Assembly: GCA_963514005.1 (NCBI GenBank)
Contig: OY740805.1
Location: 21,700,001-21,764,000, forward strand
From: Raja brachyura
Lineage: Eukaryota
Direction: 5' to 3'
Length of the DNA stretch: 64,000 nucleotides
Shown: positions 1 through 64,000 of the stretch, piece by piece
Position numbering within the stretch: the stretch's first letter is position 1
Layout of the letters: every line of letters begins with the position of its first letter
Made by a program: the position numbers and the translations under genes
The notes under the pieces: generated by a model
Told to the model about the DNA's origin: nothing
The model's input: only the letters and a program-made list of their open reading frames with translations
The model's database searches: none

Positions 1-169
1 AATTATTTGCATTAGATTAGAAATGTACAAAGTACAAACAATCAAGGCGTTTTGACATAATCAAATAACCAAGCATTTTGTAACAACATTTATTGGTGCT
101 GAGTCTCAGAATAAATGCAATGTTAAAACAAAATATATTCTATCCAATAATGACTGTAGCTTATGGAAT

Positions 170-960
170 CTCCAACTAAAAACAGAAGACTGAAAACATT
201 CAATGGCTCAAGCAAAATAATTGGAACAAATTGTTGATATCACAAATAGGGTCAAGAACCTGCACCCGGCATGTGAGGGAAGAGGATGGCAGGGAGGAAT
301 AGGGCGAGGCTGGTGAATAAAATGTAGAACCAGGTGGGGAGAGGATAATGGGTAAATGGAAACAGGTAGGAGAGGAGGAATAAGAGGTGAACCGCAGGAG
401 AATAAACTTTTCAGGTGAGACAGAGGTTCACTTGCACCTCTTTCAAATTTCCCTACTGCATTCCCTGCTCACACCGTGGTCTTCTCTACATTGGAGAAAC
501 TAGCTTAGACGTCAACCATTTTGTAGAGCACCTACCCTTTGAAGTAAACAGAATCCTGAGACGTTGTATGGTATTTTAACCCCTTTTCCCACTCTCACAC
601 TGACCCATCTGTCGTTAACCTTAGGCACTGAAAGTTTCAAGTAAAATGTCTGATAATCCACCTGGGTACCTTACAAGCCGATGGTATGAATATAAAGGTT
701 TCACATTTCAGCTTATCCATACCACTGGTGTTCATTTGTTCTCCCACAACCACCCCTACACTAACTTTGCTCCATCTGCCCATCATCCCCTTCCCAGCTG
801 ATTCCACCTGCCACTTACCAGCCTCTGTCCCATTCCTCCTTCAACCTGTTAGAATCTGGCCATCCTCTCCTTCAAATCTAATGCAGTGCCTTGACTTGAA
901 ATGTTGGTATATGTCACTTGCCTCCACAGATGCTCTTTGACCAAGTGCTTCCACTGGCCT
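170..960. mobile_element. Old degenerate PLE (GIY-YIG end plus pLTR, +) with an inverted 5' segment
   Basis: CAGGTGAGACAGAGGTTCACTTGCACCTC at about 412 matches the QVRQRFTCT region of the intact PLE; the purine-rich block upstream mirrors the pyrimidine-rich 3' UTR. Confidence 0.6.
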
Positions 961-1129
961 TTCTTTAGTCTAAAATTCTTGTTGGAAATAACCACAAAGT
1001 CTTACTCTATCTATAATTGAAACCATTTAATTGGTGATCTGAGAGAGCTTTCTAAAATCATGAGGGTGATTGACCAGGATTTATTTTACCCAGGGTAGGG
1101 TATCAAGAACCAGCAAAAACAGGTGTAAG

Positions 1130-1734
1130 CAGTGTTCAATGTTAATTCTTTAGGTGTCAAAGCTATCAAACTGCGGCGTCATTTCAGATTTTGCTGGGGG
1201 GGCAAGATAGTCTCCCTAGAGGGTCAAACAAGATTATAGCCTATCACTACATCCCAGCGTATAGATAGTACATTCAAACATATAATACTTAATTTAATAA
1301 TGACAAAATATTGCACGATTGCACTCACTGATTATCACAAACTATAATTATGAAGCAAGTAAAGAGATATACGGTTGTCATGTATTTTTACAGAGGTGCC
1401 GGCAACACACCGACACACCCTGACTATCCCGCAGCTCTGGGCCTTCACACACACTCACCCTCACACCCACTCACCCACCCACCCGAGTTCCAGGCTCATC
1501 AACAGGCCCACAACCACAAACAATGCACACATCACATGGCCAGACTCTGCTGCATCCTAGTGCTCCCCCTCCAACAGGGAACCTCAGTAGTGATGGTGCT
1601 TCCCCTTACCTCTCTTTTAATAAGGATACCCCGATCACACATCCGCTAGTTAAAATTCCACGCTGTTTATTATTTTTTTTAAACTGAGTTGCCGGATCGG
1701 TGCTCCGGTCCGCTCCGGCAGCACTGCACCCCTG
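1130..1734. mobile_element. hAT-like non-autonomous element inserted in a CR1 fragment
   Basis: CAG...CTG ends with imperfect TIR, 8-bp TSD GGTGTAAG/GGTTTAAG; CR1 sequence resumes on both sides (about 1040-1129 and 1735-1980). Confidence 0.55.
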
Positions 1735-2632
1735 GGTTTAAGGTGAGGAGGAAGATTTAGTAGGAACCTGAGAGACAACTTTTTCTATTAAGAGGTTACT
1801 GGATGAAGCCAGAGAAGGTAAAATAACAACATTGAAAAGACACTTGGACAGGTACATGGATAGAACCTGTTCAGAGGAAAGTGGGCCAAATGCTGGCAGA
1901 TGTGACCTAAATATAGCATTTTGTTCAGCTTGGAGCATTAAGCAGAGGTACCTGCTTCCGTGCTATATGGCTCTATGACTCTTTGTTAGATGAACATAAG
2001 CATGGCAAATGGAGTTTAATAATGGAAAATATGTGCTCACGCACACTGGTAAGAGCAATTAAAAGGAAGCTATTATCTAAATGGAGTGAGATTGCAAATT
2101 AGTGGAGTACAAGAGATTCAAGTGCTTAAAGTGCAAAACAAAATGCCAGCAGGTAGGTGCAGCACACAACTCAGAAGGTGATTAGCATATTGGCATTCAA
2201 AGGTAGGTTACTATTGTAATTATGGTACATTATGTTGCTAAGGACATATCAGGAGCACTGTGCACAGCTTGGTCCTCAGATTTAAGAAAGGATATATTAA
2301 TATTGGATATCACCCTGAAGAGATTTCTGGAATATGCCTAACCATGAATGGCTGAAATCACTGGTTCTGTGTCCCTTGGAGATGACAAGAAACAGAGTGA
2401 ACCGTATGAATGTATTAAAGAGGCATGGTGGGGTGGTGAATTGGTGGATAATCCGTGGATATATTCTAAAAGAACAGGGAATTGTGTGGAATAAGCACAT
2501 TGAAGGAGTTGAAGCCTCAGTCATATCAGCTATTATCAACATAAATTGCTAGATAGCTCTAATTTGTACAAATTCACGGCAGTCTATTGAGAATTTCTGT
2601 CATGTTTGATGAACTTAATTTAACTCTTTCCA

Positions 2633-2730
2633 TTTATTTCAGTTCCTGTATTTTAATCACATCCATGAAATCTACTACTCAGCGATTGGTCAGCAGTGCA
2701 CGTTCTGGTTTGGTTGAATATTTTGATCAT
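2633..2730 (-). CDS. Candidate terminal (cytoplasmic tail/3' UTR) exon of the MHC class I-like gene
   Basis: Non-repeat island with acceptor tttccatcctcag|. Phase-1 reading DDQNIQPNQNVHC* (stop 2690), phase-0 reading stops at 2653, and a minus-strand AATAAA sits at 2633-2638. No homology support. Confidence 0.3.
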
Positions 2731-3779
2731 CTGAGGATGGAAATTAAATATTACACAACTAAGAAATGGCAGGGAACAGAACTCAGAAAATGCAACTTGT
2801 TTATTCGCTTTAACTGTTGATTCATCGCATGTAACATCTACCTTCCAGATATAATGGCACAGCGCCAGACACCCGGGTTTGATCCTGACAGCGTGATGTC
2901 TGTACGGAATTTGTACCTTATCCATGTGACTGCATAGGTTTTCTCCGGGTGCTCCAGTTTCCTCCCACATTCCAAAGACAGACGTGCAGGTTTGTATGTT
3001 AATTGACTTGTGTCCCAAGCTAATGTGGGTGATCGTTGGTTGGTGTGGACTCAGTGGGCCGAAGTGTCTGTTTCAATGCTCTCTCTCGGAACTAATCAAA
3101 AACTCAATACTCCTTCAAATACTTTCGTTCACACAAGTTCTGTGTTATCCAACTTTCGTTTCCACACTAGGGTCAAATTACAGAGACCAATTAACCCATA
3201 AACCCTGGCATCATTAGTATGTATGTGGAGACTGGAGTACAGTGGAAACCCATGCGGTCATAGGGAAAACATGCAACCTTCACACAGCCGACAACCGAGG
3301 TTAGGATTGAACTGATGTCTCTGACGCTCTGAGGCAGCAGCTCTATCAGCTGCGCCACTCTGCCTCAGGTTGCGTCATGTTCAGCACAAACGGTGTTGGA
3401 CAAAGGACCTGTTCCTCTATTAGAGGGGCATTCCCATGCATCGTAAAATTCAGCGAACTCAGCACCATTGGGTCACTGGAAGTATTCCCTGCCTGACCAT
3501 CAGATCCCATTGAAATGCCTCCAGATCAGACAGACAGACATCAGTTAGGCAGTACCTGCCTGCAAATGATTCATGTCCCTCCAACCCCTGCATCTCCATG
3601 CACACACGAAGGTACACCCCAGACGCCACCATCCCTGGCAGTGCTTTCCAGGCACACACCACATGGTGTGTAATAAAAACCTGCCCTTTAAAAAAAACTG
3701 CAGCTTGTACCCTGCACTGAATATAATGCAATAAGTTAAATGCCATAGTAGGCATTTAGTTAATTGGGATAATTTTAGT

Positions 3780-4440
3780 CAATTGGGAGGTGTGATTGCA
3801 AATCTTGTACAATATCATAAACCAAGTAAAATGTGACAAAGACAAAATGGACAGGCACAAAAATCAGAATAATCGTGAACATCAATAACATGTCATGGTA
3901 CTGAATAAAACAGTTGGGATGTTCTGCTACAGTTGTACAAGATGTTGGTGAGGCCACATATGGAGTATTGTGTTAAGTTGTTGTCACCACACTATCGGAA
4001 GGATGTCATTAACAGGGCCTGAGATTCAGGGAGACGATGGGCATGCTTGGGCTTTATTCTTTGGCACGCAAGAGGCTGAGGGGTGATCTTATGGAGGTTT
4101 ATAAAATCAAGGAGCATAGATAGATTTAATGCACAGAATGTTTTAACCAGCCTTGTGTAATCAAGAACCAGAGGACTTAGGTTTAAGGTGAGAAGGAAAC
4201 GAGTTACTTGGAACCAGAGGAAGTGGAAATATGGAACAACATTCCAGGGGAAGGAGTTAAGGCAGGTATTAAAAAAACATTTAGAACACACTTGGACAGG
4301 TACATACTGTAGATAGGAAAGGTTCAGTGAGATATGGGTCAAATGCAGGAAAAGCGGTCTAGTTTAAACATGGCATCTTGGTTGGCAAGGCCAAGTTGAG
4401 GCAAAGGACCTGTTTCCATGCCGAATGACGCTATGGCTCA
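3780..4440 (+). mobile_element. Degenerate CR1 3' end
   Basis: TTGGTGAGGCCACATATGGAGTATTGTG (LVRPH.EYC), AGGCTGAGGGGTGATCTTAT and 3' UTR. Confidence 0.8.
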
Positions 4441-6384
4441 GTGGGTTTGGAAAGCCAATTCCTTTCTGTTTCATTGCTAAATGTTAGTTAATCACCCTCA
4501 CGTATAGGGACCACAATGGGAAAGCCATGACCACGACTGGTTGACAGTGATAATAAGCTGACCATTGCCTCAATTCAAATGTGCATGTTGTTGATGTTCA
4601 ATGACTAAATTGTTGCTGCATTTTTAGTTGTGGCGAGAGGTACAGGTGAGAAATGGCTTGGTTCTGATCTGGGTGCTGGAACTGCTAGACATCTTGATAC
4701 CATGAAAGTAGAACCCCCGTTTCAGGAAATATACTTGCTGCTAGGTGTCTCAGACCAGCAATGCCAGGGAACATTGTATTTTGAAGAGGAAATATGAAAC
4801 AAACAAGGCCAAGTGCTTGAGAAAGCAGCACGTCTGTTATTTCAATGAAAACTCTGCTCTTCATCCACCTTGTCATTCTGATCACCCAGTTTTGTTTATA
4901 ATATTATATAACATTTGCAATCAATTCTTACAGTTTATGACATTTACAGCTGGCATGAAGATGCATCAGTCAATACCTTCTGTCTTCCAATTTAGTTTAT
5001 TTAATAGAAAGATAGAAACATTAAAAAATGGGTGCAGGAATAGACTATTCGGCCCTTCAAACCAGCACCGCCATTCAATAAAATCATGGCTAATCATCCA
5101 AAATCAGTACGCCGTTCCGGCTTTTTCCCCATATCCCTTGATTCCCTTAGCCCTAAAAGCTAAATATAACTATCTTGAAAACAGTGATGCAGTGTGTAAA
5201 CAGGCCCTTTGTGCCACCAAATCCATACTCACCAGCAATCACCTATTCATAATAGATTTCCCATCCACTCCCGACACTATCAGAGTGATTTACAGAAAAT
5301 GATTACATGCAAACCCCGCTCATCTTTGGGATATGGGAGGAAACCAGAGCTCCCTGAGGAAACCCACATCGTCACAAGGAGAACATGCAAACTCCACATA
5401 GACAGTACCCGAGGTCCAGATTGAACCTGGGTCTCTGGCGTGTGAGGCAGCAGTTCTACCAGCTGAACTACCATGCTGCCTTATGTACAAACTCTAAATC
5501 CTACATTGACTTTCCCTTCCACTTGTTATATTCAACACAATAACTCCTATACACAGGAGGAAAGTGAACTGCAATTCATCGCCAGAATATCTCTTACAAC
5601 AGTGTGATCACAGGCATGAAACTAGTGATATAGATGACTGAATTTACACTTAAACCCTGATCATCCAGCTCTCTTGGGATTTGGGAAATGGTAGATTTTA
5701 AGGACTGCTGCATGTTACTCCAAACATACTTTAATTCAACTAATTGTGGCACTTGTTGAGCAAGTCAGTGGTTGAGGTGCATCTACACACTACGGTCAGA
5801 CTTAACCGGAGGAATACCCAATGTAATTTGCCAGAAGATTCTCGAACCAGAATACCACCTATCCATGGTCTCCAGGGATGTTGCCTGACCTGCTGAGTTA
5901 CTCAGAGTTACTGCCCCTCGCAGTCTTTCCCAATCTTATATTCAAAAAATTGTCAGCATCTTTCTACACCATAAAGAGACATGGAAATACACCAACATGG
6001 CCTTTGTCCCATTGAGTTTGCACCAACCATTCATGTACACTAATCCTACATTTGTCCCACATTCTCATCAGCTCTCCACAAATTGTAGCATGCACAATCT
6101 AGGGGACAACTAACCAACCAAATCATGTTTTGGGGATGTGGGAGGAAACCAGAGCACCTGGGGAAACCCACATGGTCACAGGAACAACATGCAAAGTCTA
6201 CAGATATAACAGCCGATATCGGTATTTAATTCAGGTCCCTGACTCCGTGCTGCCCTGTTTCACATTGTAATCCACCTGTCATGTTGTTGCTCATTCAATC
6301 GGCTTTCCACCTTGAACCATTTTTCCCACCACTACTCACATTCCCGCTTAATGTTGAGTCTTCCTGTAACCGTGGCCACGGAGG

Positions 6385-6680
6385 CGGCCACTGTGCGCAG
6401 CGGTAGAGTTGCAGCATTACAGTCCTTGCAGCATCGGAGACCCAGGTTCAATCCTGACACAAATATGCTGTCTGTACAGAGTTTGTACGTTCCCCCCCGT
6501 GACCGCGTGGGTTTTTTCCGTCTTCTAAGGTTTCCTCCTATGCTCCAAAGACGTGCAGGTATGTAGGTTAATTGGCTTGGTGTGTGTGTGTAGGATAGTG
6601 TTAATGTGCGGGGATTGCTGGTCAGCGCAGACTCGGTGGGCCGAAGAGCCTGTTTCTCTAAATTAAACTAAACTAAACTA
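6385..6680 (+). mobile_element. tRNA-derived V-SINE (HE1-like), representative copy of about 25 in the window
   Basis: A-box GCGCAGCGGTAGAG, B-box GGTTCAATCC, V-domain GGTTTCCTCC, CR1-like tail with (AACTA)n. Other approximate copies: 2856-3090+, 3100-3365-, 5190-5478-, 5975-6255-, 6750-7060+, 13420-13690-, 15265-15515-, 15710-16005-, 30450-30630-, 35815-36333-, 37130-37360-, 45690-46210+, 46625-46885+, 47785-48295-. Confidence 0.9.
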
Positions 6681-7298
6681 GTAAATGTTAAACTGCAACC
6701 AATCTGCCTCGTAGCTGACTTGGATTATGAGCAGTGCGAGCCCCCAAAAGAGCAGCACAGTGCCACAACTCGTAGAGCTGCTGCCTCACAGCAACACAGA
6801 CCCGGGTTCAATTTTCACCTTGAGTGCCATCTATGTGGAGTTTGCACGTTCTCCGTGTAACCGCATTGGATCCCTCCAGGGGCTCCGGTTTCCTCACACA
6901 TCCTAAGATGTGTCAGTTTATAGTTTAATTGGCCACTGTAAATTACCCCTAGTGGGTGGGTGACTGGATGAGAAGGTGCAATGAGATAGAATTCATGAGA
7001 ACAGGTGGTTGGCATGGACTCAGTGGGCCAAAAGGACTGCTTGCATGCTGTACTTTTCAATTATATCTCTAGGATTTGGTGCAATTAATCCATAATGTCT
7101 ACCTTTTTATTTTACTCTGAATTCACAATTTTCAAATATCTGATTATCTGAAACATTTAACAACAGCACAAAGGCTAGTTGACATTGGTGACTCGAGGCA
7201 TTTCAGGTGTAGCTGCTGCCTTATTCTACTTGAGATCAATCATTTATTCAAGCCCAATACCTTTATTAGCAACAGTGCATCACACATTTCCATCTTAC

Positions 7299-7414
7299 CT
7301 CTCCTCTTTTTTCTCCACCAAACAATAAGCCAGCAATAGCCAAGACAATAGCCAGCAATATCAGCACACACACGGCAATAAGGCCTATGTGCCTGTCTTT
7401 CCTCCTATTTCCTT
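7299..7414 (-). CDS. MHC class I-like connecting peptide/transmembrane exon (apparent 1-nt deletion near its 3' end)
   Basis: tttcag| acceptor, EGNRRKDRHIGLIAVCVLILLAIVLAIAG hydrophobic stretch, |GTAAG donor; 116 nt long, with the basic stop-transfer WWRKKRR in the neighbouring frame. Confidence 0.85.
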
Positions 7415-8539
7415 CTGAAAAATAAGAATGCATAATTTTACAAATCAATTGTTAAGCTGTGCAGCTAAATAGATTGGCACTGTCTGAGGACTTCAGGATG
7501 AAGAAGGGTCTCGTCCCGAAATGCCACCTATTCCTTTTCTCCAGAGATACTGCCTGACCAGCTGAGTTATTCCAGCAATTTGTGTCCATATTCAGTGTAA
7601 ACCAGCATTTGCAGTTGATCCTTACACATGGACAGGGGACGTTTCGTTTTGGGACCTTTCTTCAAACTTTGTTTGAGAAATTGATTAGAAGTCTTTGAAA
7701 ATGCAACAGGAACCCGTAGACAATGTATATTCGAGCAGCAGTAGTTTGCAGGTGTGCACAGCCTAAAATTCTAAAACAATATGATGGAAAAGCAGAATAG
7801 GTAACAACATTGGAATGAGAAACAAAAGAAATACAATATATTGTAGAGATCCAAACGTGAACAAATCAATGTTTTTTAAAGAAATACAGTTTTTGCACAC
7901 ATGCGTGTTTTTTAAGAACGAGCAAAGTTCCTGCCGTTGCAATCAGGCACACCAGTTAACTGGCGATGAACTCATCACCAACTCCCACGAAAACCCTGTC
8001 ACGTGATAGACCCAGCTGCCCTGACGAGGGATCTAGCAATAAGTGGCCCGACCACCAGATGTCGCCAGAATATCTGGATTTTCATAAGATATCTGATCAA
8101 TTGATGCAAAGGCACATGGCTTATGACACTGGGGGTAATAATTAGCATGAATGGAAAAACAATTAAGAGCAAGCAGAGAGTTGTCTTAAAGGAGTGTTCA
8201 GGTTGGGAAACTGCATCTGCAAGTTGGGAATCAATGCAAGAAAGTGAACTACTTATCGTTGGCATTAAGAGCAGATGAAGGGACTGATGGTGCTGTAGCC
8301 TAGATTGCTGATGATACATAGATAGTTTGGAAATTAAGTTTTGGAGTGTGTCAACAGCCTTCAGAGTGAAACATCAGATTGCTTAGTTGTGCATTGTTCG
8401 AGGGAATCTTCAAAAGTGAGCATTTGTGTAGGTTAGTGCAGCATACATTGAATCAATCTGGTATGATCACTGTTTGTCAGGCAGTTATATTGTTCGTTGC
8501 AGAAGCTGTAACTTGCGTCACGGAACTTACTTCATTAGG

Positions 8540-9250
8540 TTTAGTTTTATTAATGCCAGATGTTTCAAGACACAGTGAAAAGGTGTTGTTTGTAATGCTA
8601 TCCAAACAAATTAGATAAGACTATGCATAAATACAAATACAAAATAATAGATAGAGCAAAGAGGAGGATACAGAGTACAGAATATAGTTCTCAGCATTGT
8701 AACGCATCCGTTCCATGGACAATGTTCAATGTGCAATGAGGTTGAGGTGAATCGGGCATTAAACCTACATTATGGAAGGACCCTTCCGAAGCCTGATAAC
8801 AGATGGAAAGGGGGTGTTCCCAAGCCTGGCAGTGCATATTTTCAACTTCCTGTACCAATTGTGTGATGGGAGCAGGAAGGAGGAATGACCAGGGTGGACC
8901 AAGGCAACTAGGTGTAGATTAACTCAATAGTGGTAAGTCTGGCTTGTGTGACGATCTTTAACTCTTTGTATATTCTTGCTGTCTTGGCCAGTGCAGTTGC
9001 CAAATGAAGATATGATGCAACCCAACAACATCCTTTCTCTAGCGGCTTCTATAGATGTTTGCTAGAGTCGCCAGAGACATGATGAATATTCTCAGTCTCC
9101 TGAGGAAGTAGAGGTGTCGGTGTGCCTCCTTGGCTATGTGGTCAGTCCATGACAGAATATTGGATATATTCATGCCAAGGAACATGAAGCTCTCAATCAT
9201 TTCCACTTCGGACCATTGATTTGGATTGGGGCATGTACTCCCCCAGTGCC
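8540..9250 (-). mobile_element. Degenerate non-LTR retrotransposon 3' end (Rex1/L2-like); related copies at about 39350-39745, 49040-49790 and 53260-53700
   Basis: Shared CTGAGGAAGTAGAGG (LYFLR on -), CTTCCGAAGCCTG (RLRK on -) and microsatellite-tail ends. Confidence 0.6.
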
Positions 9251-9562
9251 TTGCTGTTAATCACATCATGAGGAAAGATTCATTTTTTATTTAAACATAC
9301 ATTTCTGGGATTTCAGTTCCACCACTGAGAATCCCAAATACTCCTTCCTTGTATATTAGTTATTTATTTATTTTGATAAATTTTCTGTTGACAAAGTCTT
9401 CTGCTCAAGTGGAGAGTGGGTGCTGATTACGTGATTACTTAGAGCAACAGCAATGAACAAAGAAAGTTTACGCATCTTGGAATATGTGATGTAGTCATAA
9501 TGATTAAAATGGAAACAACAGAATATAATGATGATCTATGAAAGAATATTTAACGTTCTTAC

Positions 9563-9829
9563 CCCAGATGATGGTCTTCCCACCGGGCAGGCTGCTGTGA
9601 TCGACATGACAGGAATACTGTTTCCCATCATACGGATCATACTCAAGGACAGACTTTAGATGATATGTTCCATCGTTGTTGGGTATGACCCCAGAAGATT
9701 TGGTCTCAGAGACATGTTGACCATTCTGCAACCAGCTGACATTGATGGCCGGTGGATAAAATCCAAACACAGTGCAGTACAGGACTGAATGATCATCAGG
9801 GCGGGCAGCGAGAGTGACCTCAGGGGAAA
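9563..9829 (-). CDS. MHC class I-like alpha3 exon (Ig C1-set domain)
   Basis: 267 nt, ttgtag| acceptor and G|GTAAG donor, open frame SPEVT...LYCTVFGFYPPAINVSWLQNG...PNNDGTY...YSCHVDHSSL...W with canonical C1-set motifs. Confidence 0.96.
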
Positions 9830-9979
9830 CTACAAGGCAGTAAGTTGGTTATTTTCAACTTCAGTAATACTTGCACAGTCACCCACCACAAAATATTCTT
9901 CAGTTTACTACAACAACCAAGTTACTGTCCACATCTGCCCCATTTTACCTCTTTCGTCACCATCAACCAACCACGTGGT

Positions 9980-10465
9980 TTAAAAGAGGTGTACAAGAAT
10001 GATCTCAGGAATGAATGGGTTAACATATGATGAGCATTTGATGGCAGAGAACCTGTACTCGCTGGAATTTAGAAGAATAAGGGGGGACCTCATTGAATCA
10101 TATCAAACAGTGAAAGGGTTGGATAGAGTGGATGTGGAGAGAATGTCTCCACTGGTGGGAGAGTCTACGACTAGAGGTCATTGTCTCAATATTAAAGGAC
10201 ATTCCTTTAGGAAAGAGATGAGGTGGAATTTATTTTGTCAGAGGGTGGTGATTCTGTAGAATTATTTGCCACAGAAGGCTTTGGAATCCGTCAATGGATA
10301 TTTTTTAAGGCATAGATGGATTCTTGATTATTATGCATGTTAGGGGTTATGGGGAGAAGGCAGGAGAATGGAGTTAGGAGGGAGAGATAGATCAGCCATG
10401 ATTGAATGGCGGAGTAGACTTGATGGGCCGAATGTTCTAATGCTGCACCCATCACTTATGACCTT
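9980..10465 (+). mobile_element. CR1 LINE 3' end in the alpha2-alpha3 intron
   Basis: LYSLEFRRIRGDLIE...TRGH and CR1 3' UTR. Confidence 0.9.
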
Positions 10466-10782
10466 ATGCATCAGTTGGCTTCCTCCATGTGCTCCAGTTT
10501 TGTCCCATGTACCAAGGACGTGCCGGTAAGTTAGTTGGACATTGCAAATTATCTGAAGTGGAGCTGAATGAATGGAGAATCCGAGGGAGCTGAGTGCAAG
10601 TTGTGAGAGAGAGCTGTTGAGCAGTTCGTCGACATTGCATTGAAAACTAGCATAGACTAAATGGGCCGAATTACCTTTCCCTCTGTCATGATTGGGTCAG
10701 AGATAATATTACTCATTGCCTCAGAGTGAAATAATACTCATCGCCCACCATCAAAAAACAACATCCTTTGTTCTGAACTCAC

Positions 10783-11058
10783 CTTCCCTGGTCAGGTATG
10801 TCTTTCCAATTGCATAGTATGTATGCCATCGTTCCACACAGTCATTTTCTAACAAGCTCTTGAAATAATGGTTCATTTTTACATTCTTGTCCCATTTCTC
10901 TTTGAAGGGCTCAGCTACTGGATCATGCACTGTCCACTTTAGTGTGTTCTTATCAAAACTAAATGCATATCTTCCATCATAAGTCAACTTCAATATCCCT
11001 ACATTGGGACTGTGATCGTTCACCTCACAACCAAACTGTCCTTGAATATAGTGATAAT
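10783..11058 (-). CDS. MHC class I-like alpha2 exon
   Basis: 276 nt, tttcag| acceptor and G|GTGAG donor, open frame YHYIQGQFGCEV...TYDG...KEKWD...LENDCVERW..YY..GKTYLTRE with the C101/C164 pair, H93, Q96, YDG and K146/W147. Confidence 0.95.
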
Positions 11059-11194
11059 CTGAAAGAAAGACAAAATCATTATTTGATTAATTGTTATGAC
11101 ACCAGGGTCCAAGTCATTTATATATGTCACAAGTAGCAAGGGTCACAGCACAGACCCCTGTAGAACTCTACTTGTCACTGAACTACACCCTGAA

Positions 11195-11647
11195 TATTTG
11201 GCCTTCCGTGCAACTGTAGAGACCATATTACTGTACGGGTGTGAGGCATGGACTCTCACTCCAGCACTGTCCGTCTCTCGATGTTACCTACACCCGAATG
11301 CTCAGAATAGTTCAAAACCACATCACCAATGCCCAGCTCCATGGGGAGACTCCACTTCTGACCGAGAAGATCACGTTGAAAAGGATGAGGCTCGCAGGTC
11401 ACTGCCACCGCCACCCAGAAATGCCAGCAAACAAAGTTGTGCTGTGGGAACCCACCCATGTAAGACTCGACCGGGACGACCAATCAAGACGATGCTGAAG
11501 ATGTTTATGGAAGACCCATCTGCAGAGACAAAAGAGGAGCTTGCCAGCTGAATGGAGGACAGAGATGTGTGTTGCATCCGTCATCGTGCCCGTCAGAAAC
11601 CAGCATGGCACTAATGTTATCAACGATTAGTATTATTATTATTATCA
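11195..11647 (+). mobile_element. RTE/RTEX-clade LINE 3' end
   Basis: FRATVETILLYGCEAWTLT...YTRMLR...RLAGHCHRH...VLWEP across frameshifts; (ATT)n tail. Confidence 0.8.
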
Positions 11648-11767
11648 TCCACTACACCGCTCTATCCTGGGGATTTATCCACATTTCTCTTCAAGTGACC
11701 CAACATCTCCTTCTTACTTAACTTCAAAGTGCCCCTGCATGTTAACATTCTCCACATTGATTCTCCA

Positions 11768-12560
11768 TGTGTAAGAAAGAACTGCAGATGTTAAAATCGA
11801 AGGTAGACACTAAATGCTGGAGTAACTCAGCAGGTCAGGCAGCTTCTCTGGAGAGAAGGAATGGGCGTTATTTTGGGTCGAGACCCTTCTTCAGACTGAT
11901 GTCAGGGGAGGGACAAAGATAGAATGTAGGCGGTGACAGTAAGACTGGTGGGAGAATTGCAAAGGGGGAGGGGATGGAGAGATAAATGGAGGGCTATCGA
12001 AAGTTATAGAAGTCAATGTTCATAACGCTGAAGTGTAGACTGCCCAAGCGAAATACGAGGTGCTGTTCCTCCAATTTGTGCTGGGGCTCACTCTGACAAT
12101 CGAGGAGGCCCAGGACAGAAAGGTCAGATTGGGAATGGGAGGGGGAGTTGAAGTGCTGAGCCACTGGGAGATCAGGTAGGATAAGACGGACTGAGCGGAG
12201 GTGTTCAGCACAACGTTCGCCGAGCCTGCGCTTGGTCTCGCTGATGTAGAGAAGTTGACAACTGAAACAGCAGATACAGTAGATGAGGTTGGGGGAGGAG
12301 CAAGTGAACCTCTGCCTCACCTGGAAAGACTTTGGGTTCATGGATGTAGTCGAGGGGGGAGGTAAAGGAACGGGTGTTGCATTTCCTGCGGATGCAGGAG
12401 AAAGTATCGGGGGAGTGGGTCGTTCGGGTGCGAAGGGACGAGTTGACCAGGGAGTTTCGGAGGGAACGATCTCTGCGGAAAGCAGATAGTGGTGGAGATG
12501 GGAAGATGTGGCCAGTAGTCGGATCCTGTTGCAGGTGGCGAAAATGTTGGAGGATTACAT
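11768..12560 (-). mobile_element. PLE 3' fragment (GIY-YIG plus pLTR)
   Basis: ORF 11994-12341 homologous to the C-terminus of the 58452 element. Confidence 0.9.
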
Positions 12561-12799
12561 GCTGTACTTACTATTAAAAGTCCTTACTTTTCTCCATGTC
12601 TTTCTTGGTGAAACCAAATGCAAAGTATTTGTTTCGTACCTCGCCTCCGTCCACAAACACCAAGCACATATTCGCTGCTACATCTTTAAGCAATCCCACC
12701 TTCTCCCCCGTGTTTTGGTGCAATGGCTGCCTCGCCAAAACTCTGCCTGTCCCTTCCTTCTTTGTGTCGGTTTTGTATGTATTGAATGTATGTTCTTCA

Positions 12800-13122
12800 T
12801 GGGCCTGTCCCACTTGGTGATTTTTTAGGCAACTGCCGGCAACTGTCATAGTTGTAGCAGGTCAACGAAAAACCAGTAACAACCTACGTCATCCTGGCGA
12901 CAACCTACGACAGCACCTATGTCAGGAGAAGTTAAGCTCTGCTCAATGGAGTCAAACCCACTGTCGCTGTAAAATTTTCAACGTTCAAAATTTAGCGGTG
13001 AGCAGAAAGACACTACAACGTTTTCCGTGACTGAGACTACCCCCGGCGACCACCGGCGAGCATGTGGAAATAAACTAGTCACCTGCAGTTGCCTGAAAAA
13101 TCGCCTAAGTGGGACAGGCCCA
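12800..13122. mobile_element. Harbinger-type MITE
   Basis: TIR TGGGCCTGTCCCACTT / AAGTGGGACAGGCCCA, flanks TCA/TTA. Confidence 0.8.
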
Positions 13123-16100
13123 TTAGTGTTCATAGCTTGTTTTGGGTGGGGGTTGGGAGATGGAGGAAACTTTTTCTAATCTCTTACCTCGATGTAGAAG
13201 CGATTTTTTTTTGGTATCGTATCTCCGGCCACACTGGGGCCTAACATCGAGGTGTTGGCGGCCTTTGCTTTTTTTTTAAGTGTGACTATATTGTAATCTG
13301 AATTTCATTGAACCTTAATTGGTACATGTGACAATAAACTGACCTTGAAACCTTGAAAAAGATGTGGGATTTTCTGTAATCCGACTCGCCAAAGCCACTT
13401 TGTGGCCTCTATTGTCCCCTTTAGTTTTAAGCTTTAGAGATACAGCACAGAAACAGGCCCTTCAGCCCACACTGGGGACAATTTACATTTATTCTAAGCC
13501 GATTTACCTACATACCTGTACGTCTTTGGAGTGTGGGAGGAAACCGAAGGTCTCGGAGAAAACCCACGCAGTCATGGGGAGAGCGTACAAGCTCCTTACA
13601 GGCAACACCCGTAGTCAGGATCAAAGGCGGGTCTCCAACGCTGCAGGTGCTGCAAGGCAGCAACTCTCCAGCTGTGCCACTGTGCCACCCTCTACTCACC
13701 CACTCGAGTTATTCCCTCCTTTCTTTACATTCCTCATAGCTCCTGCCTGATTCCATCCTCCTGATCCTTACATGCACTTTCTTTTTGTTTCTTTCTAGTT
13801 AAGTTTATCACCTTTTTGGTTATGCAAGCTTCCATTCCTTTGCCATTCTCATCCTTCCTCACACTGGAACTGGTGATTAAATAACTCATACATAAGTCAT
13901 GGGAGTCACGGTAACAGGACAATGTACCAGGACATTGTAACATGTGCATATCCATTCCACCTGTGCTTATAATGCAGAATACTTCCTACTTTCAATGGGA
14001 TTTTCTGCCAATAATATAAACCACCTGATTGCCACATGCATGAAGTCAACACAATTTAAGAAGGACACAAGATAGACACCAGAAGCTGGAGTCACTCAGC
14101 ATCTCAGGTGAAAAGGAATGTGACATTTTGGTGGCAGGTGTGAAGGAGGTCTCAACCAGAAACATCATCTATTCCCTTTCTCCAGACTTGCTGCCTGACC
14201 CACTGAGTGACTCCAGCTTTGTGTGTTAATCTTCGGTTTCAATCAGCATCCGCAGTTCCTTCCTAAAATTAAGAAAGACACAACGTGTTGGGGTAACTCA
14301 GCAGGTCAGGCATCATCTCTGGATAATCCACAGGCTACGATCTTTAGGTCCATCTGCTTGCCGTTTCCTAGGAAACTGTTCCTGATTAATCTGTTCAGTG
14401 CCACTCCCGGGTATACTCGGGTCATGGCCAATAGTGAAATAAAAACGTGGCAGCAACAGATTAACAAGGTGTGGACAGAATGTGGGGACTTCAGTACAAG
14501 TTTTTGATCCAAGACCAGGTGAGAGAGAGGGGGAAGACAGAGGGGGGAGAGAGAAGGGGGAGAGAGGGAAGAGGGGAGACGGGAGCGTGGGGTTCATTTT
14601 CCCCACACAAGCCATAGGTGAATGGGTGATCCGAACCCAAGCACCAAGTTGAAAGCGGCCGAAGGTGCGCACCCCTCGAATCAGCCCCCAATCTCCCACG
14701 ACCACACTCTGCGGGCTGCGGGTCGGATGGAGCCGAGATGTGGGACAATGTTCATCCGTTCACAGTGATGTGATGGACGCGGGGGTCTGGACCAATCGCT
14801 GACAAGTCCCGCCCCCGGCAACGTCAAGACCATTATTGGACTGGTCTGTTGAGCGGTAGTCGGTCCTTTAGCTTGGAGGTGATGCCGCCTTTCGGATAGG
14901 TGGTGTTTCGACAGAGCAGCCATTCGGTAAGTTTGCTTTTGGCGATGCAGCTTTTCGGCTCGTTGGCTTTTAGGCGTCCCACCCTTTTGGTTACTTTGTG
15001 TTTAGGCGTCCCATCCTTTCGGTTAGTAGGGGTTTCGTCTTCGTCTTCATTCGGTTTATTGGCGTTTCGGCCTCATTTCTATTCGGTTCTTTGGCTTCGA
15101 CGTCTTTGCTTCAGCTTCTCGTCCGTCAGTGCCACGTCCGGGTACCGGACCAAGGGTCTGGTAGAATCTCCACATAGTGAGAGGGAGCTGTGTTACCCCT
15201 TCTACTTTGCTCCCGCTTCCCAAAGAGGAAAATGGAAGGACGAGGAGCATGACATGGACAATGGAAGCATGGAAACAGGCACTTCGGCCCAGCCAGTCCG
15301 CACTGACCAGTGATACCCGCACATTAACATTATCCCACACACACTAGGGACAATTTATATTTATATAAAGCCAATTAGCCTACAAACCTGTATGTCTTTC
15401 AAGTGTGGGAGGAAACCAAGATCTCTGAGAAACCTCAAGCGGTCACGGGGAAAAAGTACAACCTCCATACAGACAGCAGGCTTGTACCTTGGTCTATGGC
15501 ACTTTGAGGCAGCAATATGTTTACAAAAGTTGGAAGAATTATGCCTGTGGCAGAAACACCACTGCAGAATCCCAACCTGATCCTATCTTATGGATGGCTC
15601 TTCCTATCAGAGAACCTGGAATTAAGATGAAAGGAAAGAAACCCTGGATCTATGCCCCAGGTGTGAAATAAGCTCATATTTGTTACAAGGACAATTATTT
15701 CGTATAGGTTAGAGATAAAGCATGAAAACAGGCCCTTCAGCCCACTGTACCCACATTGACCAGCAATCTCTGTACATCAGCACAATCCTACATACGAGGT
15801 ACAATCTACAATTTTTACCGAAGCCAATTAACCTACAAACATGTGTGTCTTTGGAGTGTTGGAGGAAACTGGAGCACCCAGAGAAAACCCTCACATTCAC
15901 AGGGAAAATGTACAAGCTCCGTACTGATAGCACCCGGAGTCAGGATCGAACCCAGGTTTCTGGAGCTGTGAAGCAGCAGCTCCACCGCTGTGCCACCACG
16001 CTACCCTGTTGTCATTAGTATTGTGCGCTGAAATGTTTCCATCAGTGATTATGGCAACTCTCTCCAAACCTGTATACATTTTCAGTAGACCAAGCAGTTC

Positions 16101-16495
16101 CTCGTTCCACCTTATTAGGCTGAGTTATTGGATGGCTGAACTCTTTTGGGAACCTCCTTAGTGCAAGTTTGATTTAGTTTAGTTTAGAGATACAGTGCAG
16201 AAACAGGCCCTTCAGCCCACGGAGTCTGCACCAACCAGTGATCCCAACACATTAACAATATCCTACACGCACTGGGGACTATTTACATTTATACCGAGCC
16301 AATTAACCTACAAACCTGTACGCCTTTGGAGCGTGTGTGGAAACTGAAGATAGCGGGGAAAACCCACACAGATCACGGTGAGAATGTGAATGTAAATCTT
16401 GAATCAACACTGTAAAATGGTTCTGTGAAGGGAAAATGGAGGTCAGGCGAACTGGGTTGAAACTTAAAATGTCTGCTGACCAAAGTTGCTGACTA

Positions 16496-16685
16496 CACAA
16501 AAAGCTGGAGAAACTCAGCGGGTGCAGCAGCATCTAAGGAGCGAAGGAGATAGGCGACGTTTCGGGTTTTCTACCCGAAACGTCGCCTATCTCCTTCGCT
16601 ACTTAGATGCTGCTGCACCCGCTGAGTTTCTCCAGCTTTTTGTGTAACCCTCGATTCTCCAGCATCTGCAGTTCCTTCTTTAACA
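16496..16685. mobile_element. Palindromic PLE pLTR derivative with 15-bp TSD
   Basis: 74-bp inverted arms (16494-16567 and 16573-16646, one mismatch) plus a tail of about 39 nt; TSD CAAAGTTGCTGACTA at 16481-16495 and 16686-16700; near-identical to 59960-60033. Confidence 0.9.
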
Positions 16686-17035
16686 CAAAGTTGCTGACTA
16701 TGTGGCTGCAGGTTTCAGAAAGTTGTGATCCTGAGAAATACACATTATCCTGCTGATGCTGATCTGCTGATCGCTACTTTCATATTCCTCGCACCCGTCT
16801 GATTGAGGTGGCTGATTTTCAGAAGGCTGAAGAATATGCAAACCACTGGCTCCCGAAAGTCTGAGAAATGTCCCTGTCTTAGCTCTAGTGTTGTTCCACT
16901 AATTAACATCTCCCATTGTGTACGTGCCTGTTATCATGACCATTGTGTACAGGTCTGTTGGTTAATTGGGTAATGTGGGAGGGGCTAAACGGTGGCATTA
17001 ACATATATAAAGCATTGGGGTTGGACAAGCCCAAG

Positions 17036-17727
17036 TCTTAAGGGGTTGGACAAGCTAGATGCTGGAAGATTGTTCCCGATGTTGGGGGAGTCCAGAACAA
17101 GGGGTCACAGTCTAAGGATAAGGTGGAATTCCTTTAGGACCGAAATGAGGAAAACATTCTTTACACAGAGAGTGGTGAGTCTCTGGAATTCTCTGCCACA
17201 GAAGGTAGTTGAGGCCAGTTCATTGGCTATATTTAAGAGGGCGTTAGATGTGGCACGAGTGGCTAAAGGGATCATAGAAACATAGAAACATAGAAAATAG
17301 GTGCAGGAGTAGGCCATTCGGCCCTTCGAGCCTGCACCGCCAATCAATGTGATCATGGCTGATCATCCAACTCAGTATCCCGTACCTGCCTTCTCTCCAT
17401 ACCCCCTGATCCCTTTAGCCACAAGTGCCACATCTAATGCCCTCTTAAATATAGCCAATGAACTGGCCTCAACTACCTTCTGTGGCAGAGAATTCCAGAG
17501 ACTCACCACTCTCTGTGTAAAGAATGTTTTCCTCATTTCGGTCCTAAAGGAATTCCCCCTTATCCTTAGACTGTGACCCCTTGTTCTGGAATCAGGGTGT
17601 ATGGAGAGAAGGCAGGTACGGGATACTGAGTTGGATGATCAGCCATGATCACATTGAATGGCGGTGCAGGCTTGAAGGGCCGAATGGCCTACTCCTGCAC
17701 CTATTTTCTATGTTTCTATGTTTCTAT
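17036..17727 (+). mobile_element. CR1 3' end containing a near-identical antisense CR1 copy (17274-17590)
   Basis: Matches 40796-41168; (TTTCTATG)n tail at 17727 and inverted tail at 17274; ATC duplicated at both junctions. Confidence 0.92.
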
Positions 17728-18212
17728 TGCAATTAAGGGCAGAGAGCTTGACTCTTTGCTAGGTTGTTAACCTGTGTGGAGACTCCTGCTCAATAAACGT
17801 ACGTTTAAAGTGACCCCGGTGCCTGGTCGATTATTGTCGAAACAACCGATGTGAGAGAAAAACGTGAATCAACAAGAACGTACAAACTCCGTACAGAGAC
17901 CACTCATAGCCAGAATCAAACCCACGTCTGTGGCGTTGCAAGTGCTGTAAGGCAGCAACTCTACCACTGTGCCACCGTGCAGCACAATCTCTTGGCTTTG
18001 TTTATAATTATGATCATGTATTAATCTTATATTGTGTTTTTTTTTTTTGCTTTTTGCTTATAAACAAATGTAAAGCTGCACATAAGGTTAGATCCTTTCA
18101 AGCTCCGAGCTGCCCCTTTCACCACAAAAGTGCTTCCTATTTTTAGAGAAACATGGATATAATAAGGCTCACCCCTCATGGGCATTGAAGGCTTTCTCCA
18201 ATATATGCAGAC

Positions 18213-19073
18213 TGTGGCTCATCTAAGACGGTGTGCCCACATTGATTTAATTTATGTGATGGTGTATTGGCAGTTTATAAGGTGCAGCAGTGAGGGGGAA
18301 CCTCTGTGTTACTCCAGTTGCTGCGGGGACTGGAAACAGCAAGGCACTCCCCCCCCCCCCCCCCCCCCCCCATCTCAGCAGAAGCAACCTGGGGATGAAT
18401 TAAGATGCACTGTGTCCTCATTTGCCTTCTCACACCTGCTTTTATACAGGTTGGTAGACTGTCAGGACCACACAAATATGCACTTTTGGGGTTTGAATAT
18501 GGTTGGGTGAAGTTTCTGTGTTGTTTTGGGTGTTAAGAAAGTTGAAGTTAGTGGGTTACTGGTTGTTAATGTTTCTGTGTGCTGGGTTGGAAGATATAAT
18601 AATGTGTAGCATGGGCATGTTTCTTATTAGGTCATTCCATAACCTGTGATGGTTGCAGACATTGCAATGAGGATATGGCATAGAAAAAAAAGGCCAAATG
18701 TCAACTTTTAGCATGTTGCTGGAAATGTACAGTGAAGGTTAATTAAGTGCCTAACAATATTTATTGAAGTGTAAAATCAAAAATACAAGTGTGTAAATCG
18801 CACAGAGAGTGTATTGAGTACAAGGGAAACATAGGAAAGAATGGGCTGTGAGTGAAACTGTAACAAAATGGGTGTGTTAGGGAGAGACAAAATGGATGAC
18901 TGAACCAATGATAAGAGCAATGTTTTGTGTTTACATGATTATTGAATAAAACAACCAGCAGAAGCAACCTGGGGATGAATTAAGATGCACTGTGTCCTCA
19001 TTTGCCTTCTCACACCTGCTTTTATACAGGTTATCTATCTGCTTTACGGTGCCCAACCTTGGGACCCGTAACA
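18213..19073 (+). repeat. 5' LTR (861 bp)
   Basis: Direct repeat of 25711-26577; about 9 substitutions by eye plus a poly-C length difference; AATAAA at 18945. Confidence 0.97.
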
Positions 19074-19078
19074 GATCG

Positions 19079-19096
19079 TGGGAGCTCGTCCGGGAT
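19079..19096 (+). promoter_or_regulatory. Primer binding site, tRNA-Pro type
   Basis: TGGGAGCTCGTCCGGGAT matches the classic tRNA-Pro PBS TGGGGGCTCGTCCGGGAT at 17/18 positions, 5 nt downstream of the LTR end. Confidence 0.9.
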
Positions 19097-19255
19097 CGGC
19101 GCCACTTCGTGGTTGGAGTGGAGCTGATCAACTAATGACACCTGAGACCGAGACAGGGCTGATTCGAGCTGAGTGCCGAGAGCGGTGAGTCAGAGCAGAG
19201 ACTGTGCCATTGCTGAACTGTGATCCATCGTGAAAGACGGTGAAAAGCTGCTGCC

Positions 19256-20848
19256 ATGTCAGAGAGTGGGAGGAAGAGCCTAGTGTGGGACATTCGGAAG
19301 TCACTGCTCACCTTGTCAGCTGCAGAGCTTTTTCACATCGCCAAAGAGATGGGTTCAACGCCAGATTGGGACCTGTCTGAACTCCATGAAGGAGACCATG
19401 AAGGCTGCTTCGACAAAATCAGTTCATTCATGTACAGTAAGCATTTGTTAGAGTCAGAAGACAGTGGAATGTCTGAATTGTTGGGTTTGAAAGATGCTAT
19501 TGATGATATTGTAAAGACCCGAAAAGTATTGTGTTTGCCAGAGCTAGAAATACAACCCATAGGTGCTCACGGAGATACTACTAACCAAATGTTCCAAGTC
19601 AGTTCTACTTTGCCAAACAGTGATGCTTTCACCACTGACCCAGTACTACCTACTGCTGTATCTGACTCCACAAACGCAGAGTTACTCGAAATGCTCACTA
19701 GCTATGAGGAGCTTGGTAAAAGGCTGAAACAAAGCATTATGGTACCGACAACTCAGTCACCAGAAGACTGTCCGCCAGTAGCAGCACAGGCTAATAAGTC
19801 TCAAAGTGACTCATCATACCACAACCCGACAGTTGTTCAACCCAATCGAGAGGGGATGATTTCCATAAGAGATCTCGCCTATCTCCAGAGAAGGGAGTTT
19901 AAGGTACAAGGGGGCCAGGTTGGTGATCATTCGTCAGACATCAGTTATAGCAATGTCTGTAAGCAAATAGAAGAAGGGATCAAAGAAGGCTTCCATGATG
20001 CAGAGATAGTTCGTGGTGTGCTCCGGATAATGAAACCTGGAATTTTTAAAGAGATGCTAATGAACAAGGATGACTTGACTGTGATGGAACTCAAGGGATT
20101 TCTCCAGGCTCACCTAAGAGAAAAAAGCAGTGCAGAGTTATTCCAAGAGTTAATATGTGCCAAGCAGGAGGAGAACGAGACACCACAACAATTCCTCTAT
20201 CGTGTCATAGGTTTGCAGCAACGTGTCCTATTCACATCAAAACTGTCAAACGCAGGTATAAAATACAGTGCAGCTACTGTTCAAGATGGCTTCCTACATA
20301 CAGTTTACCAGGGATTAGGCTACAAACAATCTGAGCTACGCAGAGAAATAAAACCTCTCTTGTCCAGTGGTGAAGTAAGTGATGAGACAATATTGCGCCA
20401 GGTAATGAAAATCACCAGTGAAGAAAGTGAGAGACAAAAGAGGATAGGTCCTTTTCGTCGGCAGGCTGCAGTTCATGCACATGGTGCACAGTTTGAGCCG
20501 AATACAGCAAAAGAACAGGGTAGCAAGCAAGAGAGTGTGGCGCCAAAAGTAAAGACAGACCCAATTAAAGAGCTTACAGCCAAGGTAGATGAGCTCACAA
20601 GTATGATTGAGGCCATGAAACGACAAATTAAGCCACAACCAACAGATGTGAGGAACCAATATTCTCAATATAAAATGAGACCCAGGAGAGATAAATCATA
20701 CGGTTGTCCAAAATGTGTTGAACAAAACCGCCCAGACTCTAACCATTGTTTCTCATGTGGCGAGGAAGGCCACAGAGCTGTTGGCTGCTTAAAGAAACAG
20801 AAGAGTCAGGGAAACTTGCACCGGTCGCTGCAGGGGGGCGCCCAGTGA
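19256..20848 (+). CDS. gag: Gypsy Gag polyprotein, 530 aa, intact
   Basis: Long ORF after the PBS, capsid-like QEENETPQQF motif, C-terminal CCHC knuckle CFSCGEEGHRAVGC. Confidence 0.93.
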   Translation: MSESGRKSLVWDIRKSLLTLSAAELFHIAKEMGSTPDWDLSELHEGDHEGCFDKISSFMYSKHLLESEDSGMSELLGLKDAIDDIVKTRKVLCLPELEIQPIGAHGDTTNQMFQVSSTLPNSDAFTTDPVLPTAVSDSTNAELLEMLTSYEELGKRLKQSIMVPTTQSPEDCPPVAAQANKSQSDSSYHNPTVVQPNREGMISIRDLAYLQRREFKVQGGQVGDHSSDISYSNVCKQIEEGIKEGFHDAEIVRGVLRIMKPGIFKEMLMNKDDLTVMELKGFLQAHLREKSSAELFQELICAKQEENETPQQFLYRVIGLQQRVLFTSKLSNAGIKYSAATVQDGFLHTVYQGLGYKQSELRREIKPLLSSGEVSDETILRQVMKITSEESERQKRIGPFRRQAAVHAHGAQFEPNTAKEQGSKQESVAPKVKTDPIKELTAKVDELTSMIEAMKRQIKPQPTDVRNQYSQYKMRPRRDKSYGCPKCVEQNRPDSNHCFSCGEEGHRAVGCLKKQKSQGNLHRSLQGGAQ

Positions 20849-20869
20849 TCGGATCTGAGAAACGTCCCC
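20809..20869 (+). promoter_or_regulatory. -1 programmed ribosomal frameshift signal (G GGA AAC plus H-type pseudoknot)
   Basis: Slippery heptamer 20809-20815 in the gag frame, pol in the -1 frame, 5-nt spacer, stem 20821-20830/20843-20852, loop GGGGGCG complementary to CGTCCCC at 20863-20869. Confidence 0.85.
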
Positions 20870-23800
20870 AAACTCAAACTGATTGTGATGACAACAATAC
20901 AGATCTTCCTTTGTCCACCACTTCAGAAGTAGCGAGCACACAGTACAATGACAAACAAAGCAAATCATCTTCTCAGTTCTCTTTTGAACCACAATGTACC
21001 AAACGTAAAGCTGTCGCCAACATGATAGGAAAGAAGGCTCTGATACAATGTAATCCAAGTGGTTTGGCGGTAACTGCATTGCTTGACTCGGGCGCACAAG
21101 TTAGTATTATCAGCCGTGCCTGGAAAGATCTACACCTGCCTGATCTAAACATTCGACCAATGTCTGAGATCATTGAGGAACTGGATGAGCTAAAGGTTTA
21201 TGCAGTCAATGGAGAGCTCATTCCTTTTGATGGATGGGTTCCTATAATGACCAACCTACCTGGGAATGAGGACCCAAGTCTTGCCATCAGTGTCCCATTC
21301 TTAGTTAGCAGCTTGACCATGGAAAGACCGTTGATTGGTTTTAATGTTCTTGAGCAGCTTGTTGAGGGACAGCCAGAAAGGTTAGTACCTACTCTGATAC
21401 AGTTGTTTCAGAATGCCATTGGTGTTTCAAGTGAGAAAGCCGAAGCAGTGGTGAGTTTTATTCAGACAGTGGAGCCAAGTATGCCACAAGGACTGGTGCA
21501 AAGGACGTGGTCGTTCCAGCTGGACAAGTCAGCTGGGTGAGATGCCGGGTTCCCCCAACCATGAACTCCTATGGCCGTCTGGTATTGTTCGAATCAGACG
21601 AAGGCAGTCAGCCTTTGGATCAGCTAGATCTAGGAGCAGGTTTGGTTGAAATGCAGAATCCTTTAAAACCGTATGTCACCATTGCTGTTGGCAACAACAC
21701 CAGCCATGACATTATCTTGCCACGTAAGACAGCCCTGGGCACCTTACAGCATATTGAAAGGGTTGTGGAAGCTGACCCTCCAAGAAAAGTGGCATCCATG
21801 ACAACAGTCAACGAGGTCACCTCTCAACTTCATCAACCAACTCCATCACTGTGGCATCCGCTCGTGAACCTTGATCACCTGGAGGAAAATCAGCAAGAGG
21901 TTGTCAGGAAAATGTTATTTGAGGAGTCAAAAGCCTTTGCCAGAGATGAAAATAATATTGGATGCAACCCAAGCCTGCAAATGGTGATAAATCTGAAAGA
22001 TGACATTCCTGTGCAGAGAGCGTACACATCCATCCCAAAACCGCTGTTGAGAGAAGTAAAGGAATATGTTCAAGACCTCCTTGTCAAGGGATGGATTGTG
22101 AAATCTAGGTCCTCCTATGCCGCTCCAGTTGTGTGTGTGCGGAAGAAAGACGGTACGCTGCGCCTCTGCATAGATTATCGTCTATTGAATCAGAAAACGG
22201 TGCCGGATAGACACCCACTGCCTCGAATACGAGACTTGCTGGACACCTTGGGTGGTTACTCGTGGTTTAGCATCCTTGACCAGGGTAAGGCCTACCACCA
22301 GGGTTTCGTGGCTGAAAGTTCACGTCATCTCACTGCTTTCATCACACCCTGGGGGTTTTATGAGTGGGTAAGGATCCCGTTGGCCTATCAAACGCGCCAG
22401 CAGCATTCCAGAGAAGTATGGAGGAGATGTTGAGTTCGCTGAGGGATGAGTGCTGTATACCCTACCTCGATGACATCCTCTGCTACTCGCGGTCATTTGA
22501 AGATCATGTGGAAGTGGTCCGCAAGGTTCTCCAAGCTTTGCAACATCAAGGGGTAAAGCTCCGATCTGAAAAGTGTGAGTTGTTCAAGCAAAAGGTTCGC
22601 TATGTTGGCCGCCTTGTCTCTGCTAACGGTATTCGAGTTGATCCCAAGGACCTGAATGCTGTGCTGGCTTTGAAAGACAAAACACCACAGACGGTAGGTG
22701 ATTTGAGAAGGGTTCTCGGTTTTCTCAGTTACTACAGGACATACGTTCAAAACTTCTCAAAGATAGCAAAGCCATTGTATGAGATGCTCCAAGGGAAATC
22801 CTCAATTCAAGTCCAGTCGCGACAAGGTAAAGCCAAGGGACCCCAACTGTCATCCAGGGCACCCATACAGTGGACTGCTGAACATCAAAGTGTACTCGAG
22901 AGACTGATTGACATGTTGACACATCCACCGGTTTTGGCATACCCAAACTTCGACAGGCCTTTCGTCTTGCATACCGATGCATCAGAGCAAGGTCTAGGAG
23001 CTGTTCTCTACCAGCAACAGGAGGGAAAGCTACGAGTCATTGGGTATGGGTCACGGACTTTGGCAGCTGCAGAGAGGAACTACCATATGCATAGTGGCAA
23101 GTTGGAGTTCCTTGCACTTAAGTGGGCAGTGTGCGAGAAATTTAGGGACTACCTCTATTATGCTCCACACTTTACCATCTTCACTGACAACAACCCACTT
23201 ACTTACATCATGAGCACTGCCAAACTCAATGCGGTTGGTCACCGGTGGGTGGGAGAACTGTCAGACTTCCATTTTGACATCAGGTACAGACCAGGAAGAG
23301 TCAACACGGACGCAGATACCCTGTCCCGAGTCCCTCTTGATATTGACCAGTACATGTCAACATGCACAGAGGAGTTGTCGCAGGATGTAGTGAATGCAGC
23401 TTGGGAAGGAAGTCAAGCAGCCCAGAGGAAAGATGTGGCATGGATAGCCGCTCTCGCTGTCTCCTCTCAAGATGTTGTCCTACAGCCCCGCGCCCCTCTA
23501 CACAGCATTAGTCATGACGACTTGGTCCAAGCTCAAAGAGAGGATCCCGAGATAGGAAAGATCTTAAAGCTCAAAGAGATGAACAGTAAATTGACAGACG
23601 ACATCAGAAGGACTGTGAGGGGAAGCGCATGCAAGCTTCTGCATGAGTGGAGCAGGTTGGACATCGAGGATGGGTTGCTGTACCGAAGAACAACAAGTAG
23701 GAAACAATTAGTACTACCTCTGAAATACCACCCTGTGGTATTAAAGCACCTCCACGACAACATGGGACATGTGGGCATGGAGAGAGTTCTTCACCTCGCC

Positions 23801-35779: not shown

Positions 35780-38700
35780 TTACAATCCTTTTCAACAATG
35801 TTCAACATGGCAATGTTTCGAGATACAGCGCGGAAACAGGCCCTTTGGCCCACCAGGTCCGTGCTGACCAGTGATCCCTGCACATTAACGCGCACCTGGG
35901 ACAATTTTTACATTTACCAAGCCAATTAACCTACAAACCTGCACGTCTTTGGAATGTGGCAGGAAACCAAAGATCTCAGAGAAAACCCACGCAGTTCAAG
36001 GGTAGAACGTATGAACTCCGTACAGACATCGGGATCGAACCCGGGTCTCCTTCAGGGCCCTTCAGCCCACAGAGTCCATGCTGACCATTGATCTCCCATT
36101 AACTCTAGTTATTCCACATTCTCATCCACTCATTACACTAGGGGCAATTTACATAGGCAAATTAACCTACAAACTTGCATGCTTTTGCGGTGTGGCATAA
36201 AACCAGAGCACCCAGAGGAACCACAGCGGCACGGCGAAAAAGTGCAACTCCACACAGACAGACCCGAGGTCAGGATTGAACCTGGGTCTCTGGCACGATG
36301 AGGCAGCAGCTCTCTACCATTGCACCACTATGCTGTATTTCACAAAACCCATTAACCAGCTCAACACAGGTTAATGGAAAAAACAAATCAAAGGAGCATT
36401 GACGGCCATGAGTGACTGTGTTTTATAGAAAATATGGTGGGAGGAATAGGATCGATGAATGAAGGAAAGAATGAATGATACTCTATTGTGACATGTACCC
36501 AGGGTACCTGGGTATAGTGAAATGCTTTGTTTTCCATACAACCTCGGTCTATCCTAGACTGGACTTTGCTGGCTTCACCTTGCACTAAACATTATTCCCT
36601 TATCATGTGTCTCTACACTGCAAATGCATTGATTGTAATCATGTATTGTATTTCTACTGACTGGTTAGCATGCAACAAAAAGCTTTTCACTGTACCTCGG
36701 TACACGTGACAATAAACTAAACTGAACCTAGGCAGTACAAAAGTGTCGCCATGTGTTGGTACAGACAAAGTTACAAAAGTACCGAACAGTCCTATCCACT
36801 GCCTGTTGCCACACATGGCAGCAGACCACATCCCCACCAGTTCCCCCTTCATTCTTGGTGGCGCTCCCACCCCCACAGTTCCCCCTTTGTCCTCGTCCCC
36901 CCTCAATGGGACAGCCTCCCTGTGCTGAATGCCCTACTGCTACAATGTTCAAAGTATAACATTAGATTAAGCAATGCTCACTGTTGGACTTTGTAGCTGC
37001 AAACCTTTATTACATTGTTGTTCTCTTTGAATAAAAACATTCTTGGGTGTTCTTGTCTGAACAAACTAAAATGTGTTGGTTTTTCCGTGACGTTTGAATT
37101 CGGGTATCATGCTCACCAATCTTTGTTAACAGATGCAGCATGGAAACAGGCCTTTCTGCCGACTGAGTCTGCACTGACCATCAATCACCCATACACCAGT
37201 TCTATGTTTTCCCTGTTTCACATCCTACACACTCAGGGCAATTTACAGAGGCCAATAAACCTACAAACCCACACGTTGTTGGAACATGGGAGGAAACCGG
37301 AGCACCCAGAGGAAACCCGAGCGGTCACAGGAAGAACATATAAACTCCATACAAACAGAATCCATTGTTGGAAACCTTCTTGTGCCTGTGTAGGAAGGCA
37401 TTGCAGATGCTGGTTTACACGAAAGATCGAGACAAAATGCTGGAGTAACGCAGTGGGACAGGCAGCATCCCCGGATAGAAGGATTTAGCATGTTAAAGAT
37501 CAATACTTTGAGGGCCCCCTTTGCAATGACGGGTGCATCCCATCATTTGGAATGCCCCTTCCCCTACTCTTACTTTCAAAGCATTCTCCACACATATAGT
37601 CACAGAGACACACAAACAGACCCATCAGCCGCCAGAATCCACTGACCGTGAAGCACGAATTCCATACCATTCCATTCCATCATTGAATGGATCTACAGGA
37701 GGTGCTGCCTCAGAAAGACAGCTAATGTCATCAGAGACCCACACCACCCTGGCCATACTCTCAGGGCCGGCCACCCTGGACCGGGAATTCGCCCGGAAGA
37801 TCTGGCCCATCCATCATGGACCGAGTTCTTGGTCGCTGTGGACCAAGGATGGAGGAACCATCTGGAAGGCTCAACTCGCCGGCCCAGAGTGGAATGAGTC
37901 AGATGGATGGCTGATAGACAGACTGGCTGCGTGAGGGAATGCACTGCCTCAACAGTGGAGTGGGCGCTGGAGACCCTGCACCAGCCTGGGGCTTGGCTGT
38001 TCCAGGCGCCGCTCCAAGAGGCCGGGCGCATGGACCAGTTGCTCCCTGCAGCAGTAGAGGACACCACAGCTTCACTTGGCCAGGCCGACCCTGGAACAAC
38101 ACCAGGATAATGGGGCTCATGGTCTGGCCAAGAACCCTCACTTACAACAACTGGGATGTGAAAATGGCACAAAGAACTGGCGACACGTACTGTATCTGAG
38201 ATGCTTATCTAAGATATATCTAAGGGCTTATATATATATATAGTGATACCTGTATTAAACTGTATACAAAAATAAATTTCACTGTACCTCGGTACATGGC
38301 ACAAATAAAATACCATTGAAACAATGAACTACCTTTGAGGTTAGAGAGCCTGAGAACTATTAGCTCCAGGTTTAAGAGCAGCTTTTTTCTGACGAGCAAC
38401 AGGCTTTTAAACACTGCACAACACTAACCACAACCTTACCTCAACAACTCTGATCTGTGATGGACTTTATTTTGCTTGCAGTAAGGAAGTTTTGTTTTTC
38501 CACTGTTATGGTTTGGTTACCTAGTATAACTAATATTAATTTATTGCGTCATTGATTATCTTATATTCAATTTGTGCATAAGAATTTCATTGTCCAATTG
38601 CCAGTACAGATGACAATTAAACTCTTGCTCTCGACCAACCCATTCTTATTCTCTGCAAATTCCCATCATATATCTCCAGATTATATTACTTACCTACAAA

Positions 38701-39179
38701 TGAAAGTCAATTTACACTGTAGAAACAAGGAACTACAAATGTTGGTTCGCAAAGAAAGATGCGCAAAGTGCTGGAGCACCTTAGTGGGTAAGGCAGCATC
38801 CCTGGAGAACATGGATATGTGATGATGGATAGATGTTTCGGGTCAAGACCCCTTCTTCACCCTGTGGAAGGGTGTTGATCCTAAACGTCATCTATCCATG
38901 TTTGCTGGAGATGCTGCCTGACCAGCTGAGTTACTCCAGCACTTAGAGATTGACACAAAATGCTGGAGTAACTCAGTGGGACACGCAGCATCTCTGGAGA
39001 GAAGGTCTCGAGCTGAAATGCCACCTATTCCTTTTCTCCAGCGTCACTGGCTGACCCGCTGAGTTACTCCAGCTGTTTGTGTCTATCTTCGGTTTAAACC
39101 AGCATCTGCAGTTCCTCCCTACGCAGCTCTTCCCTTGGCATTGTTCCTCAGCATTGCAAACCATCTTCCCGTTTTAATC

Positions 39180-39348
39180 NNNNNNNNNNNNNNNNNNNNN
39201 NNNNNNNNNNNNNNNNNNNNNNNNNNNNNNNNNNNNNNNNNNNNNNNNNNNNNNNNNNNNNNNNNNNNNNNNNNNNNNNNNNNNNNNNNNNNNNNNNNNN
39301 NNNNNNNNNNNNNNNNNNNNNNNNNNNNNNNNNNNNNNNNNNNNNNNN
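39180..39348. other. Assembly gap
   Basis: Run of N. Confidence 1.
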
Positions 39349-40344
39349 ATGAGATTTTTACTCAGAGCATGATAACAGGTCTGTACAGACAATAAACATA
39401 GATAATACATAATACAACTAACAAAAAAACAAAATCAATAAATTACTAACCTCAATACTAGGGCAAACAAAATCTGAAAGTCCTTAGTGCAACCAAAGAC
39501 AGTCCATAGAATTTCACAGTTGAGGTTAGCATTGTGTAGTGTTCATTTGCATGATAGTTGTTGGGAAGAAGCTATTCTTCAACCTGGTGGCCATGGTTTT
39601 CAAGCACCTGTACTTTCTTCCCCATGGTAGGAGGTAATGAGAGTGTGGCCAGGGTGATGATGTTGGCTACCTTTTTGAGACAGCGTCTCGTGTGGATCCC
39701 TTCGATGGTGGTGAGGTCAGTACCCATGATGAACCGGGCAGTATAATATCCTGATTATTCACAAATTTAAGTACTTCATCTGAAGAGTAGGCCTAAGTCG
39801 TAGAATTGCTCTCTATATATCCCTTCCTCTATTTTTGCTTTAAGATGCACCTTAAATGTTTATTTTGCTAATTGTCATGTAATGTCATTATACTGCTCGA
39901 AGTAAAATGTTACATAATAATATTCTTACTTGAAGCATTCTCATTGAAGCATTTTCCTACATTGGAACTGCTTTAAATATGTTATTTATATCTATGTCTG
40001 TTTCCCCTTTCACCAACTTAGATTATTACCATCAAAGGAGAATGTCATTTTTTGTGTGCTGCTGGAATGTGATCATTTGATGTGCGCTGGAATGTGATAA
40101 TTAAAATCTTCCCGTATATTGAACCCTGAACTACAGTACACTCAACTATGAATAATGCACAAAATCAAGCCAAAGTGTTGGAGTAACTCAGCAGATCAGG
40201 CAGCATCGCTGGTGACAGTGGATAAGTAATGTGTCAAGTCAGACCCTGTAGACCTATGGACTGTCTTTGGTTAGACTAAGCATTCAAGGTGTTTTTTGCA
40301 CGCATTGGGACTATCAATTTGCTGAATTTTTAGTATGTTATTTA

Positions 40345-41168
40345 TTGTGGATAAATGTGAGGTTATCCACTTTGGTGGCAAAAACATGAGGGTAGACTAT
40401 TATCTGAATGGTGGCAGATTAGGAAAGGGGGAGATGCAACGAGACCTGGGTGTCATGGTACACCAGTCATTGAAAGTAGGCATGCAGGTGCAGCAGGCAG
40501 TGAAGAAAGCAAATGGTATGTTAGCATTCATAGCGAAAGGATTTGAGTATAGGAGCAGGGAGGTTCTACTGCAGTTGTACAGGGTTTTGGTGAGGCCACA
40601 CCTGGAGTATTGCGTACAGTTTTGGTCTCCAAATCTGAGGAAAGACATCCTTGCCATAGAGGGGGTACAGAGAAGATTCACCAGACTGATTCCTGGGATG
40701 TCAGGACTTTCATATGAGGAAAGATTGGATAGACTCGGCTTGCACTCGCTGGAATTTAGAAGATTGAGGGGGGATCTTATAGAAACTTACAAAATTCTTA
40801 AGGGGTTGGACAAGCTAGATGCTGGAAGATTGTTCCCGATGTTGGGGGAGTCCAGAACAAGGGGTCACAGTCTAAGGATAAGGGGGAATTCCTTTAGGAC
40901 CGAGATGAGGAAAACATTCTTTACACAGAGAGTGGTGAGTCTCTGGAATTCTCTGCCGCAGAAGGTAGTTGAGGCCAGTTCATTGGCTATATTTAAGAGG
41001 GCGTTTGGATGTGGCACTTGTGGCTAAAGGGATCAGGGGGTATGGAGAGAAGGCAGGTACGGGATACTGAGTTGGATGATCAGCCATGATCACATTGAAT
41101 GGCGGTGCAGGCTCGAAGGGCCGAATGGCCTACTCCTGCACCTATTTTCTATGTTTCTATGTTTCTAT
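40345..41168 (+). mobile_element. Young CR1 (HER1-like) LINE 3' end, RT C-terminal frame open
   Basis: ORF 40335-41027 KCEVIHFG...RDLGV...LVRPHLEYCVQFWSP...RRLRGDLIE..K...TRGH; (TTTCTATG)n tail. Confidence 0.95.
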
Positions 41169-41799
41169 TTGTATTGTCTTACAGTTCTGCTCAGCTGCTA
41201 CGAGAATGTCATTGATTTGTAGTCAGCACATATGACAATTGAACACACTATACTCTCTTTCCTTCTGGACTCTCTCGTGGAGTGGGAACAAACCTAACAT
41301 AAGTAAAGTGGTGCCATTCATCCTTTGTCCCCAATCTCTGATATTCTATAAGATCATAATTATCCTCTAGCAGACCACCATTTTTCCAAACTAAACTTTT
41401 CCTTTTGTATCCAAGCATCTTTCAACCCTGCCTCAAGCATCTGATTGACTGAATGCCCACAGCCTTCATGGACAGAGAATTTCAAAGACTAATTCCCCTC
41501 TGGGTGAAATAATTTAATCTCTTTACCACACTGAATTCAATGATTCAATAGTATTTTATTATCACAGGCACCGAGGTACAGTGAAAAGTTTTGTTCCGTA
41601 TACAACTCAGTAAAATCATATAGCAGATCTAACCTAGGCAATACACAAGTGTCACCATGTTTTGGTGCCATAAGAATGTCTGAAGCCTTATTTGTAAACT
41701 GTGAATTTTGGTTTCAGACACACCAGTCTGGGGAGAAATAAAAAGACCATCCCTCATGTTCTGAACTTTGACTCGCTTCATAAAGTGCAGAATTTGGAT

Positions 41800-43720
41800 G
41801 TTCAGCCCTTCGAGTTTACTCCACAATGTAATCATGGCTGACCTATCGTTCCCTCTCAACGCCATTCTCCTGTCATCTCTCTGTGACCTTTGACACTCTT
41901 AGAAATCGGGCGACATGGTGGCGTTTTCTGGCTTTGTATTCCAGTCCTCTTGATATAAATCATCTTCCTGACTACCGGTTCAATTTGCAAATTAACCTTT
42001 TGGGAGTCCTGCACCAGCACTCCCAAGTCACTTTGCTCCTCCGATTTCTGGATTTTATCTCCATTTGTAAAATAATCTATGCCTTTATTCTTATTACCAA
42101 AATGCATGTCTCCACGCTTTGCTATACTGAATATCATCTGCCACTTCTCTGCCCACTCTCCCAAACTGCACATTCACGTTACAGGAGGAGAATTCGGCCA
42201 TTCGGCCCATCGAGTCTACTCCACCATTCGATTATGGTTGATCTGTGCCTCCTAATGCAATTTTCCTGCCTTCTCCCAATGTTAACCCGTTCTAATCAAC
42301 AATGTGTCGATCTCTGCCTTAAAAATATCCATCAAAGTGGCCTCCACAGCCCTCTGTGGCAATGAGTTCCTCCTTTCTAAAAGAGCACCCTTTAATTCTG
42401 AGGCTATGACCTCTGGTCCTAGACTCACCCACCAGTGCAAACATCCTTTCCACATCCACTCTATATAAGCCTTTCATTATTCTGTAAATTTCAATGAGGT
42501 TCCCCCCTGAACCTTCTTAACTCCAGCGAGTAGAGGCCCAGTGCTGTCAAACGCTCATCATATGCTAACCCACTCATTCATGGAATCATTCTTGTAAACC
42601 TCTTCTGAACCAGAGCCAGCACATCCTTCCTCAGATAGGGGGCCCAAATTTGCACACTGTACTCCAAATGTGGCCTAATCAGCGCTTTTGGAGCCTCAGA
42701 ATGACATCTCTGTTTTTTGTAGTCCAGTCCACTTGATATAAATCACTTTCCTGACTACCGATTCAATTTGCAAATTAACTTTTTGGGAATCATGCACTAA
42801 CATTCCCATGTCACTGGGCACTCAGATTTCTGGGTTATCCCTCCATTGGTAAAATAATCTACGCCTTTATTCTTATTACCAAAATGCATGTCTCCACACT
42901 TTGCTATATTGAATTTCATCTGCCACCTCTCTCCCCACTCTGCTAACCTGAACAGGTCCTTCTGCAAAGTCCTTGCTTCCTCTACACTGCCTGTCCCTCC
43001 ACCTATTTTAGCATCAACTGCAAACCTGGCCACAAAACATTCTATCCCCTTATCCAAATCATTAATAAACCACGGAAACATGACGACCGCACGTTTGGAG
43101 CTAAGAGTTGTCACTCAGTCAAAAGCAAAATCCACAGTGTGTGAAACATTCCAGAAGATTAGTCAAGCATGATTTCCATTTCATAAATCCATGTTGACTT
43201 GGACTAATCGTTTTACTGCTATCCAAATGCCCCATTATTACCTCTTTAATAATTGACTCCAGCATCTCTCCCACCACCGAAGTCAGACAAACTGCTCTGT
43301 AATTCCCCGTTTTCTCTCTCGCTCCTTTCTTGAAAAGTGGGATAACATTAGCTATCCTCCAAACCACAGGAGCTGATCCTGAATCTATTGAACATTGGAA
43401 AATGATCACCAACGCATCCACTATTTCCAGACCCACCTCCCCGAGGACCCTGGGATGCAGACCATCAGGCCCAGGGGATTTTTCATTCTTCATTCCGGTT
43501 AGCCTACCCAATACTATTTCTCGCCTAATGAACATGTATTTCAATTCCTCTACCCCCTTAGGTCCTCTGTCCTCCAGTACATCTGGGAGATTGTTTGTGT
43601 CTTCTTTAGTGAAGACAGATCCGAAGTACCTATTCAACTCTTCTGCCATTTCCTTGTTGTCCATACTAATTTCACCTAAGTCAACCTTCAAGAGACCCAC
43701 ATTTGACTTTGCTAATCTTT
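41800..43720 (-). mobile_element. Cluster of CR1 fragments (RT N-terminal part and repeated C-terminal parts)
   Basis: KSPGPDGLHP, NYRAVCLTSVVG, QHGF..KSCLTNLLE (43119-43700); RT core remnants at 42797-43114 and 41856-42173. Confidence 0.9.
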
Positions 43721-43819
43721 AGTGACTGTGCAAATATTTTCCTGATTTTGCATTGTACTTGTGCCTCGCTCTCTTCCGACATTTGACCATAAACTTGAAC
43801 CTGTCAAACAAGGCACTTT

Positions 43820-44740
43820 GTGTGGGAAAGAACTGCAGATGCTAGTTTAACTCGAAGGTAGACACAAAATGCTGGAGTACTCAGCAGGCAGGCAGCATCT
43901 CTGGAGAGAAGGAATGGGCGACCTATCAGGTCGAGGCCCTTCTTCAGACTGATGTCAGTGGATGGGACAAATATAGAATGTAGGCAACGACAGTAAGACT
44001 GGTGGGAGAACTGGGAAGGGGGAGGGGATAGAGAGGGAAAGCAAGGGCTATTTAAAGCTGGAGAAGTCAATGTTCATGCCGCTTGATTGTAAACAACCCA
44101 AGCAAAATATGAGGTGCTATTCCTCCAATTTGCACTGGGCCTCACTCTGACAATGGAGGAGGCCCAGGACAGAAAGGTCATATTGGGAATGGGAGGAGAG
44201 ATTGAAGTGCTGAGCAACCAGGAGATCAGGCAGGTTAAGATGGGCTGAGCAGAGTAGTTCAGCAAAATTATTGCGGAGCCTGCGCTTGGCCTCGCTGATT
44301 GAGAGAGGTTGCCACATGCAACTGCGGATACAGTAGATGAGGTTGGAGGAGGTGCAAGTGAGCCTCTGCCTCACCTGGAAATACTGTTTGGGTCCTTGGT
44401 TGGAGTCGAGGAGGGAGGGAAAGGGACACGTGTTGCATCTCCTATGGTTGCAGGGGAAAGTGCCTGGGGAGTGGGCGGTTTGGGTGGAAAAGGACGCGTT
44501 GACCAGGGAATTTCAGGGGAACGGTCTCCACGGAAAGCAGAAAGGGGTGGAGATGGGAAGATGTGGCCAGTAGTGGGATCCTGTTGGAGGTGGCAAAAAT
44601 GATGGAGGATTATATGCTGTGTGCGACGGCTGATGGGGTGGAGGGTGAGGGCAAGGGGGACTTTGTCATTGATACGAATGGGGGTAATGGAGGGGAGGGG
44701 AAGCAACAGCGGAGCATCGAGGAAACCTTGGTGAGTGGCC
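43820..44740 (-). mobile_element. PLE 3' fragment
   Basis: ORFs 44117-44374 and 44371-44706 homologous to the PLE linker and GIY-YIG; pLTR at 43820-43950. Confidence 0.9.
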
Positions 44741-45006
44741 TCGCCCCTGTTTGTTTTACACGAGTTAAAATCAGTTTAAACCAAGATCAGCAGTTCTTTC
44801 TTCCTCAAAGGAAACGGGGCATGGTGCAAATCAAAGCAGAAATTTCAGTCTGGATTTTACTGAAACAGGAGAGATTAAACCCTTTTAACGTCTGCATGTA
44901 CGTCAGACTAACGCGCATTTTTAAATTTAGTCGCCTCCTGTCCAGATTGAGATTAAGTCAAGACGTTTTCAGACAGTAGAGAATAAAATTAGAATCATTA
45001 ACTTAC

Positions 45007-45058
45007 CGGCTAGAGCCCCTTGCACACGGATAAAACTCAGCAAGATGAACAGAATCAT
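45007..45058 (-). CDS. MHC class I-like exon 1, signal peptide (MILFILLSFIRVQGALA)
   Basis: ATG at 45058, hydrophobic 17-aa peptide ending in an A-x-A cleavage motif, then G|GTAAGT (consensus phase-1 donor); lies upstream of and colinear with the other exons. Confidence 0.85.
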
Positions 45059-45131
45059 TTCACGCACAACCTCTCGCATCACAGCAGCAACTGAGCCAAA
45101 CTTCACCAACATCAAAGCAGGATCTTATCAT

Positions 45132-45186
45132 GCAATCAGAATAAAAATACGACGGGTCGTCACCAGTTGTCGAGCGGTGTAATTGG
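45132..45186 (-). promoter_or_regulatory. Candidate MHC X1/X2-Y promoter module plus upstream CCAAT
   Basis: Minus strand CTCGACAACTGGTG-ACG (X1/X2-like, 45174-45158) lies 21 bp from CTGATTGC (Y-like, 45139-45132), about 75-115 bp upstream of the leader ATG; CCAAT at 45186-45182. Confidence 0.45.
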
Positions 45187-48100
45187 ACCAGCACAAAACA
45201 ATTGACTGCAATGGAGACGCGAGGAGGTGTTGTTGCCGATTTACAACAAAGAAAAAGACACAAAGTGCTGGTGTAACTCAGCAGGTCAGCTCGTAACTCC
45301 GAAGAGCATAGATTGTCGACGATAGACACAAAGGGCTGGAGTAATTAAAGGAATCGAGCAGCATCTTTGGAGAAAAAGGATAGGTGACTATTATCAGTCT
45401 GAAGTAGGTTCCCAATCTGAAAAAGCGCCAGTCAATGTCCTCCAGAGATGTTGCCCGACCTGCTGAGTTACTACAGCACTTTGTTTCTTTCGCACTCTAT
45501 AGCAAATGGAATGGAATGGCAGGGCGTAGTTGCCTGGAACTGTAATTACATTTCAGATACCGCTCCATTCTTGTGCTGCTAACTGCTCCTAATGTTATTT
45601 TATGATTCATGAGACCCATAAATCCAATCGCCTGTCCTAACTTGAATCATTACAATGCAGAAAAAAAAGGAGTAACCAAACACTGTCCACAGCTGGTAGA
45701 GCTGCTGCCTCACTCACAACACCAGAGACCAGCGTTAGATCCTGACCTCTCGCTTTGTCTGTGTAGATTGTCTTTAACAAAGAACTGCAGATGCTGGAAA
45801 AATCGAAGGTAGACAAAAATGTTGGAGAAACTCAGTGGGTGAGGCGGCATCTATGGAACTAAGGAATAGGCAACGTTTCGGGTCAGACCCTACTTGGAGG
45901 GTCTCGACCCGAAAAGTCACCTATTCCTTCACTCCATAGATGCTGCCTCACCTGCTGAGTTTCTCCAGCATCTTTCCTTATCTTCCGCGTAGATTTTGCT
46001 CGTTTTTCCTGTGACCAGCTGGGTTCTTCCCGGGTGCTCTTGTTTTCTCCCACATTCCACAGATGTGTGGGTTTGTCAGTTAATTGTAAATTTACTCTAG
46101 TGTGTGTGGGGGTTGGACTTAAAAGTGGGATAACATTGAACTAGTGTGAAGGGGTGACCTGTGGTCAGCATGATGGGCTGAAGGGCCTGTGACAATGTTG
46201 CATCTTTCAACTCAAAATGGACTTCTGTAAAGACGTTATATTGGAAGCTAGTTTGGACATTGAAACTGTGCAGCGCATGGTGGTGGATATCGACGGCAAT
46301 GGTGTCTGTGAATTTATCAAGGACCTATCTACCAGATATGTGGAGAACTTACACAATAGCATTGGTATTGATTTTTTATTGTCACTTGTATTGAGATGCA
46401 GTGAAAAGCTTTTGTTCGCGTGCTAACCAAATCAGATCAGGAATGACTGAGGGATTGTACTAAATGACAGGGCAGGCTTGTGGGCCTGTTTCAATGCAAT
46501 AAACTCCATATTAATGTACCATATAAAGAATGCAAGTGCTGGTATGGTTGGTGATGAGCCAAAAATATTGATTTTGTAATTCAAGATATCCTCAGTGTTT
46601 CAAGAGTAGAGGAAGTGTGAAGCGTATAGCAGCGGAGACTCGGGACGATTCAGACTAATGGTGCTGTCTGTACAGTGTTTGTACGTTCTCCCTGTGACGG
46701 CGATGTTTTTCTCTGGGTGCTCCAGTTTCCTCCCACATCTCAAAGAAGTACAGGATTTCAGGTTAATTGGCTTTGGTAAAATTGTAAATTGTCACTTGTC
46801 GTGCTATAGTACTAGTTTACCGGGGTCAGCGAGGACTCTGTGAGTCAAGGGCCTGTTTCCGTGATGTACCTCTGAAGTCTAAAGTCATAATGTTAATTTC
46901 GATTCATTTTAATTTTCAGCTCTTAACCAAAATCATTTCAATCAACCCAAAGATGACTGTGTTTCTCCCTCACGACACCAGATTTAAGTCTGCACTTTTA
47001 AAGAGGCTTTTGATTTTGCTCGGATAGTGCTGAACTAATTCACTTTTCTTACATAAGTTATAACTCACAGCAGTGACCACAGTAAGCAAGTGACATCAAA
47101 TATATGTACACAAGAAACGAGAAGCAGGAATAGGCCCACAAGTCACTGGCAGAACTAGTTCAAAGCAACGTTTTAGTCCATATTACTCAACCACTGATTG
47201 AGGCCACATTATTCTGTTCCCTTTTCTCTAAAGTTTAGTTTAGTTTATTATTGTAATGTGTACAATAATACGGTGAAATACTATGTCTTGCATGCTCTCC
47301 AGTCATAATACGCCATACATGAGTGCAATGATAGACAAGTACGAGCAATGATTGTAGTTGGTAATTATAAATATCACAAGAAAAATGAAGTATTTGTTGG
47401 CTGTGAGTAAAATCTGTTCTGCAGCTCAATTAGGTAATGACTGATCTACTCTTCACCAGAAGAGTCTGTAAACAGTAACCCACAACTTCCCAAAGAAACA
47501 AATCCATCCTTCTCAGTACTGTAATGAATCTACACACTGCAGTTGAAAATTCTCACGATTCATTATCATCTGGGAGAAAAATAAAAACAAATTCTCCTCA
47601 CTTTGAAACCTTGGCCTCCCCTTCTGTAATTGATTCAAAGGGGAAGGTTTCCTCCATGAGGGGAACTATCAAGAACAGGAGGAAATAGAACAGGAGTAGG
47701 CTATCAACCCCTGAGAATAGTAACCAAACTTGTCCCGCCATTCAATAAAATGATCAGTGTTCAGTTGGTCTCAGCTCCTTAGATTAATTTGGTTTAGAGG
47801 TACAGCATTGAAACAGGCCCTTAGATCCACTGAGACTGCGCTGACCAGTGATCCCCATACACTAACACTATCCTACACACACTTGGGGCCAATTAACCTG
47901 CATATCTTTGGCGTATGGGAGTAAGCTGGTATCCCCAGGGAAAACCGACACAGGTCATGGGGAGAACATAAAAAATCTATACATACAGCACCCATGGTCA
48001 AGATCAAACCTGGGTCTCTGGCACTGTAGTATCTCTACCGCTGCACTTCTATGCCACCCTTTGCGTCACCGTGCTGCCTAAACAGTTCTATCCTATACAC

Positions 48101-51100
48101 GTAGGACAATTTACAGATGCCAATTAACCTACAAACCTGCAGGTCTTTGGAACTGGGAGGAAACCGAAGCATAAGGGGAAAACCCATGCAGTCACCGAGA
48201 GAACATGCAAAGTTGGTACAGACAGCACCCATAGTCAGGATCAAACCTGAGTCACTGGCACTGCAAGGAAGTAACTCCACTGCTCTGCCACTGTGAGGCC
48301 CCGCTGTTTGAAATGTTGGTTGCAAGTTGTAACTTTATTCATGAGGGCAATTGTCAAGAACACAAGAAAATTTAACAGGAGCAGACTAAGAAGTAGTCTC
48401 CTCTGTTCCATTACCCCATAACCCTCAATAGCCTGAATCTTTCAAAGATTTCACTATCTGTTCTTAAGCATGAATGCCTTAACCACCACCACCTCTGGGC
48501 ACAGAATTCCAGCGATTGACTTCCCTCTGCAATAAGTAATTTTTATGTACCTCAGTTTTAAATAACTGGTTCCTTATTCTGTAGTTGTTTCCCATTGTTT
48601 TTAGACTTTCCCACCAGTGAAACATCTCAACTTCTATCCTGAAAAGCCCCTTAAGATATTGCATGTGTGAATAAGGTCACTCATCACTTTCTACACTCCA
48701 GATGCGGACCTAAACTGTTTACTGCTCTTGATGGGACAACCTTTTCATCGATTGACTTGGTTTTCTGAATTTCATCTGGGCTGCATCCAATCCTCCTATA
48801 CCCTTTTTAGTTTTAAAACTGTGTGCAGTATTCCAGTTATTGACTCATTATCATCCTGCATAATTCCAATATAACACCCCTATTCTTAAATTACATCCCC
48901 TTTGCAGTAAAGACTGCATTTTCCCCATTGGTTATTGGGCCTGCTGCTAACTTATTTTGATGCATGCACTTCAATACCAAGATCCCATCTGAACTTCACT
49001 CATTTACAGTCTCTCTCCATTTAGACAATAATCAACCATTTAAGGTTCAGCTTGGGGTTTGTTATTGTGATGTGTGCCAAAGTATGATGAAAAGCACTGT
49101 TTCTGCTGCTGTATACATAAATACTAAGAAGCCAAACAAAAGTACAATATGCAGACTGAAGGATAAGATACAGAGTGAAGAATATAGCTCTCAACATTAT
49201 TGTCCAACAGTTCCAGAGACAAAATCCAATGGTCATATTGAGGTAAATGAGAATTGGGACTGCGTCCTAGCATTTGCAATGACCATTCAAAAGCCTGATA
49301 CAGAGGAGAAGAAGCTGTTCCTGTCTGGTGCTCTACACCTTGAAGCTCTGCATCTTCTGCCTGATGGGAGTGGAGAAAATAAGGAATCACTAGTGTGAGA
49401 AAGATTTTTGACTATGTTGGCTTCCTTCCTGAAGCAGCAGGAAATGTAAATGGAGACAATAATGGGCCATCTGGTCTGCGGCATGGACTGGGCTACATCC
49501 ACATCTCTCCGCAATTTCTAGGGGTCTTGAGCAGAGCTATTCTGAAAACAAGCTGTGACGTAACCTGATAGGATGCTGTCTATGGTGCATCTGTGGAAGT
49601 TGGTAAGAGTCATTGGACACATACCAAATTTCCTCTGTCGGCTGAGGAAGTAGAGGCATTGGTGTGCCTTCTTGGCTGTCCTTTCAGTGTGGTTGGTCTA
49701 CCAAGGTTCGTTGTTAATATTTACACCAAAGAATTTGAAGCTCTCAACCATTTCTACTTTGGCACCATTGATACAGATTGGGGCATGCTGACTTGATTCC
49801 TCATGCCAAAGAGCATCAACCATTCCTTCTATCTAGAGATGCTGCTTGTCCTGCTAAGTTACTCCAGCATTTTGTGTCTATCTGCAGTGTGAAGCAGCAT
49901 CTGCAGTTCCTTCCCACACAATTTGTCTGCTCCACTAGGAGATCTCCTCAAGGTATGTATACTTTGAAGAAGTTCTCCTCCTCTCTGCAAGAGAGTTCTA
50001 CAGTCCGAAAATGGGTCTCGACCTGAAACGTCACCCATTCCTTCTATCTAGAGATGCTGCCTGTCCCGCTGAGTTAATCCAGCATTTTGTATTTATCTTC
50101 AGCATGACCTCACAGTTTTCCACATTAAACACATTAGCCAGGTTTTGACTAATCACTCAAGCTATCTATATCCTGTTGTAGAATCATGGTATCCTCATTA
50201 AACCGTGCCATTTCATCTATTTTGTATAATTACCAAAACAGAGTCCTTACATTGGTTCCCTGCTCCAATTAGTTGAGGGGAACCCTGATAGAAGTGTGTA
50301 AAGTTATGAAAGACATGGGTGGGTTTGGCTCCCGTCTGGTAGAAGGTGCAGAAGATTGACGGCACGTACCACCAACCTCAGCGACAGCTTCTGTTATCTG
50401 ACTGCTGAACAGTTTTTCCGTTGGTTATGGTAAGGTCTGATTTACCTCTATCCACTGAGATCATTAGTCTTTCTCTCTGGAACTGATGCGCTACAATGCT
50501 GAGCGTTATTCTGCATGATATTCTTCCCCTTTGAATTGATTATATCTGTGTATGGTATATATAATCTGCTTGGATAGCATGGCATGCTTAGGTCCTTGGA
50601 TGGAGTCAAGGGGGGAGGTAAAGCGACAAGTGCAGCATTTCCTGCGGTTGCAAGGGAGAGTACCAGGGGAGGGGGTGGTTTGGTTGGGAAGGGATACATT
50701 GATCAGGGAGTTGCAGTGGGAGCGGTCTCTGCAGAAAGCCAAAAGGGGAGAAGATGAGCAGATGTGGCCAGTAATGGGGTCCCGTTGGAGGTGACGAAAA
50801 TGTCGGAGGATTATCTGTTGTATGTGACGGCTGCTAGGGTGGAAGGTGAGGAAAAGGGGGACTTGTCATGAGTGGAGGGATGGGGAGTGAGAGCGGAGCA
50901 ATGGGATATAGAAGAGCCCCTGGTGAGAGCCTCATCAATAGTCGAAGAGAGGAAGCCCCGTTCCCTAACCTTCCCCTTCCCTGGTACTTCCCGTTCCAGC
51001 GCAGGAAATGCTACACTTGTCTCTTTACCTCCCTCCTTGATTCCATCCAAGACCTACGCAGTGTTTCCAGGTGAGGCAGAGGTTCACCTGCCCCTCCTCC

Positions 51101-51404
51101 AACCTCATCTATTGCATCCGCTGCTCTAGGTGTCAACTGCTCCACATCGGTGAGACTAAGCGCAGGCTTGGCAATCACTTCGCCCAACACCTCCGCTCAG
51201 TCGGCATTAACCAACCTGATCTCACGGTGGCTCAGCACTCCAACTCCCCCTCCCATTCCGAATACGACCTTTCTGTCCTGGGTCTCCTCCATGGCCAGAG
51301 TGAGTCCCTCCGCAAAATGGGGGAGCAGCATATCATTTTTCACTTGGGTAGTTTACACCCCAGCGGTATGAACATTGACTTCTCCATTTTCAGGTAGACC
51401 TTGC

Positions 51405-52958
51405 CAAAGATTCTATTGCGAGCAAGATAGTCCACTCGACGAAAGATATGTAGTACGGTCATGGGCAGATTCATGAGTAATTTAAGGCCCCATTTCCGTA
51501 ACCGGCTTCCGTGTCCACACCAAAAATCCCATAGGATAATAGTGCGGAGATGGAAGCCGGTTACGGAAACATCCTCGTTAAACTAAAAGTTATTTGGTAA
51601 AAATCTTCTCCTCATTTTCAGAATTTTAATTTATTAACACAAACTCTTCCCCTGCAACGTTGATTACAATGCGAGTCAGGTCGGATCCGGTTACGGAAAT
51701 GGATGAAAAAAAGGCCCACCCACGTTCAGTTCCGTTGCGTACTACACGTCAGCATTTAGCAGGAGTGGCCCATCTTTTTTTTTTTTTTGGAATATATTTT
51801 TATTAGAGGCCATAGATATTATAAATAATATAACAATTTTTTCAGATATAATTAATACATCTTTCCAAAATTATATAAATATTACCAAACCGTATATATA
51901 GGCCTCCATTTTTTTTATAGTATGAAAAAGAGAAAAAGAAAAAAGTATAAAGAAAGAATAGTGAGTAACTTGAAGAATATGATTATATTTGATTAACAGG
52001 GGAAAAAAAGAATAAATAAATAAATTTAAAAAAAATAAAAATGACAATTATTATACTTGAGGAAAAGAAAACAGTATACATCTTATCAATGAATGGAACA
52101 ATTTCTAATTATAATATATAGAGACAAGTATATAAATCTGAACTTAAACATTTTTGTTTGATCTTCCCACGGGTACTTATTGAGTTTCAATGCCGAGACC
52201 AGCTACCCCTTCATATAATCAGTGAATGGAGACCATATTTGTTCAAAAAGCTCAACTTTATCCATTAGGATAAATGGATACTTCTCTCCAGTTTTAACGT
52301 CTCCAACATTTCCACTGTCCACATTTTAATTGTCGGGGATAATGGTCCCTTCCAAAATTTTAATATTATTTTTTTTCCAATTATTAAACAATAATCCAGA
52401 AAATTTCTTTGATTTGCTGTTAAAGTTTGGTTTGAATCTGAAACCACAAATATAATTAATTTTGGGTCAGGGTTTAATGTAATCTTTAAAACTATGGAAA
52501 TAACTTTGAAAATCTCAGTCCAATAACTATTAGGTTTTGTACATATTACAAAACTATGAGTTAAATCGGCTTCTATGTGCTGACATTTATCTCATAATGG
52601 TGATATATTAGGAAAAATTCTATTTAATTTATTTTTTGAGTAGTGTAATCTATGTATTACTTTGAATTGTATCAAAGTATGTCTGGCATTTAACGAACAG
52701 CGATGAATTCGTTGTAAGCTTTCTTCCCAAAAATCTTCTGATATTGGTAAACCAATATCCCATTTTTGTCGGAATTGTTCAGTTTTTGGCATTTCCCTGT
52801 CCAAAAGAATATTATATATATATGCTATTAATTTTTCTGTTGTTGGATGCTTGTTAAGTACTTCATCCAGTAAACCTGGATCTCTATTTCTATAATTTAG
52901 CGTATTTAATTTGACATAATCTAGGAGTGGCCCATTTTGCTCCGCTATAGGATCTTTG
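51405..52958. mobile_element. Second copy of the CAAAGAT-TIR element, interrupted by an L1
   Basis: CAAAGATTCTATTGC / GCTATAGGATCTTTG ends; imperfect 8-bp TSD GACCTTGC/GTCCCTGC. Confidence 0.75.
51775..52922 (-). mobile_element. 5'-truncated L1-clade LINE (ORF2 C-terminus, AT-rich 3' UTR, poly(A))
   Basis: Poly-T at 51775, 13-bp TSD AGGAGTGGCCCAT (51761-51773 and 52923-52935), peptide IQFKVIHRLHYS...KC......LTH...C..W (zf-RVT-like). Confidence 0.9.
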
Positions 52959-53713
52959 GTCCCTGCTTTCTCCCTCCTTCCCCTCCCCTCCCAAAGCCTA
53001 CTGTCTCCACGTCTTCCTTTCTTCTTCCCGCCCCCCACCCCCTCGTCTGAAGAAGGGTCTTGACCCAAAACGTCACCTGTTCCTTTACTCCATAGATGCT
53101 GCCTCACCGCTGAGTTTCTCCAGCATTTTTGTCTACCTTCGATTTTTCCAGCATCTGTAGTTCTTTCTTAAACATGTACTTGTTCTTTGTAGTTTTCCTG
53201 AGTGTATGGTGGGGGTAATATGGAGTGAGCTTTGCCCAGAATCAAATGTGAGGTAAGAGTCGTTTAATTGTCATATGTATCAACATTAGAACAACACAAT
53301 TCCTACTTGCTGCAGCTTCACCTGCACGTAACTGCAATAACACAGAATATTAAACAACAAATAAAACAATAAATTAAAAATTGTAATGCCGGACTATCAT
53401 AATAGTGGGGGTGGAACATTGCAACCTTCACGTGGTCCGCCCTGTTTTCACTAATGCAATCAACTCAACGTGCACAATCTGATGATCAAATAGAACAAGT
53501 TGTCCAACAACTTTAGGCTGTGCACGCCACATGAAAGAAGAAGAAGATCATAATAGTGCAATAACAAAATTCATAGTACATTCAAAGATGATCAGAGATG
53601 CTGAAGTTGGTTTTGCGTAGTATTGAAGAGCCTGTTGATTGCTGAGAAGAGGCTGTTCTTGAATCTGGTTGTCACAGTTTTCAGGCTGCTGTATCATTCC
53701 ATATATCTATACA

Positions 53714-54003
53714 GGGTGGCACAGCAGTAGAGTTGCTGCCTTATAGCATCAGACACCCGGGTTAGATCCTGACTTATGGGTGAAGCCTATACGAGAGTTT
53801 GTATGTTGGGTGAATGCATTGTTTTTCTCCGGGTGCTCCAGTTTCCTTTAGGTTAATTCCAATTAGGTTAATTGGCTTGTAAATTGTAAATTGTCCCTAG
53901 TGTGCGTAGGATAGTGCCAATGTAAAGGGATCATTGGTCTTCGCAAACTTGGGAAGCCGAAAGGTCTGTTTCCACGCTGCATCTCTAAAGTAAACTAAAC
54001 TAA
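53714..54003 (+). mobile_element. V-SINE (HE1-like)
   Basis: A/B boxes, V-domain, (AACTA)n tail. Confidence 0.85.
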
Positions 54004-54047
54004 TTCTGCCCTGAGATTGTGTGTTTGGACAACGCAGACGCAGCTTA

Positions 54048-54287
54048 AGGCCCTGTCCCACTGTGTGAGCTATTTCAAGAGTTCTCCCGAGATTCCCCTG
54101 TTACGAACTCGGAGAAATACGGTAACAGCCGCTCGTAGGTACTCGGGGCTCTCGTGGACATTTTTCAACGTGTTGAAAAACCTTCACGAGTCTTCACGAG
54201 CTTACCGCATTTCCCGAGTGCCTGCCGTTAGCTTTACGAACCGCTAAGAGACGTCCCGAACTCCGACGTACTCGCTACGTACATTCA
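54048..54287. mobile_element. Harbinger-type MITE, truncated
   Basis: TTA|AGGCCCTGTCCCACTG terminus; reverse-complement homology to the 35449 and 63070 copies. Confidence 0.7.
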
Positions 54288-54359
54288 CTATGTGCTTGGT
54301 TGGTTAATTGAATGCTGTAAATTGGCCAGTGTGTAATTGGATGACAGATGTTGTCTATG

Positions 54360-54668
54360 TTTAGTTTAGTTCAGAGATACAGTGAGGAAACAGACCCGAC
54401 AGCCCACCATGTCTGCATCGACCAGCGATCCCCACATATTAACGTGACCCTAAACACACTAGGGTTAATCTTACCTTTTATACCAAGCCAATTAACGTAC
54501 AAACCTGTACGTCTTTGGAGTGTGGGAGGAAACCGAAGATCTTGTAGAAAACCTACGCAGGTCACGAGGAGAACGTACAAACTCCATATAGAAAAGTACC
54601 TGTAGTCAGGATTGAACCCGGGTCTCTGGCGCTGTAAAGCAGTAACCCTACGACTATGCCACCATGCC
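54360..54668 (-). mobile_element. V-SINE (HE1-like)
   Basis: Reverse complement of the consensus, TTTAG tail at 54360. Confidence 0.88.
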
Positions 54669-55854
54669 ATCGTACAGCAAGGTTCCACGTGGGTGGCTGG
54701 TCCATTAGGTTGGAAAACATGGGATCCAGGGTGAGATAGTCAATTGGAGGCTTGGTAAAGGAGTCAGAGATTGGTAATGGAGGGTTGTTTTTTTACATAG
54801 GAAGTCTGTGACAGTGGTATGCCTCAGGGACTGATGCTCTGATGTCAATCAGTCACACACCGTGCTCTCAGACTGCAGAAATGAAAGAGATGAAGGAAAG
54901 AGAGATAGAGCTGAAGGATGAGAGATGGAGAAATAAATAGATGGCGAGAGATTTGGAAAGAGAGAGAGGGATAGCGAGATGGGGAGAGATGATAGATAGA
55001 GAGAGGGATAATGAGATTGATATTTTTGAGAGCAGAGCTGAAAATAGGTGAGGTCCCTTGGAAAACTGTGTGGACACAGGATGTCTGGGGATGGCCATTT
55101 TATAGAGGGATTACACTATGAAGTAAAATAGATAATGTTAAGGGTTCTCAAGCCAGATAAGCAAAACTAAGAGTCTGAAGAAGGGTTTTGGCCCGAAACG
55201 TTGCCTATTTCCTTCGGTCCATAGAGGCTGCTGCACCCGCTGAGTTTTTCCAGCACTTTTGTCTACCTATGCATACTAAGATGTGTTTTGTTATTCAGTC
55301 CCTGGATGAGTGGCAACTTGAATTTCTTGATTTCTTTTTCAAAGTTCAGGCCTTGGATTAGAGTCTTGTGTGCAACAAGTCAGCTGAGGCCCTAGACAGA
55401 TTAATGGTTGCCTGTTCAACATTCTGTACAACTGGAATATGACACCACAACTCTAGTCCTCAGTACCATGGCTGAGGAAACAAGGCATAACATATACTCT
55501 GCATATGAATGAACAGCAGATGCTAATTTAAGCCGAAGATAGACACAAAAAGCTAGAGAGACTAAGCGGCAATATTTCTGGAGAGAAGGATTGGGTTACG
55601 TTTTGGGTCGAGGCGATTCTTCAGACATATATTCCCTTCACTACCCTATTGAACTATGATATCATTTTCAGGGAACTATGTAATTATACACCAAGGTACA
55701 GCTCCATTTAGAATCCTGCAATAGATTTGACCAGCCTTGATTTGACTTCCCAAAATTAGATTAGAGTTAGATTTTCTACTATTAAACACTACAACCTCAA
55801 ACAAGCCCTTGACTACATAGACTATTATTGTTATTGTTGCACCATAATTGTTTG

Positions 55855-56072
55855 NNNNNNNNNNNNNNNNNNNNNNNNNNNNNNNNNNNNNNNNNNNNNN
55901 NNNNNNNNNNNNNNNNNNNNNNNNNNNNNNNNNNNNNNNNNNNNNNNNNNNNNNNNNNNNNNNNNNNNNNNNNNNNNNNNNNNNNNNNNNNNNNNNNNNN
56001 NNNNNNNNNNNNNNNNNNNNNNNNNNNNNNNNNNNNNNNNNNNNNNNNNNNNNNNNNNNNNNNNNNNNNNNN
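55855..56072. other. Assembly gap
   Basis: Run of N. Confidence 1.
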
Positions 56073-57189
56073 TTCACACTGGAGGCCTGTGACTAGAGGT
56101 GTCCCTCAATGATCAGTGCAGGGCCCATTGCTGATTGTGGTTTATATAAGTGACTTAGATGAAAATGTGCGGCATGATTAGAAACTTCGCAGATGACATT
56201 GGTGTAGTTGGTATCATAAACAGTGAACATAGTTATCAACAATTACAGCTGGATCTTGATCAGCGAGACAAGTGGGCTGAAGAATGGTTAATGGAGCTTC
56301 CAGGCCTGACATACTGACACTGCTGCCCATGCCACCATCGGCCCACAAAGCCTCCAGGCCATGTTTACCGCCAACCTTTACCTGTACTCTAGCCGCTCGT
56401 GGGCCCATTGACTCCGCCGATCCTCGCCTCTTCACCGGCCACCTGCCGGCTAAAGACATCAACTTACATTGTTTGTAGGCCCAGTTTCCGGCCATTGGCC
56501 TCTACGCTGCTGGCCCCCACAATGTACGGTAAAGCTCTCCGGGGTCCTTCCCCCCCCACCGACTTCCTTCTGATACAGAACAGGCTCACCATGATGTAGA
56601 GCTCTTCTTCAGTTGCCTCCGCCTCCAAGCTTTTTTCTATGGGAAGGAGTCCTCGCCTCCCAGTGAAAACACCGTCCTCTGTATCCAACATACCCCCTCA
56701 TCTTCGACCCCCTGTGCCGGCATTCTACCCTCTTACGACCTGTTTATTTCGAACTGCCGGCATGACATATCTCTAAACTAAACTGAATTATGAACAAATG
56801 GCGATTCATTTCTAAGTCAAGATGGATCCCAGGTCAGGTTCCCACACATCTGCTGACCTTGTTGTTCTTGTGCTTGAGATGTTGAGTTTGGAATGTTCTG
56901 GTGGGCTCGACGACACGTATCTGCAATATGTTTTGTCGCTGGTTAAAGCTTGTGATGCAGTGAATAAACGAGGAAATGAAATTGAGCATTGTGCAATCAA
57001 CAGAAGGCATCCTCACGTTTGACTTTATAATGGAAGGAAGGTCACTAAAGTCCCAGATCTTAGTGAGTACTCTACATTATCCAGGCACCTAACATTCAGT
57101 TATCTTGATTGGGGTACTTTGTACCTGCAAAAGGAATGGGAACAGCGTCAAACAATGTACTTGATTGTCGTTCATTAATTTCATTATTA

Positions 57190-57520
57190 GAATCATAGTC
57201 AAAGAGTGATACATTTGGAAACAGGCCATTTGGCCCAACTCGCCAACAGTGGCCAACAATGTCCCAGTTACACTGGTCCCCCTTGCCTGCGATTGGTCCA
57301 TATCCCTCCAAACCTGTCCTATTCATGTACCTGTCTAACTGTTTCTTAAACGATAGGATAGTCCCAGCCTCAACTACCTCCTCTGGCAGTTGTTCCATAC
57401 AGCCACCATCCTTTGTGTGAAAAAAATAACCCTCGGATCCCTATGAAATAGTTTCCCCTTCACCTTGAACCCGTGCCCTCTGGTCTTCGATTTCCCTATT
57501 CTGTGCAAAGTAATCTGTGC
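57190..57520 (-). mobile_element. CR1 3' end
   Basis: LPEEVVEAGTILSFKKQLDRYM remnant and 3' UTR. Confidence 0.8.
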
Positions 57521-58451
57521 ATTGAATAACAGTCGATTGCGTTATCATTTCAATGTGTGCTGATCTGTCATGAAACTTTCCAAGTCAATCCATGTTCACC
57601 ACACTCATAGTCACTTTGAGGTAACATTGGCTGAACAGCTTGTCCCTCCTAGTAATCTTGATAAGGAATGTCAGGCCAAGTATATCATGGCCTATTAATT
57701 CATAAAATCAGATTCAAATCAACATCTCCATTCCCATTGACATGCGATTTACACATTGGCCATGAAGATTTTTTCCACAATGGATCTCAACCAAAAACAT
57801 CACCATTCCTTCTATCCAGAGATGCTGCCTGTTCCACTGAGTTACTACAACATTTTGTGTCTATCTTCTGCTTAAACCAGCATCTGCAGTTCCTTCGTAT
57901 ACATTAAGAATTCCTTGGACATGTTTAACATGGTTTGAACTCATTGTTTGAAAACAGAATTCGTTAACATTGTCCAATAGGGAGTGTGAGTGTTTCTGGA
58001 AGTAAATGCCACAATTTGTTTGCTTTTCCTTGTGAAAGACTGTGCTTGGTTTTGGGTTTCCTGAATCAACTGTAATCAATATCAGACTGACAGACAAAAA
58101 GCCTTGTTCTCGCCATTAACTATGGAGTAGACTGCAATCTAGTTCAGACTAGGCTGTGATGTCTCCCAGTAAATTGAAATAGCTCTCAAACATACCATGT
58201 GAAAACTGATCTTCAAAGTTCAGTCGTGTGAGGAAAGTATTGCAGAGAGTGTGTCTCCTTACAGCTAAAGCAGAACAAGAGGTCAGTACACTTGTAAAAG
58301 AGAAATTGATTTAAACATTTTAAATAACCTACATCGTTCCAGTGAATGCCATCTTGTAACAAAAAGGTCTGTTATCAATAGATTATGAGAGGTGGCTGTT
58401 GATTGAATTGAATTGAATACTTTATTGTCACATGTGACAAGTCTCAGTAAA

Positions 58452-59699
58452 CGCCTAGCGGAGTTGGTCCTTACCCTAAACAACTTCTCTTTTGACTCCT
58501 CCCATTTCCTCCAAACACAAGGCGTAGCTATGGGCACACGCATGGGCCCTAGCTACGCCTGCCTCTTTGTCGGGTACGTCGAACAATCTTTGTTCTCGAC
58601 GTACCAGGGCCCCACCCCCGACCTTTACCTCCGTTACATTGACGACTGCTTTGGTGTCACCTCCTGCACCCACGCAGAACTGACTGACTTTATCCATTTC
58701 ACCACCAACTTCCATCCGGCACTCAAATATACTTGGACCATTTCCGACATTTCCCTACCATTCCTTGACCTCACCATCTCTATTGCAGGTGACACACTCC
58801 TGACTGACATCCACTACAAACCAACTGACTCCCACAGCTACCTGGACTACTCTTCCTCCCACCCTGCTTCCTGTAAGGACTCCATCCCCTATTCCCAATT
58901 CCTCCGACTACGCCGCATCTGCTCCCAGGATGACGTGTTCCACACCAGGTCATCGCAAATGTCCTCGTTCTTCAGAGAACGGGGTTTCCCCTCCCCCACT
59001 ATCGATGAGGCTCGCACCAGGGTCTCCTCCATACCCCGCAACACTGCCCTCTCTCCCCATTCCCCCACTCACAACAAGGGCCGAGTCCCCCTGGTCCTCA
59101 CCTTTCACCCCACCAGCCAGCGCATACAACAGATAGTCCTCCGCCAGTTTCGCCACCTCCAACGTGACCCCTCCACTCGCCACATCTTCCCATCTCCCCC
59201 TCTATCTGCCTTCCGCAAAGACCGCTCCCTCCGCAACTCCCTCGTCAATTCTTCCCTTCCCTCCTGCTCCACTCCTTCCCCGGGCACTTTCCCTTGCAAC
59301 CGCAAGAGATGCTACACTTGTTCCTTCACCTCCCCCATCCACTCCTTTCAGGGACCCAAGCAGTCATTCCAAGTCCGACAGAGGTTCACCTGCACCTCCT
59401 CCAACCTCGTCTACTGCATCCGTTGCTCCAGATGCCAGCTAATCTACATCGGTGAGACCAAGCGGAGGCTAGGCGATCGTTTCGCCGAACACCTCCGCTC
59501 GGTCCGCAATAACCAACCCGACCTCCCGGTGGCTCAGCACTTCAACTCCCCCTCCCACTCCGTATCCGACCTCTCGGTCCTGAGCCTCCTCCATGGCCAG
59601 AGTGAACAACACCGCAAGTTTGAGGAACAACATCTCATATTCCGCTTGGGGAGTCTGCATCCTCTGGGCTTAAACATTGAATTTTCTCAATTCTGTTAA
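58452..59699 (+). CDS. Penelope RT (C-terminal part) plus GIY-YIG endonuclease, 5'-truncated
   Basis: QGVAMGT, RYIDD, FLD, YKPT motifs, then CxxxxCxxC and VYCIRC...YIGET. The first about 13 residues of track ORF 58413 come from flanking DNA. Confidence 0.93.
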   Translation, partial: RLAELVLTLNNFSFDSSHFLQTQGVAMGTRMGPSYACLFVGYVEQSLFSTYQGPTPDLYLRYIDDCFGVTSCTHAELTDFIHFTTNFHPALKYTWTISDISLPFLDLTISIAGDTLLTDIHYKPTDSHSYLDYSSSHPASCKDSIPYSQFLRLRRICSQDDVFHTRSSQMSSFFRERGFPSPTIDEARTRVSSIPRNTALSPHSPTHNKGRVPLVLTFHPTSQRIQQIVLRQFRHLQRDPSTRHIFPSPPLSAFRKDRSLRNSLVNSSLPSCSTPSPGTFPCNRKRCYTCSFTSPIHSFQGPKQSFQVRQRFTCTSSNLVYCIRCSRCQLIYIGETKRRLGDRFAEHLRSVRNNQPDLPVAQHFNSPSHSVSDLSVLSLLHGQSEQHRKFEEQHLIFRLGSLHPLGLNIEFSQFC

Positions 59700-59940
59700 C
59701 CCAGACTGCTCCTTTCCCCCCACCACCCCCCCCCCCTCTCCCTCAGCCCTCGGGCCCTGACATTCCTTCACCATCTCCCCCCCCCCCAAGTCGCACTAGC
59801 TTCTCATTTTCACACCAGAAACAGCTTACAATGGCCTGCTTTCCTTATCACCAATACTTTTTTGCATATCTTTCACTCATTGTTCTTGCTTTATCTCTCC
59901 ATATCACTGTTTATATCTCTCGTTTCCCTGATCCCTGACC

Positions 59941-59975
59941 AGTCTGAAGAAGGGTCTCGACCCGAAACGTCGCCT
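59941..59975 (+). ncRNA. Minimal hammerhead-ribozyme-like core in the PLE pLTR
   Basis: CTGAAGA-A-GGGTCTCGACCC (helix II)-GAAAC-GTC; helix III reduced to the palindromic ACGT, as in PLE minimal hammerheads; helix I is weak. Confidence 0.65.
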
Positions 59976-60544
59976 ATCTCCTTCACTCCTTAGATGCTGC
60001 TGCACCCGCTGAGTTTCTCCAGCTTTTTGTGTAACTCTCAGTAAAAGTATTTGCTTGCACACACAAGGCATGGAAATAGTTGCCCATAAAGGGCGCTTAC
60101 AAAGTTACAAATTTCCGCCCCCCACGCCAGATCTTACTTTGTTCCTTCCCTCGGCAGCGGCGTGTTCAATTCCACGTGTCCATCCCCATCCATCCGTTGG
60201 CGCCATCATCGACCGCCACACCGGCCTCTTCACTAACGCTGCCGGGTCCTCTCCAGACACCTTCGTGGCACTGACCCAGGCCCCCGCTGCGGGCTCCATC
60301 CACCCAGGCAAGAAGTAACTGTGAGTTGTGTGCAAAGGATTTTTTTCATGTGGTGTCAGCCACAGCATTTCTCCATTCTCAGTCACAGACCCATGGGTCA
60401 ATATCCCACCAAAGAAGCATCAGTGGAATCTAGTGCTGTACAGGGCGTTCTGCAGAGTTTGTGATGCAATTTTACAACCACATGTTAAACCAAAATATTA
60501 CCAGGCCGGCACAATGGCACACTGGCAGAGCTGCTCCCTCTGTG

Positions 60545-61090
60545 CTAGAGAATATTGTGAGCAATTTGGGGCACTATATCTGAAGGATGTGCTAGCTCTA
60601 GAGAGGATGCAGAGGAGGTTTACAACAATGATCCCAGTAATGAGTAGGTTAACCTATCATGAACATTTGTCGACACTGGGCCTGTACTCTCTGGAATTTA
60701 GAAGAATGAGGGGGGACCTCATTGAAACCTACAGAATACTAAATGGCTTGGATAGAGTGGATGTGGAGGAGATGTTTCCACTAGTGGGAGAATCTAGGAC
60801 TAGAGCCCATAGCCTCAGAATTAAAGGACGTTCCTTTAGGAAGAGGAGGAGACATTTCTTAAGGCAGAGGGTGGTAAATCCATGGAAATATTTGCCACAG
60901 AAGGCTGTGGAGGCCGTCAGTGGATATTTTGAAGTCAGAGATAGATAGATTCTTGATTAGTACAAGTGTCCGAGGTTATGGGGGGAAGGCAGGAGAATGG
61001 GGTGAGGATGGAGAGATAGATCAGTTATGATTGAATGGTGGAGTGGACTAGATGGGCCGAATGGCTTAATTCTGCACCCATTCCTTATGA
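60545..61090 (+). mobile_element. CR1 3' end
   Basis: EYCEQF...LERMQRRFT...LGLYSLEFRRMRGDLIETY. Confidence 0.9.
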
Positions 61091-63069
61091 CCTGGCCTTG
61101 AACCTGCCCTCAAGTACTGTCCGTGTGGAGTTTGCACCTTCCCCCTGTGACTGCGCTGGCTTCCTCCAGGTGCTCCAGATTCAAAATGTGATAACATTGA
61201 ACTGGTGTGAACGGGTGGTCAATGACGTGTGGATTCAGTGGTCTGAATGGCCTGATTCAATGCAATATATATTTCAAATAATCAATACCAGCCCTCTAAA
61301 AAAATAATCCCTAGACGTTATTTAAGGAATACAGGTTAATCCCAGAATCCTCATTGATATTTATCTTACAGTTGATCCCACCAAAGAACACAGATCATCT
61401 GTCGCCCATCACATTTCCCTTTGAATGAAAATTTAAAGCAGTGTTTGAGAGTGTCAGCTGTGACGACAGGTTGGACAAACTTAGATCATTTGCTCTTGTG
61501 GAGTCGGAATATGAGGGGTGTGGGGGGGGGGCTGGACACCTGATGGAAGTATATAAAATTATGAGAGACACAGAGAGGAGTAAATCTTAAAGGAATTTTT
61601 ATACAGAGAGTGGTGGGTGCTTGGAGCGTGCTGTGAGGGGACGTAGTGGAAACAGATGTAATAGCAATGTTTAAAGGCATTTAAACAGGCATATGTGCAG
61701 TACTGGTCTATGTTTTATGTTAACTAATAAATTGATTTTGACTATCGTGCCACAGCGGTTCTTTTATTTTTTATTTTTTATTATTATCTTTTTTATCTAT
61801 TTATACTCTGTTTATGGGCCTGTTAGACTGCTGCAAGTAATAATGTAATTGTTCTGTTGTTGGAACATTTAATTAGACATTTCATTAAAGAAGCTTAACT
61901 CTCTTGTCTCTCTTGGGTCCTGACACGTGAACAGGGAGGAAATGAATGGGTGTGTGGAAAGGAACACCAGATGCTGGTTTAAACCAAAGATAGACACAAA
62001 AATCTTGAGTAACTCGACGGGAAAGGCAACATCTCAGGAGAGAAGGGCTGGGTGATGTTTTGGGTCGAGATCTTTCTTCAGACTGGATAGACCATGTGCA
62101 GGAAGTTGGAATTAGTTTGTAATGACAACATGGCCAGCACAGACGTTGTGATGCTAGGGCTTGTCCCTGAGTCACCCTGCTCAATGTTCTTTGTTTATTC
62201 ATTCAATAGTGTTTACATTTCAAGAAATACTCAGTGGTTCTAAATGTTTTTGAAATGTTGTGAAAGATTTTGCAAGAATGAATCTAGATATTTTACATTT
62301 TTCTCAGTTTTTCATATTCTGATTTACATTGTAAATAATCTCATTGTGTACACACACAGAAACCAATTAACAGTATTATACTTCAAGGCCAGAGTTTATG
62401 TTCCACTTGAACCTGCATACACCCTTTATCAGTGTAACCATGTGTTGGCTTGTCACTCATTTGTTTATCGAGGCAGCTTGCTGTTAAATAAAGTTGTTAT
62501 ATTTACTTCAGCTTTTCACTATGTAGCAGATCCCCCCTGACCGAGATACGATACAGAAAAAAATCGCATCTCCGTCGAGGTAAGATATTAGAAAACGTTT
62601 CCCCCAACCCCCCTCCCCTCCCCTCCCCACGTAAAACAAGCTAACGAACACTAAAAACATACATTTAAGACAGGGGTTGACAACCTTGTTCTGCATGGGA
62701 GCCAGGACCCATGTATATGAATGGATGGCGGGCCGCATCTATCACCATAGTTGATAATTAATTAATTATAGTTTTAAAAAATCACAACAAAAATGTAACA
62801 AAAATTACCCCTGCGACAAATACGACTGAAGTGCAACACTGTGGCCGGAGCGGAATTCCTCACCGACCCCGCTGATGCTCTGTTTTCCTCCATCCCGCCT
62901 GCTGCTGGGCCCCCGAAGAAACCGCTCCAGCACCGCCTTATCGAAGCCGCTCTCAGCCCGCTGCTGTTTCACACATGCTGCAGCACCCAGGTGGGGGGCG
63001 CTTTCACTCCGGGAGGTCAGGAGGATGGAAGAGGGGGGGGGGGGGGTAGGGACAGAGAGAGAGAGGTAA

Positions 63070-63385
63070 GGGCCTGCCCCACTGTACAAGGTAATTCAAG
63101 AGCTCTCCAGAGTTTTAAAAAAAAATCAAACTCGTGGTAAGTACGTAGAATGTACGTAGCAGGTACGTCGGAGCTCGGGACGTCTCTTAGCGGCTCGTAA
63201 CGCTGACGGCAGGTACTTGGGAAACGCAGTAAGCTCGTGAAGACTCATGAAGATTGTTCAACATGCTGAAAAATGTCCACGAGAGCCCCGAGTACCTACG
63301 AGCGGCTATTACCGTAATTCTCCGAGTTCGAATCGGAGAAACTCGGGAGAACTCTTGAATTAGCTCGTACAGTGGGAAAGACCCT
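63070..63385. mobile_element. Harbinger-type MITE
   Basis: GGGCCTGCCCCACTGTAC ... GTACAGTGGGAAAGACCC termini, TAA/TGA flanks. Confidence 0.75.
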
Positions 63386-63403
63386 TGAGTCGACAGGTGT
63401 TGT

Positions 63404-63590
63404 NNNNNNNNNNNNNNNNNNNNNNNNNNNNNNNNNNNNNNNNNNNNNNNNNNNNNNNNNNNNNNNNNNNNNNNNNNNNNNNNNNNNNNNNNNNNNNNNN
63501 NNNNNNNNNNNNNNNNNNNNNNNNNNNNNNNNNNNNNNNNNNNNNNNNNNNNNNNNNNNNNNNNNNNNNNNNNNNNNNNNNNNNNNNNNN
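63404..63590. other. Assembly gap
   Basis: Run of N. Confidence 1.
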
Positions 63591-64000
63591 GTGTGTGTTT
63601 TGTGTTACGCCTGCGGGCCGGATGATTTCGGCTTCCGGGCCGTAGGTTGTCAACCCCAGGTTCAACACATACTATTGAAACACAAAGAAGAAAGGGACGG
63701 ACAGACTGTTGGCGAGGCAGCCATTGCTGGCGCCACCCAGTGGTTGGGTTGGTTAGTAAGTTTGCAGGCGCCACCCAAATTGGTGGAGTTGTGAACAGTG
63801 AAGAAGGCTGCCGTAGTGTACAATGGGAAATACATCAGCTACGGAAATGAGCAGAAAACATGCAAATGGAGTTCATTTTGAGCAAGGATGAGGTGTTACA
63901 CTTTGAGTGGTCGAACATTAAGGAAAACTATACAGTTATGGGCAAGACCCTTAAAAGCATTAATCTACAGAGAGATCTTGGGGTTGAATCTTGGGTTTCT

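Follow-up and report, generated by a model that had tools for sequence, protein, structure and literature searches.

A skate paralogue of the non-classical MHC class I gene UGA, probably in decay

Results

A minus-strand class I gene within repeats

The window, that is, the whole 64,000-nucleotide stretch of Raja brachyura DNA analysed here, carries an MHC class I gene on its minus strand, all exons of which were found, from the leader at 45058 to the tail exon at 2690. Exon 1 (45007..45058) encodes the leader in 17 codons plus one nucleotide and ends at a GT donor in phase 1; a second in-frame ATG lies at 45079, 21 nt 5′ of the leader ATG, as it does in annotated Leucoraja and Amblyraja proteins. 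Exon 2 is a remnant (30704..30827) encoding the 3′ half of α1 (HLA ∼50-90), with an intact GT donor, no acceptor, and the first 137 coding nt missing. Exons 3 (α2, 10783..11058) and 4 (α3, of the C1-set, 9563..9829) are open frames in which all four cysteines are kept, including the C101/C164 pair of α2, and they match Pfam MHC_I (E=3.8e-14) and C1-set (E=4.7e-20), respectively. Exon 5 (7299..7414) encodes the connecting peptide and transmembrane (TM) segment in 116 nt, where the orthologue has 108 nt, and exon 6 (2690..2730) the cytoplasmic tail. All six lie on the minus strand.

An earlier, sequence-only reading of the locus had named five of these exons (leader, partial α1, α2, α3 and TM), each of which we located, and had overlooked the tail exon, which falls outside its range. 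Its statement that the exons join in phase 1 holds for most of them: the introns are bounded by GT-AG in phase 1, with two exceptions, the α1 remnant for want of an acceptor and the TM exon for a donor that is out of phase. Every residue it named sits at the HLA position given for it in the window translation. The numbering itself was checked against classical-type outgroups, which show Y-Y-R-F-T-K-W-Y-W-Y in the same alignment columns, and agrees by eye with the HLA-A2 rows of a published alignment. Comparison with 290 proteins revealed neither a second class I gene nor a GPR139-like gene in the window.

At least 34% of the region 7299-45058 consists of repeats, as judged by self-BLAST. Intron 2 houses an LTR retroelement of ∼8.4 kb on the plus strand (18213..26577), Gypsy-type by domain content, with reverse transcriptase (RT), RNase H and integrase in separate frames, LTRs at 18213-19073 and 25711-26577 that are 98.3% alike, and a target duplication of 4 bases; it is a passenger and no part of the class I gene. 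Two tblastn matches, one at 38047-37955, where the odd N-terminus of P0014 aligns, and the other at 43084-42857, seem to stem from repeats.

The gene falls in the UGA lineage

Among 456 PDB matches of the window α2 domain, 9CH4 scores 116.5 bits and the next 56.5. The title of that entry, released 2026-03-18, is ‘shark nonclassical MHC CLASS I, UGA’. Three GPR139-like proteins of the Leucoraja cluster (P0026, P0027, P0019) were dropped, and 19 near-duplicates, isoforms and partial models were listed for removal before the first tree. In trees of 161 and 58 sequences the window gene lies in a skate clade (support 1.0) within a shark/ray UGA clade (1.0), and the per-domain trees likewise place it with skate UGA (α1 0.90, α2 0.86, α3 0.998). 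We treat as UGA whatever falls in the clade of UGA-labelled sequences, having found no formal published definition; the label comes from 9CH4 and from supplement rows that stand outside the tree and were matched by phmmer and by eye. Two such rows, Lerinacea_UGA and Gcirratum_UGA, were labelled in the 2023 supplement (Suppl. File 10 of PMC10751288) and match by eye P0024/P0025 and the 9CH4 chain, to which a zebra-shark protein of the same clade aligns at 568 bits. The names of the relatives at NCBI are generic only, and the literature searched yielded no primary description of UGA.

Sequence identities agree with this placement. The window gene is 85-88% identical to skate UGA members in α2 and 93-94% in α3; to UGA it is 55-89% identical, as against 30-34% to classical-type shark/ray proteins and at most 40% to every non-UGA protein. 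Judged by its sequence, then, the gene is a UGA paralogue from a skate and belongs to a non-classical class I lineage that had already been named in sharks and rays; this bears out the earlier assignment to non-classical cartilaginous-fish class I.

An apolar groove shared across UGA

Most of the substitutions in which the sequence-only reading saw a rebuilt, hydrophobic-looking groove are lineage-wide: T143F, Y159L, D122Y, 123A, F70, I73, I74 and W81 recur throughout UGA, with Y159L and D122Y present and T143 absent in 23/23 intact relatives, and Q242H in α3 is skate-wide. A described lineage therefore already carries them. F66 and W167R, on the other hand, occur in none of the 23 relatives; private to a damaged copy, they are uninformative on lineage function. 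The copy keeps Y59, R84, K146, W147 and Y171, which makes five of the nine anchors covered (UGA, 3-6 of 10; the classical-like set, 9-10 of 10), and, like UGA, has lost the peptide-end anchors T143, Y159, W167 and Y/F123.

Over 39 groove positions, the apolar fraction is 0.55 (0.51-0.62) in 25 UGA sequences and 0.46 (0.33-0.58) in 53 classical-like ones, ranges that overlap; at the 31 positions present in the window copy it is 0.58 (UGA 0.52-0.65, classical-like 0.35-0.55). By sequence alone, the apolar groove is a normal trait of the UGA family and not a novelty of this copy. As for the ligand, which the earlier reading supposed to be hydrophobic or absent, a 2025 review (PMC12562908) describes UGA as CD1-like and lipid-binding, the latter as a personal communication in its section 2.1; a hydrophobic ligand is thus reported for the lineage, and F66 and W167R lend it no support.

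Outside the window, we observed a conserved lineage that is sister to UGA, has an even more apolar groove and matches none of the labelled lineages in the supplement rows compared; UFA was rejected as an identity for its member P0067, which scores 115 bits on the UFA structure 8GM8 and 207 on 9CH4.

Private changes and damage

Several changes are private to the window copy: F66, T67, E77 and S86 in α1, and T117 and R167 in α2. S86 removes the N86 glycan site and T117 replaces A117, which we take to be a β2-microglobulin contact; N86 and A117 are both present in 23/23 relatives. Position 167, at the groove edge, is Leu in 21/23. The TM exon is 8 bases longer than its orthologue and contains an 11-mer twice, 22 nt apart; the resulting frameshift strips the basic stop-transfer stretch, leaves the apolar segment in place and creates no stop. 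The tail exon, read in the orthologue frame, has Asp for the tyrosine of the YxxPhi motif, and in the shifted frame meets a stop near 2653 after 25 codons. The motif, present in 14/14 full-length skate tails and 24/33 UGA tails, is missing from this copy.

With the 5′ half of α1 missing and 8 nt added to TM, the copy has no complete α1-α2-α3-TM-tail frame. An open frame of 262 codons results if α1 is skipped, and one of 337 codons if a cryptic acceptor at 30929 is used. The copy departs from 6 of 98 near-invariant columns (one of them the junction codon), compared with 0-2 in eight other skate sequences, 2-7 in non-skate orthologues, and 11 and 16 in two sawfish paralogues, a leave-one-out count that favours skates because they are over-represented. 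In length, its branch (0.07) does not exceed the Amblyraja/Leucoraja stem (also 0.07). No RNA-derived contigs were listed over 9500-11150, which has no bearing on expression.

The α1 break and the sister copies

The missing α1 half has no tblastn match anywhere in the window: with nine whole orthologues and their α1 N-terminal 48 residues as queries, only weak, scattered matches appeared (best 23.5 bits), none near the expected place, and a candidate at ∼41325 proved to be a chance motif. The run of Ns at 39180-39348 was dismissed as the cause, since at 8.3 kb from the break it cannot account for a break inside the exon unless the assembly was misjoined. Among the contigs listed for four public runs, none bridges 30827/30828. 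Those that hold the abutting sequence (30828..31005) continue on the exon side, in all four runs, with 43-93 letters unlike the window, while a contig of run X2 is identical to the window over 30674-30827 and then continues with 19 differing letters; depth across the break in X2 is accounted for by the flanking contigs listed alone. As the break is unseen in the contigs listed for all four runs, it may reflect misassembly or a deletion private to this copy.

Sister copies with N86 are present in two of the four runs, and three α1 types occur in X1 and X2, the runs in which this copy is present. A sister contig of X2 differs from the window at 10 of 154 bases; eight of these are readable, all amino-acid-changing, and seven restore the orthologue residue. 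S86 recurs on a contig of a second organism (run X4). UGA has been described as single or low copy in passages of PMC12562908; the three α1 types and the three UGA proteins of sawfish fit this, whereas the ten distinct, near-identical UGA proteins in the genome of Rhinoraja longicauda do not. Sawfish chr34 carries a row of four MHC-Ib genes, three of them named ‘F10-like’ and the fourth ‘class I-related’, and four sawfish proteins used here, from one 19.9-Mb contig, carry the names of these genes (matched by name, not ID).

Discussion

The window most plausibly holds a damaged skate UGA paralogue, likely decaying under relaxed selection, a reading to which we give a probability of about three in four: the loss of half the α1 exon and the shifted TM frame make decay likely. 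Sequence, together with a model of the skate protein P0022, shows intact UGA to be a class I heavy chain of three domains, its groove apolar and free of peptide-end anchors. Heavy chain and β2-microglobulin are the textbook class I pair. By analogy with CD1, intact UGA would pair with β2-microglobulin, load lipid in endosomes by way of its YxxPhi tail and display it to innate-like T cells. As assembled, the window copy would be unable to build a groove, because the missing piece encodes the four α1 floor strands by the secondary structure of the model; even with a whole α1, it would be without N86, A117, L167 and the tail tyrosine. Most likely it arose by duplication within what appears to be a multi-copy skate UGA cluster, in which sister copies would keep the function.

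Less likely, the locus is a live, diverged UGA paralogue, its α1 gap reflecting either misassembly or a private deletion allele. The normal allele would then make a full membrane protein with F66 and R167 in its groove, a new tail and no glycan at N86; lacking the endosomal tyrosine motif, this protein would remain on the cell surface in the manner of CD1a. Such a reading is favoured by the want of any listed contig across the break in 4/4 runs, where both flanks continue with other letters, by the recurrence of S86 in a second organism, and by the good state of the remaining gene: the other exons keep intact splice sites, α2 and α3 are open with their four cysteines and α3 is close to its orthologues, and even after the frameshift an apolar segment remains and the reading continues without a stop into the final exon. 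Against it stand the independent losses of two residues invariant among the relatives (N86 and A117), the lost stop-transfer stretch, the Arg at a groove edge that is otherwise nearly always Leu, and the α1 differences, nearly all amino-acid-changing, which fit relaxed constraint (or positive selection). Still more doubtful is the bolder idea that skates built a gene family from UGA, much as mammals did from CD1. This locus would then be a live, specialised member with a whole α1 in its normal allele, a groove reshaped by F66 and R167 and no glycan at N86, whose tail, a product of the frameshift without the endosomal tyrosine motif, would reroute it to CD1a-like lipid loading at the surface.

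That skipping of the broken exon yields a groove-less α2-α3-TM product with a role of its own seems very improbable. In its favour, the leader and α2 are both in phase 1 and the skipped form stays open. Against it, in-frame skipping comes automatically, all class I exons here being in phase 1; relatives, and apparently other individuals too, retain α1; and half a groove platform would be unlikely to fold. The suggestion of the sequence-only reading that this might be a non-classical lineage not yet described, its groove newly rebuilt, to which the generic NCBI names and the want of a primary UGA paper in the literature searched lend some colour, is hardly credible now: the gene nests in the UGA clade alongside the zebra-shark protein and 9CH4, its α2 is 85-87% identical to skate proteins matching Lerinacea_UGA, and intact members share the substitutions, so that the 9CH4 title, the trees and the supplement labels refute it unless the labels are wrong. 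A decayed classical UAA gene with anchor losses as pseudogene noise can practically be dismissed, since, although Y59, R84, K146, W147 and Y171 are kept, identity is far higher to UGA, the losses are fixed across UGA and the trees refute it.

Being damaged, and belonging to a named lineage whose structure is solved, the copy alters little. Its value lies in the evidence it gives that UGA, described as single or low copy, duplicates and decays in skates. Were it live, a CD1-like family of cartilaginous fish would be split into endosomal and surface-resident members, in parallel to mammalian CD1a-e, which would bear on the age of lipid presentation; the stronger lead is the UGA-sister lineage outside the window.

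Comparison with other class I systems

Structural comparisons rest on an AlphaFold model of intact P0022 built from 94 sequences (pLDDT 89.6); an earlier model from eight sequences (pLDDT 51.6) was too poor for structural use. W-category molecules, described in passages of PMC10751288 as having two ectodomains and alpha/beta gene pairs, differ from the window gene, which has three ectodomain exons. Classical shark UAA (e.g., Triakis, PDB 6LUP) shares the fold and the retained Y59, R84, K146, W147 and Y171, but is only ∼30-34% identical, belongs to a separate clade and keeps most anchors. By eye, in the labelled rows of Suppl. File 10, none of UBA, UCA, UDA and UHA emerged as the closest lineage; the supplement of PMC10751288 has no UEA label, and UEA is set apart only indirectly, through the UGA match.

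UFA (PDB 8GM8, released 2024-11-27) is, like UGA, reported as CD1-like and lipid-binding, and as MHC-linked, in passages of PMC10751288 and PMC12562908, the authors of the former finding CD1-UFA orthology hard to assess. It differs in that 8GM8 is outside the best 60 of the 456 PDB matches of the window α2, the K146/W147 stretch is, by eye, missing from the labelled rows for UFA, and the P0022 model matches it with a Z of 20.9 at 29% identity. CD1 (chicken 3JVG, human CD1d) resembles UGA in its apolar groove and in the YxxPhi tail of intact UGA members, and differs in being 20-24% identical to the skate model; chicken CD1-1 (3JVG) ranks second to 9CH4 (Z 24.4, rmsd 2.6, 262 aligned), but its score is tied with the 23.2-23.8 of HFE, ZAG and classical class I, and fold similarity therefore fails to set CD1 apart.

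The closest system is UGA itself, whose structure 9CH4 fits the P0022 model with a Z of 29.0 (rmsd 1.9, 268 aligned, 58% identity). The window copy departs from it in lacking the α1 5′ half, N86, A117, L167 and the tail tyrosine and in its frameshifted TM exon, whereas it shares with it the clade, the exon layout and the residues F70, I73/I74, W81, Y122, A123, F143, L159, K146, W147 and Y171.

Gene structure and damage

The minus strand of the window holds a single MHC class I heavy-chain gene, a new but damaged member of UGA, an already named non-classical lineage of sharks and rays. Its exons, all read from the sequence, are the leader (45058-45007), an alpha1 remnant (30827-30704), alpha2 (11058-10783), alpha3 (9829-9563), the transmembrane (TM) exon (7414-7299) and a cytoplasmic exon (2730-2690). 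Pfam identifies alpha2 as MHC_I (E 3.8e-14) and alpha3 as C1-set (E 4.7e-20); the introns measure, in order, 14.2, 19.6, 1.0, 2.1 and 4.6 kb. The five exons of the sequence-only reading are present, as are all residues it listed, and the cytoplasmic exon had been overlooked. Its HLA numbering also holds, with textbook anchor letters in the same columns of classical-type outgroups and, by eye, concurring HLA-A2 rows in a published alignment. At least 34% of 7299-45058 recurs inside the window by self-BLAST; an N gap lies within intron 1 (39180-39348), and further gaps at 55855-56072 and 63404-63590. Intron 2 carries a plus-strand LTR retroelement, Gypsy-type by domain content (18213-26577). The element is young, with LTRs 98.3% alike across 867 bases, TG...CA ends and a 4-base target duplication; its RT, RNase H and integrase are spread across several frames, and a 267-codon frame inside it (24741-25544) has no Pfam match.

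The alpha1 exon has lost its acceptor and first 137 coding bases, no fragment of which was found anywhere within the window; in a thorny-skate UGA model, the missing residues form the four strands of the alpha1 floor. The TM exon runs to 116 nt versus 108 in the orthologue, and one 11-mer is present twice, 22 nt apart, which suggests slippage. Through this frameshift the basic stop-transfer stretch is lost and the last exon is read in a different frame; even in the orthologue frame, the tail tyrosine is Asp. The glycan site N86 and A117, found in 23/23 relatives, are S and T here. Of 98 near-invariant columns, the window gene departs at 6 (one being the junction codon); the counts are 0-2 for the other skate sequences, 2-7 for orthologues outside the skates, and 11 and 16 for two sawfish paralogues. 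Skates are over-represented in this comparison, which biases it in their favour. A cryptic acceptor at 30929 (minus strand) would join 34 non-coding-derived codons in frame to the alpha1 remnant (then 30928-30704), leaving a predicted frame open for 337 codons; we saw no evidence of its use.

The alpha1 break in independent DNA

We compared one stretch, 30450-31350, with contigs of four public sequencing runs (three organism labels, four studies). Two of the runs, X1 and X2, hold three alpha1 types apiece; one type in X2 matches the window at all of 154 bases, the second differs at 10 positions and the third at 32 of 225. All eight listed differences (of 10) of the second type alter amino acids, so the alpha1 of the window copy has accumulated amino-acid changes and few silent ones; seven of the eight bring back the orthologue residue (S66, E67, Q77, N86, E87, junction codon), and sister copies with N86 therefore exist. 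The window-identical X2 contig has 19 differing letters beyond 30827, contigs holding 30828 onward have 43-93 toward the exon side in 4/4 runs, and at the break X2 has a depth of 14.4, the level expected from flanking contigs alone. Among the contigs listed, the simplest reading is that the sequenced animals carry extra sequence at the break, which is probably the absent half of the exon, and that the break in the window is a private deletion or misjoin.

We favour, with a probability of about 0.75, the reading that this gene is a UGA duplicate whose constraint has relaxed and which, as assembled, does not function, the job of the lineage being left to sister copies. That none of the contigs listed in the four runs bridges the break, and that the TM frameshift introduces no premature stop, speak for an intact normal allele whose product would be a diverged, newly tailed membrane protein, a reading that we consider possible if rather unlikely. 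A product made by skipping alpha1, the exon whose acceptor is gone, seems very improbable.

Assignment to UGA

The window alpha2 matched nine of 23 candidate proteins, all from skates, rays or sharks, at 63-87% identity, and 18 of the 19 proteins returned by a profile search fall in this same group. Among 1.84 billion 50%-cluster representatives, an intact skate UGA found three matches 64-87% identical, the other 147 listed reaching at most 39%. In the PDB, the window alpha2 scored 116.5 bits on 9CH4 ('Crystal structure of shark nonclassical MHC CLASS I, UGA') versus 56.5 on the runner-up of 456 matches, and a zebra-shark UGA member scored 568 bits on 9CH4, aligned across all 268 residues. By eye, in the available part of PMC10751288 Supplementary File 10, the Gcirratum_UGA row matches the 9CH4 chain and the Lerinacea_UGA row the Leucoraja proteins P0024/P0025; the elephant-shark row there, Cmilii_UGA, is by eye strongly dissimilar to elasmobranch UGA. 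The intact thorny-skate protein, modelled with a pLDDT of 89.6 and used as structural query, aligned to 9CH4 with Z 29.0 (rmsd 1.9, 268 residues, 58% identity) and to UFA (8GM8) with Z 20.9 (29% identity).

FastTree analyses of 161 and 58 ectodomains nest the window gene in a skate clade, in batoids and in the UGA clade (1.0 each), and trees of alpha1, alpha2 and alpha3 singly place it with skate UGA (0.90, 0.86, 0.998). An undescribed lineage, as had been considered possible, is barely credible. UGA is already described, in what is available of the sources: a supplement of 2023 (PMC10751288) includes a skate sequence, and a crystal structure has been public since March 2026, although our literature search did not find a primary paper on it. 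UGA carries most of the cited substitutions and the remaining ones are private to this damaged copy, so the novelty falls away, as does the functional inference, of a molecule without canonical peptide binding, as far as it draws on the private changes. A decayed classical gene is the least credible reading of all, and the same ectodomain trees set the gene apart both from classical-type proteins and from the other class I proteins of sharks.

Residues were counted over 23 UGA-clade proteins. L159, Y122 and W147 occur in all 23, K146, Y59, W81 and I74 in 22 each, Y171 in 20, F70 in 19 (position 70 being apolar in 23/23), I73 in 17 (the remainder L) and F143 in 17 (T143 in none); position 123 is A in 14, I in 8 and V in 1. 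Within the clade, R84 and H242 are confined to the 8 skate sequences. Because the groove substitutions are lineage-wide, the rebuilt groove is that of UGA in general, with L159, Y122, F143, A123, F70, I73, I74 and W81 as lineage traits; this does not extend to F66 and R167, which occur in 0/23 relatives, position 167 being L in 21/23. Over 39 positions that we take to be groove-facing, placed by landmarks, UGA proteins (n=25) have an apolar fraction of 0.55 and classical-like proteins (n=53) one of 0.46, with overlapping ranges.

UGA copies and neighbours in other species

In Rhinoraja longicauda there are 10 distinct UGA proteins (P0001, P0010-P0018), which share 95-100% identity across residues 56-285, a region in which 9 of them are distinct; all are on a 41.5-Mb contig, apparently one. 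This is likely a recent tandem expansion, or else assembly duplication; it runs against the description of UGA as 'single or low copy' in the available part of PMC12562908 and deserves more attention than the window gene. The sawfish Pristis pectinata has three UGA-clade proteins (P0004, P0009, P0048), of which two have diverged strongly, departing at 11 and 16 of ~100 near-invariant columns; this suggests that UGA duplicated and drifted independently there; the available part of the PMC10751288 supplement gives a class Ib row at sawfish chr34 13.96-14.22 Mb, with GPR139-like genes ~0.3 Mb away. In Leucoraja, the NCBI model LOC129716032 (P0002, P0003, P0019-P0023) combines a GPR139-like receptor with exons of UGA, which is probably read-through or mis-annotation; the window contains no GPR139-like match.

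A sister lineage of UGA

Across sharks and rays, UGA has a sister clade (support 0.98; P0067, P0215-P0225, P0227, P0228), mostly of one cluster per species, with 59-84% identity within and 32-46% to UGA. The nine members scored have an apolar fraction of ~0.70 (0.67-0.74) at the groove positions, with H59, G97, C99, L143 and L159, and W167 kept in 8/9. P0067 (Leucoraja XP_055486430.1) has a ~12-residue insert separating alpha2 from alpha3; its accession directly follows that of UGA XP_055486429.1, apparently on the same 127,421-base contig. We rejected assignment to UFA (115 bits on 8GM8 versus 207 on 9CH4), and by eye the clade matches no labelled UAA, UBA, UCA, UDA, UFA, UGA or UHA row in the available part of PMC10751288 Supplementary File 10, a file that holds no UEA. 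It may be one more CD1-like class I lineage, a third and unnamed one, which may already bear a name in other papers or supplements, and it too deserves more attention than the window gene.

Comparison with CD1 and other class I molecules

A YxxPhi motif occurs in 24 of 33 UGA tails and in all 14 full-length skate tails. YxxPhi-type tail motifs steer the endosomal traffic of CD1, and their presence in UGA would fit a lipid-loading picture, short of proof. Sister UGA copies would present lipid on a beta-2-microglobulin-bound heavy chain, a role that we infer and that is reported second-hand. A 2025 review (PMC12562908), in its available part, describes UGA as CD1-like and gives its lipid binding as a personal communication; for UFA, the available part of PMC10751288 gives CD1-like lipid binding as unpublished data. 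Against the thorny-skate UGA model, chicken CD1-1 does not stand out from HFE, ZAG and classical class I, all of them at Z 23.2-24.4.

Follow-up and report, generated by a model that had tools for sequence, protein, structure and literature searches.

A minimal head-to-head palindrome of Penelope (PLE) pLTR ends in Raja brachyura, very probably a product of PLE integration

A 190-nt palindrome of inverted pLTR ends, located at 16.5 kb in the 64-kb stretch of Raja brachyura DNA analyzed here (the window), is the known insertion architecture of PLEs at minimal size, and a real and clean example of it. It is very probably a one-off product of PLE integration, whichever route produced it, and the route that we favor, with some reserve, is dual priming, in which two cDNAs are joined at helix II of the hammerhead motif. 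The insertion is very short, recent and derived from an endonuclease-bearing PLE; it was likely made in one event, and pLTR palindromes are most likely a recurrent by-product of PLE integration. A preliminary description of this DNA had left two alternatives side by side. The first, a stereotyped minimal product of PLE integration, is supported by several pairs in the window, which have different centers and come from different sequence groups. The second, a self-propagating hairpin parasite, gains no positive support, and the window holds a single young palindrome.

The TSD of the 16.5-kb insertion is a 15-mer that occurs exactly twice in the window (16481-16495 and 16686-16700), cannot be extended, and encloses 190 nt (16496-16685), as the preliminary description had stated. 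It scores 15, against 9 for the best of 146 random position pairs. The best inverted repeat (16494-16567/16573-16646) is 74 bp long with one mismatch (16539/16601) and surrounds the 5-nt spacer TTTCT (16568-16572). The arms, the spacer and the 39-nt tail had thus been described correctly, except that the left arm overlaps the TSD by 2 nt: bases 16494-16495 close the left TSD copy and are at the same time the outer end of this arm, so that the insert consists of 72+5+74+39 nt. Folded as RNA, the insert reaches -147.2 kcal/mol (z -22.6), a stability matched by 0 of 200 shuffles. At the mismatched position, the direct arm carries a private C>A change (16601); it was also considered as a mark of A-to-G editing, which was rejected as the change is C>A (n = 1). 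Coordinates of the features are given in Table 1.

Table 1. Parts of the 16.5-kb insertion, older pLTR palindromes and the young coding PLE in the window
Feature	Position	Strand	Description
Left TSD copy	16481..16495	+	15 bp; last 2 nt form a 2-nt microhomology with the inverted arm end
Inverted tail-less pLTR arm	16496..16567	-	Starts +16 from the hammerhead core C; 74 bp including 2 shared TSD bases
Spacer	16568..16572	.	5 nt; sits where the helix II loop would be; unlike the 4-nt loop of the PLE
Direct pLTR arm	16573..16646	+	Also starts +16
PLE tail	16647..16685	+	39 nt, on direct arm only; homologous to tails of 19 of the 39 pLTR-end matches in the window
Right TSD copy	16686..16700	+	15 bp
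Older head-to-head palindrome (14.1 kb)	14071..14265	+	195 nt; 18-bp TSD with 2 mismatches; within another pLTR copy; asymmetric center ~+16/+1
Older palindrome (28.9 kb)	28842..29041	.	Both arms tail-less, 88% alike; center on the -1 micro-palindrome; no TSD found
Old palindrome (38.86 kb)	38722..38946	-	Tailed arm on minus; degenerate center in the register of the 28.9-kb palindrome; no TSD found
Older palindrome (45.8 kb)	45770..45983	-	214 nt; center ~+3/+5; candidate 12-bp TSD (two mismatches, both CpG-type) whose score does not exceed the null
Young coding PLE	58452..60035	+	5'-truncated, tail-less, same subfamily as the 16.5-kb arms; frame open to 59699; hammerhead motif from 59944

Compared with positions 59960-60033 of the coding PLE, the left arm differs at 1 and the right arm at 2 of 74 positions. 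Both arms have one difference in common, a G that is also present in 4 of 35 other arms and reads, from the sequence, as CpG decay in the PLE copy. The tail-less arm had been said to stop within 2 nt of the PLE end; it is 2 nt short when the two bases shared with the TSD are counted, but 4 nt short otherwise. The coding PLE itself ends at the tail-less site, adjoining its own perfect 10-bp TSD (58442-58451 and 60036-60045). Its frame of 415 open codons covers the C-terminal part of the RT (RT-thumb), a Cys-rich C-x4-C-x2-C linker and a GIY-YIG domain with two internal cysteines, for which the Pfam match (E 3.8e-4) falls below Pfam's cut-off. Of 4795 candidates, 333 are longer relatives of this ORF (E<=1e-20). 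PF00078 is present in most of the 120 that were listed and PF01541 in many, and none of those listed is a named PLE reference element. The linker points to the Neptune/Nematis type, which is defined on the basis of a CX2-5CxxC linker (PMC8557442, partial text), and both features of this type are visible in the translation. Separately from this copy, a fragment at 56545-56772 matches full-length PLE proteins in their N-terminal region (E ~1e-10 by tblastn), and a lone tail-like fragment lies on the plus strand at 44771-44808, just past the 5' end of a minus-strand PLE fragment (43817-44775).

At the PLE end, the core, the extra base before helix II, the G-C closing pair and the palindromic helix III fit by eye what is written on minimal hammerheads in PMC4209133 (partial text), and helix I is weak. 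Rfam gave 0 matches in the whole window at the gathering threshold and, at an E-value threshold, no hammerhead at the PLE end or at the insert, and the predicted fold of the hammerhead monomer of the coding PLE is not a hammerhead. Several sub-threshold matches of the insert to miRNAs and generic hairpins, obtained in the E-value search, were rejected as structure-only. The insert holds no complete ribozyme, because the CUGAAGA core is absent from 16496-16685. When the core C at 59944 is taken as the origin of numbering, both arms start at +16 and their axis, +13.5, coincides with that of helix II in the coding PLE. The earlier statement that the arms meet within helix II therefore holds for the axis, but the 5-nt spacer is not the 4-nt loop of the PLE. 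With DNA parameters, the helix II cDNA dimer reaches -10.3 kcal/mol, compared with -1.6 for its hairpin. Six copies were examined just upstream of the hammerhead core, and 4 of them have a pyrimidine-rich tract, a branch-point-like motif and CAG there (59900-59943, 11885-11935, 43943-43993 and 35128-35178); this combination resembles a 3' splice site, and many short copies seem to start nearby. The intron end in D. virilis has been placed at helix I, and minimal hammerheads occur in opposite-strand pairs 100-700 bp apart (PMC4209133, partial text).

An HMM of the pLTR end, made from 16 in-window copies that match it by construction, finds 39 arms in the window. Their 3' ends are bimodal, with 19 tailed arms (HMM position 294-301), 17 tail-less arms (253-269) and 3 others, and the two outer ends of the 16.5-kb insert coincide with these two classes. 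The 5' ends seem to cluster close to the hammerhead core, but this was given no weight in view of the in-window origin of the HMM and the variation of upstream sequence between subfamilies. Fourteen of the 39 arms form 7 adjacent head-to-head pairs, whereas 20000 shuffles with uniform placement average 0.17 such pairs and never exceed 3; this null is lenient and ignores clustering, since 3 tail-to-tail adjacencies also occur in the window. Five pairs combine a tailed with a tail-less arm, two have both arms tail-less and none is two-tailed. With 5-7 of them in 64 kb, pLTR palindromes appear to occur about once every 10 kb in this genome. The sequence that follows a tailed arm at 49921-49999 could continue toward the ORF start of the element; it has no significant protein match, and the comparison of this continuation with the N-termini of the relatives likewise gave none. 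Exact-pattern scans of bacterial and archaeal genomes for stray copies gave 0 and 0, and are uninformative.

Five of the seven pairs are probable single events (16.5, 14.1, 45.8, 28.9 and 38.86 kb). The 16.5-kb pair is counted as such on its perfect TSD. The arms of the 14.1-kb pair, besides lying within one TSD, have in common a base that none of 35 other arms carries, yet they are not sisters in the tree. The 45.8-kb pair has a weak TSD and both arms in one starred clade, the 28.9-kb pair has similar arms, and both arms of the 38.86-kb pair fall in one weakly supported tree group. The 38.95-kb and 45.3-kb pairs were kept out of this count as possible separate insertions; the former has no minor allele in common and the latter is ambiguous. 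A 34.95/35.1-kb pair was rejected as a palindrome, with a 47-nt gap between the matches and an arm identity of 60%. For an arm of an older pair, the top match is often some arm other than its sister (sister ranks 2 to 26). A TSD search covering 21 loci found a convincing TSD at 3 of them, namely the 16.5-kb and 14.1-kb palindromes and the coding PLE; the candidates at 45.8 kb and at solo insertions do not outscore 17 of the 146 random pairs, whose scores were >=7. The arm tree covers 37 of the 39 arms (two short ones were dropped), and only 3 of its 34 branches are well supported. It groups the 16.5-kb arms with the coding PLE (100/99) and places the 45.8-kb arms in a wider starred clade, outside this trio, with the other pairs outside that clade. 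The five probable events belong to at least three tree groups, two of which are defined by starred branches, so that palindromes would have arisen at least three times. The 14.1-kb palindrome is inserted in an older pLTR copy (14053-14325) near the tail-less end of that copy, which agrees with reports of PLE endonuclease being able to cut the pLTR of its own element (PMC11167929, partial text).

A Ty3/Gypsy-like LTR retrotransposon at 18213-26577 has 867-bp direct repeats with 98.3% identity (18213-19073 and 25711-26577), each with an internal 77-bp direct repeat, and encodes a zinc finger, RT, RNase H and integrase across several reading frames. At 17033-17727, a young repeat copy lies inside a copy of the same family, presumably CR1-like, in the opposite orientation; both are ~97% identical to 40793-41169, and this nesting creates 140-187-bp inverted repeats 350 bp from the 16.5-kb palindrome. 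Assembly gaps are located at 39180-39348, 55855-56072 and 63404-63590 (574 N in total), the first of them ~55 nt after the 38.95-kb pair.

Four different centers are found among the five probable events: +13.5 (16.5 kb), -1 (28.9 kb and, in degenerate form, 38.86 kb), ~+3/+5 (45.8 kb) and ~+16/+1 (14.1 kb). Between -15 and +45, the young pLTR has only two micro-palindrome axes, -1 and +13.5 (helix II), and older pLTR copies have some further ones. The micro-palindrome at -1 has a 1-nt center, forms no hairpin and self-dimerizes. That 3 of 5 centers fall on these two axes has a crude post hoc P of 2e-4 to 3e-3; for 2 of 5, when the degenerate 38.86-kb center is left out, the likewise post hoc P is 0.007-0.046. 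The palindromes at 28.9 kb and 38.86 kb seem to have one center in common, yet belong to different, weakly supported tree groups and apparently to different subfamilies. Therefore, a common center does not show a family, and shared centers are also expected from junction hot spots. The preliminary description had proposed to read shared centers, together with diagnostic SNPs between loci, as the sign of a self-propagating family and unique ones as that of a recurrent by-product. Run in part, within the window, this test gives the diversity of centers described above, but a shared center is not diagnostic: since it can arise without a shared ancestor, the test is weakened unless the spacer and private bases are included, and needs amending in this way.

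Directly seen are the TSD, two arms from the young PLE subfamily, one outer end at the tail end with the other at the tail-less end, and a junction centered on helix II. To explain them we propose dual priming, a term used for a proposed L1 mechanism (PMC2837659, partial text). In this process, the GIY-YIG endonuclease would nick the two target strands 15 nt apart, and each 3'-OH would serve as primer for the reverse transcription of pLTR RNA, in one case from the tail-end site and in the other, with a primer-template match of 2 nt, from the tail-less site. Both cDNAs would halt after ~75-115 nt, in the hammerhead region, and their 3' ends would anneal via the self-complementary helix II (10/12 bp). 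Repair of the unpaired center, a speculative step, may leave the odd 5-nt spacer, and fill-in would finally yield the TSD. In vitro, an Anolis PLE nicks and extends both target strands, and its RT starts at either boundary of the tail; the protein is predicted to dimerize, and insertion does not require hammerhead cleavage (PMC11167929, partial text). The bimodal arm ends in the window match these two start sites and are counted for dual priming, although the in vitro two-strand data come from a Poseidon-clade element and the source PLE here seems to belong to another clade. Also counted is the spacer, which is not a copy of the PLE loop, whereas simple fold-back should copy the loop. The recurrence of head-to-head pairs in several tree groups and the 3 of 5 centers on the two micro-palindrome axes stand on the same side, as does the preference of both axis sequences for dimers over hairpins. 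The inverted PLE coding fragment at 50585-51384 is counted as well: it joins PLE positions 523-911 (minus strand) 5'-to-5' to 823-1235 (plus strand), with ~90 nt duplicated, and resembles twin priming at an internal site.

The sequence by itself cannot separate dual priming from fold-back (self-priming), the main rival and a strong one, which we rate as possible rather than probable. One cDNA primed at the tail end would fold over, through helix II or a few untemplated bases, to copy itself, and the second arm would be trimmed, or stop, at the tail-less site and then be joined to the other target end. The position of the axis, exactly on the helix II hairpin, suits this route. Its two predictions, that the tail-less arm is never longer than the tailed one in mixed pairs and that two-tailed pairs do not occur, both hold in the small sample; the shorter tail-less arm in the two clearly asymmetric mixed pairs (14.1 and 38.95 kb) and the count of two-tailed pairs (0/7) also speak against dual priming. 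The base that only the 14.1-kb arms share is consistent with self-copying as well, and self-priming is the proposal made for junction palindromes in PMC3846280, where the inverted pLTR is shorter than the direct one and overlaps it. However, the 5-nt spacer is not the PLE loop, the -1 center, with a 1-nt loop, cannot form a hairpin, and the outer end of the inverted arm is the site of solo tail-less insertions, for which a second process is needed.

It is improbable that the palindrome represents a self-propagating non-coding hairpin family, or retro-MITE, moved in trans by PLE proteins and copied whole by PLE RT and endonuclease. Although the TSD-bounded palindromes are similar in size (190, 195 and 214 nt), pLTRs suffice in cis for mobilization in trans (PMC3846280), non-autonomous PLE derivatives exist (PMC8557442 and the retrozyme preprint 10.64898/2026.07.22.740005, partial texts) and an unusual spacer could mark a family, the 64 kb contain no second copy with the 16.5-kb center or of its subfamily. 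A search of the 64 kb for dispersed copies sharing center, spacer and diagnostic bases found none, and no base convincingly distinguishes the arms from the coding PLE. The palindromes instead occur in several sequence groups with different centers, and the RNA of such a family would presumably fold into a duplex (-147 kcal/mol) in which the tail-less start site is hidden, and its 5' end would have to coincide with that site. Highly improbable, finally, are two independent side-by-side insertions or an assembly fold-back artifact: insertions of these repeats into or next to one another are seen (14.27 kb and 38.95 kb), but one perfect 15-bp TSD surrounds both arms and none surrounds either arm alone, and the nearly identical arms (1/74 differences) have their outer ends on two natural PLE end sites.

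The insert has the features of a PLE product, that is, pLTR-derived arms, a head-to-head inverted 5'-truncated copy, a 39-nt tail at one end and a TSD around the whole unit, and an inverted pLTR with a short one-sided tail is indeed known PLE anatomy, as had been stated (PMC3846280; PMC8557442, partial text). The inverted pLTR, the one-end tail of 30-40 bp, the single TSD and the junction palindrome are common to Pen2a of Adineta (PMC3846280) and the general PLE scheme (PMC8557442, partial text). In contrast to Pen2a, the insert is without body or ORF, both arms being ~74 nt of pLTR, and its TSD is 15 bp compared with 8-10 bp in the Adineta examples. PAc, a Poseidon element of Anolis, is alike in its two RT start sites bounding the tail and in the nicking and extension of both target strands, but the ORF here has the CX2-5CxxC linker of Neptune/Nematis, and the partial text on PAc reports no joined palindromic product (PMC11167929). 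L1 twin priming and the proposed dual priming also join two cDNAs from two nicks 5'-to-5' within one TSD; twin priming inverts an internal segment, usually with a deletion, whereas the insert has the same 3' segment twice, as in the dual-priming variant (PMC2837659, partial text). Non-LTR retrozymes are likewise short, non-coding and pLTR-related, but are head-to-tail tandems with a type I hammerhead per unit (10.64898/2026.07.22.740005, partial text), and the insert, head-to-head and without the catalytic core, is not one of them. MITEs, too, are short non-coding hairpins with a TSD (PMC8969392, partial text), but the 39-nt tail after the right arm means that the repeat is not terminal there, and the arms match PLE rather than a DDE DNA transposon. 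Neither pLTR-only palindromes as a family nor joins on helix II were found in the literature searched, which was mostly without subscription papers and gives weak evidence of absence.

The origin of the inverted ends of PLEs is stated to be an open question (PMC3846280; PMC8557442 and PMC11167929, partial texts). The locus itself is modest, its anatomy being already known, and its value is that of a test object for the mechanism behind these ends, as within ~200 nt each palindrome displays its junction, the two ends where priming took place and, in some cases, the TSD. Because such palindromes are frequent and compact, a genome-wide table could separate dual priming from self-priming. Such elements could also be mis-annotated as MITEs or pre-miRNAs. 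Were the hairpin family true, the non-templated 5-nt spacer would be its mark, and it would form a dispersed source of perfect dsRNA against its own helper. Should the joins prove to concentrate at helix II, a role as a DNA joining signal or an RT stop signal would fall to the hammerhead stem, and this would fit the finding that hammerhead cleavage is dispensable in vitro (PMC11167929, partial text).
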